Below, one piece after another: positions 1 to 64,000 of a stretch of 64,000 nucleotides of DNA. The stretch spans positions 4,597 through 68,596 of the forward strand of contig CAMAWC010000004.1 of assembly GCA_945861875.1 (NCBI GenBank), given 5' to 3'. The DNA comes from Bordetella parapertussis (lineage in GTDB: Bacteria; Pseudomonadota; Gammaproteobacteria; Burkholderiales; SG8-39). Below the pieces are notes generated by a model. That model worked only from the letters and a program-made list of their open reading frames with translations. It was not told the origin of the DNA and did not search any database. Both the position numbers and the translations under genes were made by a program. Each line of letters starts with the position of its first letter. Position 1 is the stretch's first letter.

Positions 1-2
1 CC

Positions 3-374
3 TTGAGCGCCAGCGACGGCATGGAGGATGAATGGGCCGAGCGCTGGCGGGTTGAGGGTGGCCATGCGCAGTACCAGGAGCTTGGAGAACGGACGCCAAT
101 CGAGGCGGGCATGCGCAAGGAACTCGAACGGCTCGCCGGCAGCCTTTGTGACGAATGGATCTGGTTTGCCGCGAGCCCGGCCGAGGAGACCATAGTCGAG
201 CGCCAGCGCTACGAGCAGTACGGCCTCGCCACGCACGAAGCCAACGTGCGCTCGGTCAAATTGCGCACGGTCATGCAGGCCTTGCCCGAGGGCGGCTATG
301 TCTTCGCCTCGGTGCGGCCCGAGGTGATTGAAGCGCGCGATCTGCTGCTGCGCTGCTGGATCGTAGCGCATTGA
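3..374 (+). CDS. hypothetical protein (C-terminal part; 5' end outside window)
   Basis: Frame is open from the window edge to TGA 372-374. Third codon positions are G/C-rich like the neighbours. No family recognised by eye. Confidence 0.45.
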   Translation: MSASDGMEDEWAERWRVEGGHAQYQELGERTPIEAGMRKELERLAGSLCDEWIWFAASPAEETIVERQRYEQYGLATHEANVRSVKLRTVMQALPEGGYVFASVRPEVIEARDLLLRCWIVAH

Positions 375-375
375 G

Positions 376-506
376 GGAAGCTCTGATTAAGTCAGTAAAT
401 CGTCATTCCCGCGAAAGCGGGAATCCACCTTGACCTAAAGCATGGATTCATTGAGTCAAAATGGATTCCCGCTTTCGCGGGAATGACGGACTTAATGAGA
501 GCTTCC
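376..506. repeat. compound palindromic intergenic element with two ATTCCC-N8-GGGAAT hairpin cores
   Basis: 401-427 (cgtcattcccgcgaaagcgggaatcca) is the perfect reverse complement of 462-488 (27/27). Outer arms 376-393 and 489-506 match 17/18. Each core is itself a hairpin (ATTCCCGC-GAAA-GCGGGAAT). Confidence 0.85.
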
Positions 507-529
507 TTAGGAAAAACGGAACTGAAATC

Positions 530-1390
530 ATGACAGAAGCCTTTCGCAAAAAATCAGTGCAGTGCGCCAGTCCCTCGGGCCTGCATCGCATGGCCTACAT
601 GGAGTGGGGCAACGCCGCCAATCCGCGCGTGGTGGTATGCGTGCACGGCCTCACCCGCTGCGCGCGCGACTTTGACGCCCTTGCCGCCGAATTATCGCGT
701 GACTATCGCGTGATCTGTCCCGACGTGGCCGGGCGCGGCGACAGCGACTGGCTGAAAAACCCGATGGAATACGCCATTCCCCATTACGCCGCCGACATGG
801 TCACGCTCATCGCCCGCCTCGATGTGGCGACGGTGCACTGGGTCGGCACCTCCATGGGTGGGCTGATCGGCATGATGCTCACCGCGCTGCCCGAGACGCC
901 GGTAAGCCGCATGGTGCTCAACGATGTTGGTCCGGTGGTGACCGCTGTGTCACTCGAGCGCATCGGCACCTATGTCGGCAAGGCGCCGCGCCTGCCTTCG
1001 ATAGAAGCGGCCGAGCAGCTGGTGCGCATGGTCAGCGCGCCGTTTGGTCCGCACAGCGACGCGCAATGGCGTTTTTTGACCGAGCACGTGGTGCGGCGCG
1101 AGGCCGACGGCAGCTATCGCATGCACTACGACCCGGCCATCGCCGTGCCTTTTAACGTCAGTGCGCCGCACAAAGACATGGAATTGTGGAATTTCTGGGA
1201 CGCCATCACCTGCCCGACGCTGGTCATACGCGGCGAGCAGTCCGATCTGCTGACGCGCGACACCCTGGCGCAGATGGCGGCACGCGGTCCCAGGGCAAAA
1301 ACCGCCGAGCTGGCCGGTATAGGGCATGCGCCGACGCTGATGCACGCCGACCAGATTGCCATCGTAAAAGACTTTTTGCTCGCCGCCTGA
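530..1390 (+). CDS. alpha/beta-fold hydrolase
   Basis: ORF 461-1390. Start moved to ATG 530 because codons 1-23 (MDSRFRGNDG...) are a read-through of the palindromic repeat. Nucleophile elbow GTSMGG, HG oxyanion region (VCVHGLTR) and C-terminal GHAP are present. Confidence 0.85.
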   Translation: MTEAFRKKSVQCASPSGLHRMAYMEWGNAANPRVVVCVHGLTRCARDFDALAAELSRDYRVICPDVAGRGDSDWLKNPMEYAIPHYAADMVTLIARLDVATVHWVGTSMGGLIGMMLTALPETPVSRMVLNDVGPVVTAVSLERIGTYVGKAPRLPSIEAAEQLVRMVSAPFGPHSDAQWRFLTEHVVRREADGSYRMHYDPAIAVPFNVSAPHKDMELWNFWDAITCPTLVIRGEQSDLLTRDTLAQMAARGPRAKTAELAGIGHAPTLMHADQIAIVKDFLLAA

Positions 1391-1409
1391 ACCCGTTTCC
1401 CCGGAAGTG

Positions 1410-1450
1410 AATGGCTGGAAAGCCGCTATGGACGCGGGTTTCCAGCCATT
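1410..1450. repeat. REP-like hairpin (GGCTGGAAAGCC core), possible terminator of the hydrolase gene
   Basis: aatggctggaaagccgc-tatggac-gcgggtttccagccatt forms a 17-bp stem with one mismatch, starting 20 bp after the stop codon. The core 12-mer recurs at 20791-20802 and 25202-25213. Confidence 0.6.
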
Positions 1451-1481
1451 AGTCTGTGTTCGTGGTGCCTTCCTCTTGTGC

Positions 1482-1522
1482 TTGATCCAGGTCAACGGTC
1501 CGGCGGGGAAGCGTTGTAGCGT
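1482..1522 (+). promoter_or_regulatory. candidate FNR/CRP-family class II promoter of hemG
   Basis: Box TTGATCCAGGTCAA 1482-1495 matches TTGAT-N4-ATCAA at 9/10. The -10-like TAGCGT 1517-1522 starts 28.5 bp from the box centre. The box centre lies 108.5 bp upstream of the hemG ATG. Confidence 0.6.
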
Positions 1523-1596
1523 AGCGAGTGCGACGGTACGCGCAGCGTTGCCGCCGGCACAAACACGGCGGAGCGACACGCAAAGCGCGCTAAAGC

Positions 1597-2130
1597 ATGT
1601 CCAGAATACTCATTCTTTATTCGACCACCGACGGCCATACAGTGGAGATTTGCGAGCGGCTGCGGACGGTGATTGAGGCGCTCGGGCACACGGTAACGCT
1701 GGCCGGCTTTTCTTCCTTCCCCGGCGCCGAAATGGCGGGTTTTGAACGCATTGTGATCGGTGCGAGCATCCGTTACGGCAGGCACAGCCGGCAGTTGATT
1801 GAATTCATCAATCGCAACGCCGGCATCCTGAATGCCCGACCCGGTGCTTTTTTTTCAGTAAGCGTGGCCGCGCGCAAGCCCAAGAACAGCAAGCCCGGGA
1901 CAAATGCCTATATGCAGGCCTTTTTGCGCAAGGTGTCATGGCGGCCGGCGCAACTGGCTGTTTTTGCCGGCAAGATCGATTACCCGCGTTACGGTTTTTT
2001 TGACCGCCTGATGATCAGGCTGATCATGTTGGTCACCGGCGGGCCGACCGATCCGCAGGCGGTGGTGGACTTTACCGACTGGAATCAGGTTGAGGCTTTT
2101 GGCCGGACCATCGGTGGCGCTGAGGGCTAG
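1597..2130 (+). CDS. hemG: quinone-dependent protoporphyrinogen IX dehydrogenase HemG (flavodoxin-like)
   Basis: 177 aa. Flavodoxin N-terminus MSRILILYSTTDGHT. Near-colinear with E. coli HemG as I recall it (VIGASIRYG, YPRYGFFDRLMIRLIM, TDWNQV). Confidence 0.9.
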   Translation: MSRILILYSTTDGHTVEICERLRTVIEALGHTVTLAGFSSFPGAEMAGFERIVIGASIRYGRHSRQLIEFINRNAGILNARPGAFFSVSVAARKPKNSKPGTNAYMQAFLRKVSWRPAQLAVFAGKIDYPRYGFFDRLMIRLIMLVTGGPTDPQAVVDFTDWNQVEAFGRTIGGAEG

Positions 2131-2142
2131 CGCCGGTCAGGC

Positions 2143-2183
2143 TTGATCTGCATCAAAACCGGTATTGGCCGGCTTGCTAGGGT
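2143..2183 (+). promoter_or_regulatory. candidate FNR/CRP-family class II promoter of maeA
   Basis: Box TTGATCTGCATCAA 2143-2156 is a perfect 10/10 consensus. The -10-like TAGGGT 2178-2183 starts 28.5 bp from the box centre. The centre lies 105.5 bp upstream of ATG 2255. Confidence 0.7.
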
Positions 2184-2254
2184 AGGCGGCACCGTCTGTG
2201 CGTATGAACGAGGGGAGTATTCGCGCCGATCCGTATCTGTGTAGAGGAGGAAGC

Positions 2255-3907
2255 ATGAATAGCAAGCCCGGGAAGCGTGACGCTTCCGCTATGCCGCGCG
2301 GCACCGATTTGCTGCACGATCCGCTGCTCAACAAGGGCACGGCGTTTACCGCGGCCGAGCGTGACGCGCTGGGTTTGCGCGGCCTGTTGCCGCCGCATAT
2401 TCATACCCAGGAAGAGCAGATGGGCCGCATTCTGATGAACCTGCGGCAAATGCCCGATCCGCTCGACCGCTTTATAGCCCTTAACGCGCTGCACGATCGT
2501 AACGAGGCGCTGTTCTTTCGCACCATCTGCGAAAACGTCGATGAAATACAGCCGCTCATTTACACGCCCACCGTCGGGCTTGCGTGCCAGCGCTTCGGGC
2601 AGATTTTTCAGCGCCCGCGCGGCATGTTCATCAGCGCCGCCGACCGTGGCCGCATCAAGTCCATACTCGCCAACTGGCCCTACCAGGCCGGCATCATTGT
2701 CGTTACCGACGGTGAGCGCATTCTTGGCCTTGGCGACCAGGGCGCCAACGGCATGGGCATCCCGGTGGGCAAGCTCTCGCTTTATACGGCCTGTGCCGGC
2801 GTGAACCCGCGGTTGTGCCTGCCGGTGACCATCGATGTCGGTACCAATAATGAGACGCTGCTCAATGATCCTTATTACGTCGGCCTCAAGCAGCGGCGCA
2901 TTACCGGCGCCGCCTACGACGAGCTGATCGAGGAGTTTGTCACCGCCGCGAACGAGGTGTTTACCGGTGTGCTGATCCAGTTTGAGGACTTTGCCAACCA
3001 CAACGCTTTTCGCCTTCTGGCCAAATACCGCGACCGCATCTGCACCTTTAACGATGACATCCAGGGCACGGCGGCGGTGGTGCTCACCGGGCTTTTGTCG
3101 GCCTTGCGTATCACCGGCGGCAAATTGCAGGACCAGCGCCTGCTGTTTCTCGGCGCGGGTGAGGCGGCGACCGGCATTGCCGACTTGGTGGTCGCGGCCA
3201 TGGTCGCGCAAGGTGTCGCCGAGGGCGTGGCGCGGCAGTGCTGCTGGCTGGTCGATTCCAAGGGGCTGGTGGTCAAAAGCCGCGGCGATCTTGCCGCGCA
3301 AAAGAAACCCTACGCACATGAACATGCGCCTGTCGCCGAATTCCCGGCAGCGGTGCGCGCACTCAAACCGACGGCGATCATCGGTGTGGCCGCGGTGGGC
3401 GGCACCTTTACCAAGGAGGTGCTCGCCGACATGGCGCGGATCAATGCGCAACCCATCGTGTTCGCGCTGTCCAACCCGACGTCCAAGTCCGAATGCACGG
3501 CACAGCAGGCCTACGAGGGCACCGGCGGCAAGGCCTTGTTTGCCTGCGGCAGCCCCTTCGACCCGGTAACGCTGGCCGGGCGCACCTATGTGCCGCGCCA
3601 GGGCAACAACTCCTATATTTTCCCCGGCGTCGGCCTTGGCGCGATAGTCAGCCGCACGCGGCGCGTCACCGACGAGATGTTCCTTGCCGCAGCGCACACG
3701 CTGGCAGCGCAGGTGAGCGAAGCGGACCTGGCACAGGGCAGCCTGTACCCGGCGCTGGCGCGAATCCGCGAGGTGTCGGCGGCGATTGCCGCGTCGGTTG
3801 CGACGATTGCCTACGAGCGCGATCTGGCCGGCAAACCGCGTCCGGTGGACATCCAGGCCGACATCAAGTCGCACATGTACGACCCGCGCTATGAGAGTTA
3901 TGCCTAG
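2255..3907 (+). CDS. maeA: NAD-dependent malic enzyme
   Basis: ORF 2198-3907. ATG 2255 follows GGAGGA. Malic-enzyme N-terminus LHDPLLNKGTAFTAAERDALGLRGLLPP. Dinucleotide fold FLGAGEAATGIA. About 550 aa. Confidence 0.93.
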   Translation: MNSKPGKRDASAMPRGTDLLHDPLLNKGTAFTAAERDALGLRGLLPPHIHTQEEQMGRILMNLRQMPDPLDRFIALNALHDRNEALFFRTICENVDEIQPLIYTPTVGLACQRFGQIFQRPRGMFISAADRGRIKSILANWPYQAGIIVVTDGERILGLGDQGANGMGIPVGKLSLYTACAGVNPRLCLPVTIDVGTNNETLLNDPYYVGLKQRRITGAAYDELIEEFVTAANEVFTGVLIQFEDFANHNAFRLLAKYRDRICTFNDDIQGTAAVVLTGLLSALRITGGKLQDQRLLFLGAGEAATGIADLVVAAMVAQGVAEGVARQCCWLVDSKGLVVKSRGDLAAQKKPYAHEHAPVAEFPAAVRALKPTAIIGVAAVGGTFTKEVLADMARINAQPIVFALSNPTSKSECTAQQAYEGTGGKALFACGSPFDPVTLAGRTYVPRQGNNSYIFPGVGLGAIVSRTRRVTDEMFLAAAHTLAAQVSEADLAQGSLYPALARIREVSAAIAASVATIAYERDLAGKPRPVDIQADIKSHMYDPRYESYA

Positions 3908-3968
3908 AGTAGGATGTTGCCTGGAAGGGAAGAATATTTTTCAACGGAACTTCAACCAAGGAGCGCAT

Positions 3969-4256
3969 ATGAAAACCATAGCGATTGCGGCCGTCCTGGC
4001 CATTGGCGTTTTTGGAGCGGGGGCGGCGGGCGCATCCGAGGCGCTGGCCAAGAGCAGCGGCTGCCTCGGCTGCCACGCACTGGATACCACCAAGAAGGTC
4101 GGGCCGGGATTCAAGACGATAGCCACCGCAAACAAGGGCAAGGCCGATGCCGAAGCAACGATCAGCGCCAAGATCATCAGCGCCAAGGGGCACCCCAAGG
4201 TCAAGGCCGGTGATGACGACGTAAAGACCATGACAAAGTGGATTCTTACGCTGTAG
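3969..4256 (+). CDS. monohaem class I cytochrome c (c551/c552-like), periplasmic
   Basis: ATG 3969 follows AAGGAG. Signal peptide MKTIAIAAVLAIGVFGAGAAGA. Single CLGCH motif followed by KKVGPGFK. 95 aa. Confidence 0.85.
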   Translation: MKTIAIAAVLAIGVFGAGAAGASEALAKSSGCLGCHALDTTKKVGPGFKTIATANKGKADAEATISAKIISAKGHPKVKAGDDDVKTMTKWILTL

Positions 4257-4264
4257 CGATGTTT

Positions 4265-4305
4265 CCCCGCGGCCTGCACCCGGCGCAGGCCGCGGGGGTC
4301 TTTCG
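4265..4305 (+). terminator. rho-independent terminator after the cytochrome c gene
   Basis: 13-bp perfect stem ccccgcggcctgc / gcaggccgcgggg with a 7-nt loop, followed by gtctttcg. Confidence 0.6.
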
Positions 4306-4332
4306 ACAGTAATTTCATCGCGTGAGCAATTG

Positions 4333-4373
4333 TTGATCTGGCGCAAACAGGCCGCTGCGCGCTGGACTACCCT
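4333..4373 (+). promoter_or_regulatory. candidate FNR/Dnr-type class II promoter of the multihaem c::b gene
   Basis: Box TTGATCTGGCGCAA 4333-4346 (8/10) is the identical 14-mer to 19029-19042. The -10-like TACCCT 4368-4373 starts 28.5 bp from the box centre. Confidence 0.5.
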
Positions 4374-4508
4374 GCAGTCAGTTGTTCTGCGACCGGTATT
4401 GGTGTGGTGAAACTCGTGCTTGCCAGCTGGCAAGGTGATGCCAGCATCCTATAAAAAAGGGCGGCGTTTGCAGTGCTCCGTTTTCAATGTTGCAGGGGAA
4501 AAGACAAC

Positions 4509-6299
4509 ATGATGCGAATTCCGGGATCGGCTTTATTGAGGGTGACAGCTTGCCTGCTTGCCATAAGCAGTCTCGGTGCGCTGTCTGCGGGGGCCGCCGA
4601 TGCGCCGGCTGGCGCCGTCGCCCCAGTCGCAAGCACAGCGGCAACCGACAAACCGGATAACGACACCTGTCTCGCGTGTCACGGCAATGCGGGCTTCTCC
4701 GCGCCGGGAGCCGGCGGGAAGGAGCGCCCGCTGCATGTGGCGCAGGATAAATTCGGCGCCAGCTCGCACGGGAAGTTGGAGTGTGTTTCCTGCCATACCG
4801 CCATCACCGATGTTCCGCACAAGAATATCCCGGCCGAGGGCAGCCCGGCCCGCGCCGCACAGCGCAAGGGCATTCCCGAGCTTTGCGGCACCTGCCACGC
4901 CAAGCAGCGTGACGAATATGCGACTTCGGTGCACGGGCGCGAGGCCCTGGAAAAAGGCAACCCCGCAGCGGCGGTCTGCTCCGACTGCCACAAGCCCCAT
5001 GCGGTGCAGGACCCGACGGGCGATGTCGCGCGGCTGACCATCACCAAGAGCTGCGGCAGTTGCCACAAGGACATGCTCAGGACTTATACCGAAACCTATC
5101 ACGGCCAGATCAACGCCCTCGGTTACGCCAATACGGCCAAGTGCTTTGACTGCCATGGCAGTCACGGCATCCAGCGCGTCGGCGATCCTGCGTCGTCGGT
5201 GCACCGCAAGAACCGCCTCGAAACCTGCCAGAAGTGCCACATCAACGCCAGCGAGGGCTTTGCCACCTTTGCACCGCACGGCGACGCGCGCGACTTTGCC
5301 CGTTACCCGATGATCTGGTTGGCGCAAAAAATGATGGTCGGCCTGCTGGTCGGCACCTTTGCCTTCTTCTGGCTGCATACGGCCATGTGGTTTTACCGCG
5401 AATACAAGGAGCGCAGCGAGCGCAAATCGCGGCCGCAGGTGCTGGCTAGCGCCTTGCCAACCGGGACGACAGGCAAGCATTTCCAGCGCTTTAGCGCGAC
5501 CTGGCGCGTGGCCCATCTGAGCTTCGCGCTAAGCCTGATGGTGCTGACCCTCACCGGCATGCCGGTGTTTTATCCGGAAAGCAGCTGGGCACCGGCGGTG
5601 ATGAAGCTGCTGGGTGGCCCGCAGACGGCGGCGATTATCCACCGCGTGGCTGCCGTGGTCTTTGCCGGGGTGTTTTTCTGGCACCTGGGCTATGTGGCGC
5701 TGCGCCTGGCGCGCAACTGGAAAAACTTTCGTATTTTCGGCTCCGATTCGTTGATACCCGGCCTGCAGGACCTCAAGGACATTATTGCGATGTTCACTTG
5801 GTTCATCGGCAAGGGCACGCGGCCGATATTCGACCGCTGGACCTACTGGGAGAAGTTCGACTACTGGGCGCCGTTCTGGGGTGTGACCATCATCGGCGTG
5901 AGCGGCCTGATGATGTGGCTGCCCAACCTGACGGCTTCCTTCCTGCCTGGCTGGGTGTTCAACATCGCCGCGATCTTCCATGGCGAGGAGGCCTTCCTCG
6001 CGGTGGTGTTCCTGTTCACCGTGCACTTTTTCAACAACCACTTCCGGCCGGACAAGTTTCCGCTTGATATCGTCATGTTCACCGGCACCATGACGCTGGA
6101 GGCCTTCCGCCACGAGCACGGCGTGCAGTACCAGCGACTGCTCGATTCGGGGGAACTGGAGAAGCACCTCGTCGATGCGCCGTCCCAACCGATGACTCTG
6201 GGGGCGAAGATCCTGGGCACCGTGCTGATCATCGTCGGCCTGACCTTGCTGGTGTTCGTGCTGGCCGGGTTCCTGCAGGGTTTTTCGGGAGGACACTGA
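4509..6299 (+). CDS. heptahaem cytochrome c fused to a polytopic dihaem-b-like membrane domain (CbcL-like quinol/quinone oxidoreductase candidate)
   Basis: ORF 4473-6299, with ATG 4509 the likely start (MMRIPGS..., signal peptide). Seven CXXCH motifs: CLACH, CVSCH, CGTCH, CSDCH, CGSCH, CFDCH, CQKCH. About 6 hydrophobic helices follow, two carrying His pairs 14-15 residues apart. Confidence 0.85.
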   Translation: MMRIPGSALLRVTACLLAISSLGALSAGAADAPAGAVAPVASTAATDKPDNDTCLACHGNAGFSAPGAGGKERPLHVAQDKFGASSHGKLECVSCHTAITDVPHKNIPAEGSPARAAQRKGIPELCGTCHAKQRDEYATSVHGREALEKGNPAAAVCSDCHKPHAVQDPTGDVARLTITKSCGSCHKDMLRTYTETYHGQINALGYANTAKCFDCHGSHGIQRVGDPASSVHRKNRLETCQKCHINASEGFATFAPHGDARDFARYPMIWLAQKMMVGLLVGTFAFFWLHTAMWFYREYKERSERKSRPQVLASALPTGTTGKHFQRFSATWRVAHLSFALSLMVLTLTGMPVFYPESSWAPAVMKLLGGPQTAAIIHRVAAVVFAGVFFWHLGYVALRLARNWKNFRIFGSDSLIPGLQDLKDIIAMFTWFIGKGTRPIFDRWTYWEKFDYWAPFWGVTIIGVSGLMMWLPNLTASFLPGWVFNIAAIFHGEEAFLAVVFLFTVHFFNNHFRPDKFPLDIVMFTGTMTLEAFRHEHGVQYQRLLDSGELEKHLVDAPSQPMTLGAKILGTVLIIVGLTLLVFVLAGFLQGFSGGH

Positions 6300-6303
6300 C
6301 GGC

Positions 6304-6344
6304 TTGATCCATGTCAAGACGCGCGGCGCGTGGCGGTGTATTTG
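6304..6344 (+). promoter_or_regulatory. candidate FNR/CRP-family class II promoter of the c5-OFOR-frd operon
   Basis: Box TTGATCCATGTCAA 6304-6317 (9/10) is identical to the rquA box. The weaker -10-like TATTTG 6339-6344 starts 28.5 bp from the box centre. The box begins 5 bp after the upstream stop codon. Confidence 0.55.
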
Positions 6345-6384
6345 TAGAGCGTGTTGTTAGAGCGCAAACAAAGGAGGAATGATC

Positions 6385-7044
6385 ATGAGTGACAAGATGC
6401 CCGGCGTATGGCGGCAGGTGGCGGTGGTGGCGATGCTTGCCTTTGCCTTGCCCCTTGGGGCACAACAGGCGGCGGCACAGCAAGCGGCGGCCCCCAAGGC
6501 CGGCGATCGCAGCGGCAAGCAGGTGGTCGATGCCACCTGCGCCTCCTGTCACGCCAGCGGCGCCAACGGCGCGCCGAAGATCGGTGACGTCAAGGCCTGG
6601 AGCGCACGCTCCAAGCAAGGCCTGTCCAGCCTGACCAAGGAAGCCATCGGCGGTATTCGCAAAATGCCCGGGCACGGCGGCGACGCGACCCTGACCGACC
6701 TGGAAATCGGCCGTGCCGTGACCTACATGGTCAACCAGTCCGGCGGCAAGTGGACCGAACCTGCGAGTCCCAAGGACATGGCAAAAGAGCGCAGCGGCAG
6801 GCAGATTGTTGAAATGCAGTGCTACCGCTGCCATGAAAACGGCACGGGCGGGGCGCCGAAAATCGGCGACCGGCAAGCCTGGATACCGCGGGTCAGCCAG
6901 GGCTTGGATAACGTCACGCGCTCGGCCATACGCGGGCACGGCGGCATGCCGGCGCGCGGCGGCATGGCCGATGTCAGCGACACCGAGTTGCGCAACGCGA
7001 TTGCCTACATGCTCAATTACGGCACCGGCGCGGAAAAGAAATGA
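6385..7044 (+). CDS. dihaem cytochrome c, two c5-type domains
   Basis: ATG 6385 lies 6 nt after AGGAGGA. Signal peptide present. Two CXXCH motifs (CASCH, CYRCH), each followed by G..GAPKIGD..AW, which is typical of cytochrome c5. Confidence 0.85.
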   Translation: MSDKMPGVWRQVAVVAMLAFALPLGAQQAAAQQAAAPKAGDRSGKQVVDATCASCHASGANGAPKIGDVKAWSARSKQGLSSLTKEAIGGIRKMPGHGGDATLTDLEIGRAVTYMVNQSGGKWTEPASPKDMAKERSGRQIVEMQCYRCHENGTGGAPKIGDRQAWIPRVSQGLDNVTRSAIRGHGGMPARGGMADVSDTELRNAIAYMLNYGTGAEKK

Positions 7045-7081
7045 GTCTCACGGCCATGGCCTAACAGGCTGGGGGGCAACC

Positions 7082-7666
7082 ATGTTCCAGGTGCGCATTC
7101 ACGGCAGGGGCGGTCAGGGCGTGGTCTCGGCCGCGGAAATGCTCTCGGTGGCCGCATTCGACGAAGGGCGTTTCGCCCAGGCTTTCCCCAGCTTCGGTTC
7201 TGAGCGCATGGGTGCGCCGGTGATGGCCTTTTGCCGCATCGACAGGCGCGAGATCCGCTCGCGCGAACCGGTGATGCAGCCCGATGCGCTGATCATCCAG
7301 GACCCGACCCTGCTGCACCAGGTGGACTTGTTCAGCGGGCTCGCCGCCGGCGGCTTCATCCTCATTAATTCCAGGCGCAGTGCCGAGGAACTGGGCATAG
7401 CCGAACTGGCGCACGGCATCGGACACGACCACCTGTGTACGGTGCCGGCGAGTGATTTAGCCCTCAAGCACACCGGCAGGTCGATGCCCAATGCCGCGCT
7501 GCTGGGCGGGTTTGCCGCCATCACCGGGCAGTTGCACCTCGATTCGGTGACCAAGGCGATACGCGAAAAGTTTCCCGGCAAGGTGGGCGAGTCCAACGTG
7601 GCCGCCGCCGAGGCCGCCTACGAGCACGTCATGAAGGAGCGGCAATCGCCGGCTACCCATGCTTAA
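7082..7666 (+). CDS. 2-oxoacid:ferredoxin oxidoreductase, gamma subunit
   Basis: MFQVRIHGRGGQGVVSAAEMLSVAAF...FPSFGSERMGAP is the characteristic POR/KOR gamma N-terminus. 194 aa. Confidence 0.9.
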   Translation: MFQVRIHGRGGQGVVSAAEMLSVAAFDEGRFAQAFPSFGSERMGAPVMAFCRIDRREIRSREPVMQPDALIIQDPTLLHQVDLFSGLAAGGFILINSRRSAEELGIAELAHGIGHDHLCTVPASDLALKHTGRSMPNAALLGGFAAITGQLHLDSVTKAIREKFPGKVGESNVAAAEAAYEHVMKERQSPATHA

Positions 7667-8912
7667 GCAAACCGAAGGCTCACACGCCATCGCCGAAGCG
7701 GTGGCCTTATGCCGCCCGGAGGTGATTTGCGCGTACCCGATCACACCCCAGACGCACATCGTCGAGGGCCTGGGCGAGATGGTCAAGGACGGTTCCCTCA
7801 CCGGCTGCGAGTTCATCAACGTCGAGTCCGAATTCGCCGCCTTGTCGGTGGCCATAGGCTCGTCGGCCGCCGGGGCGCGCAGCTACACCGCCACGGCCAG
7901 CCAGGGCATCCTGTTCATGGCCGAGGCGGTATATAACGCCGCCGGCCTCGGCCTGCCCATCGTCATGACCATAGGCAATCGCGCCATTGGCGCACCCATC
8001 AACATCTGGAACGACCACTCGGACAGCATGTCGATGCGCGACGCCGGTTGGATACAGCTTTATGCCGAGAACAACCAGGAGGCGGCCGACCTGCACATCC
8101 AGGCGTTTCGCCTCGCTGAGGAATTGTCCTGCCCGGTGATGGTCTGCGTCGACGGTTTCATTCTGACCCACGCCTATGAGCGCGTGGACATTCCGACGCA
8201 GGCCCAGGTGGACGAATACCTGCCGCCGTTCGAACCGGTGCAGCAGCTTGACTGCGACGATCCGGTGTCCATCGGCGCCATGGTCGGGCCGGAGGCGTTT
8301 TTTGAGGTGCGTTACCTGCAGCACTACAAGCAGCAGCGCGCCCTTGAGCTCATTCCGCACTTTGCCGAGGAATTCAAGAACCTGTTCGGGCGCGAGGCCG
8401 GCGGCCTGGTGCGCGCCTACCAGTGCGACGACGCTGAAACCATCGTCGTGGCACTGGGTTCGGTCAACGGCACCATCAAGGATGTGGTCGATGAGATGCG
8501 CGCAGCGGGGCACCGCATCGGCGTGCTGACGCTGTGCTCCTTCCGGCCGTTTCCTCTGACTGCTGTGCGCACGGCGCTGATCAAGGCAAAGCGCGTGGTC
8601 GTACTGGAGAAGTCCCTCGCCGTCGGCATCGGCGGCGTGGTCTCCGATGGCGTGCGCAAGGCCTTGTCCGGCGTGGTATTGCGCGGCTACACGGTGATTG
8701 CCGGACTGGGCGGTCGCGCCATTACCGGTAAATCGCTGCGCGCCTTGTTTGAGAAGGCCGAGCGCGACGAACTCGAGATGCTCAGTTTCCTTGATCTGAA
8801 TTGGGACGTGGTCGAGCGCGAGCTCGAGCGCGGGCGGCAACAACGGCGCTCCGGACCGACCGCCGAGAACATCCTGCGCGACCTCGGTCCGGCCGGCGCG
8901 CGCATAGGCTAG
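7659..8912 (+). CDS. 2-oxoacid:ferredoxin oxidoreductase, alpha subunit
   Basis: 417 aa. EGSHAIAEAVALCRPEVICAYPITPQT is the alpha-subunit signature. The start overlaps the gamma stop codon. Confidence 0.9.
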   Translation: MLKQTEGSHAIAEAVALCRPEVICAYPITPQTHIVEGLGEMVKDGSLTGCEFINVESEFAALSVAIGSSAAGARSYTATASQGILFMAEAVYNAAGLGLPIVMTIGNRAIGAPINIWNDHSDSMSMRDAGWIQLYAENNQEAADLHIQAFRLAEELSCPVMVCVDGFILTHAYERVDIPTQAQVDEYLPPFEPVQQLDCDDPVSIGAMVGPEAFFEVRYLQHYKQQRALELIPHFAEEFKNLFGREAGGLVRAYQCDDAETIVVALGSVNGTIKDVVDEMRAAGHRIGVLTLCSFRPFPLTAVRTALIKAKRVVVLEKSLAVGIGGVVSDGVRKALSGVVLRGYTVIAGLGGRAITGKSLRALFEKAERDELEMLSFLDLNWDVVERELERGRQQRRSGPTAENILRDLGPAGARIG

Positions 8913-8923
8913 CGGGGGACATC

Positions 8924-9925
8924 ATGACGCTGCAATCGGTGAAGTTCTACCAGACCGGCACCTTTACCGTGGGCAACCGCCTGCTCGAAGCGGCCGATCG
9001 CACGGTGCAGGCGAACATGCGCCGCACCAATTCGCTCAACTCCGGCCACCGCGCCTGCCAGGGTTGCGGCGAGGCGCTCGGTGCGCGCTACGCCATCGAC
9101 GCGGCGATGCAGGCGACCAACAACCGCATCATGGCGGTCAATGCCACCGGCTGCCTGGAAGTGTTCTCCACGCCTTACCCGGAGACTTCCTGGCAGATTC
9201 CGTGGATACATTCGCTGTTCGGCAATGCCGCGGCGGTGGCATCGGGCGTGGCGGCGGGGCTGCGGGTAAAGGGGCGCAAGGATGTGCGCGTGGTGGCGCA
9301 GGGCGGCGATGGCGGCACCACCGACATCGGTTTTGGCTGCCTGTCGGGCATGTTCGAGCGCAACGACGACGTGCTCTACATCTGCTATGACAACGAGGCC
9401 TACATGAACACCGGCGTGCAGCGCTCCAGCGCCACGCCGCCGGCGGCGCGCACCGCCACCACCATGGCGGTGGGCGCGCATCCGGGCAATGTCTTTGGCA
9501 CCGGCAAGAACCTGCCGCTGATCGCCATGGCGCACAACATCCCCTACGTCGCGACGGCCTCGGTGGCCAACCTGCACGACCTGGAGGCCAAGGTGACGCG
9601 CGCCATGGGCATGCACGGTGCGCGCTACGTCCATATCCATGTGCCATGCCCGCTGGGCTGGGGATCGCAACCCGCCGACACCATGCTGGTCGCACGTATG
9701 GCGGTTGAGTCGGGACTGTTTCCACTGATCGAGGCCGAGCACGGCGAAGTGACCGGGCGTTACCGGTTGCGCAAGCAGGTTCCGGTCGAGGACTACCTCA
9801 AGTTGCAAAAGCGTTTTTCCCACTTGTTCGGCACCAAAGGCGAACCGGCCACCGTGGCCGCCATCCAGGCCATGGCTGATGCCAATATCCGCAGGTTTGG
9901 TCTTGCCCAGCCGGTTAGCGCATGA
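8924..9925 (+). CDS. 2-oxoacid:ferredoxin oxidoreductase, beta (TPP-binding) subunit
   Basis: ATG 8924. CQGCG cluster ligands. TPP motif GGDGGTTDIGFGCLSGMFERNDDVLYICYDNEAYMNTG. Confidence 0.9.
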   Translation: MTLQSVKFYQTGTFTVGNRLLEAADRTVQANMRRTNSLNSGHRACQGCGEALGARYAIDAAMQATNNRIMAVNATGCLEVFSTPYPETSWQIPWIHSLFGNAAAVASGVAAGLRVKGRKDVRVVAQGGDGGTTDIGFGCLSGMFERNDDVLYICYDNEAYMNTGVQRSSATPPAARTATTMAVGAHPGNVFGTGKNLPLIAMAHNIPYVATASVANLHDLEAKVTRAMGMHGARYVHIHVPCPLGWGSQPADTMLVARMAVESGLFPLIEAEHGEVTGRYRLRKQVPVEDYLKLQKRFSHLFGTKGEPATVAAIQAMADANIRRFGLAQPVSA

Positions 9926-11559
9926 ACAAGCCGCTGAACAAACCTTTTGCCATCACGCTGGACCCGGGCTCCAGCCTTGCCAATCACACCGGTACCTGGC
10001 GCACCGAGCGCCCGGTGTATCTTGACCGCCTGCCGCCGTGCAATCACGCCTGCCCGGCCGGGGAAGACATCCAGGGCTGGCTCTACCACGCCGAAAGCGG
10101 CGACTACGAACGCGCCTGGCGCGAGCTGGTGAAGAACAATCCGATGCCGGCGTTGATGGGACGGGTGTGCTACCACCCCTGCGAAGACAGCTGCAACCGC
10201 GGCAAGCTCGACAGCGCGGTAAGCATCCATGCCGTGGAGAGGTTCCTTGGCGATCAGGCGTTAAAGCAAAAATGGCAATTTGCGCCTGAGGCAGCCGCGA
10301 GCGGCAAGCGCGTGCTGGTGGTGGGGGCGGGGCCCTCCGGCCTCTCGGCGGCCTACCACCTGACCCGGCTTGGCCATAGCGTGACCATTTACGAAGCGGG
10401 CCCGATGGCGGGTGGCATGATGCGTTTCGGCATTCCGAAATACCGTCTGCCGCGTGACGTGCTGGACGGCGAGATTGCGCGCATCCTCGACATGGGCATT
10501 GAGCTGAAGCTCAACACCCGCGTCGACGACATCCTCGAATCCATGGCCAAGGGCGGTTTTGATGCGGCCTTTCTGGCGGTGGGTGCGCATATCGGGCGCA
10601 GGACCGACATTCCGGCGCGCGACGCGGGCAAGATCCTCGATGCGGTGATGGTGTTGCGCGGCATGGAAACAGGCGAGATGCCGCAACTGGGCCGGCGTGT
10701 CGTGGTCTACGGCGGCGGCAACACGGCGCTGGATGTGGCGCGCACCGCCAAGCGCCTTGGCGCAGCCGAGGCGATGATCGTCTACCGGCGCACGCAGGCG
10801 CAGATGCCGGCGCACGAGGCCGAGTTGCAGGAGGCCCTCGACGAAGGTGTGATGGTGAAATGGCTCAACACCATCAAGAGCATCGACCAGACGCACTTTA
10901 CCGTGGAAAAAATGGCCCTCGACGACAAGGGCTTTCCGCAACCGACCGGCGAAATGGAAACCATAGAGGCCGACACCCTGGTGCTGGCGCTGGGCCAGGA
11001 CGTCGATTTGTCGCTGCTCGACAAGGTGCCGGGCCTGGCCATCGAAAAAGGCGTGGTGCGGGTGGACAAGAACATGATGAGCGGCTACCCCGGCATTTTC
11101 GCCGGCGGCGATATGGTGCCCTCGGATCGCACCGTCACGGTGGCCATAGGTCATGGCAAAAAGGCCGCGCGCAATATCGACGCCTGGCTGCACGGCAAGA
11201 CCGCGGCAGCCGTTGAAAAGCACGAGCTGGCGCGCTTTGACCTGCTCAACACCTGGTATTACGCCGATGCGCCCAAGACGGTGCAGCCGGTGCTTGACAT
11301 GCTGCGCCGCCAATCGAGTTTTGACGAGGTGCTGGGCGGCCTCGATGAGGGCAACGCCTTGTTCGAGGCGCGGCGTTGCCTGTCCTGCGGCAACTGTTTC
11401 GAGTGCGACAACTGCTACGGCGTGTGCCCGGACAATGCGGTGACCAAGCTGGGCCCGGGCAAGCGCTTCGAGTTCAATTACGACTACTGCAAGGGCTGCG
11501 GGCTTTGCGTGTCGGAATGCCCCTGCGGCGCGATAAAGATGACCCCCGAAACGATGTGA
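9922..11559 (+). CDS. GltD-like NAD(P)H flavoprotein fused to a 2x[4Fe-4S] ferredoxin (OFOR delta-like) module
   Basis: N-terminal Fe-S region (CPAGEDIQGW...CYHPCEDSCNR). Two Rossmann motifs (VVGAGPSGLSAAY; VYGGGNTALDVART). C-terminal CLSCGNCFECDNCYGVCP...CKGCGLCVSECPCG. The start overlaps the beta-subunit stop. Confidence 0.85.
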   Translation: MNKPLNKPFAITLDPGSSLANHTGTWRTERPVYLDRLPPCNHACPAGEDIQGWLYHAESGDYERAWRELVKNNPMPALMGRVCYHPCEDSCNRGKLDSAVSIHAVERFLGDQALKQKWQFAPEAAASGKRVLVVGAGPSGLSAAYHLTRLGHSVTIYEAGPMAGGMMRFGIPKYRLPRDVLDGEIARILDMGIELKLNTRVDDILESMAKGGFDAAFLAVGAHIGRRTDIPARDAGKILDAVMVLRGMETGEMPQLGRRVVVYGGGNTALDVARTAKRLGAAEAMIVYRRTQAQMPAHEAELQEALDEGVMVKWLNTIKSIDQTHFTVEKMALDDKGFPQPTGEMETIEADTLVLALGQDVDLSLLDKVPGLAIEKGVVRVDKNMMSGYPGIFAGGDMVPSDRTVTVAIGHGKKAARNIDAWLHGKTAAAVEKHELARFDLLNTWYYADAPKTVQPVLDMLRRQSSFDEVLGGLDEGNALFEARRCLSCGNCFECDNCYGVCPDNAVTKLGPGKRFEFNYDYCKGCGLCVSECPCGAIKMTPETM

Positions 11560-11612
11560 CAAACGGCACCGCCGTATCGTGAGAACGGCGCCTGGCGGCA
11601 AGGAGAGCAGCA

Positions 11613-13403
11613 GTGGATGTGTTTAAAGCGGATGTGGCGATTGTGGGCGCGGGCGGCGCCGGCTTGCGCGCGGCCATAGCCGTGGCCGAGGCCGACCCGA
11701 AACTGGTCGTTGCGCTCATTTCCAAGGTCTACCCGATGCGCAGCCACACCGTGGCGGCCGAGGGCGGCGCGGCGGCGGTGACGCGGCCCGACGACAGCCT
11801 GGAACACCACTTCAACGACACCGTCGGTGGCGGCGACTGGTTGTGCGAGCAGGACGTGGTCGAGTACTTTGTCGCCCACGCCCACGAGGAAATGGTGCAG
11901 ATGGAACACTGGGGTTGCCCGTGGAGCCGCAAGGAGGACGGCCACGCCAACGTGCGCGCCTTTGGCGGCATGAAAATCGAGCGCACCTGGTTTGCCGCCG
12001 ACAAGACCGGCTTTCACATGTTGCACACCTTGTTTCAGACCTCGATCAAGTATCCGTCGATCAAGCGCTTTGACGAGCATTTTTGTGTCGACCTGCTGGT
12101 CGAGGACGATCGCGTCCAGGGTGTGGTGACCATCGAAAACGCCAGCGGCGAGTTCACGTTGATCCAGGCGAAATCAGTGATTATCGCGACCGGCGGCGCC
12201 GGCCGCGTGTTTCGCGAGAACACTAACGGCGGCATTGTCACCGGTGATGGCATGGCGCTCGCCTACCGCCACGGCGTGCCGCTGCGTGACATGGAATTCG
12301 TGCAATACCACCCGACCTGCATGCCCGGCACCGGGTTGCTGTTTACCGAGGCTTGCCGTGGCGAAGGCGGGTTTTTGCTCAACAAGGATGGCTATCGCTA
12401 CCTGCAGGACTACGGCCTCGGACCGGCGACGCCGGAGCCGCGCAACAAGGCGATGGAACTGGGGCCACGCGACCGCTTGAGCCAGGCCTTCTGGCACGAA
12501 AAACAAAAGGGCAGGACAGTCGACGGCCGTCACGGCGCGGTGGTGCACCTTGATTTGCGTCATATCGGCGAACAAAAGCTGCGCGAGCGCCTGCCGCAGA
12601 TTTACGAACTGGCCGAGCAATTTCTTGGCGTCGATCCGGCGCACGAACCGATTCCGGTGTTGCCGGCGGTGCACTACACCATGGGCGGCATTATCGCCGA
12701 CGGCAAGTGCGCCTCAACGCTGCCGGGGCTGTACTCGGTCGGCGAATGTTCCAGCGTCGGCATACACGGCGCCAATCGCCTCGGCTCGAACTCACTCACC
12801 GAGCTGATCGTTTTTGGCAAGGTCGCCGGTATCGAGGCGGCGCAGTACGCGCGCTCGGTCAATCACGGCGATGCTGCGACACTGGGAAAACAAGCCGATG
12901 CGGTGGCCGCAAAGGCCCTTGGGATAGCCACCGGCAATGGTGGCACGGAACGCATGGCGGTGTTGCGCACCGAAATGGCCAAAACCATGGAGGAGGGCTG
13001 CGGTATCTATCGCCTTGGCACCGAGATGCAAGCCACCTGCGACAAGATCGACGAATTGAAGCAGCGCTACCGCAACCTCAAATTGGACGATAAGTCGCGG
13101 GTCTGGAATACCGAGTGGCTGCTGGCCATTGAGCTTGGGTACCTGCTCGATGTGGCGCAGGCGATGGCTTACTCGGCCTTCAACCGCAAGGAATCGCGCG
13201 GCTCGCACCAGCGCCTGGACGGCTATGAGCAGCGCGACGATGCGAACTACCTCAAACACACGTTGGCCTATTTCAGCGGCGACGGCGCACCGCGAATCGC
13301 CTACGGTGATGTAAAAATAACCAAATCCAAACCGGGAACCCGCGCCTATGGCGCCGCCGGCGAGAAGGCCGATGCAGACCGAAAGGCAGCCGCCCATGAC
13401 TGA
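11613..13403 (+). CDS. frdA: fumarate reductase flavoprotein subunit
   Basis: GTG start. Near-colinear with E. coli FrdA as recalled (ADVAIVGAGGAGLRAAIA, SKVYPMRSHTVAAEGG, GDWLCEQDVV, HYTMGGI, GANRLGSNSL). Confidence 0.95.
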   Translation: MDVFKADVAIVGAGGAGLRAAIAVAEADPKLVVALISKVYPMRSHTVAAEGGAAAVTRPDDSLEHHFNDTVGGGDWLCEQDVVEYFVAHAHEEMVQMEHWGCPWSRKEDGHANVRAFGGMKIERTWFAADKTGFHMLHTLFQTSIKYPSIKRFDEHFCVDLLVEDDRVQGVVTIENASGEFTLIQAKSVIIATGGAGRVFRENTNGGIVTGDGMALAYRHGVPLRDMEFVQYHPTCMPGTGLLFTEACRGEGGFLLNKDGYRYLQDYGLGPATPEPRNKAMELGPRDRLSQAFWHEKQKGRTVDGRHGAVVHLDLRHIGEQKLRERLPQIYELAEQFLGVDPAHEPIPVLPAVHYTMGGIIADGKCASTLPGLYSVGECSSVGIHGANRLGSNSLTELIVFGKVAGIEAAQYARSVNHGDAATLGKQADAVAAKALGIATGNGGTERMAVLRTEMAKTMEEGCGIYRLGTEMQATCDKIDELKQRYRNLKLDDKSRVWNTEWLLAIELGYLLDVAQAMAYSAFNRKESRGSHQRLDGYEQRDDANYLKHTLAYFSGDGAPRIAYGDVKITKSKPGTRAYGAAGEKADADRKAAAHD

Positions 13404-14166
13404 GCCTGTCAAAACCATTCGCATCGAGGTGTTGCGCTACCGCCCGGAGCAGGACAGCGAGCCGGTGGTGCAGGCCTACGACGTGCCTTTTACCGACGAC
13501 ATGTCGGTGCTGCAGGGGGTGCAATACATCAAGGATTACCTTGACGGGACGCTGAGCTTTCGCTGGTCCTGCCGCATGGCGATCTGCGGCAGCTGCGGCA
13601 TGATGATTGGCGGCGTGCCCAAGCTCTCCTGCCAGACCTTTTTGCGCGACTACTACCCGGCGGGACTGCGCATTGATCCGCTGGCGCATTTTCCGATCGA
13701 GCGCGACCTGGTGGTCAACATCGAGGATTTCATCAGCAAGCTTGAAAGCATCAAGCCCTACATCGTGCCCAAGGAAGCGCGTACGCTGGAGCAGGGGGAA
13801 TACCTGCAAACGCCGGGGCAGCTGGAGCAGTTCCTGCAGTTCAGCGGCTGCATCAATTGCACGTTGTGCTACTCGGCCTGCCCGCAGTACGGGCTGGATT
13901 CAAAGTTTACCGGCCCGGGGGTGCTTGCCTTGCTGCACCGCTATAACGCCGATTCGCGCGACGGGGCGAGCGCAGAACGCATGCAGCTGGTTCACACGGA
14001 GGAAGGGGTGTGGGGCTGCACCGCGGTAGGCTATTGCTCGGAAGTCTGCCCCAAGGGTGTGGATCCCGCCAATGCGGTCAACCAGAACAAGACAGCGAGT
14101 GCGATGGACTATTTCCTCAGGTTCGTAAGGCCCCAAGGGGCTGAAAACAAGGGAGGTGCCAAATGA
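13396..14166 (+). CDS. frdB: fumarate reductase iron-sulfur subunit
   Basis: ATG 13396 overlaps the frdA stop. RWSCRMAICGSCGMM, FSGCINCTLCYSACP and GYCSEVCPKGVDP match E. coli FrdB. Confidence 0.95.
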   Translation: MTEPVKTIRIEVLRYRPEQDSEPVVQAYDVPFTDDMSVLQGVQYIKDYLDGTLSFRWSCRMAICGSCGMMIGGVPKLSCQTFLRDYYPAGLRIDPLAHFPIERDLVVNIEDFISKLESIKPYIVPKEARTLEQGEYLQTPGQLEQFLQFSGCINCTLCYSACPQYGLDSKFTGPGVLALLHRYNADSRDGASAERMQLVHTEEGVWGCTAVGYCSEVCPKGVDPANAVNQNKTASAMDYFLRFVRPQGAENKGGAK

Positions 14167-14561
14167 GTGCGCGCCGTCCGTATGTGCGCTCCATGGACGG
14201 GTGGTGGCGCCGCGACCCGTTCTTTGTCCGGTACATGGCGCGGGAAGCGACCGCGGTATTCGTCGTGGCCTATGCGGTGGTGCTGCTGGTCGGGGTTTTG
14301 CGCTTGTCGCAGGGTGAGGCCGCGTTCAACGGCTGGCTGGCGGCGCTGCGCAGTCCCGCTTCAGTGGCGTTCCACGTGTTCCTGCTGGCGATTTTTGTTT
14401 ATCACACCTGGAGCTGGTTTCGCATCATGCCCAAGACCATGCCGCTGATCCTGCCCGATGGCCGGCGCCTGCAGCCGGGGCTGATTACCGGCGCCGGGCT
14501 CGCGGTGGCCGCGGTGTTGTGCCTGGGTGGATTGCTCGTCCTGATGGGGGTGAAGCCATGA
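14163..14561 (+). CDS. frdC: fumarate reductase membrane anchor subunit C
   Basis: 132 aa with 3 TM helices. N-terminus RRPYVRSMDGWWRRDPFFVRYMAREATAV parallels E. coli FrdC ([31 protein letters not shown]). Confidence 0.9.
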   Translation: MSARRPYVRSMDGWWRRDPFFVRYMAREATAVFVVAYAVVLLVGVLRLSQGEAAFNGWLAALRSPASVAFHVFLLAIFVYHTWSWFRIMPKTMPLILPDGRRLQPGLITGAGLAVAAVLCLGGLLVLMGVKP

Positions 14562-14914
14562 AGCGCTCGAACGCGCCGATTTTCTGGTCGATGTTCGGCG
14601 CCGGCGGCATGATTTCGGCGCTGATCGGCCCGTTACTGGTGTTTGTCACCGGCATTGCCGTGCCGCTTGGCCTGCTGTTGCCGCCCGATACGATGAACTA
14701 CGCGCGCATGCTCGGTTTCGCGCAGAACTGGCTGGGCAAGGCATTCCTGTTTGCCGTCATTTCGCTGTTCATGTGGCATGGCGTGCACCGCATTTTCCAC
14801 AGCCTGCACGACATCGGCATACCTACGGGAACCCTGGCCAAACTCGCTTGTTACGGTTTTGCCCTGGCCGGTACGCTGGTAGCGGGGTATGTGCTGATAG
14901 CAATCGGATTCTAG
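14558..14914 (+). CDS. frdD: fumarate reductase membrane anchor subunit D
   Basis: ATG 14558 overlaps the frdC stop (ATGA). KRSNAPIFWSMFGAGGM parallels E. coli FrdD (KRSDEPVFWGLFGAGGM). 118 aa. Confidence 0.9.
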   Translation: MKRSNAPIFWSMFGAGGMISALIGPLLVFVTGIAVPLGLLLPPDTMNYARMLGFAQNWLGKAFLFAVISLFMWHGVHRIFHSLHDIGIPTGTLAKLACYGFALAGTLVAGYVLIAIGF

Positions 14915-14937
14915 GGGGGGCGCCACAGCGGGGAAGT

Positions 14938-14978
14938 TTGACGCAGATCAACAGGCGAGCCGGAACCTTCCCTATTCT
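14938..14978 (+). promoter_or_regulatory. candidate FNR/CRP-family class II promoter of tctBAC
   Basis: Box TTGACGCAGATCAA 14938-14951 (9/10). The -10-like TATTCT 14973-14978 starts 28.5 bp from the box centre. A short leader carrying GGAGGAGG precedes ATG 14997. Confidence 0.55.
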
Positions 14979-14996
14979 GTCCTTGGAGGAGGCTAA

Positions 14997-15488
14997 ATGG
15001 ACAATAAGGACATTCGCCCACGCCGGTCATTGGGCGCAGTATTCAGGCAGCAGGATGTCATAGGCGGTCTGGTGGTGTTTGCCGTGGGCGTGTTTGCCTT
15101 CTGGCAGTCGGCCAACCTGCCAATTGGCACACTCGGGGGCATGGGTGCCGGCATGTTGCCGCGATCTCTGGCCGTATTGCTAGGCCTTCTCGGATTGCTG
15201 CTGGCGTTGTCGGCGGCGCCCAAGGACGGGCCTGCGCTCGAAAAATTATCAATACGCGGGCCGGTATTAATCCTTGGCGCTGTCGTTGTATTCGGCTTGG
15301 CGGTACGACCCCTCGGACTTGCGGTTGCCGGACCCGTCGCCATAATGATTGGAGCCTTTGCCAGCGAAGACGTGCGCTGGCTTGAGGCGCTGGTGTTTGG
15401 CCTGCTGATCACAGCTTTTTGCACCGCCTTGTTCAAGTTCGCCCTCGGACTGCCAATTCCGCTGGCGCCGTGGCTTTTGGGTTATTGA
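14997..15488 (+). CDS. tctB: tripartite tricarboxylate transporter small membrane subunit TctB
   Basis: 163 aa with 4 hydrophobic helices, immediately upstream of tctA. Strong RBS. Confidence 0.8.
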   Translation: MDNKDIRPRRSLGAVFRQQDVIGGLVVFAVGVFAFWQSANLPIGTLGGMGAGMLPRSLAVLLGLLGLLLALSAAPKDGPALEKLSIRGPVLILGAVVVFGLAVRPLGLAVAGPVAIMIGAFASEDVRWLEALVFGLLITAFCTALFKFALGLPIPLAPWLLGY

Positions 15489-15498
15489 GGCCGGCGCC

Positions 15499-17001
15499 AT
15501 GTATGACTTGATCGCCAATCTTGGACTTGGCTTTGCCACCGCGCTGACACCGGTCAACCTGGCGCTGTGTTTTGTCGGTTGTCTGGTTGGCACCCTCGTT
15601 GGCGTTTTGCCGGGAGTGGGGCCGATCGCGACCATCGCCATGCTGATGCCGCTTACCCTCAAGGCCGAGCCGACCGGGGCGCTGATCATGCTCGCGGGCA
15701 TTTATTACGGCGCGCAATACGGTGGTTCGACCACGGCGATCCTCGTCAACATGCCCGGGGAAGTGACCTCGGTGGTGACCGCCCTCGATGGCCACATGAT
15801 GGCGAAAAACGGCCAGGCCGGCATTGCCCTCGGCACCGCCGCAATTGCTTCGTTTTTCGCCGGCACGGTTGCAACGCTGGTAATCGCCGCTATTGGCGCG
15901 CCATTGACCAAGCTGGCCCTGTTGTTCGGTCCGGCGGAGTACTTCGGGCTGATGGTGTTCGGTCTTGGTCTGGCGATCGTCCTGGCGCACGGCTCTGTGC
16001 TAAAGGCCATCATCATGGTGGTGTTCGGGCTGCTGCTTGCCACCGTCGGCACCGATCTTGAAACCGGCCAGGAGCGTCTTACGCTCGGCTTGTCCGACTT
16101 GTCTGACGGGGTTGATTTCGCCGTGCTTGCCATGGGCGTGTTCGGCATCGCCGAGATTTTGCGCAATCTGGAAAACCCGGAATCGCGCAATGTGGCGGTC
16201 GCCAAGATAGGCAAGTTGCTGCCATCCATCGACGACTTGCGCCGTTGTTTCGGTCCGATCGTACGTGCTACCGGCATTGGGTCGGTATTGGGAATCCTGC
16301 CGGGCAATGGCGCGGTGCTCGCACCCTTTGCGTCCTATACGCTGGAAAAAAAGCTGGCCAAGGATCCCTCGCGCTTCGGCAAGGGGGCGATTGAAGGCGT
16401 GGCGGGGCCGGAGGCGGCCAATAATGCCGGTGCGCAGACGGCGTTCATTCCGCTGTTGACCCTGGGCATCCCGCCCAATGCGGTGATGGCGCTGATGGTC
16501 GGGGCGATGACCATACACGGCATCATTCCCGGCCCGCAGGTGATGACCAAGGCGCCGACGCTGTTCTGGGGAATGATCGCCTCGATGTGGATAGGCAACC
16601 TGATGCTGCTCATCATCAACCTGCCGCTGGTCGGCCTTTGGGTGAGGCTGCTCAAGGTGCCCTACCGGCTCATGTCCATCACCATCCTGCTGTTTTGCAG
16701 CATCGGCATTTACTCCATCAACAACAGCCCGTCCGACGTCTACTTCACCGCATTTTTTGGTTTGGTTGGTTACGCGTTTATCAAGCTCGGCCTGGAACCT
16801 GCGCCGATGCTGCTCGGATTCGTGCTTGGCCGCCTGATGGAGGAAAAGCTCAGGCAGGCGCTGGCGCTCTCGGAGGGTAGTTTCATGACCTTTGTCGAGC
16901 GGCCGGTCGCGGCGGTGCTGCTGCTTCTAGCGCTTGTGGTGATGGTGATCGCGGTGTTGCCGGCGATGAGCAAGCGGCGTGATGAGGCGTTCCAGGAGTG
17001 A
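15499..17001 (+). CDS. tctA: tripartite tricarboxylate transporter large permease TctA
   Basis: 500-aa polytopic protein with typical TctA blocks (GVLPGVGP, YGGSTTAILVN(M)PGE, PGNGAVLA). Confidence 0.92.
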   Translation: MYDLIANLGLGFATALTPVNLALCFVGCLVGTLVGVLPGVGPIATIAMLMPLTLKAEPTGALIMLAGIYYGAQYGGSTTAILVNMPGEVTSVVTALDGHMMAKNGQAGIALGTAAIASFFAGTVATLVIAAIGAPLTKLALLFGPAEYFGLMVFGLGLAIVLAHGSVLKAIIMVVFGLLLATVGTDLETGQERLTLGLSDLSDGVDFAVLAMGVFGIAEILRNLENPESRNVAVAKIGKLLPSIDDLRRCFGPIVRATGIGSVLGILPGNGAVLAPFASYTLEKKLAKDPSRFGKGAIEGVAGPEAANNAGAQTAFIPLLTLGIPPNAVMALMVGAMTIHGIIPGPQVMTKAPTLFWGMIASMWIGNLMLLIINLPLVGLWVRLLKVPYRLMSITILLFCSIGIYSINNSPSDVYFTAFFGLVGYAFIKLGLEPAPMLLGFVLGRLMEEKLRQALALSEGSFMTFVERPVAAVLLLLALVVMVIAVLPAMSKRRDEAFQE

Positions 17002-17051
17002 AACACATAAAACGCGGTTCACAGTAGCCAGTTTTCCAAAAGGAGATAAGC

Positions 17052-18029
17052 ATGAAACGCATCCTAATTACGGCATTCGCCTTCGGTCTGTCGCTGGCGG
17101 CCACCCTGGCCCTCGGCCAAGCTTACCCATCCCGGCCTGTCACCATCATCGTTCCATTCGCCGCCGGTGGACCGACCGACATCATTGCCCGCATCGTCGG
17201 AGAATATTATTCCAAGGCGCTAGGTCAGCAGTTCGTCGTGGAGAACGTCGCCGGGGCGGGCGGTACCACCGGAATAACGCGTGGCGCACAATCCAAATCT
17301 GACGGCTACACCATCATGATGGGGCACATGGGGACGCACGGTGCGGCACCCGCACTCTACGCCAATCTCAAATACGATCCGGCCAAGGATTTCGAACCGA
17401 TCGGCCTGGTGGCGGGGACGCCGATACTGATCGTGGCGAGGAAGGATTTCCCGGCGGCAAACATGAAAGAGTTTGTGGCGCGTATCAAGGATCCTGCGGC
17501 CAAAGCCAAGCAGGCGCACGCCGGCGTCGGTTCGGTGTCCTTCACCACCTGCACGCTGCTCACTTCGCAGATAGGCGTGAAGAACATTGTTGTCGCCTAC
17601 CGCGGTACCGGACCGGCGTTGAACGACCTGGTCGGCGGCCAGGTGGACTACATGTGCGACCAGATCGTCAACCTCGTGTCGCAAGTCCAGGGCGGCGCCG
17701 TCAAGGCCTATGCCATCGCCACACCCGAGCGTTCGCCGGCGCTGCCGGATGTCCCGACCACCAAGGAGGCGGGGTTTCCCGATTATCAGGTGAGCGCCTG
17801 GAACGCATTGTTCGCGCCCAAGGGCACGCCCAAGGACATCATGGCCAAGCTCAACGAGACTCTGGTCAAGGCGCTCGACGACCCGGCCACGCGCAAGCGC
17901 CTCCTTGAACTGGGCAGCGTAATTCCGGACAAGGCGGGTCGTTCGCCCGAAGAACTCGCCGCACTGGTCAAAAACGAGGTTGCGCGCTGGACGCCGATAT
18001 TGAAGGCTGCCGGGGCAGTCGGACAGTAA
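17052..18029 (+). CDS. tctC: TctC/Bug-family periplasmic substrate-binding protein
   Basis: Signal peptide followed by YPSRPVTIIVPFAAGGPTD, the Bug-family hallmark. 325 aa. Confidence 0.9.
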   Translation: MKRILITAFAFGLSLAATLALGQAYPSRPVTIIVPFAAGGPTDIIARIVGEYYSKALGQQFVVENVAGAGGTTGITRGAQSKSDGYTIMMGHMGTHGAAPALYANLKYDPAKDFEPIGLVAGTPILIVARKDFPAANMKEFVARIKDPAAKAKQAHAGVGSVSFTTCTLLTSQIGVKNIVVAYRGTGPALNDLVGGQVDYMCDQIVNLVSQVQGGAVKAYAIATPERSPALPDVPTTKEAGFPDYQVSAWNALFAPKGTPKDIMAKLNETLVKALDDPATRKRLLELGSVIPDKAGRSPEELAALVKNEVARWTPILKAAGAVGQ

Positions 18030-18160
18030 AGCGTGCAAAAAACCCGTCGATTGCGCCGCGGCGCGCATCCGACGGCGTTGCGCCCGGCATGGTCGGGACG
18101 ATGGGCGCGCAGGCTGCTTACCTTACTTGGTTGCGGGCCGGGCCGACCCCGGATGCAGGG

Positions 18161-18871
18161 TCAGACCGAAATCACCAGCTTCTGGTACAGCCCGCCGTAG
18201 TAGGTCCGCTTGCTGATCTGTTCGGGGCGTATGCCTTCGGGCAGCCAGCTGCTGATGTCCTGCCGCCACAAGTCCATGGCAAACGGCTCAAGCCAGTCCA
18301 GCACCGGCCGGAACAGGTAGCGCAATGGGTGCAGGGGTCCGGGGAGGTGGTAGTCGACGATGACCACCTTGCCGCCGGGTTTGACCACCCTGATGGCTTC
18401 GCTGAGTGTTTTTGTGCGCACCGCCTCGGGTTGCTCGTGCAGCAGGAAAAACAGCACCGCCTGGTCGTAGCTTGCGTCGGCAAAGCCGAGCGCCGCCGAG
18501 TCACGCTGGTACAAGACCACTGGGGCGGAAGCGGGGAGTTTCTTGCGCAAATTGCCCAGCTGTATGGACAGGATATCGACCACATCCAATTCGCCGCCCG
18601 GGGCGATGCGCCCGGCGAGCATGGGGGAGAAGTTACCGTAGACGCAGGCGACCTGCAGGCTGCGCCCGGTGACGGAGGCACCGAGTTCATCCAGTGCGGC
18701 GTCGCGCAGGCGCGCGAAATTGCCCCACAGAATGGCATTCACCAGCCATTGGCGCTCAAACATGCGCACGGCATTGGGGTGGACATAAGCCCACCAATAG
18801 ACCTTTTCCAGATACGCCGGGATTGCCGCAGCCGGTAGTTCGATCGCTTTTTGTTCGCCTGCGTAAGCCAT
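18161..18871 (-). CDS. rquA: RquA-like class I methyltransferase-fold protein (candidate rhodoquinone biosynthesis enzyme)
   Basis: 236 aa with SD AGGGGGG. Methyltransferase fold with an atypical motif I, LQVACVYGNF, in place of E/DxGxGxG. Also ILWGN, FFLLHEQP, VVIVDYH, LEPFA and GGLYQK blocks that I recall as RquA-type. Confidence 0.6.
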   Translation of the reverse strand: MAYAGEQKAIELPAAAIPAYLEKVYWWAYVHPNAVRMFERQWLVNAILWGNFARLRDAALDELGASVTGRSLQVACVYGNFSPMLAGRIAPGGELDVVDILSIQLGNLRKKLPASAPVVLYQRDSAALGFADASYDQAVLFFLLHEQPEAVRTKTLSEAIRVVKPGGKVVIVDYHLPGPLHPLRYLFRPVLDWLEPFAMDLWRQDISSWLPEGIRPEQISKRTYYGGLYQKLVISV

Positions 18872-18932
18872 GCAGCCCCCCTTTTTTGTTTGCTTTGCGC
18901 AGTATCGGTTTGGGTCGAACCTGCACGAGTAT

Positions 18933-18974
18933 AAGGTATTGGATGCCGGTGGCGGGTATGTTGATCCATGTCAA
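18933..18974 (-). promoter_or_regulatory. candidate FNR/CRP-family class II promoter of rquA
   Basis: Box TTGATCCATGTCAA 18961-18974 (9/10). On the minus strand the -10-like TACCTT (18938-18933) starts 29.5 bp from the box centre. The centre lies 96.5 bp upstream of the rquA ATG. Confidence 0.6.
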
Positions 18975-19028
18975 TCCGCTGCCGCGTACAAGAGGGAATT
19001 CGTGATTTCTGGCGGGAGTGCCGCCGGC

Positions 19029-19069
19029 TTGATCTGGCGCAATCTGGCGCAATGCCGGCGGCGTAGCGT
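19029..19069 (+). promoter_or_regulatory. candidate FNR/Dnr-type class II promoter of the bifunctional kinase gene
   Basis: Box TTGATCTGGCGCAA 19029-19042 is identical to 4333-4346. The -10-like TAGCGT 19064-19069 starts 28.5 bp from the box centre. The box overlaps the tandem 10-bp repeat atctggcgca x2 (19032-19051). Confidence 0.5.
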
Positions 19070-19096
19070 AACAGCGGGTCATTCGAGGATTGCTCC

Positions 19097-20737
19097 GTGT
19101 CTGCGACTGATAAACATGCGGCGCCGCTGCGGCCCACGCCGGGGGACGGCGAGGCGGCGTACACGCGTCTGATCGCGGCATTGCGCGAACCGTCGCGCCA
19201 TGCCGGACTGGTCGGGCCGGTGGAATTGCTCGAGACACATTGCTCCAGCGTCCTGCTCGTCGGCGGTTTTGCGCTCAAGCTGAAGAAGCCGGTCAACCTG
19301 GGTTTCCTGGATTTCAGCTCGTTGGAGGCGCGCCGCTTTTATTGCAACGAGGAGTTGCGCCTGAACCGGCGCACCGCGCCGCAACTGTATCTTGATGTCG
19401 TTCCCATCGGCGGTAGTGAAGCGGAGCCGGTCATTGGCGCAGAACCCGCCATCGAGTATGCAGTCAGGATGCGGCGCTTTGCGCAGGATGAGTTGCTCTA
19501 TCGCATCGCGCGGGACGGGGTGCTCACGCCGCAGCATGTCGACGGGCTGGCGGCTGCGGTGGCGCAATTTCACGCCGTGGCAGCGGTTGACCCGGAGCGG
19601 TCTTACGGTTCGGCGGCGCAGATCAGGGAGGCGATGCGCGCCAATTGCGCCGAACTCGCGGCGCTGGTGCAAGGACCGCGTGAGCAGGGGCTGCTGGGTG
19701 CGCTGGCTGACTGGTCGGCCGCGCAGTGTGCGGCACTGGCACCACAGTTCGACGCGCGCCGTGACGCCGGCATGGTGCGCGAGTGCCACGGCGACCTGCA
19801 CCTGGGCAATATCGCCTTGATTGAAGACCGGCCGACGCTGTTTGATTGTATCGAGTTCAATGCGGCATTCCGCAACATCGATGTGATCAGCGACAGCGCC
19901 TTCCTGACTATGGACCTCATTTACCACGGTCTCGCGCCGCTGGCGTTTCGTTTCATCAACGCCTATCTTGAGCGAAGCGGTGACTACGCGGCGATGGCCG
20001 TGCTGCGTTTTTACCTTGTGCAGCGCGCACTGATCCGCGCAAAAGTGGCGCGAATCCGCGCCTTGCAACCGGGTATCACCGTCGAACAGAGGGGCGCCGC
20101 AGATAGCTCGTTCTGCGGCCACCTGCTTCTGGCGCGGCGCCTGGCACGCCGCGGGCGCGCTGCGCTGATTGTGATGCACGGGCTGTCCGGCTCGGGCAAG
20201 AGCAGCATCGCCCAGGTCTTGCTCGAGGCGCTGGGTGCGGTGAGGCTGCGCTCGGATGTGGAGCGCAAGCGCCTGTTTGGACTGGAGGCGGTGGGGCGCA
20301 CGGGCGCCACGCCGGACGGCGGAATCTATTCGACAGAGGCCGGCGCACGCACCTACGCGCGCCTGGCGGAAATCGCCGGCAGCCTGCTCGCCGCGGGCTA
20401 TCCGGTCATTGTCGACGCCGCATGCCTGCAGCGCGACCAGCGCGAATTGCTGTGCCGCGTCGCCGGGGAGCAGGGCCTGCCCTTTGCGATTGTTTCGTGC
20501 GAGGCCGCATTGCCGGTATTGCGCGAGCGGGTCGCACGGCGGGAGCAGCAGGGTGCTGATGCGTCCGATGCGGACTTGGCAATCCTCGAACGGCAACGTC
20601 GCACATTGCAGCCGCTGGGCGCCGATGAAATGGTGCACGTCATCCGGATTGCCACCGCTGTCGATGGCGCGGGCGGGCAGGGCGTCGCCACCGCGCTGGC
20701 GCGGCGTCTCGGCCTGGTCAGATACCGCAACGCATAG
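19097..20737 (+). CDS. bifunctional phosphotransferase (APH-like)/P-loop ATP-binding protein
   Basis: GTG start, 546 aa. N-terminal kinase-like domain (HGDLHLGNI). C-terminal P-loop GLSGSGKSS. Confidence 0.8.
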   Translation: MSATDKHAAPLRPTPGDGEAAYTRLIAALREPSRHAGLVGPVELLETHCSSVLLVGGFALKLKKPVNLGFLDFSSLEARRFYCNEELRLNRRTAPQLYLDVVPIGGSEAEPVIGAEPAIEYAVRMRRFAQDELLYRIARDGVLTPQHVDGLAAAVAQFHAVAAVDPERSYGSAAQIREAMRANCAELAALVQGPREQGLLGALADWSAAQCAALAPQFDARRDAGMVRECHGDLHLGNIALIEDRPTLFDCIEFNAAFRNIDVISDSAFLTMDLIYHGLAPLAFRFINAYLERSGDYAAMAVLRFYLVQRALIRAKVARIRALQPGITVEQRGAADSSFCGHLLLARRLARRGRAALIVMHGLSGSGKSSIAQVLLEALGAVRLRSDVERKRLFGLEAVGRTGATPDGGIYSTEAGARTYARLAEIAGSLLAAGYPVIVDAACLQRDQRELLCRVAGEQGLPFAIVSCEAALPVLRERVARREQQGADASDADLAILERQRRTLQPLGADEMVHVIRIATAVDGAGGQGVATALARRLGLVRYRNA

Positions 20738-20769
20738 TTCGTCGGCATGGCGCCGGACGGGGTGATTGA

Positions 20770-20802
20770 CTGGAAACGCAGGCGGGACACGGCTTTCCAG
20801 CC
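20770..20802. repeat. REP-like hairpin between convergent genes
   Basis: ctggaaa-N17-tttccag forms a 7-bp stem. It contains the 12-mer ggctttccagcc (20791-20802) shared with the hairpins at 1410 and 25198. Confidence 0.4.
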
Positions 20803-20812
20803 GGTCACCCGG

Positions 20813-22126
20813 TCAGGACGCGGTCCCGGCCATGCTGCGGAGCTTGGCGCGCACCAGGCTGATGTGGCTGCGCAGGTGATAAAGATAATCAGTGTAGGCG
20901 AGCGGGGTGGGGATGTGGATGACGCTTTGCTCGATAACGTCGAGTCGCTGCTGCAAGGCCTTGATGTCGGCCGCGTCGTGCGCCGATTCCAGGTCCCCTT
21001 CAAGCACCTTGAGCTTGCCGTACCAGCGGTAAATGCGCGACTTGATGCGCCAGGAGTAGACGACGGGCGCGAGCTTTACCAGCGGGACAAGCACCACCAG
21101 CAGCGGGATCAGCATGACGAACAAGCGGTCGAACAGCACGGCCATCCAGAAGGGCAGGTGGCGCTGCAGGAAGGGCGGACCCTGCTTGATGTATCGCCGG
21201 GCGTCGAGGCTTTGCGCGATATCGAGGTTTGCGGAAGACGGGAATTCCCCGGTCTTGTGCAGCATGCCGGCGTCGCTATGCACCTCGGTGGCCGCCTGCA
21301 GCAACAAGGACAGCAGCGCCGGGTGCAGGTCGTCGCGTACCACCAGGTTGGCGGTCGGGGCGATGAGGTGGACATCGCGCGGTGGCAGGTCATCAATGAG
21401 GTCAATCCCGCCCTTGGGCAGTACGACATGCGACAGGAAGGGCAGATAGCGGGTGTAGGCCTCGGCGTGGCTGAAGTTCATCAGTTGGATCGACCTCGCG
21501 TGCATCATTTTTCTGACTGTCGGCGATTCCGGGGCGCCGATGATCATGGCGACGTCGATGCTGCCCTTGATGAGGGCATCGGCGGCGTCGCCGGCGCCGA
21601 GCGGGAGAAAAGTGGTGTTGGTGTCATCCAGTCCGGCCAGTTTGAGTGCCTGCAGCGCCAGCGGCCGGGTGCCGCTACCTTCGGGACCGACGGCAATCTT
21701 CTTGCCGCGAAACGAACGCAGGCGGTCGGCCTCCGGCCCGTTGCGGTAAAACACCCAGAGTGGCTCGTAGTACAGGCTGGCAAGGCTCATCAGGTTGCCG
21801 CTGTCCTCCGATTTGGCGATGCCGCCTTGTACGAATCCGACGGAGATACCCGATGTGTCGTCCTTCAGGCGTTTAAGGTTGTCGACCGAACCGGCCGAGG
21901 GCCTTATTTCCACCTCGATGCCTTCGCGCGCGAGGATATCGCGGTACTGCAGGGCGAAGTTTTCGTAAGCGCCGCCTTCGGCGCCGCTGGTCATGATGAC
22001 TTTGTGCGGCGGCGCCGGCTGGACATACTGGTAGGCGATCCAGCCGGTGGCGACAAGAATGGCGAGGATCGGGAACAGCGTGCCCCAGAAATCGCGGGCA
22101 AGGATGGATTGGACTATTTTGGGCAT
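20813..22126 (-). CDS. membrane-anchored TAXI-family TRAP solute-binding protein
   Basis: ORF 20813-22366, trimmed to ATG 22126 (MPKIVQSIL...). N-terminal TM helix. TAXI core (MTSGAEGGAYENFA, IRPSAGSVDNL, VGFVQGG). C-terminal TM helices plus a charged tail. Confidence 0.8.
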   Translation of the reverse strand: MPKIVQSILARDFWGTLFPILAILVATGWIAYQYVQPAPPHKVIMTSGAEGGAYENFALQYRDILAREGIEVEIRPSAGSVDNLKRLKDDTSGISVGFVQGGIAKSEDSGNLMSLASLYYEPLWVFYRNGPEADRLRSFRGKKIAVGPEGSGTRPLALQALKLAGLDDTNTTFLPLGAGDAADALIKGSIDVAMIIGAPESPTVRKMMHARSIQLMNFSHAEAYTRYLPFLSHVVLPKGGIDLIDDLPPRDVHLIAPTANLVVRDDLHPALLSLLLQAATEVHSDAGMLHKTGEFPSSANLDIAQSLDARRYIKQGPPFLQRHLPFWMAVLFDRLFVMLIPLLVVLVPLVKLAPVVYSWRIKSRIYRWYGKLKVLEGDLESAHDAADIKALQQRLDVIEQSVIHIPTPLAYTDYLYHLRSHISLVRAKLRSMAGTAS

Positions 22127-22173
22127 GGCGGCGGGGTATTCAAGGCAGTGTACCAACTGTGACGGGCGGGGTG

Positions 22174-22932
22174 TTAGGTCGGCGTGCGCGCAAGGGGATC
22201 CTGACGGTAAAACGCGGCCAGTTCGCGATATATGGCGGGAAACTCGGCAACAAGGCCCGGCGCATCGGTGAAGAACGCCTCGCTCGCCACGGCGAAGAAT
22301 TCCGCCGGATGCTCGGCCGCATAGGGATCCATACGCGTATGCGCGCCGCGCCCGACCGCACCGCAAAAGCGCGCGAAGGCCGACTCGAAGGCGAGTTCCC
22401 AGCGCTCGCGGTCCATGCCGGCGTGCGGCGCCGGAAAACCGTCATCGTTGCCGCGCAGCATGTGAATCTTGTGGGCGAACTCGTGTATGACGACGTTATA
22501 ACCGGGCTCGCTGAGGCTGGCGTCCTGCCAGGACAGTATCACCGGGCCGTCCGGCCAGGCTTCGCCGGAGAGTTCGTCGTCGAACTCGTGCACCACGCCG
22601 GCCTCGTCAACGATTTCCCGCGCCACCCTGAACTCACCCGGATAGACGATGACGCCGACCCAGCCTTCGTAACATTCGAGGCCGAGGTTAAGCACCGGCA
22701 GGCAGGCCTGGACGGCGATTGCGACCCGCGCTTCGTTCGAGAGGACCAGGCCGGCGGCGCCGTGCAATTGTTTCTGGTCAAGGAAGGCGATAACCATTTC
22801 GCGCAGGCGCAGCAAATCGGGCGGGTTGAGCGCGGTGATGAAGGCATAGGGCGCAATGGCGCGCCGCCACAGCGACTCGTCAAGCTCGCTTTGCTTGCGT
22901 CGACGTTGCTGCAGGTTACCGAACCAGCCCAT
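22174..22932 (-). CDS. mtfA: M90-family zinc metallopeptidase MtfA
   Basis: 252 aa. HEFAHK zinc motif in the context NVVIHEFAHKIHML. EFFAVASEAFF block typical of MtfA. Confidence 0.85.
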   Translation of the reverse strand: MGWFGNLQQRRRKQSELDESLWRRAIAPYAFITALNPPDLLRLREMVIAFLDQKQLHGAAGLVLSNEARVAIAVQACLPVLNLGLECYEGWVGVIVYPGEFRVAREIVDEAGVVHEFDDELSGEAWPDGPVILSWQDASLSEPGYNVVIHEFAHKIHMLRGNDDGFPAPHAGMDRERWELAFESAFARFCGAVGRGAHTRMDPYAAEHPAEFFAVASEAFFTDAPGLVAEFPAIYRELAAFYRQDPLARTPT

Positions 22933-22945
22933 GTCAGCGCGCGGC

Positions 22946-24064
22946 TCAGGCGACCATTGCCCGCGTCTTGATGGCTTCGTTGACGCGCGGCATGACCTGG
23001 GTGGCCATCAGTTCCATGGATCTCCTTGCCAGCACCGGGTCGACCCAGTCCATCCCGGCGTAGACAATTTCGCCAAAGTCGCCGGCCTGCTCGCGCAATG
23101 CGAGGATGCCGTCCACCACTTTGTTTACGCTGCCCGAGATCACCAGTTCGTCGCACAGGCGGTCGACTGTGACGGCGCTGTCGTCTTCGTCGGCGTGTTT
23201 TTTGAATATGACGTGGCGCTTGGCCATCATCATTTTGGTGCGCAGCTGCTGGTAGTAATAGCGATAGGGATTGTCCGGTGTCTTGTTGCCATAGGCGGCG
23301 GCAACCTTGTCATCGTCGGCGACAAAAATGGTGCGCGCGACGCGCCAGTCGGCGGGGGCGGCGACCTTGCCCGCTTTTGTCTTGCCTTGCGCATAGTTGG
23401 CCCAGTGCGAGGGCAGCCAGTGCGGCAGCAGGAAGTTGGCCGACATCGGGTGAAAGTCGCGCTCGCCCATGGCGATCACGCCCTTGGAATGCGGCGCCAC
23501 GACGGTGCCGACAATTTCCGGGCGTGGTTTTTGGTAGGGTTTGTACATGATGCCGCGGCCGATATCGAGTTTTTGCGTTTTTGCCGTCGAGACCTTGAAG
23601 CGGTTGTCGGGGAAGTCGATGTCATAGGGCGGGTCGCGCTCCCAGATGGCGAGGATCACGTCGATGGCTTCGGCGAACAGCTTGTTGCGCTCCTCCTGCG
23701 CCAGGCCAAGTCCAAGAGCCTCGGCATCGGAGGACAGCGCGCCCGGGCTGATGCCGAATATGAAGCGGCCCTTGGCAAGATGGTCGAACATCGCCGCGTG
23801 CGCCGCGACCAGGGTGGGGTGGGTGTGTGACAGGTTGGAGGTGCCGGTGCCGAGCAGGATGGTCTTGGTGTCGTGGATCAGCGTGGCGAGGAAGATGAAG
23901 CTGTTGGTGACGTTCTCGGCGCGGTCGGTAAGATGCTCGCCGACAAAGGCATCATGAAAACCCAGTTTGTCGGCGAGGATGATGGCCTCGCGGTCCTCCT
24001 GCAGCGTGACGATCGGGTCGCGATCGAGCGGATGGAGCGGCATGGTGAAATAGCCGAGTCGCAT
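22946..24064 (-). CDS. LLM-class (luciferase-like) flavin-dependent oxidoreductase
   Basis: 372 aa. MRLGYFTMPLHPL...AFVGEHLTD and the TIM-barrel LLM pattern. Confidence 0.85.
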   Translation of the reverse strand: MRLGYFTMPLHPLDRDPIVTLQEDREAIILADKLGFHDAFVGEHLTDRAENVTNSFIFLATLIHDTKTILLGTGTSNLSHTHPTLVAAHAAMFDHLAKGRFIFGISPGALSSDAEALGLGLAQEERNKLFAEAIDVILAIWERDPPYDIDFPDNRFKVSTAKTQKLDIGRGIMYKPYQKPRPEIVGTVVAPHSKGVIAMGERDFHPMSANFLLPHWLPSHWANYAQGKTKAGKVAAPADWRVARTIFVADDDKVAAAYGNKTPDNPYRYYYQQLRTKMMMAKRHVIFKKHADEDDSAVTVDRLCDELVISGSVNKVVDGILALREQAGDFGEIVYAGMDWVDPVLARRSMELMATQVMPRVNEAIKTRAMVA

Positions 24065-24101
24065 GTTGTGTTCCTTGATTGCGTGAGCGATTGTCGGGAA
24101 G

Positions 24102-25070
24102 TTATTGCGCTTCTATGCCGGCGGTCTTGACGTATTCCTTCCAGCGCTCGATTTCCTGCGCGACAAACCGGCGGTAGTCTTCGCGTGACATGGCGCGCGT
24201 TTCCATTCCCAGTTGGTCGAGTTTTTGTTTCACGCCCGGATCGGCGAGGGCCTTGCTTACCCAGGCGTGCAGCGCTTCGACGATTTCCGGCGGCGTACGC
24301 GCCGGGGCGGCAAGGCCCAAATAAGCCTGCAGTTCATAACCCGGGTAGGTTTCGGCGATGGCCGGAACGGTGGGCCAGGGCTTGTGGCGTGTCGCGCCGG
24401 TGACGCCAAGCGGGATTACCTTGCCGCCTTCGATATGGGCCGATCCCGAGGGGTATTCGAGGAACACCACCTGGATTTGCTTGCCCATCAGGTCGGTGAC
24501 GGCATTGCCTATGGTCTTGTAGGACGCCCCGGTGAGTTGCGCGCCGGTTTTGGCGCGGAACAGTTCGGCCGACATTTGCGATGCCGAGTTGTAGTGGCCG
24601 AAAAACACCTTGCCCGGATTGGCCTTGGAATAACTGACCAGTTCGGCGATGGAATTAATGCCGCTGCCCGGCGGTACCACGGCGACCGATCCAAAGGTGC
24701 CGAACAGCGCGATGTTGTCAAAATCCCTGACCGGATCGTAGGGAACCTTCTTGTACAGGCTCAGATTGGCCGCATGGGTGGTGTTGGTGGTGAGGATGAG
24801 GGTGTATCCGTCGGCCGGGGCGTTCTTTGCCGCCTCGGTGCCGATGATGCCGTTGGCGCCGGGTTTGTTCTCGATGATGACCGGCTGTTTGGTCTGTGCT
24901 TCGAGGTATTGCCCAAAGGTGCGCGCGGTCAGGTCGCCGGAACCTCCCGGACCAAAGGGCACGATGATGCGTATGGGCTTGTTCGGGTAGCCCTGGGCGT
25001 GTGCCAGTCCTGCCATCAACATGCCGGTCAACAGGGCGTGGCGCATCAGGATCAACAGGCGGCATTGCAT
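24102..25070 (-). CDS. Bug/TctC-family periplasmic substrate-binding protein
   Basis: ORF trimmed to ATG 25070 (GGAG lies 8 nt upstream). Signal peptide followed by YPNKPIRIIVPFGPGGSGD. Confidence 0.85.
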   Translation of the reverse strand: MQCRLLILMRHALLTGMLMAGLAHAQGYPNKPIRIIVPFGPGGSGDLTARTFGQYLEAQTKQPVIIENKPGANGIIGTEAAKNAPADGYTLILTTNTTHAANLSLYKKVPYDPVRDFDNIALFGTFGSVAVVPPGSGINSIAELVSYSKANPGKVFFGHYNSASQMSAELFRAKTGAQLTGASYKTIGNAVTDLMGKQIQVVFLEYPSGSAHIEGGKVIPLGVTGATRHKPWPTVPAIAETYPGYELQAYLGLAAPARTPPEIVEALHAWVSKALADPGVKQKLDQLGMETRAMSREDYRRFVAQEIERWKEYVKTAGIEAQ

Positions 25071-25197
25071 TGTGGGGCTCCGGGAGAAGTTTTTTGCGAA
25101 CGAGAGCATAGCATCGGCGACCTTGATTTCGCTGATGAAACACTGCCAGGATAGGGTATTCAAGCACGCCCCGGAACGACCATATTGCAACCAGGCA

Positions 25198-25240
25198 AAT
25201 CGGCTGGAAAGCCACGACTGGCGCGGCTTTCCAGTCGATT
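25198..25240. repeat. REP-like hairpin (GGCTGGAAAGCC core)
   Basis: aatcggctggaaagcc-N11-ggctttccagtcgatt forms a 16-bp stem with one mismatch, in the divergent intergenic region. Confidence 0.6.
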
Positions 25241-25298
25241 GCCATGGTGAAGAGGCGGTTTCGACCGGAATTCGGTTCGCAAATAGTCGCGAAAGTGC

Positions 25299-25327
25299 TT
25301 GACCCCATTGGATTAACTGCGTACAAG
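25299..25327 (+). promoter_or_regulatory. candidate sigma70 promoter of cspA
   Basis: TTGACC 25299-25304, 17-bp spacer, TACAAG 25322-25327. This would give a leader of about 145 nt, as in other cspA genes. Confidence 0.35.
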
Positions 25328-25479
25328 TCGGGTGCAGGATTTTCTTTTGCAGTGCTCGCTGGTCCGTTGTAACCGCTCAGGCGGTGCCTCCAAGGTCGTC
25401 GTGTCTCTTCTCTCGAATTTCTCGCATTTTTTTGCATCGGGCGTTTTGCCCAATTTAAATTTTTAGGAAGAACAGATAC

Positions 25480-25686
25480 ATGGCTACCGGTACAGTTAAG
25501 TGGTTCAATGACGCCAAAGGTTTTGGCTTTATCACCCCCGAAGATGGCAGCAAAGACCTTTTTGCCCACTTCTCGTCCATCAGCGGCGACGGGTTCAAAT
25601 CCCTCAAAGAAGGCCAGAAGGTCTCCTTCGAAGTAACAGCCGGCCCCAAGGGTGACCAGGCAGTGGCCATCAAGGCGATCGACTGA
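25480..25686 (+). CDS. cspA: cold-shock protein, CspA family
   Basis: 68 aa. [23 protein letters not shown]...LFAHFS contains the RNP1/RNP2 motifs. Confidence 0.96.
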
Positions 25687-25705
25687 TCGTTTTGCGTGTG
25701 CAGTA

Positions 25706-25733
25706 AAAAGCTCGGGAAACCGGGCTTTTTTTT
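25706..25733 (+). terminator. rho-independent terminator of cspA
   Basis: 7-bp stem agctcgg/ccgggct (one G-U pair) with a GAAA tetraloop, followed by T8. Confidence 0.8.
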
Positions 25734-25758
25734 CGCCTTTTGCCCATGGGGCTCTGAT

Positions 25759-25799
25759 TTGACCTGAATCAAATGCTCCCGTGAGGCGGGTTCTATGCT
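25759..25799 (+). promoter_or_regulatory. candidate FNR/CRP-family class II promoter of the extradiol dioxygenase gene
   Basis: Box TTGACCTGAATCAA 25759-25772 (9/10). The -10-like TATGCT 25794-25799 starts 28.5 bp from the box centre. The centre lies 105.5 bp upstream of ATG 25871. Confidence 0.55.
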
Positions 25800-25870
25800 C
25801 CAGCGTGTGCCGGTGGACTGCTATGCCGGTCGTATCGCATTTTTGAGTGGCGAAACGCTGGAGGACGATC

Positions 25871-26887
25871 ATGGCCGACAAACAAACCGTTCGCGAGCCC
25901 ATCCGGGATATCGCCCACCTCGGCAGGGTTGAACTGCTCACGCCCAAGCCGGACAAAAGCCTGTGGTATTTCCGCGATGTGCTCGGCATGGAAGTCGCGC
26001 ATGCGCAGGGCCAATCCGTCTACTTGCGCGGTTACGGCGATTACGCCGCAAGCACGCTCAAGCTCACCGATGCGTCCAGTGCCGGGGTGGGCTGCATTTC
26101 ATGGCGTGCGGCCAGTCCGCAGGCCTTGCTGCGGCGTGCCGCGGCTATCGATGCCACCGGACTCGGTCTGGGATGGAGTGAAGGTGAGTATGGCCGCGGA
26201 CGCGTCTACCGCTTTCACGACCCGGACGGCCATTTGATGGAAATCTATTACGACGAGGAGCGCTATGTCGCCCCGGCGCATTTGCGTTCCGCGCTGAAGA
26301 ATATGCCGATGAAGTACACCGGCCGCGGCGTCGGTGTGCGCCGCCCCGACCACCTCGCCCTGCTGGCGAAGGATGTGGCGGCCAACCGGCGCTTTGTGCA
26401 AGAGCAATTGGGCTTCACCCTGCGCGAACAGGTGCGCTTTGACAACGGCAAGGTGGAGATCGGCTCGTGGCTCAGTTCATCGCAGGTGCACCACGAGGTG
26501 GCCTATGTCACCGACGTCAAGGGCGGCAGCGGAAGGCTGCATCATTTCTCACTGTGGGTGGACAACCGCGAGGAGGTGCTGCGGGCGGCGAGCATCCTGT
26601 CCGAGAACGGCATATTCATCGAGGCCGGTCCGGCGATGCACAACAACTCGCAGGGCTTTTATCTGTATTCGTATGAGCCCGGTGGCAACCGTGTCGAGGT
26701 CTATTCGGGCAGTTTTCTTGTGTTCGCGCCGGATTTTGAGCCGGTGACCTGGAACGAAGAGGAGCGCGGCACCGGCGTCTATTGGGGCGGTGCGCTGCCG
26801 GAGAGTTTTCTCACCTATGCCACCCCGGATATTGCCGCCGCCATGCCCGCAGCCGCGAAAAAGCTGCCGGTGTTCGATCCGCACTAG
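25871..26887 (+). CDS. two-domain type I extradiol ring-cleavage dioxygenase (catechol 2,3-dioxygenase-like, VOC superfamily)
   Basis: ATG 25871 lies 5 nt after GGAGGA. Metal-ligand contexts RPDHLAL, LHHFSLWV and YSYEPGGNRVEVY are present. Confidence 0.8.
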   Translation: MADKQTVREPIRDIAHLGRVELLTPKPDKSLWYFRDVLGMEVAHAQGQSVYLRGYGDYAASTLKLTDASSAGVGCISWRAASPQALLRRAAAIDATGLGLGWSEGEYGRGRVYRFHDPDGHLMEIYYDEERYVAPAHLRSALKNMPMKYTGRGVGVRRPDHLALLAKDVAANRRFVQEQLGFTLREQVRFDNGKVEIGSWLSSSQVHHEVAYVTDVKGGSGRLHHFSLWVDNREEVLRAASILSENGIFIEAGPAMHNNSQGFYLYSYEPGGNRVEVYSGSFLVFAPDFEPVTWNEEERGTGVYWGGALPESFLTYATPDIAAAMPAAAKKLPVFDPH

Positions 26888-26904
26888 GGCACGTGGCTCT
26901 GGCA

Positions 26905-26996
26905 TATCCCCCGGATCAGTTCGAACTTATTTGACGCGTAGCGGTGCTTCGTCCATCAAGGCAATTTGCTCCTTAAGTTCCAGGATCCGGTCTTGC
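26905..26996. repeat. 92-bp perfect direct copy of the srkA 3' end plus 22 bp of downstream DNA (copy 1, non-functional)
   Basis: 26905-26996 is identical base-for-base to 27032-27123. Confidence 0.95.
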
Positions 26997-27010
26997 ATCT
27001 GAAACGAACA

Positions 27011-27028
27011 AAGGGGCGATGCCCCCTT
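27011..27028. terminator. short GC hairpin between the two repeat copies (possible bidirectional terminator)
   Basis: aaggggc-gat-gccccctt is flanked by T-rich tracts on both strands. The stem is short and bulged. Confidence 0.35.
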
Positions 27029-27031
27029 GTT

Positions 27032-27123
27032 TATCCCCCGGATCAGTTCGAACTTATTTGACGCGTAGCGGTGCTTCGTCCATCAAGGCAATTTGCTCCT
27101 TAAGTTCCAGGATCCGGTCTTGC
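27032..27123. repeat. 92-bp direct repeat copy 2 (the genuine 3' end of srkA)
   Basis: Identical to 26905-26996. It covers the last 70 nt of the srkA CDS (including the stop codon) and the 22 nt after it. Confidence 0.95.
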
Positions 27124-28055
27124 CAATAGCGGTGGGTGTTGAACCATGGAAACGCCGCGGGAAAGGCGGGGTCGTTCCAGCGCCGCGCAATCCAGGCGGA
27201 GTAGTGGATCAGGCGCAGTGTGCGCAAGGCTTCCATGAGGTGCAGTTCGCGCGTATCAAACTCGTGAAAGTCCTCGTAACCGGACAGCACCGCAGACAGT
27301 TGCTTGGTCATGGCGGCGCGGTTGCCCGAGAGCAGCATCCACAAGTCCTGGATCGCCGGCCCCATGCGCGCATCGTCGAAGTCGACAAAATGCGGTCCAT
27401 CGCCGGTCCATAGCACGTTGCCCGCGTGGCAATCGCCGTGCAGGCGCAGGTAGTTCACTTCGCCGGCGCGTTCATAACAATTTTCCACGCCGGCGAGGGC
27501 AAGATCGGCCGCGCTGGTCCAGGCTTCTTCGAGGTCTTCGGGGATGAAACGGTGTTCCAGCAGCCAGTCGCGCGGTTCATCGCCAAAGGACTCGATGTCA
27601 AGGTCGGGGCGGGCGTCGAAGGATGTGAGCGCGCCGACGGCATGGATACGGCCGATAAAACGCCCCATCCATTGCAGCGTTTCGCGGTCCTCGAGTTCCG
27701 GCGCCCGCCCGCCGCGGCGCGGATAGACGGCAAAGCGAAATCCGCCAAAGGTGTGCAGTGTGCTGCCCTTGATTTTGGCTGCCGCCACGACCGGCAATTC
27801 GCGCCCGACAAGCTCCGCGACAAAAGCATGCTCTTCGGCGATCTGTTCATCCGTCCAGCGCGCCGGGCGGTAGAACTTCGTCACGACGGAATCCGCTCCC
27901 GGAATGCCGTCTTCAAGATAAATCTGGTAGACGCGATTTTCATAGCTGTTGAGGCCGAGCATTCGCCCGTCGCCGCGCAGGCCCACGCTCTCAAGGGCGT
28001 CGAGTACGGTATCCGGTGTCAGGCCGGCATAGGGCGCTGAAGCGATGGCATCCAT
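27054..28055 (-). CDS. srkA: stress-response serine/threonine kinase SrkA (YihE/RdoA family)
   Basis: ORF trimmed to ATG 28055. LNSYENRVYQ, FYRPARW, LHGDCHAGNVLW and FVDFDDARMGPAIQDLWML are typical of YihE. Confidence 0.88.
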   Translation of the reverse strand: MDAIASAPYAGLTPDTVLDALESVGLRGDGRMLGLNSYENRVYQIYLEDGIPGADSVVTKFYRPARWTDEQIAEEHAFVAELVGRELPVVAAAKIKGSTLHTFGGFRFAVYPRRGGRAPELEDRETLQWMGRFIGRIHAVGALTSFDARPDLDIESFGDEPRDWLLEHRFIPEDLEEAWTSAADLALAGVENCYERAGEVNYLRLHGDCHAGNVLWTGDGPHFVDFDDARMGPAIQDLWMLLSGNRAAMTKQLSAVLSGYEDFHEFDTRELHLMEALRTLRLIHYSAWIARRWNDPAFPAAFPWFNTHRYWQDRILELKEQIALMDEAPLRVK

Positions 28056-28182
28056 GCCGGTATTGTACGTGTGCGGACCTTGAGTTTCCGCATAACTGCG
28101 TTCGGCGTACCTCGCGGCCGGTGGGGGGTGATGGCGTAAAATGCGGGCCAACAGGAATCAATACGTAAAAGAAGGTGGAGCG

Positions 28183-29175
28183 ATGCAGGTTCGTGCAAGA
28201 CGAACGTTTTGGGCCGCGGCGACGGTTGCCATGGGCATGCTTTATTCCGCATTGTCGTTGCCGGTAGCAGCGCAGGCCTGGCCGGTCAAGCCGGTGCGGC
28301 TGATCGTGCCGTTTGCCCCTGGCGGTTCGGCCGATACCCTGGGTCGCCTAGTGGCGCAAAAATTAAGCGAAAATTTTCGTCAAAACTTCGTCGTCGAGAA
28401 TCGCGGCGGCGCGGGCGGAGTCATCGGGTCCGAATTGGTGACGAAAGCAGTCCCAGATGGTTATACCCTGCTGGTTTCCGGTGTCGCCTCGCACTGCATC
28501 GCCCCGGCGATGTCGAAGGATTTTCCTTTTGATCCCTTGCGCGACTTCAGCCATATCGCCTTGTTCGGCGGTCCGCCGGGCGTGCTGGTGGTCCATCCTT
28601 CGGTGCCTGCCCGCGATCTCAAGGAGTTCATTGTGATGCTCAAGGCGCAACCCGGTAGTATCAGTTATGGTTCGCCGGGCAATGGCACGCAGGGTCACCT
28701 GCTGGGCGAGCAACTCAAGCAGGTCGCCGGCATCCAGATGACACACGTGCCCTATAAGGGAGCCGGTCCGGCGGTCGCCGACATGATCGCCGGTCACGTT
28801 GCCGCGGGGTCAACCACCTTGTCAACTGCGGCCACACAGATTCGGGCCGGAAAGCTGCGTGCCCTGGCGGTAAGTTCGGCCAGGCGACTGGCGGAATTTC
28901 CAGAGGTGCCGACCTACGCCGAACTGGGCTACCCTGAACTTACGGCGACCATCTGGTTCTCGCTGTCCGGACCCGCAGGGATGCCGCGCGAAATCGTCAA
29001 CCGCCTCAATGCCGAGGTCAGGCGCGTTCTGCAGCAACCGGACGTGCGCGAGCGCTTGAAGTTGGAGGGGATAGAGGCGGGAGACCTTGATCCGCAGGCC
29101 TTTACCGCGTTTGTCGCCGCTGAACTCAAGCGCTGGGGGCCGGTGGTGCGTGCCGCCGGAGCGCGTGCTGATTGA
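28183..29175 (+). CDS. Bug/TctC-family periplasmic substrate-binding protein (TphC/IphC-like position)
   Basis: ATG 28183 follows GAAGGTGGAG. Signal peptide followed by WPVKPVRLIVPFAPGGSAD. Confidence 0.85.
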   Translation: MQVRARRTFWAAATVAMGMLYSALSLPVAAQAWPVKPVRLIVPFAPGGSADTLGRLVAQKLSENFRQNFVVENRGGAGGVIGSELVTKAVPDGYTLLVSGVASHCIAPAMSKDFPFDPLRDFSHIALFGGPPGVLVVHPSVPARDLKEFIVMLKAQPGSISYGSPGNGTQGHLLGEQLKQVAGIQMTHVPYKGAGPAVADMIAGHVAAGSTTLSTAATQIRAGKLRALAVSSARRLAEFPEVPTYAELGYPELTATIWFSLSGPAGMPREIVNRLNAEVRRVLQQPDVRERLKLEGIEAGDLDPQAFTAFVAAELKRWGPVVRAAGARAD

Positions 29176-29193
29176 TCTGGAAAGGAAGGAACG

Positions 29194-30477
29194 ATGCTGA
29201 CGCAGGAACAAAACGAGCAACTTACGAAAACCGGTCGGGGCACGCTGATGGGCGATTTATTGCGCCGCTATTGGGTGCCGGCGCTGTTGGCGGAGGAGGT
29301 CGCCGAGCCTGACGGCGCGCCGGTGCGGCTGCAATTGCTGGGTGAAAAGCTGATTGCGTTTCGTGACAGCAGCGGCAAGGTTGGCGTGCTGGACGAATTT
29401 TGCGCGCATCGCGGGGTGTCGCTGTGGTTCGGCCGCAACGAGGAGGGGGGCTTGCGCTGCCCCTATCATGGCTGGAAGTACGATGTCACCGGTCAATGCA
29501 CGGAGCTACCCTCCGAGCCCGAGCACACGGGCATACGCCGCGACATGAAACTGGCGTCCTATCCGACGCTGGAGCAGGGCGGCGTGGTGTGGATTTACAT
29601 GGGGCCGCCAGGTTTGCAGCCCGATCCGCCCGGCCTGGAATGGACGCTGGTGGCACCCGAGCGGCGCTTTGTTTCCAAGCGGTTGCAAGAGTGCAATTTT
29701 TTGCAGGCGCTCGAAGGGGGCATAGACTCCAGTCACGTTTCGTTCCTGCACGCCGGTGCGCTGCACAAGGATCCGCTGTTCGTCGGAAGCCGCGGCAACG
29801 AGTACAACCTGCGCGATCGCATGCCGTTTTTTGATGTGGTTGATTTTGACGGCGGCCTGCTGATAGGGGCACGTCGCAATGCCGATGCAGACCGCTACTA
29901 CTGGCGGATTACCCCCTGGATCATGCCCTGGCACACGATTATTCCGCCGCGCGCCGGGCATCCGCTTGGCGCGCACGTTTGGGTACCCATTGACGATGAG
30001 CGCTGCTGGACCTGGAGCATCAACTACCATCCGGCGCGCGCGCTCAGCGACAAGGAAGTGACGGCGATGAATAACGGTGCCGGCATACATGTGAAATACG
30101 TCCCCGGCACATATGTTCCGCTCGCGAACAAATCAAACGACTACCTGATGGACAGGACCGGGCAAAAGCGCGGCGATACCTATAGCGGCGTGGAGGGCAT
30201 TTCGATGCAGGACGCGTCGCTGCAGGAATCCATGGGGCCGTTGCAGGACCGGGCCAAGGAGCACCTCGTGCTCACCGACAAGGGCATTGTCGCGACGCGC
30301 GCACGTCTGCTCAAGGCGGCAAAACTCAATCGCGATGGCAAGGCGGTGCCCGCGCTTGATGAAAAATCGCAGCGCGTGCGCTCCTGCGCCATCGAGTTGC
30401 CGCATGCGGTGCACTTCAAGGATGGCGCCATGGACGGCCTGTTCCGCGAACTCGATACCGATCCGGTGACGGTATAG
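29194..30477 (+). CDS. Rieske [2Fe-2S] aromatic ring-hydroxylating oxygenase, phthalate-family alpha subunit
   Basis: Rieske motif CAHRGVSLWFGRNEEGGLRCPYHGW. Mononuclear iron motif EGGIDSSHVSFLH. 427 aa. No beta-subunit gene is adjacent. Confidence 0.88.
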   Translation: MLTQEQNEQLTKTGRGTLMGDLLRRYWVPALLAEEVAEPDGAPVRLQLLGEKLIAFRDSSGKVGVLDEFCAHRGVSLWFGRNEEGGLRCPYHGWKYDVTGQCTELPSEPEHTGIRRDMKLASYPTLEQGGVVWIYMGPPGLQPDPPGLEWTLVAPERRFVSKRLQECNFLQALEGGIDSSHVSFLHAGALHKDPLFVGSRGNEYNLRDRMPFFDVVDFDGGLLIGARRNADADRYYWRITPWIMPWHTIIPPRAGHPLGAHVWVPIDDERCWTWSINYHPARALSDKEVTAMNNGAGIHVKYVPGTYVPLANKSNDYLMDRTGQKRGDTYSGVEGISMQDASLQESMGPLQDRAKEHLVLTDKGIVATRARLLKAAKLNRDGKAVPALDEKSQRVRSCAIELPHAVHFKDGAMDGLFRELDTDPVTV

Positions 30478-30484
30478 ACCGGCA

Positions 30485-31468
30485 ATGGCACTTCCGCGCA
30501 TAGCCATCGCGCTCGGGGATCCGGCCGGCATAGGTCCGGAAATCGCGCTCAAGGCAGCATTGGATGCGGGCGTTCGCGGGATTTGCCGTCCGCTGTTGGT
30601 GGGGGACCGGAGTGTAGTCGATGCGCACGCCAGGCTGTGCGGGCTTGCGCCGCCCATCAGGGGCTACCGGCAGGCGGCGGCGATCGATTGGGTCGCAGAT
30701 GGCCTTGCCATGCTGGAGTTGGACCAGTTTTCCGCCGAACCGTTTGCGCTCGGCGAGGTTCGTGCCGCACACGGCAGGGCTGCTTGCGACGCGGCGCAGG
30801 CGGCGATCCAGGCGGCGCTTGATGGCGAGGTCGATGCGGTCGTTGCTGCACCGCAGACGGAGACGGCAATAAAGCTGGCCGGCATAGCCTTCGACGGTTA
30901 TCCGTCGTTTGTCGCGCGCTGCACCGGGGTGCCGGCGGAGGACGCGTTTCTGATGATTTGCTTTGACGCTACGCGCATCGTCCACGCCACCCTGCATGTC
31001 AGCCTCAGGCAGGCGATTGAACTGATCACCCGCGAGCGTGTCGGCGCGGTCATCCGGGCGGCCGATACCGCGCTCAAGCGCATCGGCATTGCCAGGCCGC
31101 GTTTGGCCGTATCCGGATTGAATCCGCACGCCGGCGAAGACGGGCTGTTCGGGAGCGAGGAAAAAGAGTTTATCGGTCCGGCCATTGGCGCGGCAAAGGC
31201 GGCGGGGATCAATGTCGCGGGTCCGTTTGGCGCGGACACCATGTTCCACCATGCCGGGTACGACGCATTCATTGTGATGATCCACGACCAGGGACATATC
31301 GCGGCCAAGTTGCAGGCGCGTAATCGCACCGCCGGGTTGACCATTGGCACACCGGTTCTTTTTTCGTCCGTGGCCCACGGCAGTGCGCTCGATATTGCGG
31401 GAAAAAACCTCGCCAGCCCGGCGGCGGTAATAGAAGCCGTGCGGCGGCTGGCCGGCGCGGTGTCCTAG
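30485..31468 (+). CDS. PdxA-family NAD-dependent dehydrogenase (TphB/IphB-like cis-diol dehydrogenase candidate)
   Basis: IAIALGDPAGIGPEI N-terminus. GLNPHAGE..G and His-rich metal-site blocks of the PdxA family. Confidence 0.85.
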   Translation: MALPRIAIALGDPAGIGPEIALKAALDAGVRGICRPLLVGDRSVVDAHARLCGLAPPIRGYRQAAAIDWVADGLAMLELDQFSAEPFALGEVRAAHGRAACDAAQAAIQAALDGEVDAVVAAPQTETAIKLAGIAFDGYPSFVARCTGVPAEDAFLMICFDATRIVHATLHVSLRQAIELITRERVGAVIRAADTALKRIGIARPRLAVSGLNPHAGEDGLFGSEEKEFIGPAIGAAKAAGINVAGPFGADTMFHHAGYDAFIVMIHDQGHIAAKLQARNRTAGLTIGTPVLFSSVAHGSALDIAGKNLASPAAVIEAVRRLAGAVS

Positions 31469-33564
31469 AAGGCGAGGCTGGCGTTTAGCAGGATGGCGGC
31501 GGTGCGGCGCGGCGCGGTCTCGAAATAGCGCGCGTTGGTGTCGCCAACGATTATCGAGCCGATGTAGTTGATATTTGCGATGTTGTCGATGCGCAGGGTC
31601 TCGCTGAGGCGCCAGCCGCGGGCTTTTTGCTGAAAGCCAAAACGCATGTTGACGACAGTGTAGGCGGCTGCGGCGTCGCTGTTCTGGTCATCGACAAAGA
31701 CCTTGCTGGCATGACGCGCTTCTAGGGCGGTGCTGAATCCGTACGGCAGGTACTGCCAGCGCAGTTCGGCATTTTCAGAGGTGAGGGGCACACCGGGCAG
31801 GCGGTTGCCGGCGGCCACAGCGGGCGAGGTCGAACTGGTGAACGAATCGACATATTTTGCATCGACCATGGTGTAGGCGAAGTAGGCGTCAAAACCGGCC
31901 GGCAGCAGTGATTGCCAGGACGCTTCCCAGCCGTTGCGCTCGGTGCGCGTGGCGTTCTTGTAGATGGTGCGGCCGCCGGTCGCCGAGTCGACGACGATTT
32001 CATCGCTGGTATTGGTTTTGAAGCGCGCCAGGGTGACGCGGTTATCGGCGTTGATGCTGCCTTTTAATCCGATTTCGTAATTGGTGCTGAGGCCGGGATT
32101 GAGCGACCTATTCATGCCGGTGCCGCCGTTGCGATAGGCAAGTTCGGTAAACGTGGGGGTTTCGAAAGCGCGACCGGCACTGGCGTAGGCGCTTAACTCC
32201 GGGGTCAGGTGGTAGATGAGTCCGGCGACGGGGCTGGTATTGGCGAATACGATCTGCCCGCTGTCATCGGGATTTCTCGAGGTGACATAAAAATCTTGCA
32301 GACCCATTGAAACTCGGGTCGACCGGATGCCAAGGCTCAGGCTGGTGCGCTCGGTAAAACGCCAGTCGACCTGCGCAAATACATTGGTCGATTCGACACG
32401 GTTGTTTTCGTCGCGGCGCAGCGTTCCCATTTCGCCACCCCTATTGTCGAAGCCGCGGCGCCTGTCCTGCATCATGTCCTGCTCCAGGCCGACAGTGGCG
32501 GAGAGCGGTCGGCCGAACAGACTGCTGTCGACGATCCAGTTCAGCGAACCTCCGCCGAAATAACGTTGCAGGTCGACCACGCCGCCAGAATAGGTATTGA
32601 CGCTGGCGGTGGTTGGCACGGGGATGCTCTGGTACTGGCGGACATCCCGGTCGCCACCATAGAGCGCGAGGCGCAGGGTGTTGCCGGTGTCGATAAGTTT
32701 GTCGACAGTCAGCCCGACCTGTTGCTGCCGGGTGGCTTTACGGGTGTTGAACTGGATGGTGACCGGATCCGCCTGCCGCGGATTGGCCGCCACCTGCGCC
32801 CGGGTGAGGCCGAGCGGGTCGAGCGCATTGGGCTGGTTAAGCGAGTTGAGTATAAGCGAGGCCAGCGTATCGTCACTGACGCGCCACTTGACCTTGGCGT
32901 TGAATTGCTCGCGGTTGGCGCTGGAATGATCGCGCCAGCCATCGATGTGAAACTGCGACCAGTCGGCAATGTAATTGAACGCTCCGGATTGACCTCCGAG
33001 CTGAAGATTAAAGCGTTGCGCGCCATAACTGCCGGCCATAAATTCGCCGGACAAGGTTGGGCGTAACGGTCCGTCCTTGGTGAAAAGTTGGATCACTCCG
33101 CCGGGCGCATTGCCGTATAAAGTGGCGAAGGGGCCGCGCATGACTTCAATGCGCTGGGCCGACGACAGGTCAAAGGTTGCCGACTGTCCCTGGCCATCGG
33201 GCATGGTCGCTGGTATGCCGTCGGCGTAAAGTTTTACGCCGCGGATGCCGAAGTTGGAGCGAAAGCCGAAACCACGCACCGACAATTGCAGATCCTGCGC
33301 GTAGTTCTGGCGATTCTGGATTATCACTCCCGGTACGCGTCCGAGGGTTTCCGACAGGTTGACCTGGGGCTGGCCTTGCTGCAGTGTTTCGGCGCCCAGA
33401 ACGTCGATCGCACCTGGGATGTCTAGATTTCTGCGCTCAGTGCGTGTTGCGGAGACGACAATGCCATCATCGAGTTCCGTGGATTGTGCCGCGGCTTGCA
33501 GGCAGATGAGTATGCCCAGCGACCCCAGCGCTGCGGGCAGGACGGCATTTTGTTTGCCTGACAT
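31465..33564 (-). CDS. TonB-dependent outer-membrane receptor
   Basis: ORF trimmed to ATG 33564. Signal peptide. Plug region IVVSATRTERRNLDIPGAIDV. Beta-barrel ending in aromatic ...LNASLAF. Confidence 0.88.
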   Translation of the reverse strand: MSGKQNAVLPAALGSLGILICLQAAAQSTELDDGIVVSATRTERRNLDIPGAIDVLGAETLQQGQPQVNLSETLGRVPGVIIQNRQNYAQDLQLSVRGFGFRSNFGIRGVKLYADGIPATMPDGQGQSATFDLSSAQRIEVMRGPFATLYGNAPGGVIQLFTKDGPLRPTLSGEFMAGSYGAQRFNLQLGGQSGAFNYIADWSQFHIDGWRDHSSANREQFNAKVKWRVSDDTLASLILNSLNQPNALDPLGLTRAQVAANPRQADPVTIQFNTRKATRQQQVGLTVDKLIDTGNTLRLALYGGDRDVRQYQSIPVPTTASVNTYSGGVVDLQRYFGGGSLNWIVDSSLFGRPLSATVGLEQDMMQDRRRGFDNRGGEMGTLRRDENNRVESTNVFAQVDWRFTERTSLSLGIRSTRVSMGLQDFYVTSRNPDDSGQIVFANTSPVAGLIYHLTPELSAYASAGRAFETPTFTELAYRNGGTGMNRSLNPGLSTNYEIGLKGSINADNRVTLARFKTNTSDEIVVDSATGGRTIYKNATRTERNGWEASWQSLLPAGFDAYFAYTMVDAKYVDSFTSSTSPAVAAGNRLPGVPLTSENAELRWQYLPYGFSTALEARHASKVFVDDQNSDAAAAYTVVNMRFGFQQKARGWRLSETLRIDNIANINYIGSIIVGDTNARYFETAPRRTAAILLNASLAF

Positions 33565-33571
33565 TGTCGGT

Positions 33572-34174
33572 TCAGGGCGAACCCAGGCTGGAGAGATACT
33601 CGGCGAGAACGTCGATATCGGCAGCAGGCAGCGCACGTGCGGCCGAGGTCATGTTGCCGTCCATGTCAAAGCGGGTGCCGGCATGAAAACCCTGCAACTG
33701 CGTGCGCAGGTATTCCGCATGCTGCCCCGCAAGTCGCGGAATGTGCTGCACACCAAGAAGGGCGGGGCCGTGACAGACGGTGCAGTTGTACTGTTGCGCC
33801 AGGCGTTTGCCGATGGCTGTTTTTTCTGCAGCCAGTTGCTTTGGCGGCGGTGGCTTTTGCGCCGAAAAGAAGGCGGCAAGGTCGTTAAGGTCGGCATTCT
33901 TGAGATTGGCCGTGAGCGGCGACATTTGCGCGTTCTTGCGGTTGCCTTCGCGGAAAAAATACAGCTGGGTTGAGATGAACTGGGCTGGCTGGCCGGCAAT
34001 GGAGGGAATGCTCGGATCGGTGGAGTTGCCGGTCGCGCCGTGACAGGCGGTGCAGGTCTCGGCCTTGCGTCGTCCGGCCTCGATATCGGCGGCTATGACG
34101 CCGGAGGTGGCACAAAGAAAAACCGCGGCGAACAGCGCCGCGGTTTTTGTGGTGATAGAGCGAAAGATCGTCAC
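33572..34174 (-). CDS. dihaem cytochrome c (c4-like)
   Basis: GTG 34174 overlaps the upstream stop (GTGA). Signal peptide. Two CXXCH motifs (CTACH, CTVCH). Confidence 0.8.
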   Translation of the reverse strand: MTIFRSITTKTAALFAAVFLCATSGVIAADIEAGRRKAETCTACHGATGNSTDPSIPSIAGQPAQFISTQLYFFREGNRKNAQMSPLTANLKNADLNDLAAFFSAQKPPPPKQLAAEKTAIGKRLAQQYNCTVCHGPALLGVQHIPRLAGQHAEYLRTQLQGFHAGTRFDMDGNMTSAARALPAADIDVLAEYLSSLGSP

Positions 34175-35430
34175 TTTTTGCTGTAGCTGACCCGGTAGAC
34201 GATGCCATTGTAGTCGTCGGTGAAGAGCATGGCGCCATCGGGCATCTGCATCACGTCGACCGGGCGGCCCCACATCGGCGGGTCACCTTTGTTGTCGGTA
34301 AGGAAGCCTTCAAGGAAGGGCTCGTACTTGGCGACCTTGCCCTTGGCATCCAGCACCACGCGCATGATGTTGTAGCCCTGCTTGGTGCTGCGGTTCCACG
34401 AGCCGTGCATGGCAATGAACAGGTTGTTCTTGTACTCGGCCGGGAACATGCTGCCGGTGTAAAACCGCAGACCCAAGGGGGCGATGTGCGCACCCAGCTT
34501 TTGCGCCGGCGGGGTGAATTCGGAACAAGATTTATTTTTGCCGAACTCCGGATCCAGCAGGTCACCCTGGTGACAGTAGGGGTAGCCGAAGTGCATGCCT
34601 TTTTTGGGCGCGGTGTTCAACTCGTCGTGGGGCGTGTCATCGCTGAGCCAGTCCCGGCCGTGTTCGGTGAACCACAAGGCCTTGGTGGTTGGATGCCAGG
34701 TGAAACCCACGGAGTTGCGCACGCCGTGTGCATACTCCTCGACCATGCCTGTTTTGATATCCACACGGCTGATGGTGCCCTGGAAGTAGCCGGGCATGAC
34801 AATGTTGCCGGGCGCGCCGACGTTGTAATAGAGTTTGCCGTCCGGACCCATGGCGAGGTGCTTCCAGAAGTGGCCGGGCTGTTTCTGCGGGTCGAGATTG
34901 CCGACCACCAGCTTGGGTGCCGGCGGATTATCGAGATTGTTCTCGATGTCGTCGTAGCGGGTGATCTGGTGACGTTCGGCTACATACAGCGTGCCCTTGT
35001 CGAAGACAATGCCGTTAGGCGTGTTTAGTCCTTTAAGCAGGGTCTTTACTGCGCGCTTGCCGTTTTTGTCGACTATGGCGTAAACATTCTTCGCATTGCG
35101 GTTGCTGACGAAAACCGTGCCCTTGCTGCCAAGCGCGAGGAAGCGCGCTTCCGGCACATCGTCTGCCCAGACTTCGACTTTAAAGCCGGCCGGCACCTTG
35201 AGTTTGTCTACGGGCAGATCCTTGGCCGGGCGACCGGTCATGTGCGGCGCAAACGGGTGCAGTGGCGAGGCGGCTTGCTCGGCCGAGCGACCTTGCTGCC
35301 ATGAGGGAGCGGGCGCGGCTGGCGCTGCAGCCGGGGCCGCAGCCGGAGTCGCCGGAGCGGTCTGTGCTGTTGCGCTTGTACTAACGACTGCGGCGAACAG
35401 CGCAGCGGACAGGATGGTGCGTGTGAACAT
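34171..35430 (-). CDS. PQQ-dependent sugar/sorbosone dehydrogenase family beta-propeller protein
   Basis: ATG 35430 follows AAAGGGGAG. Signal peptide plus an Ala/Pro linker. Blocks NGIVFDKGTLYVAE, HGVRNSVGFTWHP and FGYPYCHQG. Confidence 0.85.
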   Translation of the reverse strand: MFTRTILSAALFAAVVSTSATAQTAPATPAAAPAAAPAAPAPSWQQGRSAEQAASPLHPFAPHMTGRPAKDLPVDKLKVPAGFKVEVWADDVPEARFLALGSKGTVFVSNRNAKNVYAIVDKNGKRAVKTLLKGLNTPNGIVFDKGTLYVAERHQITRYDDIENNLDNPPAPKLVVGNLDPQKQPGHFWKHLAMGPDGKLYYNVGAPGNIVMPGYFQGTISRVDIKTGMVEEYAHGVRNSVGFTWHPTTKALWFTEHGRDWLSDDTPHDELNTAPKKGMHFGYPYCHQGDLLDPEFGKNKSCSEFTPPAQKLGAHIAPLGLRFYTGSMFPAEYKNNLFIAMHGSWNRSTKQGYNIMRVVLDAKGKVAKYEPFLEGFLTDNKGDPPMWGRPVDVMQMPDGAMLFTDDYNGIVYRVSYSKK

Positions 35431-35701
35431 GGCTATCTCCCCTTTGGAGTTTGTGCAACGATGTTTCGGAAATACTTCGAACGGTATTTTTATTGTGCGT
35501 TCCTCGCTGAGTGTAGTCGCAAACACATGGCTTGCACAATCTTAACGTCTGCGTGTTTGATTTTGTTGTTGCGTTGCAATATCTGGAGATAACTCTGGCC
35601 ATCGCAAGGGAGCGTGCAGCACGCCGGCACCCGTTTGTCATGTTGCATTGATTGAGCGCTCCATGCGAATGCATTGAAGGTGGCGATTCAAGGTAAAATT
35701 C

Positions 35702-36544
35702 GTGGACTTATTTCGGGATGATGCCCAAGTGATAACTGCTGCAGACACGCTTGTAGATGTTTCCGGGTTGAGTTTTTCATTTGGTGAGTACGAAGTCCTG
35801 AAAGGCTTGTCGCTTAAGGTGCCGCGCGGCAAGGTCACGGCCATTCTCGGCCCCAGCGGCTGCGGCAAGACCACGCTGCTGCAGTTGATCGGCGGTCAGA
35901 TCGAGCCGTCATCCGGCACGGTCACGGTCGAGGGCAAGGTGGTGAGCGAACTCGATACCGCGGCGCTCTATGAAATGCGCCGCAAGATGGGGGTGATGTT
36001 CCAGGTCAGCGGCTTGTTTTCAGATTTGTCCGTGTACGAGAACATCGCCTTCCCGATGCGCGAACATACGAAATTGTCCGAGGGCATGATCCGTTCGCTG
36101 GTGCTGATGAAGCTTGAGGCGGTGGGCTTGCGCAATGCGCGCGACCTGATGCCCAGCGAATTGTCCGGTGGCATGCAGCGGCGCGTGGCGCTGGCGCGGG
36201 CGATTGCGCTCGACCCGATGCTCGCCCTGTACGATGAACCGTTTGCCGGGCTGGATCCGATTTCGCTCAACCAGGTGGCGGTTCTGATCCGTGAGCTCAA
36301 TGACGCGCTGGGCACCACTTCGGTGGTGGTGAGCTACGACATCAGCGCATCACTCAAGCTGGCCGACTATGTCTATGTGATTTCCGGGGGCGTCACGGTG
36401 GGGCAGGGCGTGCCGGAGGAAATGATGGGTTCCGAGGATCCCTTTCTCAAGCAGTTTTTTCATGCACTTCCCGACGGCCCCATCAGTTTTCACTTCCCGG
36501 CCCGGCCTTATGCCGAGGATCTGGGCTGCGAGACCCCGGCCTGA
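35702..36544 (+). CDS. mlaF: MlaF-like ABC transporter ATP-binding protein (orphan paralogue; H-loop His replaced by Tyr)
   Basis: Colinear with E. coli MlaF as recalled, including the C-terminal tail DGPISFHFPARPYAEDL. Walker A GPSGCGKT, signature LSGGMQRR and Walker B LYDEP are intact. The H-loop reads VVSYD (TAC 36335-36337). Confidence 0.85.
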   Translation: MDLFRDDAQVITAADTLVDVSGLSFSFGEYEVLKGLSLKVPRGKVTAILGPSGCGKTTLLQLIGGQIEPSSGTVTVEGKVVSELDTAALYEMRRKMGVMFQVSGLFSDLSVYENIAFPMREHTKLSEGMIRSLVLMKLEAVGLRNARDLMPSELSGGMQRRVALARAIALDPMLALYDEPFAGLDPISLNQVAVLIRELNDALGTTSVVVSYDISASLKLADYVYVISGGVTVGQGVPEEMMGSEDPFLKQFFHALPDGPISFHFPARPYAEDLGCETPA

Positions 36545-36684
36545 CATCCGGCCGGCCTGCCAGGCGGTTCGCCGGCCGTGCTGCACTGCAATGCCGCTAA
36601 TTGCCATGCGGACGTGAGTAGCATCCCGGACGGTGGGGTAGTATGCTTTTGAAAACCGCCCGGCATTGATGAAAAGGAGTGGCC

Positions 36685-37155
36685 ATGCTCGTCAAGGAAG
36701 TTCTCAAACTCAAGGGCAGCACGATCCATACCGTCCCGCCTGATGCGCAGCTTTCGGACGCGGTGATCAGCATGGCCGAGCACGACATCGGTTCGGTCGT
36801 GGTGATGCATGCCGGCAAGTTGGTGGGCATGCTGACGTTCCGCGAAGTGATCGCCATGCTGGCCAAGCGGCAGAAGGAAAAGCGCATTGGCCCGACGCCG
36901 CCGATTGCCGAGTTCAAGGTGAGCGAGGCGATGCAAAGCGATCCGGTGACCACGGATCCGTCGATGGATGTCGATGAACTGCGCAGTGTCATGCTCAAGC
37001 ACCATGCACGTTACGTGCCGGTGCTCGATGGCGAGGTGTTGCTGGGGGTGATTTCCTTTCACGACGTGGCCAAGGCCGTGCTTGAGGAAAAAAACTTCGA
37101 GAACAAAATGCTCAAGGCCTACATCAAGGACTGGCCGGAACCCGAGCAGGCCTGA
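36685..37155 (+). CDS. CBS-pair domain protein
   Basis: ATG 36685 follows AAGGAG. Two CBS repeats (DIGSVVVMHAGKLVGMLT; ARYVPVLDGEVLLGVIS). Confidence 0.85.
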   Translation: MLVKEVLKLKGSTIHTVPPDAQLSDAVISMAEHDIGSVVVMHAGKLVGMLTFREVIAMLAKRQKEKRIGPTPPIAEFKVSEAMQSDPVTTDPSMDVDELRSVMLKHHARYVPVLDGEVLLGVISFHDVAKAVLEEKNFENKMLKAYIKDWPEPEQA

Positions 37156-37257
37156 GGGCCGATAGTGCACGAAGCGCCCGGCGCATTGCCCGGGTGCGCG
37201 AGACGGCTGGTAGAAAAGCCAGTCTTTACCAAAATCCCCCAAGAGAGCGCACCTCCG

Positions 37258-38226
37258 ATGTTTTATCTGCCGGTCCGACGCCTGTTCTGTTTTGTTATCG
37301 CCGCCCTGGTCTTGCCCATCGCCGCATTGGCGCAGGATTTTCCGAACAAGCCGGTGACGCTGATCGTGCCATGGCCTGCGGGAGGATCCACGGATTTGGC
37401 CATGCGCGCCCTGGCCGAGGCGACGCAAAAATATCTCGGACAGACCATTGTCATCGATAACAAGCCCGGCGGTGGCGGGACGCTGGGCCCGGGCAACATG
37501 GCGCAGACCGCCAGGCCCGATGGTTACACCCTGTCGCAGGCGCCGCTGGGCCTGTACCGCATTCCGCACATGCAAAAAGTGGCGTTCGACCCGCAAAAGG
37601 ACTTTACCTACATCCTCAACCTGACCGGCTACACCTTCGGCTTCGTGGTGCGTGCCGACGCGCCCTGGAAGACCTTCCGTGAATTTCTCGACTATGCCAA
37701 GGCCAACCCGGGCAAGGTGAATTACGGTTCCACCGGTACCGGTACCTCGCCCCACTTGATCATGGAAATGATAGGGGCCAAGGAGGGCATTGATTGGACG
37801 CATGTGCCGTTCAAGGGTAACGCCGATGGCACTGCCGCCCTGCTCGGCGGCCACATCATGGGCATGTCAGATGCCACTGGCTGGGGGCCGCATGTCGACG
37901 CGGGGCGTTTCAGGCTGTTGGTGACTTTTGGCGCCAGCCGGACCAAACGCTGGCCGGCGGTGCCGACCGCCAAAGAACTCGGGCTGGGCATTGTCGCCAA
38001 TTCGCCTTACGGCCTGGTTGGACCCAAGGGCATGGATCCGCGGGTCGTGAAAATCCTGCACGATGCATTCAAGAAGGGCCTTGAGGATCCCATTCACCTG
38101 AGTGCTGTCGAGAAATACGACCAGGAAATTTTTTACATGAGCTCGGAGGAATATGCCAAGTGGGCAGCCGAGACCTATCGCGAGGAACGAAAGCTGATCG
38201 AGCGCCTCGGCTTGCTGGCAAAATAG
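37258..38226 (+). CDS. Bug/TctC-family periplasmic substrate-binding protein
   Basis: Signal peptide followed by FPNKPVTLIVPWPAGGSTD. The start ATG 37258 lacks a strong SD. Confidence 0.82.
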   Translation: MFYLPVRRLFCFVIAALVLPIAALAQDFPNKPVTLIVPWPAGGSTDLAMRALAEATQKYLGQTIVIDNKPGGGGTLGPGNMAQTARPDGYTLSQAPLGLYRIPHMQKVAFDPQKDFTYILNLTGYTFGFVVRADAPWKTFREFLDYAKANPGKVNYGSTGTGTSPHLIMEMIGAKEGIDWTHVPFKGNADGTAALLGGHIMGMSDATGWGPHVDAGRFRLLVTFGASRTKRWPAVPTAKELGLGIVANSPYGLVGPKGMDPRVVKILHDAFKKGLEDPIHLSAVEKYDQEIFYMSSEEYAKWAAETYREERKLIERLGLLAK

Positions 38227-38294
38227 CCGCAAATTGGTCCGACCGTCGGCGGCAAAGTCGGCGGGAACCGCAATCCAGACGGGGCAGTACGGCT

Positions 38295-39614
38295 ATGGGG
38301 CAGGGTGGTCAGTTCGGTTTGCTCTTGCAGCGGCGTTTCGCGCCGTTTTTTATCACCCAATTCCTCGGCGCCGGTAACGACAATCTATTCAAGTTTGCGC
38401 TGACTGTGCTGGCCACTTACAGCGCAGCCGAATGGGGTGGATTGGACCCGCGCTCGGCCGGTGCGGTGATAGGCGGTATTTTCATCCTGCCGTTTGTGCT
38501 GTTCTCGGCCACCTCCGGCCAACTGGCGGACAAGTACGAAAAGTCCGCGCTGATCCGTTTTGTGAAGAATTTCGAAATTGCCGTAATGACCCTGGTGGCG
38601 GTGGGTTTAGTCTGGCGGGTAGTCTGGCTGCCTTTTGCCGGTGTGTTCCTGATGGGCCTGCACTCGACCTTGTTCGGCCCGGTGAAATATGCCTACCTGC
38701 CGCAGCATCTCGAAGAAGGCGAACTGACCGGCGGCAACGGCATGGTCGAGATGGGCACGTTTGTCGCCATTCTGCTGGGCACCATGCTGGGCGGCTTGCT
38801 CGCGGCAATGCCGGGTGCGGGGCCGACCTATGTCGCGGTCGTGTCCCTGACGCTCGCGGTTCTCGGGCGCATTGCGGCCGGCCATGTGCCGCAGTCGGTG
38901 GCGCCCGATCCGGATCTTGTCATCAACTGGAACCCCTTCACCGAAACGCGCAATAACTTGAAGCTCGCGCGGAAAAACCGTACGGTGTTCCTCGCCATGC
39001 TGGGCATTTCATGGCTGTGGTTTTTCGGATCGGTGTTCCTCACCTCCTTCAGCGGCCTTGCCAAAACCGTGCTGGGTGGCGACCAGGGCGTGGTTACGCT
39101 GTTGCTGGCGGTGTTTTCCATCGGCATCGCCGTCGGTTCGCTGCTGTGCGAGCGCATGTCCGCGCGTCCGATTGAAATCGGGCTGGTGCCTTTCGGCGCC
39201 ATCGGCATGACGGTGTTTGCCGCGGATTTGTTTTTTGCCGTGCGCGGCCAGGTGCCTGAGGGGCAGTTGCTGGCTGTCGGCGGTTTCCTCTCCCAATTTC
39301 ACCACTGGCGCGCGCTTGCCGATCTCTTCCTGCTCGCCATGTTCGGCGGCTTTTACAGTGTGCCTCTGTACGCACTGATCCAGAGCCGTTGCGAGTTGCA
39401 TCACCGCGCGCGCATCATCGCCGCCAATAACATCCTCAATGCGCTGTTCATGGTCGTGGCCTCGATCATGGCGGCGGGGCTGCTCGCCGCGGGTTTTTCG
39501 CTGCCGCAACTGTTCCTGATTACCGCGATGCTGAACGCGCTCGTCGCGATTTATGTTTTCGGGCAAGCCCCGGAATTTTGGGTGCGCTTTCTCGCCTGGT
39601 CGCGCATTCGTTGA
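38295..39614 (+). CDS. MFS transporter (LplT/lysophospholipid-transporter-like)
   Basis: ORF trimmed to ATG 38295. FAPFFITQFLGAGNDNLFKFAL and SGQLADKYEKS are typical of the LplT family. 12 TM helices. Confidence 0.8.
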   Translation: MGQGGQFGLLLQRRFAPFFITQFLGAGNDNLFKFALTVLATYSAAEWGGLDPRSAGAVIGGIFILPFVLFSATSGQLADKYEKSALIRFVKNFEIAVMTLVAVGLVWRVVWLPFAGVFLMGLHSTLFGPVKYAYLPQHLEEGELTGGNGMVEMGTFVAILLGTMLGGLLAAMPGAGPTYVAVVSLTLAVLGRIAAGHVPQSVAPDPDLVINWNPFTETRNNLKLARKNRTVFLAMLGISWLWFFGSVFLTSFSGLAKTVLGGDQGVVTLLLAVFSIGIAVGSLLCERMSARPIEIGLVPFGAIGMTVFAADLFFAVRGQVPEGQLLAVGGFLSQFHHWRALADLFLLAMFGGFYSVPLYALIQSRCELHHRARIIAANNILNALFMVVASIMAAGLLAAGFSLPQLFLITAMLNALVAIYVFGQAPEFWVRFLAWSRIR

Positions 39615-39621
39615 GCGCGGG

Positions 39622-39804
39622 CTATCGTTTCTTGTCCCAGACATACCTTACAAAGCGTTGCCAGCGTGTGGTCGGCGGGGTGAGGCGGGCGCGCTGTGCC
39701 TCCCGGTCGCGTGCGACGCTTTTTTGCACCTGCTGGTGCACCTGCCGCAGGGTCAGCCCGCCGGGGCCCTTGAGTTTGTCGGGATCATTCTCTGGCATGG
39801 TCAT
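39622..39804 (-). CDS. small basic hypothetical protein (60 aa)
   Basis: G/C-biased third positions are consistent with coding. There is no clear SD and no recognisable family. Confidence 0.4.
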   Translation of the reverse strand: MTMPENDPDKLKGPGGLTLRQVHQQVQKSVARDREAQRARLTPPTTRWQRFVRYVWDKKR

Positions 39805-39874
39805 CTTTTAGAGATAAATCAGGCCGTTATGCTACACTCCTAAGACCGTTTTTGGCATAAAGTGCGATACCATC

Positions 39875-40975
39875 ATGTCCGGTAATACCCTAGGCAAACT
39901 GTTCTGCGTTACCTCGTTCGGCGAGTCCCACGGCCCGGCGCTGGGCGGCGTGGTTGACGGCTGCCCGCCAGGGATGGCGCTTGCCGAGGCTGACATCCAG
40001 AAGGAATTGGACCGGCGCAAGCCCGGCACTTCCCGCCACGTCACCCAGCGCCAGGAGTCAGACCGGATCGAACTGCTGTCGGGACTTTTCGAAGGGCGCA
40101 CCACCGGTGCGCCGATCGGCTTCGTCATTCGCAACGAAGACCAACGCTCGAAGGACTATGGCGCCATTGCCGAAACCTTCCGGCCCGGCCATGCCGACTA
40201 TACCTACTGGCAAAAATACGGCCTGCGCGATTATCGCGGCGGCGGCCGTTCTTCCGCGCGCGAAACTACCATACGCGTGGCGGCGGGGGCGATCGCCAAG
40301 AAATGGCTGCACGAGCGTTACGGCGTGACCATACGTGGTCGGCTGTCGCAAATCGGTCCGCATGACCTGGCATTCAAGTCCTGGGACGCGGTTTCACAGA
40401 ACCCGTTTTTCTCGGCTGACCCGGACATTGTCCCGAAAATCGAGGACTACATGGACGAACTTCGCCGCGCCGGTGATTCCTGCGGCGCGAAAGTCACCGT
40501 AGTGGCGGAAGGTGTGCCGGTGGGGTGGGGTGAACCGGTTTACGACCGGCTCGACGCCGATCTTGCCTACGCCATGATGGGCATCAACGCGGTCAAGGGT
40601 GTGGAAATCGGTGCGGGATTTTCCGCCATCACCCAGCGCGGCAGTGAGCACGGCGACGAAATGACCCCCGAGGGTTTTTTGTCCAATCACGCCGGAGGGA
40701 TGCTCGGCGGCATTTCGACCGGGCAGGATGTGGTGGTGCATATCGCGCTCAAGCCGACTTCGTCGATTCGCCTGCCGCGGCGTTCCATCAACAAGCAGGG
40801 CGAGGCGGTGACGGTGGAGACCACCGGCCGCCACGACCCTTGTGTGGGGATTCGCGCCACGCCGATTGCCGAGGCGATGCTGGCGATCGTGCTGATGGAC
40901 CATGCCTTGCGCCACCGCGCGCAATGTGGCGACGTGTTGCCTCCGACCAAGCCGATTCCTGGCAAGTTACGCTAA
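39875..40975 (+). CDS. aroC: chorismate synthase
   Basis: [41 protein letters not shown]. 366 aa. Confidence 0.97.
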
Positions 40976-40994
40976 GCACGCTGGCAGCCCCGCT

Positions 40995-43994
40995 TTACCT
41001 TCCCGGCTTTAGTCCTTCGGCATGGGCTTGCAGCAGGCGCAGAGTCGGATCGGTGTCGTCCTCGGCTTGCACGTCCGGCCCGTAGCGCTGCCACAGGGCC
41101 AGGGCCTTGGCGCGGTCGCCCAGACTCAGGTAGCCGGTCATCGCAGAGGTCAGCAGGTAGCGGCGGTGGCCGCGCGGCAAAGTGAAAGTGCCTTCGAGCA
41201 ATTTCTCGCCCATGGCAGCCATCTGCTTGGCATCACGATCGCCGACCGCGGCAAACAATTCTATCCAGCGCTGGTAATCGGCCGGCAGTTTGGCGTAGCA
41301 GGGCGTTGATTCGAGCTTTTGCCAGATTTGTTTCGCCTGCGCGCGCGTGAGCCAGGGATTCACCAGTCGCGCCACTTCGTACAGGCTGTGGAACCAGATA
41401 TCAAAGCTTTGCGGGTCATGGCACTCGAAGCCGCGCAGCCGGGTCAGCTCAAGGTCTTTTTGCAGCACCCTGGGTAACCCGACCGGTTCGGGCGGCTTTG
41501 CGCCGGTGTAAAAAGCGTGTGCGTAATGCGCGCGGCGCGACAACTCGATGCGCGTCATGAACTCATGGCCGTCGTGCGAGGGTTGGCTGCGCTCGGAGCG
41601 GCCCTCGATCATGGGTAGGGCCGGCACGCCACCGTTGCCGAAGTTCACAAACTGGCGCGCATCGGATTGCAGGAAACGGAATTTCGCCGCGTGGGTGTCA
41701 AGGTAGGGAAAGTAGTCGGAGTTGGCCGGCACGGCGAAGCTGTTGAAATACGGCTCCAGAACCGCCCTGCCGCCGAGGCGGCGCAATTCGACATCGCCCA
41801 GATTGCTTACCTGCACGCGCGCGAGTTCCTGTGCCAGGCCGGGAATTTTGGTGATATCTGCAATCGGCCGCGACAGCGTCGCTTTGCCCCCGGCGACGAT
41901 CAGCAGGTCGGAGTCATTGGCGGCGTAGATGACGTAGTCTTCGAAGTTCTCGCCCAGCGCCTTCATCACCGAGGCGAGCAGCGAAATGTCCGTTTCGTAC
42001 ATTTGCAGCCATTGCACCAGCACGCCGCCCTGGTTGAGGTAGCGCTTGGAGAGCCGGTAGAACTCGGTGGTAAACAGGCTCGCCACGCCGCTGACCCAGG
42101 GATTCGAGGGTTCTGAAATGATGATGTCGTAGCGCGCATTGCGCAGAGAGAACGCCGTTTTTGCGTCGTCAAAAATCAGGCGGCTGCGCGGGTCGGCCCA
42201 GACCGAGCCGTTGCGCGCGGAAAAATAGCGCGATGCCTCGGCCATCGCCGGCTCGATTTCGACGGTGTCGAGGGCTTCGAGTTTCAGGTTGGAGAGCAGG
42301 GTGTGGCTGGTCAGTCCGGTGCCGATGCCGATGACGGCAGCGTGTTTGGCGTCGGGCTTGTAGGCAAGCGGTATGGCGCCGGTCATCACCATGGTGAGCT
42401 CGTCGGAGATGCGCTCGCCTTCGCCGAGGTTGATCGCGCCATCGGACTTGCCGTTGGTGCGCAGGGAAAGCCCTTCCTGGAACTGCATCAGACTGACCGA
42501 AGTGGTCTTGCCGTCCTTGTAGAACACCAGTTGCGCGCTCTCCGGCCCGTAGACGTCGCCACGGCGAAACACGCCCGAGGCCATCTTGTAGAGATCGAGG
42601 CTGAATATGGTGAGCGAAAGGCAGACGGCGGCCACCGAGGCGCCGGCGGCGATCCACGCCGGTTTGCGCGCGAGGATTTTTGACAGCAGGATAATGCCAA
42701 GTCCCATGTCCAGCGCCGCTCCCGCGGTGATCATGCCCTTGAGTCCGAGCAGCGGCATGGCGATGTGGGCGGCGATGATGATGCCGGCGATGGAGCCGAT
42801 GGTGTTTGCGGCGTAGACCATGCCAATGGATTTTTCGCCGTGCCCGGTCTTGAGCAACGCGGCGCTGATCAGTGGCAGCGTCATGCCGGCGCAAAACGCC
42901 GCCGGGAACATGACGGCGAGGGCGATGCCGTCGCTGGCCAGCAGGAACAGCGTGTAGCCGGTGTCGGTCTTGCCCAGGGTCTTTACCACCTTGCCCATAA
43001 TGCCGAACATTTCACCGTAGAGGGGCAGGGTGGCCAGTGCCAACAGGCCCATGACGACTTGCACTATCCCAAGGTAACGCTGCACGTTGACGATACGGTC
43101 GATGCGGCGCTTTACCCAGAGGCTGCCCGATGCGATGCCAAGGATAAAGGCCGACAGCATCAATTCGAATGAATGGGTGGAACTGCCCAGCACCACCGAT
43201 AGCATGCGTATCCAGCCGATTTCGTAGATGAAGGAGGCGGTGCCGGTGAGCGCAGCCACCAGCAAAAACAGGTTGATGCCGCCGCTTGCCGAATTCGGCT
43301 GTTGTTCGACGCCCATGGGTTTTTCCGCGCGCGGAAAAGCAACCCAGATTACGACTGCGATGAGCAGGTTTATGGCCGCAGCGGTCTGGATGGTGCCGGG
43401 CAGACCGACCCGTTCGATCAGGAAAAACCCCGCCGCGAGGACACCCAGTGCTGCGCCAAAGCTGTTGGTGAAATAAAGCATCGCCAGGGTGCCGCCGGGC
43501 TCGGCGGGGGCGCGGCGGATTAGGCCGGCACTCATCAGCGGGAAAGTCATGCCCAGCAGCACGGTCTGCGGCAGGATGAGCAGCGCCGCGAGCGTCCATT
43601 TGGCCATGCCGGCGGCGATTTCCCCGCCTGCGGACGGCAGTATTGATGCGTAGGCGATGTCGGTGATGGCGACAAAGACCGGATGGAACACCAGTGCGGC
43701 AAGTCCGATCAGCGCTTCGGCCAGCGCGTAGCCGCGCAGCAGATTTTTCCAGTTTGCCGAGTAGCGGCTGGCGATCCAGGCGCCGGCGCCCATGCCGCCC
43801 ATGAACAGGGCCAGCACCAGCGTCTGTGCGTAAGCGGCGTGCCCGAGGAACAACTTGAGGTAGTGCGTCCAGATCGATTCGTAAATGAGCCCGGCGAAGC
43901 CCGAGAGCATGAACAGGGCAAAGAGGGCGGTGCGTTGTGCGCGCGGGAGCGTGGCCGCGCGTTCGGTCGGAGCGGGGTGTGGGGAAGTGTTCAA
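40995..43994 (-). CDS. fused polytopic membrane domain / spermidine-synthase-like aminopropyltransferase with a long C-terminal extension
   Basis: 999 aa with an apparent TTG start. The N-terminal half is multi-TM (FMLSGFAGLIYE). The methyltransferase-fold core has VIGIGTGLTS and DIIISEPSNPWVSG. The C-terminal ~300 aa are unassigned. Confidence 0.82.
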   Translation of the reverse strand: MNTSPHPAPTERAATLPRAQRTALFALFMLSGFAGLIYESIWTHYLKLFLGHAAYAQTLVLALFMGGMGAGAWIASRYSANWKNLLRGYALAEALIGLAALVFHPVFVAITDIAYASILPSAGGEIAAGMAKWTLAALLILPQTVLLGMTFPLMSAGLIRRAPAEPGGTLAMLYFTNSFGAALGVLAAGFFLIERVGLPGTIQTAAAINLLIAVVIWVAFPRAEKPMGVEQQPNSASGGINLFLLVAALTGTASFIYEIGWIRMLSVVLGSSTHSFELMLSAFILGIASGSLWVKRRIDRIVNVQRYLGIVQVVMGLLALATLPLYGEMFGIMGKVVKTLGKTDTGYTLFLLASDGIALAVMFPAAFCAGMTLPLISAALLKTGHGEKSIGMVYAANTIGSIAGIIIAAHIAMPLLGLKGMITAGAALDMGLGIILLSKILARKPAWIAAGASVAAVCLSLTIFSLDLYKMASGVFRRGDVYGPESAQLVFYKDGKTTSVSLMQFQEGLSLRTNGKSDGAINLGEGERISDELTMVMTGAIPLAYKPDAKHAAVIGIGTGLTSHTLLSNLKLEALDTVEIEPAMAEASRYFSARNGSVWADPRSRLIFDDAKTAFSLRNARYDIIISEPSNPWVSGVASLFTTEFYRLSKRYLNQGGVLVQWLQMYETDISLLASVMKALGENFEDYVIYAANDSDLLIVAGGKATLSRPIADITKIPGLAQELARVQVSNLGDVELRRLGGRAVLEPYFNSFAVPANSDYFPYLDTHAAKFRFLQSDARQFVNFGNGGVPALPMIEGRSERSQPSHDGHEFMTRIELSRRAHYAHAFYTGAKPPEPVGLPRVLQKDLELTRLRGFECHDPQSFDIWFHSLYEVARLVNPWLTRAQAKQIWQKLESTPCYAKLPADYQRWIELFAAVGDRDAKQMAAMGEKLLEGTFTLPRGHRRYLLTSAMTGYLSLGDRAKALALWQRYGPDVQAEDDTDPTLRLLQAHAEGLKPGR

Positions 43995-44076
43995 GGCCTT
44001 GCCGGGATAATGTGTGGCGAGCCGTTAGAATGGCGCGCTTGTTGACGTGCTTTTTGGCTTACCTCGTGATGCGACC

Positions 44077-45243
44077 ATGACGCAGGCTGTTCCTTACTGG
44101 CGACTTTCGGCATTTTACTTTGCGTATTTTGCCTACATCGGTGCTTTTTCGCCGTATTTTAGCTTGTATCTGCAGCACCTGGGCCTCGGCGCCTTTGCCA
44201 TCAGTGTCCTGCTGGCGCTGCAGCAGATGATGCGCATGCTGGGGCCGAATTTCTGGGGGCGCATGGCCGACGCAAGCGGTGCGCGCCTTAAATTGCTGCG
44301 CTTGTCGATGCTGCTCATGGCGGCGAGCTTTTGCTGCCTGTTGTTTGCACAGAGTTTTGCCGGCCTGTTTGCGGTGATGGCGCTTATGAGTTTTTTCGGC
44401 AGCGCGGCGATGCCGCTACAGGAGTCGATGACTTTTGTCTGGCTCAGCGATGCGCCGGATCGCTACGGGCCGATCCGACTGTGGGGGTCCGTCGGCTTTA
44501 TCATCGCGGTCCTCGTTCTGGGCGCGATCCTGGATTTTGTCGCCATTGACTGGCTGCTGTGGATGACGCTGCCGCTGATATTGGCGATGATCGGGTGTGC
44601 ATTTGTGTTGCCGCAACCGGCAGCCACCGCGACGCGGCAGACGCGCGAGCCGCTGTGGCCGGTATTGCGCCGCCCCGAGGTCTGGGCACTGCTGTTATCC
44701 TGTTTTCTGATGGCTGTTGCGCACGGGCCGCTTTACACGTTTTACTCCATCTACCTGGTTGATCACGGCTACGGGAAAAGCACCATAGGGATACTCTGGT
44801 CTCTCGGGGTTGTGGCGGAAATTGCGGTCTTTCTCTTCATGCCACGGCTGCTGCGACGCTGGACATTCTCGGCAATACTCGCGGCCAGTTATTTGTGCGC
44901 GGTGGCCCGATTCCTGATGACCGGATGGGCGGTGGAGTCGGTGCTGATCATGGCGTTGGCGCAAATTCTTCATGCCGCGACCTTTGGTGCTCACCATGTC
45001 GCAGCGGTGGGCTTGATTAACACCTGGTTTCGCGGCGGTCGGCAGGTCGGCGGGCAGGCCTTGTACTTGTCGCTGTCCTTTGGCGCCGGTGGCATGGTTG
45101 GCGGACTGGCGTCGGGCCTGCTGTGGGAGCATGCGGGGGCGGCGGTTACCTTCAGTCTGGCCGCGATGTGCGCTTTTGCCGGATTTTTGCTGATTGCTTG
45201 GCAGGGTGCGAATTTTCCGCGCCATTCGCGGTCAACTGACTGA
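44077..45243 (+). CDS. MFS transporter (HcaT/MFS_1-like family)
   Basis: ATG 44077. YWRLSAFYFAYFAYIGAFSPYFSLYL N-terminus. 12 TM helices. Confidence 0.85.
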   Translation: MTQAVPYWRLSAFYFAYFAYIGAFSPYFSLYLQHLGLGAFAISVLLALQQMMRMLGPNFWGRMADASGARLKLLRLSMLLMAASFCCLLFAQSFAGLFAVMALMSFFGSAAMPLQESMTFVWLSDAPDRYGPIRLWGSVGFIIAVLVLGAILDFVAIDWLLWMTLPLILAMIGCAFVLPQPAATATRQTREPLWPVLRRPEVWALLLSCFLMAVAHGPLYTFYSIYLVDHGYGKSTIGILWSLGVVAEIAVFLFMPRLLRRWTFSAILAASYLCAVARFLMTGWAVESVLIMALAQILHAATFGAHHVAAVGLINTWFRGGRQVGGQALYLSLSFGAGGMVGGLASGLLWEHAGAAVTFSLAAMCAFAGFLLIAWQGANFPRHSRSTD

Positions 45244-45296
45244 GTTCATTTTCACTTTAATAAGTAGGGGCGGAGCTTACATTGACCAAGGTGACT

Positions 45297-46124
45297 ATGA
45301 AATTCAAATCGAGGCAACGGCTGGCAATCACCCTGACTGTTTGCGTGTGCACTTTACTGGCGGCGTGCCAGACCGTGCAGACCACCCAGTCCGGCACGGT
45401 CGGTGTCGATCGCAAGCAGTCGATGATGGTGTCGGCAGAAAAAATGAACCAGAGTGCGGCGCAGGCCTACCGCCAGGTGTTGCAGGAGGAGGGCAAGAAG
45501 GGCGCGGTGAATCATGACCCCGAGCAGGTCAAGCGTGTGCGCGCAATTGCGGCAAGGCTTATTCCCGCCGCCGCTGCGTTTCGTGCCGATGCGCCCGGCT
45601 GGAAATGGGAGGTCAATGTAATTTCCTCCAAAGATGTCAACGCATGGTGCATGCCTGGTGGCAAGATCGCGGTCTATACGGGATTGATCGAACGCATCAA
45701 GCCCAGCGACGATGAACTGGCCGCGGTCATGGGGCACGAAATCGCACATGCGCTGCGCGAGCATGGCCGCGAACGCGCCTCGCAGGCCGCAGGCCAATCG
45801 GTGGCCGCCGGCGTGATTGGCGCGGCAATCGGGATGGGCAGCCTGGGAACCGACATGACCAGCACGGTGCTCAACATCACCTTCGGCCTCCCCAATTCGC
45901 GCCTGCACGAAACCGAGGCTGATCGCATCGGCGTCGAACTGGCCGCGCGCGCCGGCTACGATCCGCGCGCTGCAGTCACCCTGTGGAAAAAAATGGGACA
46001 GGTTGGCGGCGGGCAACCGCCGCAGTTTCTTTCAACCCATCCTTCCAATGAGACGCGGCAACAGGACTTGCTGGTCTATGCCCAGCGGGTGATGCCGCTC
46101 TACGAGCAGGCGAAAAAACCGTAA
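45297..46124 (+). CDS. M48-family zinc metalloprotease lipoprotein
   Basis: Lipobox LLAAC. HEIAHALREH zinc motif and a downstream ETEAD glutamate. Confidence 0.87.
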   Translation: MKFKSRQRLAITLTVCVCTLLAACQTVQTTQSGTVGVDRKQSMMVSAEKMNQSAAQAYRQVLQEEGKKGAVNHDPEQVKRVRAIAARLIPAAAAFRADAPGWKWEVNVISSKDVNAWCMPGGKIAVYTGLIERIKPSDDELAAVMGHEIAHALREHGRERASQAAGQSVAAGVIGAAIGMGSLGTDMTSTVLNITFGLPNSRLHETEADRIGVELAARAGYDPRAAVTLWKKMGQVGGGQPPQFLSTHPSNETRQQDLLVYAQRVMPLYEQAKKP

Positions 46125-46256
46125 TCCCCGGCCGCCGCAGCCGCGATTGGTCGGGGCATCGTGTTTGCCCCCGCGAATGCGGCAGTAAGTCCGCGGCCCT
46201 GTTTGCGCCTTCGGTTATAATCGTCACCCCTTTCTGCATCCTGAAAAATCAGTCAA

Positions 46257-47666
46257 ATGGCACCTCAGACCCTCTACGACAAACTCTGGAACAGCCACGT
46301 TGTGCACACCGACGAGGGTGGCACGGCATTGCTTTATATCGACCGCCACTTGGTGCACGAAGTTACCAGTGCTCAGGCCTTTGACGGCCTGCGTCTTGCC
46401 GGGCGCAAGTTGTGGCGCACCGACTCTGTTGTGGCGACCGCTGACCACAACACGCCGACCGATCATTGGGACGAGGGCATCAAGGAACCGGTCTCCAGGC
46501 TGCAGGTCGAGACGCTCGATGCCAACATCAAGGAGTTCGGTGCGAAGGTGTATTTTCCCTTCCTCGACAAGCGCCAGGGCATAGTGCACGTAATCGGGCC
46601 GGAGCAGGGGGCGACGCTGCCTGGCATGACAGTGGTGTGCGGCGATTCGCATACCAGCACCCACGGTGCTTTCGCCTGTCTCGCGCACGGTATCGGCACT
46701 TCCGAAGTCGAACATGTGATGGCGACGCAGTGCTTGGTGCAAAAGAAGATGCGCAACATGCTGGTCGAGGTGAACGGTCCGCTTGCGCGGGGTGTCACGT
46801 CCAAGGACGTGGCCCTTGCCTTGATTCGGCAGATCGGCACCGCCGGCGGGACCGGCTGCGCGGTCGAATTTGCCGGCAGTACTATCCGCGCATTGTCGAT
46901 GGAGGCGCGCATGACACTTTGCAATATGGCGATCGAGGCTGGCGCGCGCGCCGGCATGGTCGCCGTTGACGAAGTCACGATCAGCTATCTCAAGGGGCGC
47001 ACGTTTGCGCCGCAAGGTGTTGTCTGGGACCAGGCCGCAGCCTATTGGCGCACGCTGAAAAGCGATCCGGGCGCGAAGTTCGACTTCGCCATCCAGATCG
47101 ACGGCGCGAGCCTGAAGCCCCTGGTCACCTGGGGCACATCGCCGGAGATGGTGGTCGACGTGGACGACCGCGTGCCTGATCCGGACAAGGAAAAGGACCC
47201 GACGCGGCGCGAAGGCATGGAGCGCGCCTTGGTATATATGGGCCTCAAGCCCAACACGCCCATGACCGACATCCGGGTGGACAAGGTATTCATCGGATCG
47301 TGCACCAATTCACGCATAGAGGATCTTCGCGATGCCGCCATCGTGGTGCGCGGCAAGCGTGTCGCTCAGAATGTGAAGCTTGCCCTGGTGGTGCCCGGTT
47401 CCGGCCTGGTCAAGGCGCAGGCCGAAAAAGAAGGGCTCGACAAAATTTTCGTTGACGCCGGATTCGAATGGCGCGAGCCGGGGTGTTCAATGTGCCTCGC
47501 CATGAATGCCGACCGCCTGGAACCGGGTGAGCGCTCCGCCTCGACGTCCAACCGCAACTTCGAGGGCCGCCAGGGTACCGGCGGAAGGACGCACCTGGTC
47601 AGCCCTGCGATGGCGGCGGCTGCTGCCGTGGCCGGGCACTTCGTTGACGTTCGTTCATGGAAATAA
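46257..47666 (+). CDS. leuC: 3-isopropylmalate dehydratase large subunit
   Basis: [20 protein letters not shown] and [11 protein letters not shown] aconitase-family motifs. 469 aa. Confidence 0.97.
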
Positions 47667-47676
47667 GGAGCTGCAC

Positions 47677-47799
47677 ATGCTGAAATCAATCATCGGTCTT
47701 GTGGCCATGGCAGCGTTTCTTGCCGGCTGCAATACCATCCAGGGCATTGGCAAGGACGTCAAGAAAGGCGGCGAGGCCATCGAGAAGTCGGCCAAATAA
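47677..47799 (+). CDS. entericidin A/B-family small lipoprotein
   Basis: 40 aa, [40 protein letters not shown]. Lipobox LAGC. AAGGAG SD. Confidence 0.8.
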
Positions 47800-47800
47800 T

Positions 47801-48442
47801 ATGGATAAATTCACCGTAGTGACCGGGTTGGTGGCGCCGATGGACCGCGCCAATGTCGATACCGACGCCATTATTCCCAAGCAATTTCTCAAGTCGATCA
47901 AGCGCACGGGCTTTGGCCCCAACCTGTTTGATGCGTGGCGTTATCTGGATGAGGGCCAACCGGACAAGCCCAATGCCGGCCGTCCGCTGAATCCGGATTT
48001 CATCCTCAACCAGCCGCGTTTCAAGGGTGCTGGCATCCTGGTGGCGCGCAAGAATTTCGGCTGCGGTTCCTCGCGCGAGCACGCGCCCTGGGCGCTGCAG
48101 GAATTCGGCTTTCGCGCGGTGCTGGCGCCGTCGTTTGGCGATATTTTTTACAACAACTCGTTCAAGAACGGTTTTCTTCCCATTGTGCTGACGGAATCGC
48201 AGATCGACCGGATTTTCAACGATGTCGCCGCTTTTCCCGGCTTCAAGCTGGTGATAGACCTGCCGGAGCAGCAGGTGCGCTATCAGGACGGGACGCAGGC
48301 GTTCAAGTTTGAAATCGATTCGCATCGCAAGCAATGCCTGGTCAACGGCTGGGACGATATTGGCCTCACGCTGCGCCACGCCGACAAGATTCGCGCTTTC
48401 GAGGAAAAACGCAAACTCGAGCAGCCCTGGCTGTTTGCTTGA
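47801..48442 (+). CDS. leuD: 3-isopropylmalate dehydratase small subunit
   Basis: ATG 47801. [27 protein letters not shown]. Confidence 0.96.
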
Positions 48443-48455
48443 TTGACAAGTAAGG

Positions 48456-48490
48456 CGCCGGGGCCACGCGGCCCCGGCGTTTTGTTTTTT
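48456..48490 (+). terminator. strong intrinsic terminator-like hairpin between leuD and leuB
   Basis: 10-bp GC stem cgccggggcc/ggccccggcg with a 4-nt loop, followed by ttttgtttttt. Confidence 0.7.
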
Positions 48491-48501
48491 GGGAGAATGA
48501 A

Positions 48502-49569
48502 ATGAAGATTGCAGTGCTGCCGGGTGACGGCATAGGCAAGGAAATCATTGCGCAGGCGGTCAAAGTGCTCAAGGCGTTGGCCAAGGACGGGCTCAAGCTG
48601 GAAATGGAGGAGGCACCCGTTGGCGGCGCCGGATATGAGGCGGCGGGGAACCCGTTGCCGGCGGCGACGCTTGCACTGGCCAAGGAGGCTGATGCGATCC
48701 TGTTCGGGGCCGTCGGCAACCCGAAGTACGACACGCTCGAACGGGCCAAGCGTCCCGAGCAGGCCATTCTGGGTCTGCGCAAGGAGCTCAACCTTTTCGC
48801 CAACCTGCGCCCCTCGATTGTTTATGAGGAACTGGTCGATGCATCGACACTCAAGCCGGAAGTGGTGTCCGGGCTGGATATCCTGATTCTGCGCGAACTT
48901 ACGGGCGACATCTATTTTGGCCAGCCGCGCGGCACCCATGTCCTGCCCAACGGCGAGCGCGAGGGTTTTGACACCATGCGCTACCGCGAGTCCGAGATCC
49001 GGCGAATTGCGCACGTAGGCTTCAAGGCGGCCCGAAAACGCGGCAGCAAACTTTGTTCTGTAGACAAGGCCAACGTCCTCGACACCATGCAGTTGTGGCG
49101 CGATGTGGTCACCGAGGTTGCGCAGGAGTACCCGGACGTTTCGCTGTCGCATATGTATGTCGACAACGCCGCTATGCAATTGGTGCGCAATCCCAAGCAG
49201 TTTGACGTTATTGTCACCGGCAACCTGTTTGGCGACATTCTCTCGGACGAGGCTTCCATGCTGACCGGTTCGATCGGCATGCAACCCTCGGCGTCAATGA
49301 ACGAAAAGGGTGCGGGGCTTTATGAGCCGATTCACGGTTCTGCGCCGGATATCGCCGGCAAGGACATCGCCAATCCCCTGGGAACGATACTTTCAGCGGC
49401 GATGATGCTCCGCTACAGTTTGGAACAGGAAGCTCTGGCCTTGAAAATCGAGGCCGCCGTGAAAAAGGTCCTTGCGCGCGGCCTGCGTACCGCCGACATT
49501 CACCAGTCTGGGACGACCCGGGTCGGCACCGTAGCGATGGGAGACGCGGTGGTTGCCGCCTTGCAGTGA
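48502..49569 (+). CDS. leuB: 3-isopropylmalate dehydrogenase
   Basis: [25 protein letters not shown]. 355 aa. Confidence 0.97.
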
Positions 49570-49637
49570 CTTGGCGGCAAGGGGTTGAAGGTGCATAATC
49601 ACATGTTTACGCTAACTTATTCTGGTAATAAAGCATT

Positions 49638-50744
49638 ATGCGGGTAGGATTTGTCGGATGGCGCGGAATGGTCGGTTCGGTGCTCATGCAGCGCATGATG
49701 GCCGAGCACGATTTTTCACTGATTGAGCCGGTGTTCTTTTCCACCTCGCAGGTGGGAGGGATGGGGCCCTTTGTCGGCAAGGAAACCGCGCCGCTCAAGG
49801 ATGCGCGCAGCCTTGAAGACTTGCGCGCCATGGACGTCATCGTGACCTGCCAGGGCGGCGACTACACCAATGATGTGTTTCCGCGCCTTCGTGCCAACAG
49901 CTGGAAAGGCTACTGGATCGACGCTGCGAGCGCACTGCGTATGCAGGACGATGCGGTGATTATTCTCGACCCGGTCAATGCCGATCTGATCAGGGCGGCG
50001 CTGGCGCGAGGCGGCAGGAATTTTATCGGTGGCAATTGCACGGTAAGCCTGATGCTGATGGGACTGCACGGATTGTTCAAAGCGGGAATGGTGGAATGGA
50101 TGACCGCCATGACCTATCAGGCTGCCTCCGGGGCGGGTGCGCAGAACATGCGCGAATTGCTCACGCAGATGGGCGCGGCCAACGCGGCGGCCGGCAAGTT
50201 GTTGGATGATCCCTCATCCGCAATCCTGGAAATTGACCGCACCGTGGCCGAGACCATGCGCAGTAAGGCGTTTCCGACTGAGCAGTTCGGCGCGCCGCTG
50301 GCTGGCAGCCTGCTGCCATGGATTGACAAGGACCTCGGTAATGGCCAGAGCCGCGAGGAATGGAAGGGGATGGCCGAGACGAACAAGATTCTGGGTAGCG
50401 CGGCAGCCATCCCGGTGGATGGCATTTGTGTGCGTATTGGCGCGATGCGCTGCCACAGCCAGGCGCTCACCATCAAACTCAAGCGCGATGTTCCGCTTGG
50501 CGATATCGAAGCCATGCTCGCTGAGGCAAATCAATGGGTTAAAGTTATTCCAAACCGGCGCGAAGACAGTTTGCGCGAATTGACCCCCACGGCGGTGACC
50601 GGCGGGCTGAGCGTGCCGGTGGGGCGTTTGCGCAAGCTGCCCATGGGGGGGGAGTACCTGTCGGCGTTTACGGTGGGCGACCAGTTGCTTTGGGGGGCGG
50701 CCGAACCGCTGCGGCGCATGTTAAGGATTCTGCTGGAAAAATAG
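49638..50744 (+). CDS. asd: aspartate-semialdehyde dehydrogenase
   Basis: [16 protein letters not shown], active-site GGNCTVS. 368 aa. Confidence 0.97.
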
Positions 50745-50804
50745 GCTTTGGCTTGATCTCGCGGTTTCGCCCTCCAGGTCAAAATAGACTGAAAAATTGG
50801 TCAC

Positions 50805-50833
50805 TTGACGCTAAATCTAAGAAGAACTATCAG
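50805..50833 (+). promoter_or_regulatory. candidate sigma70 promoter of fimV
   Basis: TTGACG 50805-50810, 17-bp spacer, TATCAG 50828-50833, in an AT-richer intergenic tract. Confidence 0.3.
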
Positions 50834-50898
50834 CTTGCATGGCTAACACTATGATGTTATGTTGGTTACCCTCGATTAGGGTGTCCAAGGGTGGCAGT

Positions 50899-53625
50899 GT
50901 GGGAAAAATCACCATCAAAATATGCTTATCGGCACTAGTACTTTTGCTGCTGCCACTGACCGCCTCGGGGGCGGGTCTGGGCAAGATCACGGTGCAATCC
51001 GCGCTGGGGCAGCCGCTGCGTGCCGAGGTGGAAGTATCCTCGGTACAGCCGGGTGAAGTCGATTCCCTTGTTGCCCGCATGGCGCCGGCCCAGGCATACC
51101 GTGATGCCGGAATTGAAGTCAATGCGGCGCTGATCTCTATCAAGTTCGCGACCGAGCGGCGGCCCGATGGCCGTCATGTCGTGGTGCTGACTTCGTCCGC
51201 GCCGATCAATGAACCGTTTCTTGACATTCTCATCGAGCTGTCCAGTTCCAACGGTCGCCTGATTCGCGAGTACACCTTTTTGCTTGACCCCCCTGAATAC
51301 AAGGTACCGCAAGTTGCCGCGCCGCCAGTAGCGCCTGTCGCACCTCCGGCCGCACGCATACAACCGGTTGAGCAACCGCGGCAACCGGAAATGCGCGTGC
51401 CCGTACCAGCTGAGCAGAAACCGCCCGTATCGGCCCCTGTCCAGACGGCATCCAAGGCCAAGGGCGGCGCAGCATATGAAGTAAAGCGCGGAGACACACT
51501 CGCCAAGATCGCCAGAACGACCAAGCCGGATGGCGTTTCCCTGCAGCAGATGCTCATCGCGCTGTATCGCGGCAACACCGATGCGTTTGACGGCGACAAC
51601 ATCAACCGCCTGCGTTCGGGACGCATTCTCACCGTGCCCGACAAGGAAGCGGTGGCCGCTGTCGATCAGGCTGAAGCGCAGCGCTTGGTTATTGCGCAGG
51701 GGCAGGAATTTAACGAATACCGCCGCAAGCTAGGCGCAAGCGTGGCCCAGGCGCCGGCACATGCGGAAGGCAAGCGTCGCAGTTCGGGAGGGAAGATCAC
51801 TTCCCAAACTGAAGACAAACCATTGCCGGCGAAGGATCAGAAAGACCAGCTGAAGCTGTCCAAGGCAGAGGCCGGCAAGGCCGGCGGCAAATCCGCGGCG
51901 GACGATCTTATTGCCAAGGACAAGGCGATTAAGGAAGCCAACGATCGCGTTGCGGAACTGGAAAAGACGGTCAAGGAATTGCAAAAAGCGCTGGAACTGG
52001 CGAGCAAATCGATGGCCGGTATGCAGCAGCAGGCACAGGTTAAGCCGGCTGCGGCGCTGGCAGCGAAAGCCGATGGAGTTAAAGCGGATGCAGCGAAAAC
52101 GCCGGTGGTTGTTGCGGAGCCGGCCAAGGCAGCGCCAGCGGCGGCAGCCAAGGCGGACGCGGCTAAAGCCCCTGAAGCTGCGAAAGCCCCAGATGCCGCG
52201 AAAGCGGCTGCAGCGCCTGATGCGCCGAAGCCGGCCGAACCTACTGAGGCGACCAAGGTGAGCGACGCACCGAAGGCTGAGCCCGCCAAAGCGGCGCCCA
52301 AGGCTGCGGCCAAAGCGCCGCCACCGCCGCCGCCCAGCTTTGTTGATGAATTACTCGACGATCCGGCGATGCTGGGTGGGGCCGGGGCGGTACTGATCGG
52401 GTTGCTTGGATACGGCGCGTACGCTTATCGTAAAAAGCGCCAGTCGCAGTTTGAAAACAGCATCATGGGCGCGTCAACGCCGATGGATTCGAGTTCGGTG
52501 TTTGGAACCTCTGGTGGGCAGAACGTCGACACGGGCAGCAGCCAGTTCCAGACCGACTTCAGCCAAGGCGGGGTCGGGACCATCGATACCGACGAGGTTG
52601 ACCCGATAGCTGAAGCTGATGTCTATATTGCCTATGGACGTGACGCCCAGGCGGAGGAGATCCTCAAGGAGGCTCTGTCCAAGGATCCGTCGCGGCACGT
52701 TGTTACAGCCAAATTGCTGGAGATATATGCGTCGCGCAAGGATCTAAAATCCTTCGAGTCGACGGCTGCGGGTCTGAATACCGCAACAGGTGGACAGGGC
52801 CCTGAGTGGGAAAAAGCCCTTGCCCTAGGGCAATCGATAGATCCACAAAATCGGCTATATGGCGGCGGTGGTGCTGTCCCGTCGGCAGCGCCGGACGAGT
52901 CTGCCACGGTTGCGATTGCTGCTGCCGCGCCCGATATCGAGTTGGATGTCTCGCTGGATGAGCCGGCTCCGGAGGCCGCCGTCGAGGTCTCAGCCGGCCT
53001 TGATTTTGATTTGGGCGCTCCGGGAGGGGAAGCTGCGACCGGAACAGATGCTGCCCTGGACATCAGTGCTGCTCAGCCTGAAGAGGCGCCAATGGACTTG
53101 GGCTTCGACCTGAGCCTGGACGCCGAACCCAAGGCCGCCGCCAGTACTGATTTCACGCCTGAAGGAACGCAGATTTTCGTACCCACTGCAGGTGGCGCCG
53201 AAGACGCAGGCGCTTCCATGGAGCCCGCGCTCGATGGCGGACTGGATATCAGTTTCGATTTGCCGTCACCGGATGCTCCGGCTGGCGATGGAACTGCCGC
53301 CGATGCAGGCCTAAGCGGCGCTTCCATCGATTTTGATCTCGCCCTGGGTGAGCCGGCCGACAAGCCGGAGGAAGTCGCTGCGGCGCCACTTGAAATGGAT
53401 TTGTCCTCGATCAGCCTTGATTTGGGCGCGCCCGGTGATGCTGATGCGGTGGCCCCGACGGGCGATGCACGATGGCAGGAAGTTGCAACCAAGCTTGACC
53501 TCGCCAAGGCCTATGAGGAAATGGGCGACAAAGATGGTGCGCGCGACCTGCTCAAGGAAGTCATGAAAGAAGGCGACGGGGCGCAACAGCAACAGGCAAA
53601 GACTTTGTTGGTAGCGCTCGGCTGA
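50899..53625 (+). CDS. fimV: FimV/HubP-family polar landmark protein (LysM peptidoglycan-binding)
   Basis: ORF 50839-53625. GTG 50899 is preferred because it gives a signal-peptide-like N-terminus. N-terminal LGKITVQSALGQPLRAEVEV. LysM domain YEVKRGDTLAKIA. One TM helix. Acidic repeats. C-terminal LDLAKAYEEMGDKDGARDLL motif. Confidence 0.88.
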   Translation: MGKITIKICLSALVLLLLPLTASGAGLGKITVQSALGQPLRAEVEVSSVQPGEVDSLVARMAPAQAYRDAGIEVNAALISIKFATERRPDGRHVVVLTSSAPINEPFLDILIELSSSNGRLIREYTFLLDPPEYKVPQVAAPPVAPVAPPAARIQPVEQPRQPEMRVPVPAEQKPPVSAPVQTASKAKGGAAYEVKRGDTLAKIARTTKPDGVSLQQMLIALYRGNTDAFDGDNINRLRSGRILTVPDKEAVAAVDQAEAQRLVIAQGQEFNEYRRKLGASVAQAPAHAEGKRRSSGGKITSQTEDKPLPAKDQKDQLKLSKAEAGKAGGKSAADDLIAKDKAIKEANDRVAELEKTVKELQKALELASKSMAGMQQQAQVKPAAALAAKADGVKADAAKTPVVVAEPAKAAPAAAAKADAAKAPEAAKAPDAAKAAAAPDAPKPAEPTEATKVSDAPKAEPAKAAPKAAAKAPPPPPPSFVDELLDDPAMLGGAGAVLIGLLGYGAYAYRKKRQSQFENSIMGASTPMDSSSVFGTSGGQNVDTGSSQFQTDFSQGGVGTIDTDEVDPIAEADVYIAYGRDAQAEEILKEALSKDPSRHVVTAKLLEIYASRKDLKSFESTAAGLNTATGGQGPEWEKALALGQSIDPQNRLYGGGGAVPSAAPDESATVAIAAAAPDIELDVSLDEPAPEAAVEVSAGLDFDLGAPGGEAATGTDAALDISAAQPEEAPMDLGFDLSLDAEPKAAASTDFTPEGTQIFVPTAGGAEDAGASMEPALDGGLDISFDLPSPDAPAGDGTAADAGLSGASIDFDLALGEPADKPEEVAAAPLEMDLSSISLDLGAPGDADAVAPTGDARWQEVATKLDLAKAYEEMGDKDGARDLLKEVMKEGDGAQQQQAKTLLVALG

Positions 53626-53643
53626 TTCGCCACTCCGCCCATC

Positions 53644-53676
53644 ACAATCGGCGCCGCGAGCGCCGATTGTTTTTTG
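53644..53676 (+). terminator. rho-independent terminator of fimV
   Basis: Perfect 11-bp stem acaatcggcgc/gcgccgattgt with a 5-nt loop, followed by TTTTT. Confidence 0.85.
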
Positions 53677-53805
53677 TGGAAGGAAAACTGAAAGGATGAT
53701 TGCAATACACACAGTAGCGGCTGGCATGCGAGTCGAGTGTCGAACGGGCAAGGATTGCCTTCGCCTGCGCAATGGTGTCGCAGTATTTCCTTGCATTGCG
53801 GCAGT

Positions 53806-54600
53806 ATGAGAATCGCCCTTGGCATCGCGTACGATGGAACGTCGTTTGAGGGATGGCAAAGCCAGCCGTCGCGCAATACCGTCCAGGACAACGTGGAGCG
53901 CGCGCTTAGCAGCGTCGCCCAACATCCGATACGCATTACCGCGGCAGGTCGTACCGACGCCGGAGTGCATGCCATGGCACAGGTCGTGCATTTTGATACC
54001 GATGTTTTCCGTCAGGATAATGCATGGTTGCGCGGGACAAATACGCTGCTGCCGCAGGCAATCGCTGTTCAATGGGCGATTCCGGTAGCAGACGATTTTC
54101 ACGCGCGCTTTTCCGCGACATCGAGAACGTATCGCTATTTGCTGCACAATTACCCGGTGCGTCCGGCGATCCTCGCGGGTCGGGCAGGCTGGTTCCATGC
54201 GCCACTTGACCTTGCGTCAATGCGTGAAGCTGCCGCGATCTTGGTGGGGGAGCACGATTTCAGTGCCTTTCGCTCGTCCCAGTGCCAGGCCAAAAGTCCG
54301 GTGCGTACCCTGCACAGCGTCGACATCACAAGGCATGGCAGTTACCTGGTCTGCACCTTCAGGGCGAATGCCTTTTTGCACCACATGGTGCGAAATCTTG
54401 TAGGTTGCCTTGTCTATGTAGGCAAGGGAAGGTATGCGCCAGATTGGCTGGCCGGGGTCTTGTTGCATCGCGACCGCGCCTTGTGTGCGCCGACCTTCGC
54501 GCCTGACGGTTTGTATCTGGCCGCAGTGGATTATGGCGACCGTTTCCGTCTGCCCGGGTTTGACCAGGCGGTGCCCTTGTTTGCCACAGGAGGGGAATAA
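53806..54600 (+). CDS. truA: tRNA pseudouridine(38-40) synthase
   Basis: ATG 53806. [20 protein letters not shown], catalytic GRTDAGVHA. Confidence 0.93.
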
Positions 54601-55223
54601 TGCGAACCAGGATCAAGATCTGCGGTATCACGCGCACCGAGGACGCCATGGCTGCGGCTGATGCCGGTGCCGATGCGATTGGCCTGGTGTTTTATGCGCC
54701 CAGTCCGCGCTGTGTTTCCACTTCCAATGCGGCGGAAATAATTCGCGCCCTTCCGCCGTATGTCGGCAGTGTCGCGCTTTTTGTAAACCCGTCCCAGGCG
54801 GAAGTTGAGAACGTGCTCGCCGCATGTCCGGTTTCGGCGATGCAGTTTCATGGCGAGGAGACGGCCAAGTTCTGCGGCCAGTTTGGCCTGCCTTTTGTCA
54901 AGGCGGCGCGGGTCAGGACGGGGTTCAATCTGATAAACTACTTAACTGAATTTCAGGATGCGGCCGGCTGGTTGCTTGACGCTTTTCATGACGATGCCTA
55001 TGGCGGCAAGGGTGCGGTCTTTGACTGGGCCTTGATTCCACCCGGACTCAAGCGGCCGCTAATCCTGTCAGGCGGACTGGGTATCGAGAATGTAGAAGAA
55101 GCGGTAAGGCGGGTGCGGCCGTGGGCGGTCGACGTTTCCAGCGGTGTTGAGGCAAACAAGGGAATCAAGGACGCGGCAAAGATCGTGGCTTTCATCAGAA
55201 AGGTAAAGCATGCAGATGTATGA
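54600..55223 (+). CDS. trpF: phosphoribosylanthranilate isomerase
   Basis: [27 protein letters not shown]. The start overlaps the truA stop. Confidence 0.93.
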
Positions 55224-56409
55224 CCTGCCCGACAGTCGCGGGCATTTTGGGCCTTATGGCGGGGTATTTGTTTCGGAAACCCTGGTTCACGCCCTGGATG
55301 AACTGCGGGTAGCCTACCAGCACTATTCCAAGGATCCGGCTTTTCTTGAGGAATTTCACTACGAACTGAAGCATTTTGTCGGACGTCCAAGCCCCGTCTA
55401 CCATGCCAAACGGCTGTCGGAATTGTGCGGTGGTGCGCAGATATACCTCAAGCGCGAGGATCTCAACCACACCGGCGCGCACAAGATCAACAACACCATC
55501 GGACAGGCCTTGCTGGCTCGTCGCATGGGCAAGAAACGCGTCATTGCCGAGACCGGGGCAGGGCAGCACGGTGTCGCGAGCGCCACGGTCGCCGCCCGCT
55601 TCGGCATGGAATGCATCGTATTCATGGGCTCGGAGGACATCAAGCGCCAGGTCCAGAACGTCTACCGGATGAAACTTCTCGGCGCGACGGTGGTGCCGGT
55701 AGAGTCCGGTTCAAAAACGCTCAAGGACGCGCTCAATGAAGCCATGCGCGACTGGGTTACCAATGTAAACGAAACCTATTACATCATTGGTACCGTTGCC
55801 GGCCCGCATCCCTACCCGATGATGGTTCGTGATTTCAATTCGGTAGTGGGCAAGGAGTGCCTGACACAGGTGCCCGAGATGATCGGGCGCCACCCGGATG
55901 CCGTGCTCGCCTGTGTCGGCGGCGGATCCAACGCGATGGGCATTTTTTATCCCTATATTTCCCACGAGCAGGTGCGCTTGATTGGCGTCGAGGCCGGCGG
56001 GCACGGCATCGACAGCGGTAAGCACGCAGCTTCGCTTACCGCCGGCAAGCCCGGCGTGTTGCACGGCAACCGGACTTATCTGCTGCAGGACAAGAACGGC
56101 CAGATTATCGAGACGCACTCGATCTCGGCCGGGCTGGACTACCCTGGAGTGGGGCCGGAACACGCCTGGCTCAAGGACTCCAAGCGCGCAGAATACGTGA
56201 CGGTAACCGATGATGAGGCGCTCAAGGCTTTCCATGACCTGTGTCGCTACGAAGGCATTATTCCGGCCCTCGAGTCGAGCCACGCCCTGGCCTACGCCGC
56301 CCGACTCGCACCGACCATGGCCAAGGACAAGGTTTTGCTGGTCAATTTATCGGGACGTGGTGACAAGGATATGCAAACCGTGTCCGAACAATCGGCACTC
56401 AAGGCCTGA
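55210..56409 (+). CDS. trpB: tryptophan synthase beta chain
   Basis: [19 protein letters not shown] (PLP lysine), GGGSNAMG. Confidence 0.97.
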
Positions 56410-56441
56410 GGTCCGCGATCGTATCCCTCTACAACGAGGAT

Positions 56442-57206
56442 GTGCTCTCTGGCATGGCCAGGATCGAGGACGCATCAATCGACCTGGTGGTTGCCGATCC
56501 GCCGTACGGACTGGGAAAGGATTACGGCAACGACTCTGACATGCTCTCGGGGGCGGCATACCTTGATTTCAGCAGGCGCTGGGTCGATGTTTTGCTGCCC
56601 AAGCTCACGCCGCACGCGTGTCTGTATGTCTTCCTGTCCTGGCAGAACGCGCCGGAAGTCTTCAGCTACATCAAGACCCGCATGACCATGATCAACGAAA
56701 TCATCTGGGATCGTCGTGTGCCGAGCATGGGCGGGAGCACGAGAAAGTTTAGTTCGGTGCACGATAACATCGGACTGTTTGCCATGTCCAAGGACTACCA
56801 CTTTGACATTGATGCCGTGCGCATTCCATACGATGCAGAGACGAAAAAGGCCCGAACCCGCTCGATTTTTATCGGCAAAAAATGGCTTGAGCTTGGCTAC
56901 AACCCCAAGGACCTGTGGAGCGTGTCGCGCCTGCACCGCCAGGATCCGGAACGCGAAGAGCATCCGACGCAAAAGCCGCTTGAAATCGTCGAGCGCATGG
57001 TTCTGGCGAGCAGTGCGCCCGGCGCAATGGTGCTCGATCCGTTCATGGGCAGTGGTACCACGGCGGAGGCGGCGTTGCTCCACGGCCGGCGGTTTACGGG
57101 TTTTGAGTTGAATCCGGAATATTTTTCCCTGGTCCAGAACCGGGTGGCGCGCCTGCAGAAAAAATCTCGCGCCGCACCGGCCGTTGAATCCTTGTTGAGA
57201 GTCTGA
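56442..57206 (+). CDS. solitary beta-class DNA methyltransferase (N6-adenine or N4-cytosine), inserted between trpB and trpA
   Basis: Motif [12 protein letters not shown] lies N-terminal and motif [14 protein letters not shown] lies C-terminal, with HPTQKPLE between them. No restriction gene is adjacent. The true start may lie upstream (see findings). Confidence 0.85.
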
Positions 57207-57208
57207 TC

Positions 57209-58006
57209 ATGTCGCGTATTAAGGGAGTTTTTAAGTCGCTAGCAGAAAAAAAACGTACCGCACTGATTCCATTTGTCACCGCCGGCGATCCTGATCCGGG
57301 AAAAACCGTGGAACTCATGCATGCGCTTGCCGAGGCGGGAGCCGACGTCATCGAACTGGGTGTGCCGTTCTCGGACCCGATGGCCGATGGCCCGGTGATA
57401 CAAAGGGCAAGTGAGCGGGCGCTGAAACGCGGGGTGGGGCTGGATCGTGTTCTCGAATTCGTGGCCGAATTTCGCAAAAGCAATGCGCGAACGCCGGTTG
57501 TGCTGATGGGCTATGCCAATCCGATCGAGGCGATGGGGGCGGAGGTATTTGCAAAACAGGCGCAAGCCAGCGGCGTGGATGGCGTGCTGGTGGTCGATTA
57601 TCCGCCCGAGGAGTCGGTCGAGTTCTCGCAGCTGATGCGCAAGCACGACATGGATTTGATTTTCTTGCTTGCGCCGACCTCGACGGATGAGCGCATCAGA
57701 CAGGTTGCAAAACTGGCAAGCGGATACATTTATTACGTTTCGCTCAAGGGCGTGACCGGGGCGAAGACGCTTGACTTCGCCGCGGTCGCCGAGAAGTTGC
57801 CGCAGATACGCAAACACACCAGTTTGCCGGTTGGGGTGGGCTTTGGTATCAGGGACGGGGAGACGGCAAAGGCCGTTGCGGGGCTGGCAGACGCTGTGGT
57901 CATTGGCAGTCGGATTATCGAGCAAATGGAAGCGGCCGGCGAGGGGGCGCAAATTGGGTGCGCGCGCGATTTCATCGCCGACATACGCAAGGCTCTGGAC
58001 GCATGA
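57209..58006 (+). CDS. trpA: tryptophan synthase alpha chain
   Basis: [37 protein letters not shown]. Confidence 0.96.
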
Positions 58007-58872
58007 GCTGGTTGCAAAAACTGCTGCCCCCGAAGATCAATCGGTCGGGTACAGGGGTGAAGAAGGTGGTTCCCGAGGGTCTCTGGAGCAAGTGCCCCTC
58101 GTGCAGTGCGGTACTCTACGCGACCGACTTGGAAAGCAACGTCAGCGTTTGTCCAAAATGCGCCTACCATAACCGCCTCTCGGCGAGGGAGCGACTCGAC
58201 ATGCTGCTCGATGCCGAGGGTCGTTTCGAGATCGGCGCCGAGGTCGAACCGGTTGATACCCTGCGCTTCAAGGACAGCAGGAAGTACAGTGAGCGGCTGA
58301 GCGAGGCGCAAAGCTCAACCGGCGAAGGCGATGCGCTGGTGGTCATGCAGGGTGCGGTCAAGACCGTGCCGCTGGTGGTGGCGGCCTTCGAATTTGACTT
58401 CATGGGAGGCTCCATGGGTTCTGTGGTGGGAGAGCGCTTTGTGCGCGGCGTACATGTCTGCCTGGACCAGAACCTGCCGTTCATTTGTGTCGCCGCAAGC
58501 GGCGGCGCACGCATGCAGGAAGGCCTGCTTTCGCTGATGCAGATGGCAAAGACGACGGCGGCGCTGACCCTCCTTTCCAACCGACAGCTACCGTTCATTT
58601 CGCTTCTCACCGATCCGACCATGGGCGGGGTGTCCGCGAGCTTTGCATTTCTTGGCGATGTAGTCATCGCAGAACCGCGGTCCTTGATCGGCTTTGCCGG
58701 GCCACGGGTGATTGAGCAGACCGTGCGGGAAAAGCTCCCCGAGGGATTCCAGCGTGCGGAATTCCTGCTGGAAAAAGGCGCTGTCGACATGATCGTCGAC
58801 AGACGGCAGCTGCGTGACAAACTGGCGAACTTGTTGACGATGTTGATGCGCCAGCCGCCGGCCGGAAGCTAG
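58003..58872 (+). CDS. accD: acetyl-CoA carboxylase carboxyltransferase beta subunit
   Basis: ATG 58003 overlaps the trpA stop. Zn-ribbon CPSC...[16 protein letters not shown]. Confidence 0.96.
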
Positions 58873-60171
58873 GTGCATCCGGTCACGCCACGCGCGGGTG
58901 ATCTGGCTGCCTGGCTCCGGCATATCGAGCAACTGCATCCCAAGACCATGGAGCTTGGGCTCGAACGCGTCGCCAAGGTCAATCGTGAGCTGGCCGTCGG
59001 CCTGAATTGCCCGGTCATCACCGTGGGCGGAACCAACGGCAAGGGTTCGACCTGCGCCATGCTCGAGGCGATTCTGCTCGCCGCGGGGTATCGCACCGGC
59101 CTTTACACCTCGCCGCACCTGCTGCATTACAACGAGCGGGTGCGCATCAACGGATGCAGCGTGGAAGATGATGCGCTGGCCGGGGCGTTTGCCAAGGTCG
59201 AAAAGGCGCGGGGCGGGGTTGCCCTGACTTATTTCGAATTTGGCACGCTGGCGGCATGGGAATTATTTTGCCGCAGCAACCTGGATGTCGTGATTCTCGA
59301 GGTCGGCCTCGGTGGCCGGCTGGATGCGGTGAACCTGTTTGACCCGGACTGTGCGATTCTCACCAGCGTCGACCTTGACCACACCGAGTGGCTCGGCGAA
59401 ACGCGCGAAAAAATAGGTTGGGAAAAGGCGCATATTTTCCGCTCTGGAAGACCGGCGATCTGTGCCGATCCGGTGCCGCCGCAAAGCGTGCTCACCCACG
59501 CTGCCGCGGTCGGCGCAAACCTGCAACTCATCGGACGGGATTTTGGCTACCAGGGGGATCGCCAGCAGTGGGGCTATTGGGGGCGTGGTGGCAAAAAGGC
59601 GGGTCTGGCTTATCCGGCACTGCGCGGCGCCAACCAGTTGCTCAACGCCTCCGCCGCGCTTTGCGCGCTGGACGCGCTGCGGGAGCGTATTCCGGTTGGC
59701 ATGCACGATGTGCGAAAGGGGCTGTCGCTGGTGGAACTGCACGGCCGCTTCCAGGTAATGCCGGGCAGGCCGGTTGTCGTGCTTGATGTTGCACACAATC
59801 CGCACGCCGCTGCCGTACTTGCGGAAAATATCTCGAACATGGGTTTTGCCCCAATCACGATTGCCGTTTTCGGGATGTTGCGCGACAAGGACATCGCCGG
59901 TGTTGTGGCGAGGCTGGCTGGCCGTATTGATCGCTGGCACCTCGCCACGCTGAACCATCCGCGCGGCGCCAGCGCCGCGGACCTGGCTCATGCGCTTGCC
60001 CAGGCGGGGGTAAAAGTCCCGGCTATTGAGTTTGAATCGGCGCAAAGCGCGTATGCATCCGCGGTAGTGGAGGCCGGCGAAAATGATAGAATCGTCGTGT
60101 TTGGATCGTTTATTACCGTCTCTGACGTCATAGCGGCCCGCGCTAATCAACCCACCCCAACTCATGTCTGA
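58873..60171 (+). CDS. folC: bifunctional folylpolyglutamate synthase/dihydrofolate synthase
   Basis: GTG start immediately after the accD stop. VGGTNGKGST P-loop. LEVGLGGRLDA. Confidence 0.93.
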   Translation: MHPVTPRAGDLAAWLRHIEQLHPKTMELGLERVAKVNRELAVGLNCPVITVGGTNGKGSTCAMLEAILLAAGYRTGLYTSPHLLHYNERVRINGCSVEDDALAGAFAKVEKARGGVALTYFEFGTLAAWELFCRSNLDVVILEVGLGGRLDAVNLFDPDCAILTSVDLDHTEWLGETREKIGWEKAHIFRSGRPAICADPVPPQSVLTHAAAVGANLQLIGRDFGYQGDRQQWGYWGRGGKKAGLAYPALRGANQLLNASAALCALDALRERIPVGMHDVRKGLSLVELHGRFQVMPGRPVVVLDVAHNPHAAAVLAENISNMGFAPITIAVFGMLRDKDIAGVVARLAGRIDRWHLATLNHPRGASAADLAHALAQAGVKVPAIEFESAQSAYASAVVEAGENDRIVVFGSFITVSDVIAARANQPTPTHV

Positions 60172-60826
60172 CAGTCAAGACGCACTATTGGTAAAAAAAC
60201 GCGCCCGTCGCCGGTTGATCGGGGCGGTGGCACTCGTGCTTCTGGTCGTCATCGTGCTGCCTATGGTGCTCGACAAGGATCCCAAACCGCTGCAAAACGA
60301 ACTGTCGGTGCAGATTCCGCGCCAGGATGCGGGCGGGTTCAAGACCCGCGTTTTGCCCGCAGCAACGGCTCCCGCCAAGGGCGAGACACCTTCAGATGCC
60401 TCAAAGTCTGCGACGCCGGCCGCCGCGACCACGGCGGCTTTACCGCCTGCCGCAAAGGAGGCTTCCAAAACGGCGGAGAAGCCGGCGTCAAAGGAAGCCG
60501 GAGCCGCAGACCAGTTCAAGCAGCCCGAGGTGAAGGCGCCTGTCACCGTGGTACCGGCGGCTGAGGCAGAACGCGCACAGGCGGCGTTGCGCGATGAATC
60601 CTGGGTGATTCCCATGGGCACGTTCGCCAGCGCCGTGAATGTCAAACAATTGCAGGCCAAACTCGGAGCGGCGGGGGTGAAATCAAGCACCGAAACCGTC
60701 AAGAGCGCAACCGGTGACCAGATTCGCGTACGCGGTGGCCCCTTCAAGACCAAGGCTGAGGCCGAAACCGCGCGCCAGGCGCTGGTCGCGGCGGGCATGG
60801 ATGCGGGGGCGGTAACGACACGATGA
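60164..60826 (+). CDS. SPOR-domain cell-division protein (DedD-like)
   Basis: N-terminal TM helix, Ala/Pro/Lys-rich linker and a C-terminal SPOR fold (WVIPMGTFASAVNV...IRVRGGPFKTKAEAE). Confidence 0.8.
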   Translation: MSDSQDALLVKKRARRRLIGAVALVLLVVIVLPMVLDKDPKPLQNELSVQIPRQDAGGFKTRVLPAATAPAKGETPSDASKSATPAAATTAALPPAAKEASKTAEKPASKEAGAADQFKQPEVKAPVTVVPAAEAERAQAALRDESWVIPMGTFASAVNVKQLQAKLGAAGVKSSTETVKSATGDQIRVRGGPFKTKAEAETARQALVAAGMDAGAVTTR

Positions 60827-61323
60827 CGTGGTTTGATTACGCTGCGCTCGGCGTGATCGGGCTGTCCATGGTGGTTGGGGTGTTTCGCGGTTTTGCCAGA
60901 GAGGTGATTTCCCTGATTGGATGGATTGCCGCGGCGATTGTCGCCTCTTCTGTGGCAACGCAAGCCGCCGAATGGGTGCCGGCTGCGGTAAGCAGCCCGG
61001 TCGCGCGCGTTGCTCTTGCGTTCGTGATAGTGTTTCTCGCGGTTATTGTGGTATCCGCACTGGCAGGTTGGCTGCTCGCTTCGCTGATCAAGGCGGCGGG
61101 CCTGGGGCTTGCGGACAGGATTCTTGGCGCATTGTTCGGTTTTGCCCGGGGCGCGCTGGTTGTCCTGGTAGTGGTAATGCTGTCCGGATTGACAATGCTG
61201 CCGCGGGAAGCGTTTTGGCGCGAGGCGGTACTGAGCGGTCCGCTTGAGACGGCGGTGATGGCGGCAAAGCCGTTGCTGCCGGCAGAACTGGCGCAGCGTA
61301 TGAAATTTAATTTGGTGAAGTAG
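60823..61323 (+). CDS. cvpA: colicin V production membrane protein CvpA
   Basis: 166 aa with 4 TM helices. [15 protein letters not shown]. Conserved position upstream of purF. Confidence 0.9.
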
Positions 61324-61411
61324 GCAGAAAATTGCAAGGCGGGGCGCCGGGCGTTGCTTGCCCGGCCAAACTGGCTTCCTTGTTTCGTCATCTGTAGAGG
61401 GGCTGCTGTTC

Positions 61412-62926
61412 ATGTGCGGAATTCTCGGTGTTGTATCAAAGATGCCTGCCAATCAGTTGCTCTACGACGGGCTGCTGTTGCTGCAGCATCGTGGGCAGGA
61501 CGCGGCGGGCATTGTCACCAGCGAGGGTAAAACCTTTCACATGCACAAGGGTTCGGGCTACGTCCGTGACGTATTTCGCACGCGCGACATGCGCTCGCTC
61601 CCCGGCAGCATGGGCATTGCGCACTGCCGCTACCCAACGGCCGGCTCGGCTTCGAACGCCGCCGAGGCCCAGCCGTTCTACGTCAATTCACCGTTCGGAA
61701 TCGTGCTTGCCCACAACGGCAACCTGACCAACGCCGATGCCCTCAAGCAGGAAATGTTCCGGCAGGACCTGCGCCACATAAATACCAACTCGGATTCGGA
61801 AGTGCTGCTCAACGTCCTCGCGCACGAGCTGGAAATGTGCTCGAAGGGCTTCCGTCTGGATGCCGAGACGATTTTCAACGCGGTCACCAATGTGTACCTG
61901 CGGTGCAAGGGCGCCTACGCCGTGGTGGCCATGATTGCCGGTCATGGAATGCTCGCATTTCGTGATCCCTACGGCATCCGGCCGCTGATCATCGGCCGCA
62001 ACCGCACCGAACAGGGCGACGAGTACCTGCTCGCTTCCGAAAGCGTGGCGCTTGATGCGTTGGGTTTCGAAACCGTGCGCGATGTATTGCCGGGGGAGGC
62101 CATATTCATCGATGAGCAGTCGCGTTTGTTCAGTTTTCAGTGTGTCAAAAGCATGGTGCTCAGTCCGTGCATTTTCGAATATGTCTACCTCGCGCGCCCG
62201 GATTCTCTGATGGACGGTGTGTCGGTGTATGAATCCCGCCTGCACATGGGTGAGCATCTTGCCGAGAAAATTCGCAGGACCATGCCGGATCATGACATTG
62301 ATGTGGTCATTCCTGTTCCCGATTCAAGCCGTCCGAGTGCCTTGCAACTGGCCAAGGGCCTTGGCATCACTTATCGGGAGGGCTTCGTCAAGAACCGCTA
62401 TATCGGCCGCACCTTCATCATGCCCGGCCAGACGATCCGCAGGAAGTCGGTGCGCCAGAAACTCAATGCCATCGACATGGAATTCAAGGGCAAGAACGTC
62501 CTCATCGTCGATGACTCGATTGTCCGCGGCACCACCAGCCGCGAAATCGTGATGATGGCGCGCGAAGCGGGTGCGAACAAGGTCTATTTCGCCTCTGCCG
62601 CACCGCCGGTGCGCTATCCGAATGTTTATGGCATTGACATGCCGACGCGCCAGGAACTGATCGCAACCGGCCGGACCGAGGAGGAAATCGCCCGCGAAAT
62701 CGGCGCCGACGCGGTCATTTACCAGGACCTCGATGCGCTTATCGAAGCCGTGCGCGAGGCCAATCCGCACCTGACTCAATTCGAAACCTCTTGTTTTGAC
62801 GGCAAGTACATCACCGGCGATATCACCAGCGAGTACCTGGAATCGGTGGAGTTGCAACGCAATGGTTCACGCGGTGACGGCAGCGATGAATCCGAACCCA
62901 ACCAACTGGACTTGAACCTGGCCTAG
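61412..62926 (+). CDS. purF: amidophosphoribosyltransferase
   Basis: ATG 61412 gives MCGILGV (Ntn catalytic Cys). [11 protein letters not shown]. PRTase loop [14 protein letters not shown]. Confidence 0.97.
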
Positions 62927-62940
62927 GGCCATTGCGCCGT

Positions 62941-62981
62941 CCGCCGGCAGATTTGACTGTACCGGGCCGGCGGTGTATTTT
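62941..62981 (+). terminator. rho-independent terminator of purF
   Basis: 8-bp stem ccgccggc/gccggcgg with a 17-nt loop, followed by tgtattttc. Confidence 0.6.
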
Positions 62982-63044
62982 CGGTCTGCGCCGATTTGAG
63001 TGTCAGCTTGCGGGCGCGTAAAAAATACGGCTAAAGCGAGGGCA

Positions 63045-63077
63045 ACCCGTCCTGGCTTGGCGCCATGGCGGGTTTTT
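63045..63077 (+). promoter_or_regulatory. terminator-like hairpin plus U5 inside the metZ leader (candidate attenuator or riboswitch expression platform)
   Basis: acccgtcctggc...gccatggcgggt forms about 11 bp with bulges, followed by TTTTT 63073-63077. It ends 16 nt before the metZ ATG. Confidence 0.45.
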
Positions 63078-63093
63078 ACATTTAAGGCTTACG

Positions 63094-64000
63094 ATGTCCG
63101 AAAAATTCGATCTGGAAACACTGGCAGTGCGGGCCGGTATAGTGCGCAGCCAGTTCAACGAGCATTCCGAGGCGCTGTTCCTCACTTCGAGCTATGTGTT
63201 CGAGAACGCCGCGCAGGCGGCCGCCCGCTTCAGCGGGGCGGAGGCGGGGAATATTTACTCGCGCTTTACCAACCCGACGGTCAGCGCCTTCCAGGAGCGG
63301 CTGGCCGCCCTCGAGGGGGCGCAAGCCTGCATGGCGACGGCAAGCGGTATGTCGGCCATTCTTGTCTGCGCCATGACGGTGCTCAAGGCCGGAGACCATG
63401 TCATTGCAACGCACAGCCTGTTCGGTTCGACGGTGCAGTTGTTTGCCAACCAGATGTCCCGTTTTGGCGTGACGACCACATTTGTCGACCTGACCAAGCC
63501 CGAGCAGTGGCAGGCGGCGGTGCGCCCCGAAACACGCATGCTGTTTGTGGAGTCACCTTCCAATCCCCTGACGGAGATTGCCGACATTGCCGCTTTGGCC
63601 GACATCGCGCATCGTGCCGACGCTGTGCTGGTGGTGGACAATTGTTTTTGCAGCCCCGTGTTGCAGCGTCCGCTGGAATTTGGCGCGGACATCATCATCC
63701 ATTCGGCCACCAAATACCTCGATGGCCAGGGACGCGTGCTTGGTGGTGCAATCGTTGCGGACCGCAAGTACATCGACGAGAAGGTCTTGCCGTTTATGCG
63801 CAATGCCGGACCGGCCCTCAGCGCATTTAACGCCTGGGTGCTGCTCAAGGGGATGGAAACCCTGAAGATCAGGATGGAGGCGCAGTCAGCCAGCGCGCTG
63901 GAACTCGCCACCTGGCTGCAGGAACATCCGGGCGTGGAACGCGTTTATTACCCGGGCCTCTCATCACATCCGCAACATGCGTTGGCGATGAAGCAGCAAC
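63094..64000 (+). CDS. metZ: O-succinylhomoserine sulfhydrylase (3' end outside window)
   Basis: This frame is not in the supplied ORF track because it has no stop within the window. I translated it by eye: MSEKFDLETLAVRAG...NIYSRFTNPTV...HSATKYLDGQGR (PLP lysine). The frame stays open to the window end. Confidence 0.9.
   Translation, partial: MSEKFDLETLAVRAGIVRSQFNEHSEALFLTSSYVFENAAQAAARFSGAEAGNIYSRFTNPTVSAFQERLAALEGAQACMATASGMSAILVCAMTVLKAGDHVIATHSLFGSTVQLFANQMSRFGVTTTFVDLTKPEQWQAAVRPETRMLFVESPSNPLTEIADIAALADIAHRADAVLVVDNCFCSPVLQRPLEFGADIIIHSATKYLDGQGRVLGGAIVADRKYIDEKVLPFMRNAGPALSAFNAWVLLKGMETLKIRMEAQSASALELATWLQEHPGVERVYYPGLSSHPQHALAMKQQ

Follow-up and report, generated by a model that had tools for sequence, protein, structure and literature searches.

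The 64,000-nucleotide stretch of DNA analysed here (the window), from an uncultured wastewater betaproteobacterium, raises the question of what acts on eight 14-bp boxes resembling TTGAT-N4-ATCAA that precede transcription units within it. All eight 14-mers were found in place, with the positions and sequences that an earlier, sequence-only reading had assigned to them. In the 64 kb we identified nine matches with at most one mismatch, compared with 1.21 ± 1.0 (maximum 4) in 100 dinucleotide shuffles, which bears out the excess over chance that this reading had proposed. Six of the nine are intergenic and three are coding (26234, 40574 and 51130), of which only the first had been reported; the probability that at least six of nine would fall in the non-coding DNA (≤14%) is 4e-4. 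Matches with two mismatches numbered 14 in the window and, once genes missed by a crude gene caller had been added, only those at 4333 and 19029 (both 8/10) were intergenic. Two-mismatch boxes as a class were not enriched upstream of rquA relative to elsewhere (79 loci), so the case for boxes 4333 and 19029 is made by their geometry and conservation. All 16 half-sites start with TTG and 14 of them with TTGA; judged by sequence, they are of the FNR type (TTGA) and not of the CRP type (GTGA). The boxes are very probably sites for a dimeric CRP/FNR-family activator with FNR-type specificity, located at class II promoters.

The position of the boxes relative to a −10-like hexamer is nearly invariant. 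Six of the eight promoters have a TAnnnT hexamer on the side facing the gene, its first base exactly 28.5 bp from the centre of the box. These promoters, all on the plus strand and all with a 21-bp spacer, are those of hemG (1482–1522; box TTGATCCAGGTCAA at 1482–1495, TAGCGT at 1517–1522, box centre 108.5 bp from the hemG ATG), maeA (2143–2183; perfect box TTGATCTGCATCAA, TAGGGT), the c::b cytochrome (4333–4373; 8/10 box TTGATCTGGCGCAA, TACCCT), tctBAC (14938–14978; TTGACGCAGATCAA, TATTCT), the APH/AAA kinase (19029–19069; 8/10 box TTGATCTGGCGCAA, TAGCGT) and the extradiol dioxygenase (25759–25799; TTGACCTGAATCAA, TATGCT). The right half-site of the kinase box lies within a 10-bp tandem duplication (two copies of TCTGGCGCAA, 19033–19052). 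Local intergenic DNA has TAnnnT at a frequency of 0.0082 per position, which gives a probability of 9e-12 for this hexamer at one offset in at least six of eight promoters, or ~2e-10 when corrected for 21 offsets. On the opposite side of the box, TAnnnT occurs at 28.5 bp at box 4333 alone (TACTGT). The promoter of the long operon running from a di-haem cytochrome to frd (6304–6344, plus strand; TTGATCCATGTCAA, 21-bp spacer) carries TATTTG at 28.5 bp, lacking the final T, whereas in the minus-strand rquA promoter (18933–18974; box TTGACATGGATCAA at 18961–18974) a 22-bp spacer leads to TACCTT (18933–18938) at 29.5 bp. The offsets originally proposed (28.5 bp in seven promoters, 29.5 bp for rquA) therefore hold, but the hexamer of the seventh is not TAnnnT. 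The rquA promoter also contains an alternative hexamer, TATACT (18928–18933); this is the one most like the −10 sequences of its relatives and it sits at 34.5 bp, not 28.5 bp.

A generic −35/−10 scan found a canonical sigma-70 promoter at none of the eight boxes, as expected for activator-dependent promoters. The same observations bear on whether the boxes could instead be operators at which a CRP/FNR-family protein represses transcription. Repression of some promoters by FNR-family proteins is established. Predicted negatively regulated groups have also been reported in Accumulibacter (PMC6446978). At this locus, the −10 hexamer follows each of the eight boxes at the distance typical of class II activation, no box extends over the −10 or the start site, and these promoters have no −35 element to drive activator-independent transcription; we consider repression very unlikely here. 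The activating arrangement, modelled on E. coli FNR class II promoters, would leave 21 bp between the box and a downstream sigma-70 −10 hexamer and so centre the box at about −40.5 to −41.5 relative to the predicted transcription start, where it would replace the −35 element.

Seven of the eight boxes are localised to an accessory block of ~19.4 kb that extends from hemG to the kinase gene (1419–20812), and all seven transcription units of this block begin with a box. A syntenic relative (P0001 contig) shares the genes flanking the block on either side but has none of the block itself, an abhydrolase gene directly adjoining an NMT1 gene. Box-headed units thus account for 7/7 inside the block versus 1/~30 outside (Fisher P = 8e-7, with the outside count estimated). 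Rather than defining a regulon, as had been suggested, the boxes form a local cluster belonging to one.

Comparison with Pfam and NCBIfam models essentially supported the gene labels of the sequence-only reading, except that its "c5" is a di-haem c4-like cytochrome; its start codons for maeA, the c::b cytochrome and the di-haem cytochrome move downstream to 2255, 4509 and 6385, respectively. The first gene, hemG (1597–2130, plus strand), encodes an oxygen-independent (menaquinone-dependent) protoporphyrinogen IX dehydrogenase (Pfam Flavodoxin_5; 193.5 bits to NCBIfam equivalog NF008316, whose cutoff is 142). The next plus-strand unit (2255–4256) comprises maeA, encoding NAD-malic enzyme (2255–3907), and a small mono-haem cytochrome c with a CLGCH motif (3969–4256) that the original gene list omitted and whose ORF is kept in the sister strain L091. 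A G+C-rich hairpin with a 13-bp stem follows this unit (4265–4297; dG −41.4, z −4.9); terminators immediately upstream of the c::b and dioxygenase boxes mark unit boundaries. The c::b gene (4509–6299, plus strand) encodes a fusion of a hepta-haem cytochrome c (seven CXXCH motifs) with an FdnI-type di-haem b membrane domain (~5 hydrophobic segments), in which residues 335–521 weakly match formate dehydrogenase gamma/cytochrome b556 models. We take this fusion to resemble Geobacter CbcL and to be a putative quinol:periplasm electron module.

The long operon (6385–14914, plus strand; intergenic gaps ≤53 bp) encodes the di-haem c4-like cytochrome c (6385–7044), the gamma, alpha and beta subunits of a 2-oxoacid:ferredoxin oxidoreductase (7082–9925), a GltD-like NAD(P)H flavoprotein with a C-terminal PorD-type ferredoxin domain (9922–11559) and frdABCD (11613–14914); within it, no box precedes frdA. 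It is followed by tctB-tctA-tctC, encoding a tripartite tricarboxylate transporter (14997–18029, plus strand; Pfam TctB, TctA, TctC), and by rquA on the minus strand (18161–18871), whose product is a rhodoquinone biosynthesis enzyme (NCBIfam equivalog NF038261; score 300.8 bits, cutoff 175). The gene divergent from rquA, an arrangement shared by three species, encodes an APH-like phosphotransferase fused to an AAA_33 kinase domain (19097–20737, plus strand; Pfam) without a match among NCBIfam models.

The carbon-handling genes in this block (malic enzyme, TctBAC) might suggest that these sites are bound by a cAMP-CRP-type protein or another carbon-sensing member of the family, in which case the block would respond to carbon supply and not to redox state or oxygen; many CRP/FNR subgroups have unknown signals (PMC9603854; PMC8510549). 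Against this, the half-sites read TTGA and not GTGA, anaerobic respiration and quinone functions dominate the gene content, and E. coli CRP as query found no relative in the window, making carbon control highly improbable.

Phylogenetic footprinting, which the sequence-only reading had put forward, supported the boxes of rquA, frd, c::b, maeA, the di-haem cytochrome and the kinase, failed for hemG and was weak for the dioxygenase; the tctB box was left out, as the relatives lack tctBAC at the same position. For rquA, a box with at most one mismatch lies within ~300 bp upstream in 11 of the 15 closest loci (chance 0.018 per locus; P = 7e-17), and nine of these 11 show nATACT or a close variant at 28.5 bp when read by eye. 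Across 79 loci, perfect boxes before rquA are enriched 23-fold over background and one-mismatch boxes 13-fold, although most loci beyond the closest clade lack one. As a negative control for this enrichment, distant hemG loci (all but L091) carry an upstream box in only 1/79. In L091, the closest relative, an identical box precedes maeA with an identical TAGGGT at 28.5 bp, and the di-haem cytochrome promoter retains both its box and TATTTG. The hemG box has no counterpart there and its promoter segment (1419–1596, 178 bp) no homologue; the c::b box is also absent from L091, where segment 4300–4464 is non-homologous. Orthologues of c::b in four other relatives (L020, L023, L024, L025) all have perfect boxes with CATGAT at 28.5 bp. 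A perfect or near-perfect box stands before frdA itself in seven relatives; the five checked all have TAAGGT, TAAGCT or TAACCT at 28.5 bp. Kinase orthologues divergent from rquA in L011 and L012 follow boxes with one and two mismatches, respectively, and hexamers (TAAGTT and TAGCCT) exactly at 28.5 bp. The 21-bp spacer also recurs before a two-component system in relatives (2/2).

This recurrence also bears on whether the boxes lack any regulatory role and are chance matches or copies of a dispersed, REP- or MITE-like repeat. Such an origin might be read into the two pairs of identical 14-mers, which were correctly reported and are real, and into two-mismatch boxes being no commoner upstream of rquA than elsewhere. 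The flanks of the identical 14-mers are unrelated, and only 1/28 promoter pairs exceeds 40% flank identity (49%), which indicates that no repeat element is involved. Nine matches were reached in none of the 100 shuffles, the geometry has P ~1e-11, and boxes before orthologues in other species keep the 21-bp spacing over diverged spacer sequence. Together, shuffles, geometry, unrelated flanks and recurrence in other species effectively refute this origin.

For the favoured activator reading, we infer that the active form of the protein would bind the box, contact RNA polymerase and turn the unit on. Units activated together would be hemG; maeA with the small cytochrome c; the hepta-haem c::b cytochrome; the operon of di-haem cytochrome c, 2-oxoacid oxidoreductase, NAD(P)H flavoprotein and frdABCD; tctBAC; rquA; the APH/AAA_33 kinase; and the extradiol dioxygenase. 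Their combined effect would be to provide fumarate reduction dependent on rhodoquinone, together with a reductive C4/2-oxoacid metabolism linked to ferredoxin. In this reading, a well-known type of switch is wired to a partly new gene set. The signal is most probably falling oxygen, and the presence of oxygen-independent HemG, Frd and RquA fits a low-oxygen programme. Genes expressed at least 3-fold more strongly under anaerobic conditions in Rhodospirillum rubrum include rquA (PMC6529003). Either an FNR/Anr orthologue encoded elsewhere would sense oxygen directly, or the signal would arrive through an Anr-to-Dnr-type cascade.

Neither the window nor the 7.5 kb upstream of it contained a CRP/FNR gene. 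The one regulator seen in this gene block is that of L091, a Dnr-like CRP/FNR-family protein whose gene follows a perfect box of its own, again with a 21-bp spacer. It lacks the N-terminal cluster of FNR Fe-S cysteines, and among solved structures it is closest to P. aeruginosa Dnr (3DKW, E = 5e-24), with FNR scoring far lower. CRP/FNR-family genes that encode an E..SR recognition helix, each with a perfect box of its own, occur in the L091 block and beside rquA in L022 and L077. These genes raise the possibility, tentative in our view, that the same sites and geometry serve a cysteine-less Dnr/FtrB-like paralogue whose direct signal is not oxygen but perhaps NO, haem or redox state, and which may act below an oxygen sensor in a cascade. 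Several homologues are named "dissimilatory nitrate respiration regulator" by JGI, and variants 99% and 93% identical occur in ERZ27-accession samples, like the window's own contigs. At the equivalent position of the window the regulator gene is missing, denitrification genes are absent from the regulon, and the perfect box of the L091 gene fits upstream FNR/Anr control as well as autoregulation. In the alignment (residues counted by eye), the Dnr haem ligand His139 is replaced by Glu and His187 is kept, so NO sensing cannot be assumed for this protein.

The eighth box belongs to the extradiol (catechol 2,3-dioxygenase-like) dioxygenase gene (25871–26887, plus strand; Pfam Glyoxalase), which lies with its box outside the 19.4-kb block. 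The product scores 300.6 bits against TIGR03211, slightly under the cutoff of 320.2, and the box is directly 3′ of the intrinsic terminator of a cold-shock gene (25705–25733). Conservation is weak: the box is absent from L173 and L174, whereas L175–L177 have a two-mismatch box with TATCTT at 29.5 bp. As an oxygen-requiring enzyme, the dioxygenase is an odd member for an anaerobic regulon.

Searching the 64-kb window for TTGAT-N4-ATCAA with at most one mismatch identified nine sites; 100 dinucleotide-preserving shuffles yielded 1.21 ± 1.0 matches, and none of the 100 reached nine. Six of the nine correspond to boxes proposed in the sequence-only reading (at 1482, 2143, 6304, 14938, 18961 and 25759) and all six are intergenic (P = 4e-4 for six of nine in non-coding DNA, which makes up at most 14% of the window). 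The coding fraction of 0.86 is a lower bound because the GC3-based gene caller missed several genes (oforB, M90 and a 928-aa FimV-like ORF). Each of the other three matches (26234, 40574–40587 and 51130–51143) falls within a long ORF. The previously claimed bias of the boxes to non-coding DNA stands for the six intergenic sites, with three coding matches where only 26234 had been given. The two that were not in that list lie inside ORFs 39875–40975 and 50839–53625 and are most likely due to chance. Both the enrichment and the promoter-versus-coding test cover the window.

The two remaining proposed boxes, at 4333 and 19029, were identified as 8/10 matches sharing one 14-mer, TTGATCTGGCGCAA, so that all eight are present (one at 10/10, five at 9/10 and two at 8/10). 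They are the only intergenic sites among the 14 two-mismatch matches in the window, after addition of the genes missed by the caller. Upstream of rquA, two-mismatch boxes were not enriched across 79 loci (1.1-fold), and therefore counts alone cannot support the two 8/10 boxes. The right half of the box at 19029 is overlapped by a 10-bp tandem duplication (TCTGGCGCAA twice, 19033–19052), of which the first copy alone completes the box at the correct -10 distance. The half-sites of the eight boxes start with TTG in 16 of 16 cases and with TTGA in 14 of 16; the CRP-type start is GTGA. The inverted repeat, the TTGA half-sites and the over-representation in promoter regions identify the eight boxes as FNR-type sites.

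The distance between box and -10-like hexamer is also fixed, as the sequence-only reading had described. Each box was oriented towards its gene and the offset was measured from the box centre to the start of the hexamer. TAnnnT occurs at exactly 28.5 bp, corresponding to a 21-bp spacer, in six of the eight promoters (hemG, maeA, the c::b cytochrome, tctB, the kinase and the dioxygenase), and these six contain no other TAnnnT within 70 bp downstream of the box. Against a background of 0.0082 TAnnnT per position in local intergenic DNA, P = 9e-12 for at least six of eight at one offset, or about 2e-10 after correction for 21 offsets. The di-haem cytochrome promoter carries TATTTG at 28.5 bp and the rquA promoter TACCTT at 29.5 bp; the hexamer is thus placed 21 bp past the box in seven of eight promoters and 22 bp past it in one. 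With the hexamer position as proxy for the unmapped start, the box centre would lie at -40.5 to -41.5. On the gene-distal side of the boxes, TAnnnT at 28.5 bp was found for box 4333 only (TACTGT, minus strand, 4305–4311). A minus-strand gene for this second hexamer was rejected: the sole ORF there (3941–4318) is regarded as spurious because it lacks a Pfam match and overlaps, on the opposite strand, with the conserved cytochrome c gene.

A generic -35/-10 consensus scan of positions 1300–20900, a range that covers every box except 25759, detected no canonical promoter at these seven. This is a weak test, and its outcome is the one expected if the box replaces the -35 element. In the same scan neither promoters nor terminators exceeded chance, and it was used as weak support for the missing -35 element. 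The identical 14-mers might suggest copies of a repeat element; this is ruled out because the flanks of the eight promoters are unrelated to one another. Two boxes directly follow the end of a transcription unit. A 13-bp G+C-rich hairpin (4265–4297; dG -41 kcal/mol, z -4.9) closes the maeA-cytochrome c unit just before box 4333, and a classic intrinsic terminator closes the cold-shock gene just before box 25759.

Gene labels come from Pfam and NCBIfam matches and from the genes called on near-identical metagenome contigs; these confirmed the earlier assignments with small corrections and revealed one overlooked gene. On the plus strand lie hemG (1597–2130; equivalog, 193.5 bits versus a cutoff of 142) and the NAD-malic enzyme gene maeA (2255–3907). 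The overlooked gene (3969–4256, plus strand) encodes a 95-aa mono-haem cytochrome c with a CLGCH motif and a signal-peptide-like N-terminus; it lies between maeA and the c::b cytochrome gene and is kept in L091, a metagenome locus of a sister strain and the closest relative. Another ORF in this gap (3914–4213) was discarded as being in the wrong frame. The c::b cytochrome gene itself (4509–6299, plus) encodes a fusion of a cytochrome c with seven CXXCH motifs and an FdnI-type b-haem membrane domain, which we take to be CbcL-like. Further along the plus strand are genes for a di-haem cytochrome c (6385–7044), the gamma, alpha and beta subunits of a 2-oxoacid:ferredoxin oxidoreductase (7082–9925) and a GltD-like flavoprotein with a PorD-type ferredoxin tail (9922–11559), followed by frdABCD (11613–14914) and tctBAC (14997–18029). 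The rquA gene (18161–18871, minus; NCBIfam equivalog NF038261, 300.8 bits versus a cutoff of 175) is followed by a gene for an APH/AAA_33 fusion kinase (19097–20737, plus), an operon without a box (20813–25070, minus), the cold-shock gene (25480–25686, plus) and the extradiol dioxygenase gene (25871–26887, plus). In the window, the oxidoreductase and the GltD-like NAD(P)H flavoprotein (7082–11559) share one operon with frdABCD; an oxidoreductase and GltD-like flavoprotein with a C-terminal PorD ferredoxin domain are also found near rquA-frd in a Piscinibacter MAG (L048, 2545–7009).

Near-identical contigs of this uncultured betaproteobacterium were seen across many wastewater-type assemblies. 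Among species-representative genomes, the closest RquA proteins are 75% identical and belong to Betaproteobacteria, Usitatibacteraceae and Sterolibacteriaceae MAGs. Within about 300 bp upstream of rquA, 11 of the 15 closest loci carry a box with no more than one mismatch (P = 7e-17; chance per locus 0.018), and across 79 rquA loci perfect boxes were 23-fold and one-mismatch boxes 13-fold above the background of the same loci. The -10 hexamer of these relatives, by our own reading of the promoters, is nATACT at 28.5 bp. In the window, TATACT lies at 34.5 bp, 6 bp further from the box, and TACCTT at 29.5 bp (18928–18938, minus strand); it looks as if a small insertion created a replacement hexamer. 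Seven relatives carry a box some 85 bp upstream of frdA, perfect or nearly so, and in all five that were checked TAAGGT, TAAGCT or TAACCT lies at exactly 28.5 bp on the frdA side. The c::b cytochrome orthologue is preceded in four relatives (L020, L023, L024 and L025) by a perfect box, 21 unrelated bases and CATGAT. Because the same spacing recurs before orthologues in relatives, the 21-bp distance between box and -10 is a conserved trait of the promoters of this clade and not a coincidence of one genome. The c::b fusion gene adjoins frd-rquA in L013, L020, L023 and L024; its next neighbour in L023 and L024 is a HAMP histidine kinase gene with a box, followed in L023 by a sigma-54 activator gene.

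The divergent kinase-rquA pair is kept in two relatives (L011, 1104–2651; L012, 7850–9376), in which the box has TAAGTT or TAGCCT at 28.5 bp towards the kinase. An APH-like/AAA_33 kinase of unknown function thus stands divergent from rquA in three species, each time with its own class II-type promoter. UbiB is a kinase-like protein in ubiquinone synthesis, and by analogy this kinase may act with rhodoquinone synthesis or use.

Phylogenetic footprinting, which the sequence-only reading had put forward, accordingly supports the boxes of rquA, frdA, the c::b cytochrome and the kinase, to which L091 adds maeA and the di-haem cytochrome; hemG was not supported and the dioxygenase weakly. The L091 proteins are 94–99% identical to those of the window, and its maeA and di-haem cytochrome boxes are identical to the letter, as are the hexamers. 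The hemG and c::b promoter segments (window 1419–1596 and 4300–4464) have no homologue and no box in L091, and these two boxes are recent acquisitions in this lineage. Of the 80 metagenome loci used for hemG, L091 is the sole close one and the other 79 (at most 64% identity) are usable as a negative control only; one has a box upstream and 78 have none. Since tctBAC was not found at this position in any relative, the tctB box is supported by geometry only. Two loci with the dioxygenase (L173 and L174) have no box at up to two mismatches, and L175–L177, which represent one other lineage, carry a degenerate two-mismatch box with TATCTT at 29.5 bp.

The homologue closest to the dioxygenase (88% identity) lies on a contig where the flanking genes on both sides are the same, with the abhydrolase gene directly beside the NMT1 gene and everything from hemG to the kinase absent. 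Seven of the eight boxes fall in the missing segment, which corresponds to window positions 1419–20812 (about 19.4 kb), and all seven of its transcription units start with a box; outside it, the only box in the window is that of the dioxygenase promoter. Because this whole segment is missing from a syntenic relative, the anaerobic genes from hemG to the kinase form an accessory block.

A tblastn search of the window with E. coli FNR and CRP probes gave no CRP/FNR gene (best E = 0.15), nor was one found in the 7.5 kb that precede the window. L091 carries 4.8 kb of additional sequence between the abhydrolase gene and hemG (L091 3699–8498). This insert encodes a CRP/FNR-family regulator (3935–4576, minus strand; cNMP_binding and HTH_Crp_2 domains) and, divergent from it, a DmsE/MtrA-family deca-haem cytochrome (5081–6031) and an MtrB/PioB porin (5965–8406), with two perfect boxes, at L091 4695 and 4839, between the regulator gene and the cytochrome/porin genes. 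In another locus, L027, a box was found where the open frame of an MtrB/PioB porin gene begins. Within the block, the L091 regulator is the sole one detected. It lacks an N-terminal cysteine cluster and has an E..SR recognition helix (THEHFSRIL), the type expected with TTGA half-sites. Dnr-like, cysteine-less regulator genes stand behind a perfect box in L091, L178 and L179; in L022 a related gene adjoins rquA and in L077 one is found close to rquA, both with boxes of their own. Two contigs of 1.3 and 0.8 kb, which carry no linking context, encode proteins that match the L091 regulator at 99% and 93% identity; like the window's own contigs, they come from samples with ERZ27 accession numbers, and they have a perfect TTGATCCATATCAA 67–77 bp upstream of the gene and GAnAAT at 28.5 bp. 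From these gene neighbourhoods, a CRP/FNR-family member with fitting DNA specificity appears to travel with these genes.

The affinities of this regulator raise the possibility of an NO-responsive regulon of the Dnr/NnrR type. Among solved structures, that of P. aeruginosa Dnr is the closest to it (3DKW, E = 5e-24; FNR structures about 1e-6), several homologues are named "dissimilatory nitrate respiration regulator" by JGI, and His187 of Dnr is kept. His139, by manual count on the alignment, is matched by a glutamate, the NCBIfam FtrB, Fnr and FixK models all scored below their cutoffs, and no nir, nor or nos genes were found among the boxed units of the window. Given the replaced His139 and the lack of denitrification targets, this assignment was not supported. 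The candidate activators at the window boxes would be the Dnr-like protein or a classical four-cysteine FNR encoded elsewhere.

At E. coli FNR/CRP class II promoters the dimer sits near -41 over the -35 position and contacts RNA polymerase. We propose that in the window an activator dimer would likewise bind each box at about -41, overlapping the -35 position, and contact RNA polymerase, with transcription starting 6–8 bases past the hexamer and the boxed units activated together. Rhodoquinone serves fumarate respiration without oxygen in bacteria and some eukaryotes; RquA would supply it, FrdABCD would reduce fumarate and TctBAC would import C4 and tricarboxylates. MaeA would interconvert malate and pyruvate, and the oxidoreductase with its GltD-like subunit would link 2-oxoacids with ferredoxin and NAD(P)H. 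Electrons would pass between quinol and periplasm through the c::b, di-haem and mono-haem cytochromes, and HemG would allow haem synthesis to continue without oxygen. Extradiol dioxygenases require oxygen, and the membership of this gene would suit a programme that is hypoxic and not strictly anoxic. The signal is most likely a fall in oxygen, judging from the gene content and from Rhodospirillum rubrum, where rquA belongs to the genes with at least 3-fold higher expression under anaerobic conditions (PMC6529003).

The box system is real and well supported, and ordinary in mechanism; the principle is a textbook one and the gain lies in the content of the regulon. E. coli FNR class II sites lie at about -41.5, as at narG and dmsA, and frdABCD is a classic FNR target. 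The window shares with them the TTGAT-N4-ATCAA palindrome, the box in place of the -35 element, the set distance to the -10 and the fumarate reductase target. It differs in the distance of 28.5 bp between box centre and hexamer, which would place the centre at -40.5 to -41.5 according to where transcription starts. Unlike E. coli, the window encodes no such regulator, and its targets extend to rquA, the 2-oxoacid:ferredoxin oxidoreductase, the c::b multihaem cytochrome and hemG, none of which is, to our knowledge, an E. coli FNR target. In Pseudomonas aeruginosa, the oxygen-sensing Anr activates dnr via an Anr box and Dnr then uses near-identical boxes. The relatives resemble this cascade in having a Dnr-like gene behind a perfect box, with a consensus indistinguishable from FNR/Anr boxes, but differ in lacking denitrification targets, in the His139 not kept in the L091 regulator and in the absence of the regulator from the window.

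FNR regulons have been predicted in "Ca. Accumulibacter" (PMC6446978) and in Rhodocyclaceae/Nitrosomonas MAGs (PMC8510549), and in the accessible portions of these reports FNR-like motifs likewise precede respiratory genes in hosts under aerobic/anaerobic cycling. As described in those portions, the regulons centre on denitrification, cbb3 oxidase, hemN and pta, and neither rquA nor frd with the oxidoreductase is named among the targets, unlike in the window. FNR control has also been predicted across Pseudomonadota for ubiTUV, the oxygen-independent ubiquinone pathway (PMC11707229). The likeness lies in FNR-type boxes placed for activation before anaerobic quinone-biosynthesis genes; that study scanned ubiT, ubiU and ubiV, treated rquA phylogenetically only and gave no FNR sites for it. 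Operon linkage of rquA with complex II (frd/sdh) genes was proposed by Stairs et al. 2018 (PMC5953543), and rquA likewise stands beside frdABCD in the window and in most of 80 related loci. No promoter or regulator was described there, whereas in the window rquA and frd have separate, similarly built promoters. A full-text literature search found no published promoter, regulator or CRP/FNR box for bacterial rquA.

What the window adds is modest: rquA and neighbouring genes as targets, the wiring of a whole block, and a Dnr-like regulator tied to the block in sister strains. We predict control of rquA by an FNR-family activator placed at about -41, and co-regulation of rquA with frd, the ferredoxin-linked 2-oxoacid oxidoreductase, the quinol-linked multihaem cytochrome and oxygen-independent haem synthesis; both predictions are testable. 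Such co-regulation hints at joint gene function in an uncultured wastewater organism, as for the APH/AAA_33 kinase paired with rquA. With the whole programme on a block absent from a close relative, the regulatory wiring would move with the genes. We consider it possible, though rather unlikely, that the block is a transferable "hypoxia cassette" in which a single CRP/FNR-type activator controls all promoters and which, in some strains, includes a regulator of its own. If so, a sensor of a new subtype would jointly switch rhodoquinone synthesis and fumarate reduction, together with an MtrAB-like outer-membrane electron conduit in L091, and bacterial rquA would gain its first described regulatory circuit.

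Among non-coding features, no tRNA gene was found in the window. A SAM-II riboswitch (SAM_alpha, RF00521) was matched at 62978–63051 on the plus strand, with 36.6 bits versus a gathering cutoff of 36, at the 5' end of the last plus-strand ORF (63000–63830).

Follow-up and report, generated by a model that had tools for sequence, protein, structure and literature searches.

In the anaerobic mitochondria of Ascaris and Fasciola, malic enzyme and pyruvate oxidation form one branch of metabolism and rhodoquinol-dependent fumarate reduction forms the other. Rhodoquinone and menaquinone rarely co-occur, and the majority of rquA genes come from Betaproteobacteria (PMC11707229). The gene has been found near complex II, cytochrome and haem-biosynthesis genes, in work that suggests a complex II for low oxygen, separate from the aerobic enzyme (Stairs et al. 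2018, eLife, PMC5953543); that paper has MtrB beside rquA in a supplementary table only, and does not discuss FNR-type boxes 5' of rquA or a systematic MtoC/MtrAB link. The CbcL/MtoC/MtrH proteins, a c::b family that adjoins mtrAB, are quinol oxidases or quinone reductases for extracellular electron transfer (Zhong & Shi 2018, PMC6295460, a text in which rhodoquinone and ubiquinone do not occur). The core pairing of rquA with complex II and the c::b family are already known from these two studies. Thus the gene combination that an earlier note on this DNA took to be undescribed has a published core (rquA, complex II, cytochromes, haem biosynthesis), and it is for the extended 17-gene assembly and its regulation that we found no description in the literature searched.

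The locus lies at 1482-18974 of the window, by which we mean the whole 64,000-nucleotide stretch analysed, and its host is an uncultured betaproteobacterium, the closest named relatives of which are MAGs of the Usitatibacteraceae and Casimicrobiaceae. It comprises 16 co-oriented genes and a convergent rquA, 17 in all in a block of about 17 kb (Table 1), and not 17 plus-strand genes plus rquA as first counted. Pfam and NCBIfam profile searches bore out every gene identity, so the family assignments made earlier all hold. Of that first interpretation, the FNR-type boxes, the NAD(P)H module and the coupling of rquA, frd and haem genes also stood, while unit-wide synteny held in near-identical relatives only and the novelty of the core did not stand. 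We think it rather probable that this island is a chromosomal, anaerobically induced, rhodoquinone-centred respiratory and redox-balancing module, all of whose functional steps we infer. It may support a rhodoquinone-dependent respiration of fumarate, or dismutation of malate, and a branch may lead to periplasmic or extracellular acceptors. The reading is anchored in the gene identities, the six putative box-fronted units, collinearity in close relatives and the recurrent clustering of rquA elsewhere.

Table 1. Features of the island, with coordinates in the window
Feature	Position	Strand	Evidence or remark
FNR-type palindrome TTGATCCAGGTCAA	1482..1495		1 mismatch; 102 bp 5' of hemG
hemG, flavodoxin-like quinone-dependent protoporphyrinogen IX dehydrogenase	1597..2130	+	Pfam Flavodoxin_5 145 bits; NCBIfam NF008316 equivalog 193.5 bits, cut-off 142
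Perfect FNR-type palindrome TTGATCTGCATCAA	2143..2156		0 mismatches; 5' of maeA
maeA, NAD(P)-dependent malic enzyme, 550 aa	2256..3907	+	Pfam malic + Malic_M; NF010052 718 bits
Periplasmic monohaem class I cytochrome c, 95 aa, c551/MtoD-like	3969..4256	+	One CXXCH, signal peptide
GC-rich hairpin, 14-bp stem, then GUCUUUC	4264..4298	+	-36.3 kcal/mol, z = -4.85
Weaker FNR-like site TTGATCTGGCGCAA	4333..4346		2 mismatches; 5' of c::b gene
7-haem c::dihaem-b fusion, CbcL/MtoC/MtrH-family quinol:cytochrome c oxidoreductase	4509..6299	+	Multihaem Pfam matches
FNR-type palindrome TTGATCCATGTCAA	6304..6317		5' of dihaem-porCAB-gltD-frdABCD unit
Periplasmic dihaem cytochrome, two c5/c555-type domains	6385..7044	+	Pfam Cytochrome_CBB3, 2 stretches; 2 CXXCH; ORF opens 6379
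porC, 2-oxoacid:acceptor oxidoreductase gamma	7082..7666	+	Pfam POR; TIGR02175 192 bits, cut-off 81
porA, oxidoreductase alpha	7659..8912	+	Pfam POR_N + PFOR_II; top NCBIfam pyruvate-type PorA, below equivalog cut-offs
porB, oxidoreductase beta, thiamine-diphosphate-binding	8924..9925	+	Pfam TPP_enzyme_C; PorB NF008819 338 bits, below cut-off
GltD/NfnB-like FAD/NAD(P)H oxidoreductase::PorD (2x[4Fe-4S]) delta fusion	9922..11559	+	Pfam Fer4_20 + Pyr_redox_2 + Fer4
frdABCD block	11613..14914	+
frdA, quinol:fumarate reductase flavoprotein	11613..13403	+	NF006686 1046 bits (cut-off 854); TIGR01176 959 bits (cut-off 933)
frdB, iron-sulfur subunit	13408..14166	+	NF009051 404 bits, cut-off 333
frdC, membrane anchor	14163..14561	+	Pfam Fumarate_red_C 142 bits; NCBIfam 94 bits, below cut-off 143
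frdD, membrane anchor	14558..14914	+	Pfam Fumarate_red_D 146 bits; NF003977 139 bits, cut-off 60; 1kf6_D 99 bits
FNR-type palindrome TTGACGCAGATCAA	14938..14951		5' of tctB
tctB (14997-15488), tctA (15499-17001), tctC (17052-18029), tripartite tricarboxylate-type transporter	14997..18029	+	Pfam TctB 63, TctA 501, TctC 205 bits
rquA, rhodoquinone biosynthesis enzyme, convergent on tctC	18161..18871	-	NF038261 equivalog 300.8 bits, cut-off 175
-10-like hexamer TATACT, rquA side	18929..18934	-	Read from sequence
FNR-type palindrome TTGATCCATGTCAA	18961..18974		90 bp 5' of rquA
Second copy of TTGATCTGGCGCAA 14-mer	19029..19042

We suggest that a drop in oxygen would lead an FNR/FixK/FtrB-type activator to turn on all six units. 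RquA would turn part of the ubiquinone pool into rhodoquinone (about -63 mV), and in a host lineage that probably has no menaquinone this low-potential quinol would serve enzymes whose partner elsewhere among bacteria is menaquinol. FrdABCD, which is of the E. coli type, would then reduce fumarate to succinate, the 7-haem c::b protein would hand rhodoquinol electrons to the two periplasmic cytochromes, monohaem and dihaem, and in the sister strain these could pass on to an MtrAB outer-membrane conduit. HemG, oxidising protoporphyrinogen independently of oxygen, would feed the same quinone pool. On the reducing side, carboxylates imported by TctABC would be converted to pyruvate by malic enzyme, and PorCAB, through the PorD domain and the fused GltD/NfnB-like flavoprotein, would yield acetyl-CoA and NAD(P)H and not free reduced ferredoxin. 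Complex I, encoded outside the island, would couple NADH to rhodoquinone reduction, and the net process would be malate/fumarate dismutation as in rhodoquinone-using anaerobic mitochondria.

Common regulation is suggested by the boxes. With the pattern TTGAT-N4-ATCAA, at most one mismatch and 100 shuffles as the null, nine palindromes were found in the window against 1.21 expected, and none of the shuffles reached nine; five of them are intergenic boxes of the island. The box 5' of maeA has an identical copy in the sister contig L084 (at 6592), where the one heading the dihaem unit also recurs (10660), and the tctB box has an equivalent in L091 (12079). The box on the rquA side lies in a divergent region common to rquA and a kinase gene (19097-20737). 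In the island scan, no box was present directly 5' of the genes for the small cytochrome c, porC and frdA, which follow the preceding gene by 37-61 bp, and folding of the gaps before porC and frdA gave no significant hairpin. We infer six units, namely hemG, maeA-cytc, c::b, dihaem-porCAB-gltD::porD-frdABCD, tctBAC and rquA, and the hairpin of Table 1 is likely the terminator of the second. Because those three genes have no box of their own, the proposal of a box before every transcription unit holds for these six, with five good boxes and one weaker.

Similar boxes occur in other lineages. Of 71 other rquA loci, 25 have them 5' of rquA, where their density is 1.0 per kb compared with 0.08 per kb in the rest of those loci (about 12-fold); 15 of 62 loci have them 5' of porC (0.65 versus 0.044 per kb), and they also precede the c::b genes of L169-L172. 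Two results were counted against our preferred explanation: a consensus promoter and terminator scan gave nothing above chance, and no Crp/FNR gene is present in the window. The fnr-like regulator beside the island in the sister contig resembles FtrB and has no N-terminal Cys cluster of true FNR, and therefore the inducing signal may not be oxygen itself.

The entire island is collinear in the metagenome contigs L084, L090 and L091 at 94-97% nucleotide identity, with a left edge made variable by a 4.8-kb fnr-mtrAB indel. In the 80 closest species representatives with the same oxidoreductase, the sole linked part is porCAB-gltD::porD (± maeA); frdCD, the c::b gene, rquA and tctBA were within 10 kb of the oxidoreductase in none of them, which counts against the preferred explanation. 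This oxidoreductase thus has no general link with rhodoquinone. Conserved linkage, as the earlier note envisaged it, exists for the whole island in near-identical relatives and for the oxidoreductase part alone in the wider set, and so the 17-kb unit is specific to its lineage and joins two modules that are conserved separately. The close packing of frdABCD and the oxidoreductase into one unit is likewise peculiar to this lineage, and independent joins of the two modules are sporadic, being found only in L159, L161, L001 and the contig found with P0134.

This pattern, like the variable edge, is also what would be expected if independent anaerobic operons had simply piled up in one lineage without metabolic coupling. 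Only rquA-frdABCD and the cytochromes would then be a functional unit, and the oxidoreductase/malic-enzyme operon, Tct and HemG would belong to general anaerobic metabolism; tctBA stands beside frd only in the 96% relatives, and tctC paralogues are dispersed across the window. However, frdABCD starts 53 bp after gltD::porD with no box or hairpin between them, so that the two are probably one transcript, and one box type is common to all units. Elsewhere gltD::porD lies directly 5' of rquA (L161), maeA adjoins frdD (L159), hemG adjoins porC (L001) or rquA (L157), and in another lineage maeA is 4 kb from a c::b gene. We regard mere juxtaposition as unlikely.

In 22 of 81 non-close RquA loci (mostly short contigs) rquA directly adjoins frdABCD, and the 14 RquA loci flanked by 3 kb or more on each side include frd in six, mtrAB/cymA in seven and a c::b gene in three. 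The rquA gene is repeatedly found beside frdABCD, MtoC/MtrH-type c::b genes, MtoD-like and dihaem cytochromes and mtrAB, in arrangements that differ between lineages. Independent combinations of these genes are c::b, cytochrome c, hemG, dihaem, rquA, frdABCD in L157; mtrBA, c::b, rquA, dihaem, frdABCD in L170; rquA, frdDCBA, cytochrome c, c::b in L087; mtrAB, rquA, mtrAB, c::b in L173; and cymA-mtrAB-frdABCD with rquA in L082. Such recurrence in different arrangements supports the first proposal that rquA, frdABCD and the haem module are coupled. Motif I of the island RquA is atypical (LQVACVYGNF).

The small cytochrome c, which is read in ORF 3786-4256 (ORF 3914-4213 was rejected), matches c551 (1dvv, 48.6 bits) and MtoD (4xxl_A, 38.4 bits), and the dihaem protein matches c555, c556 and c5 in the PDB. 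The c::b fusion has a signal peptide, exactly seven CXXCH motifs, at least five transmembrane helices and an FdnI-like b part (TIGR01583, E 1.4e-7), and its homologues carry PF01292. No mtrAB was found in the window, which counts against the preferred explanation; mtrAB and the fnr-like gene lie directly 5' of hemG in one near-identical sister contig. What had been called an extra haem wire is more specifically the inner-membrane and periplasmic (MtoC/MtoD-like) part of a porin-cytochrome pathway.

For the carbon side, the start of maeA is an ATG with a Shine-Dalgarno sequence in an ORF opening at 2198, and the L084 gene call is also 550 aa; the porB start was taken from the 333-aa gene call in L084. 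The fusion protein matches NF009410 (782 bits) and PorD TIGR02179 (67 bits, cut-off 60), and in the PDB NfnB 4ylf_B (228 bits) and PFOR delta 9bt4_G (62 bits). Its C-terminus is thus a PorD delta subunit and its body NfnB/GltD-like, which supports the idea that the protein is an NAD(P)H module connected to the oxidoreductase. The PorA, PorB and PorC matches are all below NCBIfam equivalog cut-offs, so that pyruvate is only a candidate 2-oxoacid, and this too was set against the preferred explanation. In 18 of 80 loci, maeA directly follows gltD::porD (-77 to +56 bp), and this linkage favours pyruvate as the predicted substrate. Ligands of TctC-family binding proteins are very diverse, a point also set against the preferred explanation.

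The same enzymes could run reductively, with an NAD(P)H-driven pyruvate synthase and a carboxylating malic enzyme that would turn acetyl-CoA and CO2 into succinate by way of malate and fumarate, either as a fermentative electron sink or for anaplerosis. Textbook biochemistry has both this oxidoreductase class and malic enzyme as reversible, the flavoprotein resembles the bifurcating NfnB subunit, and the operon recurs in autotrophic Gallionellaceae and Sideroxydans and in Accumulibacter and Propionivibrio MAGs. However, by textbook thermodynamics the step from NAD(P)H (about -320 mV) to acetyl-CoA/pyruvate (about -500 mV) is strongly unfavourable unless bifurcation or some other force drives it, the operon encodes no second electron-input module, and the carboxylate importer fits substrate uptake better, so that we find this direction quite improbable. 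Nor do we give much credence to electron uptake, in which the MtoD/MtoC-like cytochromes (with MtoAB in relatives) would pass electrons from extracellular Fe(II) or another periplasmic donor to the rhodoquinone pool for fumarate respiration by FrdABCD: the small cytochrome is MtoD-like, cymA-mtrA-mtrB-frdABCD share one strand beside rquA in L082, and CbcL/MtoC/MtrH homologues occur in organisms that oxidise Fe(II) as well as in ones that reduce Fe(III), and their sequences do not reveal the direction (PMC6295460), but reduction of a -63 mV quinone by Fe(II) is energetically marginal at best, mtrAB is missing from the window, and a donor is already at hand through the genes for organic-acid oxidation.

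The anaerobic rhodoquinone module that we prefer resembles several known systems in part. It shares the four-subunit architecture and gene order of the E. coli menaquinol:fumarate reductase FrdABCD (PDB 1KF6), with FrdA, FrdB and FrdD at equivalog level and the Arg28-Glu29 pair kept in FrdC aligned to 1kf6_C. As for the FNR-activated E. coli operon, a predicted FNR-type site heads the unit, but it lies five genes upstream, FrdC is below the NCBIfam equivalog cut-off, and the host lineage probably has ubiquinone and rhodoquinone, not menaquinone. Like the CbcL/MtoC/MtrH systems (PMC6295460), the fusion joins an N-terminal multihaem c part to a C-terminal HydC/FdnI-like b domain, a small class I cytochrome c adjoins as with MtoD, and mtrAB is adjacent in the sister contig and several homologue contexts; the differences are seven haem motifs against nine in Geobacter CbcL, a window without mtrAB, and an association with rquA and frd that implies rhodoquinol and not menaquinol as partner. 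PadEFGHI, the NAD+-dependent phenylglyoxylate dehydrogenase of the betaproteobacterial Azoarcus/Aromatoleum (NCBIfam NF045762/64/66), also combines a multi-subunit 2-oxoacid oxidoreductase with a ferredoxin-like subunit and an NAD(P)H flavoprotein of the GltD type. In the island the flavoprotein and delta subunit are fused in one polypeptide and the maeA linkage points to pyruvate; the subunits match pyruvate-type Por best and not Pad, for which all scores are far below cut-offs. In the neighbourhoods of Stairs et al. (2018, PMC5953543), too, rquA is accompanied by a fumarate reductase operon, by cytochromes and by a gene of haem biosynthesis, whereas here the block has 17 genes, with an NAD(P)-linked oxidoreductase apparently co-transcribed with frdABCD, a malic enzyme and a Tct importer. 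As to the anaerobic mitochondria of Ascaris and Fasciola, the island encodes the same oxidative and reductive branches, but with a Por-type oxidoreductase in place of pyruvate dehydrogenase, a type D FrdABCD in place of a mitochondrial complex II isoform, and with fumarase and complex I absent from it.

The island (window 1482-18974) is made of two separately conserved modules that have been joined in this lineage. Genes were called from a mechanical listing of open reading frames (ORFs) with a third-codon-position GC filter and Pfam/NCBIfam scans, which gave 16 plus-strand genes between 1597 and 18029 and a convergent minus-strand gene. The earlier note had listed the genes correctly, and every family assignment was upheld by Pfam and NCBIfam; its count of 17 plus-strand genes besides rquA has to be lowered to 16. 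The small cytochrome c is the distal portion of an ORF at 3786-4256, and the ORF at 3914-4213 is out of frame. There were no RNA-family matches to Rfam in the island and no tandem repeats at a score of at least 80.

Genes of the island and its FNR-type boxes (TTGAT-N4-ATCAA), in window coordinates
Feature	Position	Strand	Evidence or remark
box	1482		hemG
hemG	1597-2130	+	NF008316 equivalog, 193.5 bits (cut-off 142)
box	2143		maeA; perfect
maeA (malic enzyme)	2256-3907	+	NF010052, 718 bits
small cytochrome c	3969-4256	+	95 aa, monohaem class I
c::b fusion	4509-6299	+	596 aa, signal peptide, 7 CXXCH, hydrophobic C-terminal half
box	6304		dihaem cytochrome
dihaem cytochrome	6385-7044	+	two c5/c555-type domains
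porC, porA, porB	7082-9925	+	POR, POR_N/PFOR_II, TPP_enzyme_C
gltD::porD flavoprotein fusion	9922-11559	+	545 aa, NF009410, 782 bits
frdABCD	11613-14914	+	NCBIfam/Pfam
box	14938		tctB
tctBAC (tripartite tricarboxylate-type transporter)	14997-18029	+	Pfam TctA 501, TctB 63, TctC 205 bits
rquA	18161-18871	-	NF038261 equivalog, 300.8 bits (cut-off 175)
box	18961		rquA

By its match to a curated model, the rquA product is a putative rhodoquinone-making enzyme. The runner-up family, MenG/UbiE, scored only 39 bits against the 300.8 bits of NF038261. Pfam Methyltransf_25/11 also matched, and motif I is degenerate, with LQVACVYGNF where a GxGxG-type motif would stand. In 2012 Lonjers reportedly described RquA as a class I methyltransferase fold whose SAM-binding motif I is degenerate. 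The same features are given for RquA by Stairs (2018, PMC5953543). Divergent from rquA, a plus-strand gene (19097-20737) encodes a 546-aa protein with phosphotransferase (APH) and AAA_33 kinase domains. This pairing is also seen in L081, L083, L093, L090 and L091, and it recurs in several other lineages, where genes for a hemerythrin and a hypothetical protein of 158 aa are often downstream of rquA.

FrdA, FrdB and FrdD exceeded their NCBIfam equivalog cut-offs, while FrdC (94 against a cut-off of 143) passed the Pfam cut-off only. The genes run frdA-B-C-D, the last two coding for haem-less anchors (Pfam Fumarate_red_C and Fumarate_red_D), and FrdC and FrdD align to chains C and D of the E. 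coli structure 1kf6. The Arg28-Glu29 pair of FrdC is retained, reading YMAREATAV here and YMLREGTAV in E. coli; these two are proximal quinol-site residues. From the adjacency of rquA and the FNR-type control, we infer that Frd would serve as a physiological fumarate reductase with a low-potential quinol.

The N-terminal domain of the c::b protein, a cytochrome c fused to a b-type membrane domain, has exactly seven CXXCH motifs (residues 54-244) downstream of the signal peptide. Its C-terminal half matches the formate-dehydrogenase gamma/FdnI-type cytochrome b with an E value of 1e-7 and scores far below the model cut-offs. PF01292 was found in many of its homologues, and a simple hydropathy scan gave five clear helices with several His inside; solved structures yielded weak multihaem matches only. 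By architecture and gene context we placed the protein in the CbcL/MtoC/MtrH family, whose members have 3-23 CX2CH motifs in an N-terminal periplasmic domain and, towards the C-terminus, a HydC/FdnI-like b-type domain of about six transmembrane helices that keeps His ligands, and adjoin mtrAB/mtoAB (Zhong & Shi 2018, PMC6295460). In the window c::b is adjoined by the small cytochrome c gene and mtrAB is absent, and homologues clustered with mtrAB were found in the sister contig L084 and in L170, L172, L173 and L147. Aligned to c551, the small cytochrome c is seen to lack the loop with the methionine haem ligand and to have GHPKV at that place; a His/His-ligated haem is possible. It also matches PDB 4xxl, an entry titled 'cytochrome c class I', which we take to be MtoD of Sideroxydans.

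The alpha, beta, gamma and delta subunits of a Por-type oxidoreductase are all present. PorA, PorB and PorC models were the best matches for the subunits, with every score below the equivalog cut-off. The recurring presence of maeA, which shares the operon in 18 of 80 relatives, speaks for pyruvate as substrate. The gltD::porD product is GltD/NfnB-like over residues 36-430 (228 bits to NfnB, 4ylf_B) and resembles the PorD delta subunit over residues ~486-544 (67 bits on TIGR02179, cut-off 60; 62 bits to the PFOR delta subunit 9bt4_G). The fusion of the delta subunit to an NfnB/GltD-like flavoprotein implies NAD(P)+ as a putative electron acceptor. The oxidative direction of the malic enzyme and the Por module is thermodynamically favoured. 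We found no description of such a GltD-PorD link in the open-access literature. The TctA, TctB and TctC components are all encoded together in the island (Pfam). Three more orphan tctC-family genes lie in the window (24102-25190, ~28216 and ~37324), and an expanded 'Bug' (tctC-type) family is typical of Betaproteobacteria. The scattered orphans thus caution against reading the substrate from TctC alone.

The 64 kb contained nine boxes with at most one mismatch (1.21 expected), a count reached by none of 100 shuffles, and five of the nine fell inside the intergenic DNA of the island, which totals ~1 kb. A box with two mismatches lies at 4333 ahead of c::b, and the same 14-mer appears again at 19029. 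When up to two mismatches are tolerated, the total for the window (23 against 15) does not clearly exceed chance, so the 4333 site by itself is weak evidence. The island was predicted to comprise six units (hemG, maeA-cytc, c::b, dihaem-porCAB-gltD::porD-frdABCD, tctBAC and rquA), the units and their start sites both being inferred. The proposal of a box before every transcription unit thus holds for these six, weakly at 4333. Neither porC nor frdA nor the small cytochrome c gene has a box in the gap of 37-61 bp ahead of it. When the gaps before porC and frdA were folded, no significant hairpin was obtained. A 14-bp GC stem 3' of the small cytochrome c gene (4264-4298) reached -36.3 kcal/mol (z = -4.85). 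A scan for consensus sigma-70 promoters and intrinsic terminators found nothing beyond chance, and it missed this hairpin because the U-tract is poor. A further box, TTGACCTGAATCAA, lies outside the island at 25759-25772, where it precedes a glyoxalase/VOC-family gene (25847-26887) by 75 bp, and is kept in the related contig L091.

The island boxes are retained in near-identical contigs. In other loci, boxes were found upstream of rquA in 25 of 71 (1.0 per kb, as opposed to 0.079 elsewhere in those loci) and upstream of porC in 15 of 62 (0.65 against 0.044 per kb), and they are also ahead of c::b homologues in other lineages. No Crp/FNR-family gene was found in the 64-kb window. The sister contig L084 has one at the island's left edge; its product keeps the E--SR recognition helix, lacks the FNR Cys cluster and resembles FtrB, its best-scoring model, at a score below the cut-off.

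Close relatives were found among metagenome contigs, three with a c::b protein 96% identical in BLASTP (L084, L085 and L086) and three with an RquA 96% identical (L089, L090 and L091). They run collinear with the window over 47-11030 and 10079-28867, with 88-97% of nucleotides identical. The sole difference is a 4.8-kb segment of L084 (1479-5953 of that contig) between a hydrolase gene and hemG, which encodes the fnr-like regulator, a decahaem cytochrome of the mtrA type and a porin of the mtrB/pioB type. The window has in its stead 178 unrelated bases (1419-1596), with the 1482 box inside, and no mtrAB, cymA or fnr-like gene was found elsewhere in the 64 kb. The HemG protein is 80% identical between the window and L084, compared with 92-100% for its neighbours, and this drop suggests recombination at the hemG edge of the island. 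A hemG promoter derived from the sister strain's mtrA promoter was considered and rejected, because 1419-1596 shows no similarity to L084. Recent horizontal acquisition of the island was likewise dismissed, as GC is flat (0.60-0.65) over the island and its flanks with no compositional sign of it. The flanks are housekeeping chromosome (leuCDB, asd, trpBA, accD, folC and purF). An N6/N4 DNA methyltransferase gene (56442-57206) is inserted there between trpB and trpA, and a SAM-II riboswitch match (RF00521, 36.6 bits against a gathering threshold of 36) is just downstream of purF at 62978-63051. A perfect 92-nt direct duplication (26905-26996 and 27032-27123, spaced 127 nt), also in L090, is intergenic between a glyoxalase-family gene and an APH-family gene.

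Outside these relatives the two modules part. We scanned GTDB species representatives with GltD::PorD and examined ±10 kb around the 80 closest loci (72-81% identity), which came from Usitatibacteraceae, Casimicrobiaceae, Gallionellaceae, Sideroxydans, Noviherbaspirillum, Accumulibacter, Propionivibrio and others. In tblastn with all island proteins, porC-porA-porB-gltD::porD was kept in 63-77 of the 80, maeA was directly downstream of gltD::porD in 18-20 and hemG was adjacent in one; frdCD, c::b, rquA and tctBA were within 10 kb in none. A widely conserved 17-kb unit is therefore rejected: the linkage proposed earlier extends over the whole island in the near-identical contigs, but only over the four-gene oxidoreductase operon, with or without maeA, in the 80 representatives.

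The RquA-centred metagenome scan covered 80 loci, plus four look-ups. Of the 81 non-close loci, 22 have frdABCD directly adjoining rquA, most contigs being too short to judge. Three arrangements occur: the two may be convergent, or rquA may lie either upstream or downstream of frd. Where at least 3 kb was available on both sides of rquA (14 loci), frd was present in six, mtrAB/cymA in seven, c::b in three and any of these in nine. Seven independent c::b contexts included mtrAB in four or five, rquA in three, frdABCD in two and malic enzyme in one. Markedly similar gene sets occur in differing orders: c::b, cytochrome c, hemG, dihaem, rquA, frdABCD (L157); mtrB, mtrA, c::b, rquA, dihaem, frdABCD (L170); rquA, frdDCBA, cytochrome c, c::b (L087); mtrAB, rquA, mtrAB, c::b (L173); and cymA-mtrA-mtrB-frdABCD facing rquA (L082). 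Joins between the oxidoreductase or malic enzyme and rquA/frd are sporadic (gltD::porD then rquA in L161, maeA beside frdD in L159). An amino-oxidase/HemY-like FAD protein gene overlaps the rquA stop codon in L087 (4036-5427), and a fragmented HemY-like copy is just upstream of the c::b homologue in L169 (8435-9827); the protein may be a further haem-biosynthesis or quinone-linked partner.

The single anaerobic redox island of the earlier note is thus confirmed as an observation, and its functional reading is partly supported. One module is the malic enzyme with the Por-type oxidoreductase and its flavoprotein-fused delta subunit; the other is rquA, frdABCD, the MtoC/MtoD-like cytochrome pair and the dihaem c5, often with mtrAB in relatives. 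The second module and HemG have in common that their well-studied counterparts use menaquinol or menaquinone. This is the case for Frd and HemG of E. coli and for Geobacter CbcL, and the NCBIfam title of the HemG model reads 'menaquinone-dependent'. Rhodoquinone and menaquinone seldom co-occur, and the majority of rquA genes are betaproteobacterial (PMC11707229). A low-potential quinol supplied by RquA would therefore be the most economical mechanism. RquA would supply this quinol (-63 mV) under FNR-family control, and FrdABCD and the bc-cytochrome would oxidise rhodoquinol. Rhodoquinone would be reduced via complex I with the NAD(P)H that arises when malate and pyruvate are oxidised. Overall this would be a bacterial malate/fumarate dismutation with an extra periplasmic or extracellular outlet.

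Taken together, we tentatively suggest, at somewhat less than even odds, that RquA-made rhodoquinone is a dedicated low-potential quinone for Frd and extracellular electron transfer in ubiquinone-only Betaproteobacteria. The route might conceivably, though rather less than probably, be MtoC/MtrH-type bc-cytochromes and MtrAB/MtoAB porin-cytochrome conduits. It is a plausible but not quite probable extension that rquA, frdABCD, mtoC/mtoD, the dihaem c5 and mtrAB form a recurrent FNR-family-controlled supercluster. With similar reserve, the variant in the window could also have captured a donor branch of malic enzyme, NAD(P)-linked oxidoreductase and Tct importer.

Rhodoquinone is best known from Rhodospirillum and the anaerobic mitochondria of parasites, and to our knowledge little work has addressed its role in environmental Betaproteobacteria. 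If the island works as proposed, it would be a compact and testable bacterial model of rhodoquinone-dependent malate dismutation. It would also be evidence that rquA is part of an FNR-family anaerobic regulon across lineages, and it would offer a rationale for how ubiquinone-only bacteria can run enzymes that depend on menaquinol in other organisms, namely FrdABCD, HemG and the CbcL/MtoC-class quinol oxidases, which feed iron or electrode respiration.

Stairs et al. (2018, PMC5953543) found complex II, cytochrome, haem-biosynthesis and anaerobiosis genes within 15 genes of rquA, and proposed that they are linked in operons and that a second complex II serves at low oxygen; for Burkholderiales JOSHI_001, their supplementary table has rquA next to MtrB/PioB and a multihaem cytochrome. 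Zhong & Shi (2018, PMC6295460) mention neither rhodoquinone nor ubiquinone. The 2024 ISME J survey of Pseudomonadota quinones analysed FNR sites for ubiTUV only and left the genes accompanying low-potential quinone acquisition as an open question 'worth investigating' (PMC11707229). In open-access texts, we found nothing that ties rhodoquinone to extracellular electron transfer, that links rquA with FNR sites, or that connects rhodoquinone with Accumulibacter or Rhodoferax ferrireducens. Neither the box enrichment seen at rquA across lineages nor the repeated clustering of rquA, frd, mtoC and mtrAB has apparently been described yet. The core of rquA and fumarate reductase is already known, as is the bc-cytochrome family. 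The 17-kb assembly, in which frdABCD and an NAD(P)-linked oxidoreductase apparently share a transcript, is specific to this lineage.

Follow-up and report, generated by a model that had tools for sequence, protein, structure and literature searches.

Membrane proteins in which a multihaem c-type domain is joined to a dihaem b-type domain form the CbcL/MtrH/MtoC family, whose members carry 3-23 haems, usually six transmembrane (TM) helices and conserved His residues, and are distributed over 15 phyla (Zhong & Shi 2018, PMC6295460). Betaproteobacterial members are described from Dechloromonas, Gallionella and Rhodoferax; the named ones are ~55-59% identical to one another, and CbcL shares ~35% identity with the betaproteobacterial members (PMC6295460). 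The role first put forward for the family, under the name MtoC, is that of a quinone reductase in Fe(II)-oxidising bacteria (PMC6295460). In Geobacter CbcL the haems of the c domain are all bis-His ligated, with an Eapp of -194 mV (PMC9129911). The G. sulfurreducens protein (GSU0274) oxidises menaquinol and passes the electrons on to PpcA and to extracellular acceptors.

The 64-kb window, that is, the whole stretch of DNA analysed here, carries a gene of this family (Table 1). The open reading frame is real, because the identical protein, starting at the same ATG, is called on six metagenome contigs and its scored homologues number more than 3,500. CbcL-like homologues are present in at least 598 species genomes. 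The sequence-only reading of this DNA had taken the product for a CbcL-like fusion of a heptahaem cytochrome c with an FdnI/HydC-type dihaem b domain. This assignment is supported: the protein has a multihaem c domain with seven CXXCH motifs, six TM helices and a HydC/FdnI-like b domain with conserved His residues. The novelty claimed for such an architecture in a betaproteobacterial context did not hold, as the protein is a member of a published family. By itself it adds little, since multihaem-c/dihaem-b fusions have already been catalogued across those phyla, Betaproteobacteria included.

The closest described relatives are MtoC of Dechloromonas aromatica RCB and Gallionella capsiferriformans ES-2 and MtrH of Rhodoferax ferrireducens, which share its layout: an N-terminal multihaem c domain is followed by six TM helices with conserved His residues. 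The protein is 52-63% identical to homologues in Rhodoferax, Gallionella, Sulfuritalea and Ramlibacter genomes (52-56% for the full-length ones, from Rhodoferax and Gallionella), which fits the range within the MtoC/MtrH branch, the named proteins being compared by description. One Rhodoferax homologue, 56% identical, follows mtrA-mtrB-mtrC and thus occupies the MtrH position. An MtoD-like monohaem cytochrome gene lies upstream of the gene studied here. The differences from this branch are that the protein has seven haems where nine are usual, that no mtoAB or mtrAB conduit is encoded within the 64 kb, and that the gene lies inside an anaerobic island rich in FNR boxes. Geobacter CbcL, with nine haems, is more distant, and a search for it among the representatives (nine haems, ~600 aa, V205 and F525) gave no match. 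Two other families were set aside on domain order. NapC/NirT/CymA proteins have a single N-terminal TM helix and a tetrahaem domain, whereas only a partial PF03264 match (aa 123-167) was found here, with another domain order and number of TM helices. In ImcH, three TM helices stand at the N-terminus and a domain with seven haems at the C-terminus (PMC6295460), the reverse of the present order, in which the haems precede the six TM helices.

Table 1. Features of the locus in window coordinates
Feature	Position	Strand	Basis or remark
MtoD-like class I monohaem cytochrome c, 95 aa	3969-4256	+	PDB matches c551 (7e-12) and 4xxl (1e-8)
GC-rich hairpin with a perfect 13-bp stem, following the monohaem c gene; terminator-like, weak T tract	4265-4297	+	-34.5 kcal/mol, z = -4.25
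Degenerate FNR/FixK-type box TTGATCTGGCGCAA, 163 nt before the ATG	4333-4346	+	box scan; 8/10 consensus positions
CbcL/MtoC/MtrH-family gene, 596 aa	4509-6299	+	translation; stop codon 6297-6299
Predicted Sec-type signal peptide, aa 1-29	4509-4595	+	read from sequence: hydrophobic core; predicted cleavage after SAGA (SAGA-AD)
Periplasmic heptahaem c domain, aa 30-262	4596-5294	+	CXXCH count and Pfam
Six-helix membrane domain, aa 267-593	5307-6287	+	AlphaFold2 helices, Foldseek, hhalign
FdnI/HyaC-like dihaem b core, helices 2-5, aa 322-551	5472-6161	+	
Span of the four predicted haem-b ligand codons	5514-6026	+	homology to FdnI and conservation
Predicted ligand codons H336; H378; H491; H506	5514-5516; 5640-5642; 5979-5981; 6024-6026	+	
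Family signature RWTYWEKFDYWA, aa 442-453, cytoplasmic side; candidate quinone site	5832-5867	+	invariant columns
FNR/Dnr box TTGATCCATGTCAA, upstream of the dihaem c5 - por - frd operon	6304-6317	+	box scan; 9/10 consensus positions
Dihaem periplasmic cytochrome, two c5-type domains, His/Met ligation	6385-7044	+	Pfam Cytochrome_CBB3 x2; PDB matches c-555, c-551, c5
frdABCD, E. coli-type quinol:fumarate reductase	11613-14914	+	FrdA equivalog (NCBIfam) 1046 bits, cut-off 854; Pfam Fumarate_red_C, Fumarate_red_D
rquA, rhodoquinone biosynthesis	18161-18871	-	NCBIfam NF038261 300.8 bits, cut-off 175; FNR box 18961-18974

Translation yields a predicted signal peptide and exactly the seven motifs that had been named from the sequence, between aa 54 and 244 (C54 CLACH, C92 CVSCH, C126 CGTCH, C157 CSDCH, C182 CGSCH, C212 CFDCH and C240 CQKCH). 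The c domain matches Pfam Paired_CXXCH_1 (4e-13) and Cytochrome_C7 (1e-9), and residues 1-45 have low pLDDT in the AlphaFold2 model. Seven further His residues in this domain are invariant (H87, H104, H142, H164, H198, H219 and H257), so all seven c haems are probably bis-His ligated. Nine haems is the commonest count in close relatives; here haems 3 and 4 have been deleted between aa 106 and 126.

The sequence-only reading had counted about six hydrophobic helices in the membrane part, and six long helices are found by both hydropathy and AlphaFold2 (aa 267-303, 330-354, 371-402, 447-470, 482-510 and 560-593; pLDDT 81.8, pTM 0.78), with loop charges compatible with an N-out topology. Searches of PDB sequences with the protein or with a 106-sequence profile detected no solved CbcL-type structure and gave weak multihaem matches and FdnI at E 0.13; a fold search and hhalign were therefore needed to establish the link with FdnI. 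The top fold match in the PDB is E. coli FdnI (1kqf_C; Foldseek probability 1.0, target TM 0.73), and hhalign against the same protein (E 2e-5) places H336, H378, H491 and H506 on FdnI H18, H57, H155 and H169. These four residues are 96-100% conserved among 121 close sequences and 97 distant representatives, and reproduce the 1+1+2 pattern of FdnI helices I, II and IV (H336, H378, H491 with H506). By homology, H378 and H491 would hold the haem on the periplasmic side and H336 and H506 that on the cytoplasmic side. Ligation by two His pairs had been suggested from the sequence. Both quoted strings are indeed present (H378/H392 and H491/H506), but H392 is Gln in 34 of the 121 close homologues (28%), and the likely ligand set is therefore the FdnI-type one. 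For the same reason neither a 2+2 arrangement nor a third b haem on H290/H392 was adopted. Absent cytochrome b homology and unconserved histidines had been named as findings that would refute the sequence-only reading, and both checks turned out in its favour: the homology is found and the four FdnI-type ligands are invariant, although one member of the proposed pairs is variable.

The link with the Ni_hydr_CYTB family (PF01292), suggested earlier as a check, is visible in a homologue rather than in the protein itself. Homologue P0025 (66% identical) scores 36.4 bits against a gathering cut-off of 30.1, whereas the protein, searched entire or as its membrane domain, gave no PF01292 match and only sub-threshold hits to DUF4405 (0.0076-0.014). 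The NCBIfam FdnI model (TIGR01583) matches at 1e-7 with 32 bits, far under its cut-off of 115.85, and identity to FdnI and HyaC is ~16-20%. As judged from these profiles, the protein is a distant member of the FdnI/Ni_hydr_CYTB superfamily and not an FdnI orthologue. It shares with them the four-helix dihaem b core, to which TM1 and TM6 are added as extra helices. Its electron partner would be the fused c-haem domain in place of FdnGH or HyaAB, and no formate dehydrogenase or hydrogenase genes lie near it. We also considered whether the membrane domain could be a mere six-helix anchor for the heptahaem domain, devoid of b haem, or could hold another number of haems. The missing direct Pfam cytochrome b match and the additional conserved His residues H290 (92-99%) and H511 (79-100%), which lie outside the four-ligand set, would fit such an anchor, which is nevertheless extremely improbable: no His residues of the domain are more conserved than those at the FdnI ligand positions, the closest fold is FdnI, close homologues pass PF01292, and ~100 invariant residues would be needless for an anchor. 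We consider the family identity and a layout of two b and seven c haems to be highly probable.

The family signature RWTYWEKFDYWA, which also served as the motif in the genome scan for homologues, aligns by hhalign with the N110-W118 loop of FdnI. From the 1KQG structure we take this loop to have a role in quinone binding. What is worth keeping from the protein is a cleaner cofactor model for the family: the b haems have four ligands of the FdnI type, the quinone loop is on the cytoplasmic side, and the c haems are all bis-His. In this model H392 is variable (His or Gln) and H290 conserved.

The genomic context is new. Rhodoquinone has so far been known mainly as a cofactor of fumarate respiration. 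The gene rquA is sparse in Pseudomonadota (PMC11707229). In the window, the gene has the neighbours that the sequence-only reading had given it: the dihaem c5 gene directly downstream, then a 2-oxoacid:ferredoxin oxidoreductase and frdABCD. The FNR-box-rich island comprises hemG, the Por-type oxidoreductase, frdABCD and rquA, the last 11.9 kb from the CbcL-like gene and on the other strand. True rquA (300-318 bits) occurs 0.1-6.5 kb from the CbcL-like gene in several other loci (L011, from Rhodoferax lacus IMCC26218, L012, L017, L018, L019, L021, L025, L086/87 and L090). In L012, L017 and L021 frdABCD directly follows the CbcL-like gene, and these loci, together with L143, have the operon-like order cbcL-like - frdABCD - rquA. 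Elsewhere the position of rquA varies: it lies directly downstream, after frdABCD, or separated by a c5 gene. CbcL-like genes are thus repeatedly found beside rquA and/or frdABCD in a Burkholderiales clade. A conserved synteny with the 2-oxoacid:ferredoxin oxidoreductase or with malic enzyme was rejected, as those genes are common to L013 and L084 only. Conversely, of the 23 metagenome rquA loci that had 8 kb or more of flanking sequence, 5 contained a CbcL-like gene.

Our literature search found no paper linking rhodoquinone with CbcL/MtoC-type cytochromes. Should the linkage to rquA and frdABCD be functional, it would show how ubiquinone-based bacteria such as Rhodoferax can drive low-potential electron transfer in the periplasm or out of the cell, and would widen the role of rhodoquinone beyond fumarate reduction. 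We give a functional tie between the CbcL-like enzyme and rhodoquinone an even chance. All rquA-linked loci, in spite of their several different gene orders, lie inside the window's own Burkholderiales clade, and their synteny could therefore be inherited from one ancestral anaerobic island. Most family members, many from the same clade included, have no nearby rquA and are linked to decahaem/porin conduits instead. These observations, as well as the distance and opposite strand of rquA in the window, would be expected if the enzyme were a generic ubiquinol:cytochrome c oxidoreductase, that is, a bc1 bypass to c551/c5 cytochromes serving denitrification or cbb3 oxidase, and if the proximity of rquA and frd reflected shared FNR control in one inherited island and not the use of rhodoquinone. 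The likeness of the adjacent cytochromes to c551 and c5, which donate electrons to nitrite reductase and cbb3 oxidase, would also suit a bypass. However, proximity to rquA has been kept among the linked loci despite their differing gene order, and ubiquinol (about +100 mV) could hardly reduce all-bis-His c haems such as those of Geobacter CbcL, measured at about -194 mV. We consider a ubiquinol-driven bypass quite unlikely.

The product of the gene is predicted, with fair confidence, to be an inner-membrane quinol:cytochrome c oxidoreductase, probably acting on the rhodoquinone pool; the earlier idea of an electron entry or exit point of a quinone pool is thereby supported in its core. As in CbcL, a dihaem b domain of HydC/FdnI type with six TM helices would carry a bis-His multihaem c domain on the periplasmic side, and the enzyme would work as an inner-membrane oxidoreductase on a low-potential quinone pool; unlike in CbcL, the likely quinone is rhodoquinone or ubiquinone and the likely partners are class I cytochromes. 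The context suggests that low-potential rhodoquinol would be the electron source, as the betaproteobacterial counterpart of the menaquinol used in Geobacter. The quinone site, which homology places on the cytoplasmic side in the region of the invariant WTYWEKFDYW loop, implies that electrons would cross the membrane through b - b - c7. They would then pass to the MtoD-like bis-His monohaem cytochrome and the His/Met dihaem c5, and from there to the terminal acceptor of the cell. With an FdnI-type topology and outward flow, the quinol protons would be released in the cytoplasm and the flow would be pulled by the membrane potential, so that the enzyme would serve the anaerobic quinone pool as an overflow or exit valve that conserves no energy.

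Outward flow is slightly favoured in our assessment. Salmonella PhsC, the cytochrome b of thiosulfate reductase, transfers electrons from quinol to the periplasm and is driven by the membrane potential. Likened by description, it belongs to the same b-type family and works in the direction proposed here, but it is a separate subunit that serves the molybdoenzyme PhsAB. FdnI (Fdn-N) and HyaC (Hyd-1) run inward, from a periplasmic donor to quinone, and MtoC was first proposed as a quinone reductase; both points tell against an outward model. The same enzyme could thus operate in reverse, as a periplasmic-cytochrome:quinone reductase. A low-potential periplasmic or extracellular donor would then feed the c haems, rhodoquinone and finally fumarate reductase, the FdnI topology would provide a pmf-generating half loop, and cbcL-like, rquA and frdABCD together would form a full donor-quinone-acceptor chain. 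The order cbcL-like - frdABCD - rquA does read as a single pathway, Fe(II) oxidisers, Gallionella among them, have members of the family, and L086 and L090, the closest seven-haem relatives, have a divergent mtoA-mtoB conduit. We nevertheless consider reverse operation unlikely. No decahaem or porin gene lies within 64 kb, the adjacent His/Met c5 is probably too high-potential to reduce rhodoquinone (-63 mV), little energy would be gained from a flow from Fe(II) to fumarate, and Geobacter CbcL, the sole experimentally studied member, is a quinol oxidase.

We put forward a broader speculation, only tentatively: in the Comamonadaceae-like Burkholderiales clade, CbcL/MtoC cytochromes could be dedicated rhodoquinol:cytochrome c oxidoreductases, through which rhodoquinone loads low-potential multihaem chains in menaquinone-free Betaproteobacteria. 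If so, these chains would include the Mtr/Mto conduits for Fe(III) reduction in Rhodoferax relatives, and the cbcL-like - (frdABCD) - rquA clusters would encode two outlets, or an inlet and an outlet, of one anaerobic rhodoquinone pool.

The two cytochromes that flank the gene differ in their predicted ligands. In the monohaem cytochrome upstream, a His is aligned with the Met of the MPPN motif of c551-type cytochromes; as it replaces the Met ligand, the protein is predicted to be bis-His. Monohaem c genes lie directly upstream of homologues in ~22 loci, and their products align with this protein and have the distal His column in common. The dihaem c5, a homologue of which lies near the CbcL-like gene in seven loci, is a candidate redox partner. 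His/Met c5 domains are typically high-potential; they could thus accept electrons from low-potential haems but would hardly reduce rhodoquinone. Linkage to an outer-membrane conduit is common among family genes without being a general rule: a conduit gene lies within 10 kb in ~25 of 80 genome loci. The 64-kb window contains no decahaem or porin (MtrB/PioB) gene and thus no such conduit.

FNR-type anaerobic control of the enzyme, alongside rquA, fumarate reductase and hemG, is suggested by the context. The window contains 9 FNR boxes where 1.2 are expected. The sequence-only reading had assigned an FNR/Dnr box to the gene itself, and this stands in part: the box TTGATctggCGCAA before the ATG matches only 8/10 consensus positions, a quality at which the number of sites hardly exceeds expectation (23 against 15), and the 9/10 box is situated beyond the stop codon and belongs to the operon downstream. 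A promoter and terminator scan around the CbcL-like gene found no sigma-70 promoter and no other informative signal. The hairpin that follows the monohaem c gene was not called in the terminator scan. Upstream of homologues, FNR boxes occur in 16 of 86 loci against ~5 expected. The 14-mer of the degenerate box is found again at 19029-19042, next to the promoter region of rquA.

The CbcL-like open reading frame is a real gene. It is open throughout in translation, the same ATG is taken as the start in independent gene calls, and an identical protein is encoded on six metagenome contigs. The seven CXXCH motifs, signal peptide and roughly six helices of the sequence-only reading are all present: a regular-expression count finds exactly seven motifs (C54, C92, C126, C157, C182, C212 and C240), the protein starts with a typical Sec signal, and hydropathy agrees with an AlphaFold2 model (106 homologues as input; pLDDT 81.8, pTM 0.78) on six long helices (267-303, 330-354, 371-402, 447-470, 482-510 and 560-593). 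The loops after TM1, TM3 and TM5 are rich in K/R, which places the c domain in the periplasm.

Direct scans of the membrane region were weak: Pfam returned DUF4405 only (0.0076-0.014) and NCBIfam returned FdnI (1e-7) at 32 bits against a 116-bit cut-off. These are outweighed by three results that settle a b-type membrane domain and bear out the earlier call of a multihaem c domain fused to a dihaem-b-like one. In a Foldseek search of the PDB with the model, the top match is Escherichia coli FdnI (1kqf_C; prob 1.0, target TM-score 0.73) and the next is hydrogenase-1 cytochrome b; aligned with hhalign to the FdnI sequence of E. coli from NC_000913, the family alignment scored E 2e-5; and one homologue, 66% identical to the target, clears the Pfam Ni_hydr_CYTB gathering score. 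The hhalign alignment pairs H336, H378, H491 and H506 with FdnI H18, H57, H155 and H169, which we take to be the b-haem ligands of 1KQF, a numbering consistent with the NC_000913-derived sequence. All four target residues are invariant in 121 close sequences and 96-100% conserved in 97 representatives (32-55% identity). Two ligand pairs had been proposed; H491/H506 is conserved, but H378/H392 is ruled out as a conserved pair, since 34 of the 121 close homologues have Gln at residue 392 and the other 87 have His. An H-bonding role would therefore suit H392 better than axial ligation, and the predicted ligands are arranged 1+1+2, as they are in FdnI. WTYWEKFDYW, the motif best conserved across the family, aligns with FdnI loop N110-W118, which lines the cytoplasmic menaquinone/HQNO site. 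Two further histidines are H290 (nt 5376-5378), in the extra TM1 (92-99% conserved), and H511 (nt 6039-6041; 79-100%). Together with H392 (nt 5682-5684) they lie near the cytoplasmic face, where they could bind quinone, contact haem propionates or ligate a further cofactor.

In the c domain, the homologue alignment reveals seven invariant His besides the seven motif His (H87, H104, H142, H164, H198, H219 and H257), thus enough for bis-His ligation at all seven c haems. Such ligation was shown spectroscopically for the c domain of Geobacter CbcL, with an Eapp of -194 mV (PMC9129911). Nine CXXCH motifs occur in 102 of the 120 best homologues; in the target, a deletion between aa 106 and 126 has removed haems 3 and 4, and several of its closest relatives likewise have seven haems (proteins P0015, P0025 and P0101).

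The target is a member of a known and very widespread family, and seven haems are within its known range. The CbcL/MtrH/MtoC family was defined by Zhong & Shi 2018 (PMC6295460) across 15 phyla, with 3-23 haems, six TM helices in most members and conserved His in the membrane part. Its MtoC (Dechloromonas, Gallionella) and MtrH (Rhodoferax ferrireducens) members are ~55-59% identical among themselves and ~35% to CbcL (PMC6295460), and mtoC and mtoD are typical passengers of betaproteobacterial mtr clusters (Baker et al. 2022). At a Rhodoferax sp. locus (L008) a 56%-identical homologue follows genes for a monohaem c, decahaem MtrA, MtrB/PioB porin and MtrC, and is therefore in the MtrH position. 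Given these members, a betaproteobacterial setting for the target is nothing out of the ordinary. More than 3,500 homologues received scores in a word-indexed search; searched exhaustively, the representatives yielded 5,559 clusters at E<1e-3 and 828 at E<1e-30, haem counts being 5-22. Scanning species-representative genomes gave at least 598 confirmed loci, those listed being mostly from Beta-, Gamma- and Alphaproteobacteria, including Rhodoferax, Ramlibacter, Sulfuritalea and Gallionella. A decahaem MtrA/MtoA-like gene lies within 10 kb in ~25 of 80 genome loci; neither a decahaem cytochrome nor a porin gene was found anywhere within the 64-kb window.

Upstream of the target, and separated from it by a 13-bp GC hairpin, is a small monohaem cytochrome c gene (see table). 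Its product has His at the place of the c551 Met ligand and aligns, with the same His, to ~115-aa monohaem cytochromes encoded directly upstream of the homologue in ~22 loci. It lacks the ~13-residue 'KVKLDDGTEE' insertion of those MtoD-like proteins and is, on this comparison, a shortened MtoD-like shuttle with probable bis-His ligation; with the target it forms an MtoD-like/MtoC-like pair. Elsewhere a tetrahaem protein of ~380-440 aa, with no counterpart in the window, is encoded beside many CbcL-like genes, up- or downstream (loci L013, L015, L022, L030-L032, L035-L037, L040, L050, L051, L056, L061, L067 and others). The only genome locus with the window's upstream synteny is L084 (Betaproteobacteria bacterium RIFCSPLOWO2_02_FULL_62_17, 1-6246; malic enzyme 84% and small monohaem c 73% identical), where, unlike in the window, a 433-aa tetrahaem gene is inserted ahead of a nine-haem CbcL-like gene.

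Features of the window discussed in the text
Feature	Position	Strand	Remarks
hemG	1597-2130	+	HemG equivalog (quinone-dependent protoporphyrinogen IX dehydrogenase), 193 bits vs 142 cut-off
Class I monohaem cytochrome c	3969-4256	+	95 aa; matches c551 (7e-12), MtoD 4xxl (1e-8)
Target, CbcL-like cytochrome	4509-6299	+	596 aa
FNR box, 9/10	6304-6317		between target and dihaem c5 gene
Por-type oxidoreductase and flavoprotein	7082-11559	+	PorC, PorA, PorB, all under equivalog cut-offs
rquA	18161-18871	-	NF038261, 301 bits vs 175 cut-off
FNR/Dnr boxes, first 19 kb	1482-1495, 2143-2156, 6304-6317, 14938-14951, 18961-18974
FNR/Dnr boxes, rest of window	25759, 26234, 40574, 51130
PqqU-like TonB-dependent receptor region	31465-35526	-	604 bits, under equivalog cut-off
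Two-CXXCH cytochrome c ORF	33572-34273		adjoins PqqU-like receptor
Bug/TctC-family solute receptors	17052-18029, 24102-25190, 37165-38226, 28141-29175

The first 19 kb of the window look like an anaerobic regulon island. Genes for malic enzyme and hemG precede the target; family and PDB matches confirm the dihaem c5 gene and OFOR-frd operon reported directly downstream, in the order dihaem c5, Por-type 2-oxoacid:ferredoxin oxidoreductase, GltD-like flavoprotein and frdABCD, with tctBAC and rquA further on. The 545-aa GltD-like NAD(P) flavoprotein carries a C-terminal PorD-like 2x[4Fe-4S] domain (NF009410, 782 bits). This layout is reminiscent of NAD-linked phenylglyoxylate dehydrogenase; its co-transcription with frdABCD and the dihaem c5 gene, whose product is periplasmic, mixes compartments in an unusual way and is shared only by L013. 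FNR/Dnr boxes (TTGAT-N4-ATCAA) with at most one mismatch number nine in the window against 1.2 expected. Those in the first 19 kb stand upstream of hemG, malic enzyme, c5-por-frd, tctB and rquA, at a spacing that is promoter-like and resembles class II sites. The box attributed to the target itself exists (4333-4346) but scores 8/10, a class barely enriched. Its 14-mer, TTGATCTGGCGCAA, has one further exact copy, at 19029-19042 beside the rquA promoter region. Both copies are intergenic and could represent a variant site of the FixK/Dnr type or a short promoter module that is repeated. A second TCTGGCGCAA copy follows 19029-19042 as a half-repeat to 19052. At other loci, FNR boxes lie upstream of homologues in 16 of 86, about three-fold enriched. 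A hemG-like gene is near the CbcL-like gene in eight of 80 genome loci (for example L008, 11887-12447; L051, 11781-12293).

The association with rhodoquinone and fumarate reductase is the one lead worth following for the target. Bona fide rquA (300-318 bits) lies 0.1-6.5 kb from the CbcL-like gene in seven of 80 genome loci: directly downstream in L011, L018 and L019, after an intervening frdABCD in L012, L017 and L021, and beyond an mtr-like pair in L025. In L086/87 and L090, the loci of the nearest seven-haem relatives (66-67% identity), the layout is mtoA-mtoB-monohaem c divergent from response regulator - cbcL-like - rquA - (c5) - frdABCD, and rquA is also listed within a few kb in L119, L124 and L143. 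Conversely, among the metagenome rquA loci flanked by 8 kb or more (23 loci), frdA was near rquA in 11, usually 15-50 nt after it, and a CbcL-like gene in five, three being clear matches (56-75% identity). Since few Pseudomonadota carry rquA (84 genomes in one survey, mainly from Betaproteobacteria; PMC11707229), the linkage is far above chance. In a neighbour-joining tree, however, the rquA-linked genes and the window's gene all fall in one Burkholderiales clade, interspersed with conduit-linked genes, and the link is absent from the Rhodocyclales, Gallionella, alpha and gamma clades. This confinement to one lineage leaves room for shared ancestry of a single anaerobic island as the reason for the proximity. 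We found no literature linking rhodoquinone or rquA with CbcL, MtoC or MtrH.

Seven c haems and an FdnI-type b domain with conserved ligands make up the demonstrated architecture. By homology, two b haems would be stacked and a quinone site would lie at the cytoplasmic face, from which electron transfer across the membrane would follow, as the CbcL literature also concludes (bioRxiv 2022.08.31.506072). Gene context suggests that the target is expressed anaerobically and coupled to the rhodoquinone pool. According to the literature, the potential of rhodoquinone (-63 mV) is near that of menaquinone, and rhodoquinol could plausibly reduce bis-His multihaem chains beyond ubiquinol's reach. Inward flow, from a periplasmic donor through rhodoquinone to fumarate, is a serious rival: FdnI and HyaC operate in this direction, and the order cbcL-like - frdABCD - rquA resembles a complete chain. 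Quinol oxidation, with electrons passing outward to periplasmic cytochromes, is nevertheless favoured because the characterised member, Geobacter CbcL, is a quinol oxidase, and because the adjacent dihaem cytochrome consists of two c5-type His/Met domains, probably high-potential acceptors.

Farther along the window, the PqqU-like receptor and its neighbouring cytochrome c ORF adjoin a glucose/sorbosone dehydrogenase-like protein, and the region may be a PQQ-dependent periplasmic dehydrogenase module. The several Bug/TctC receptors with tctBA, and the best-matching neighbours, fit a Burkholderiales-type betaproteobacterial genome.
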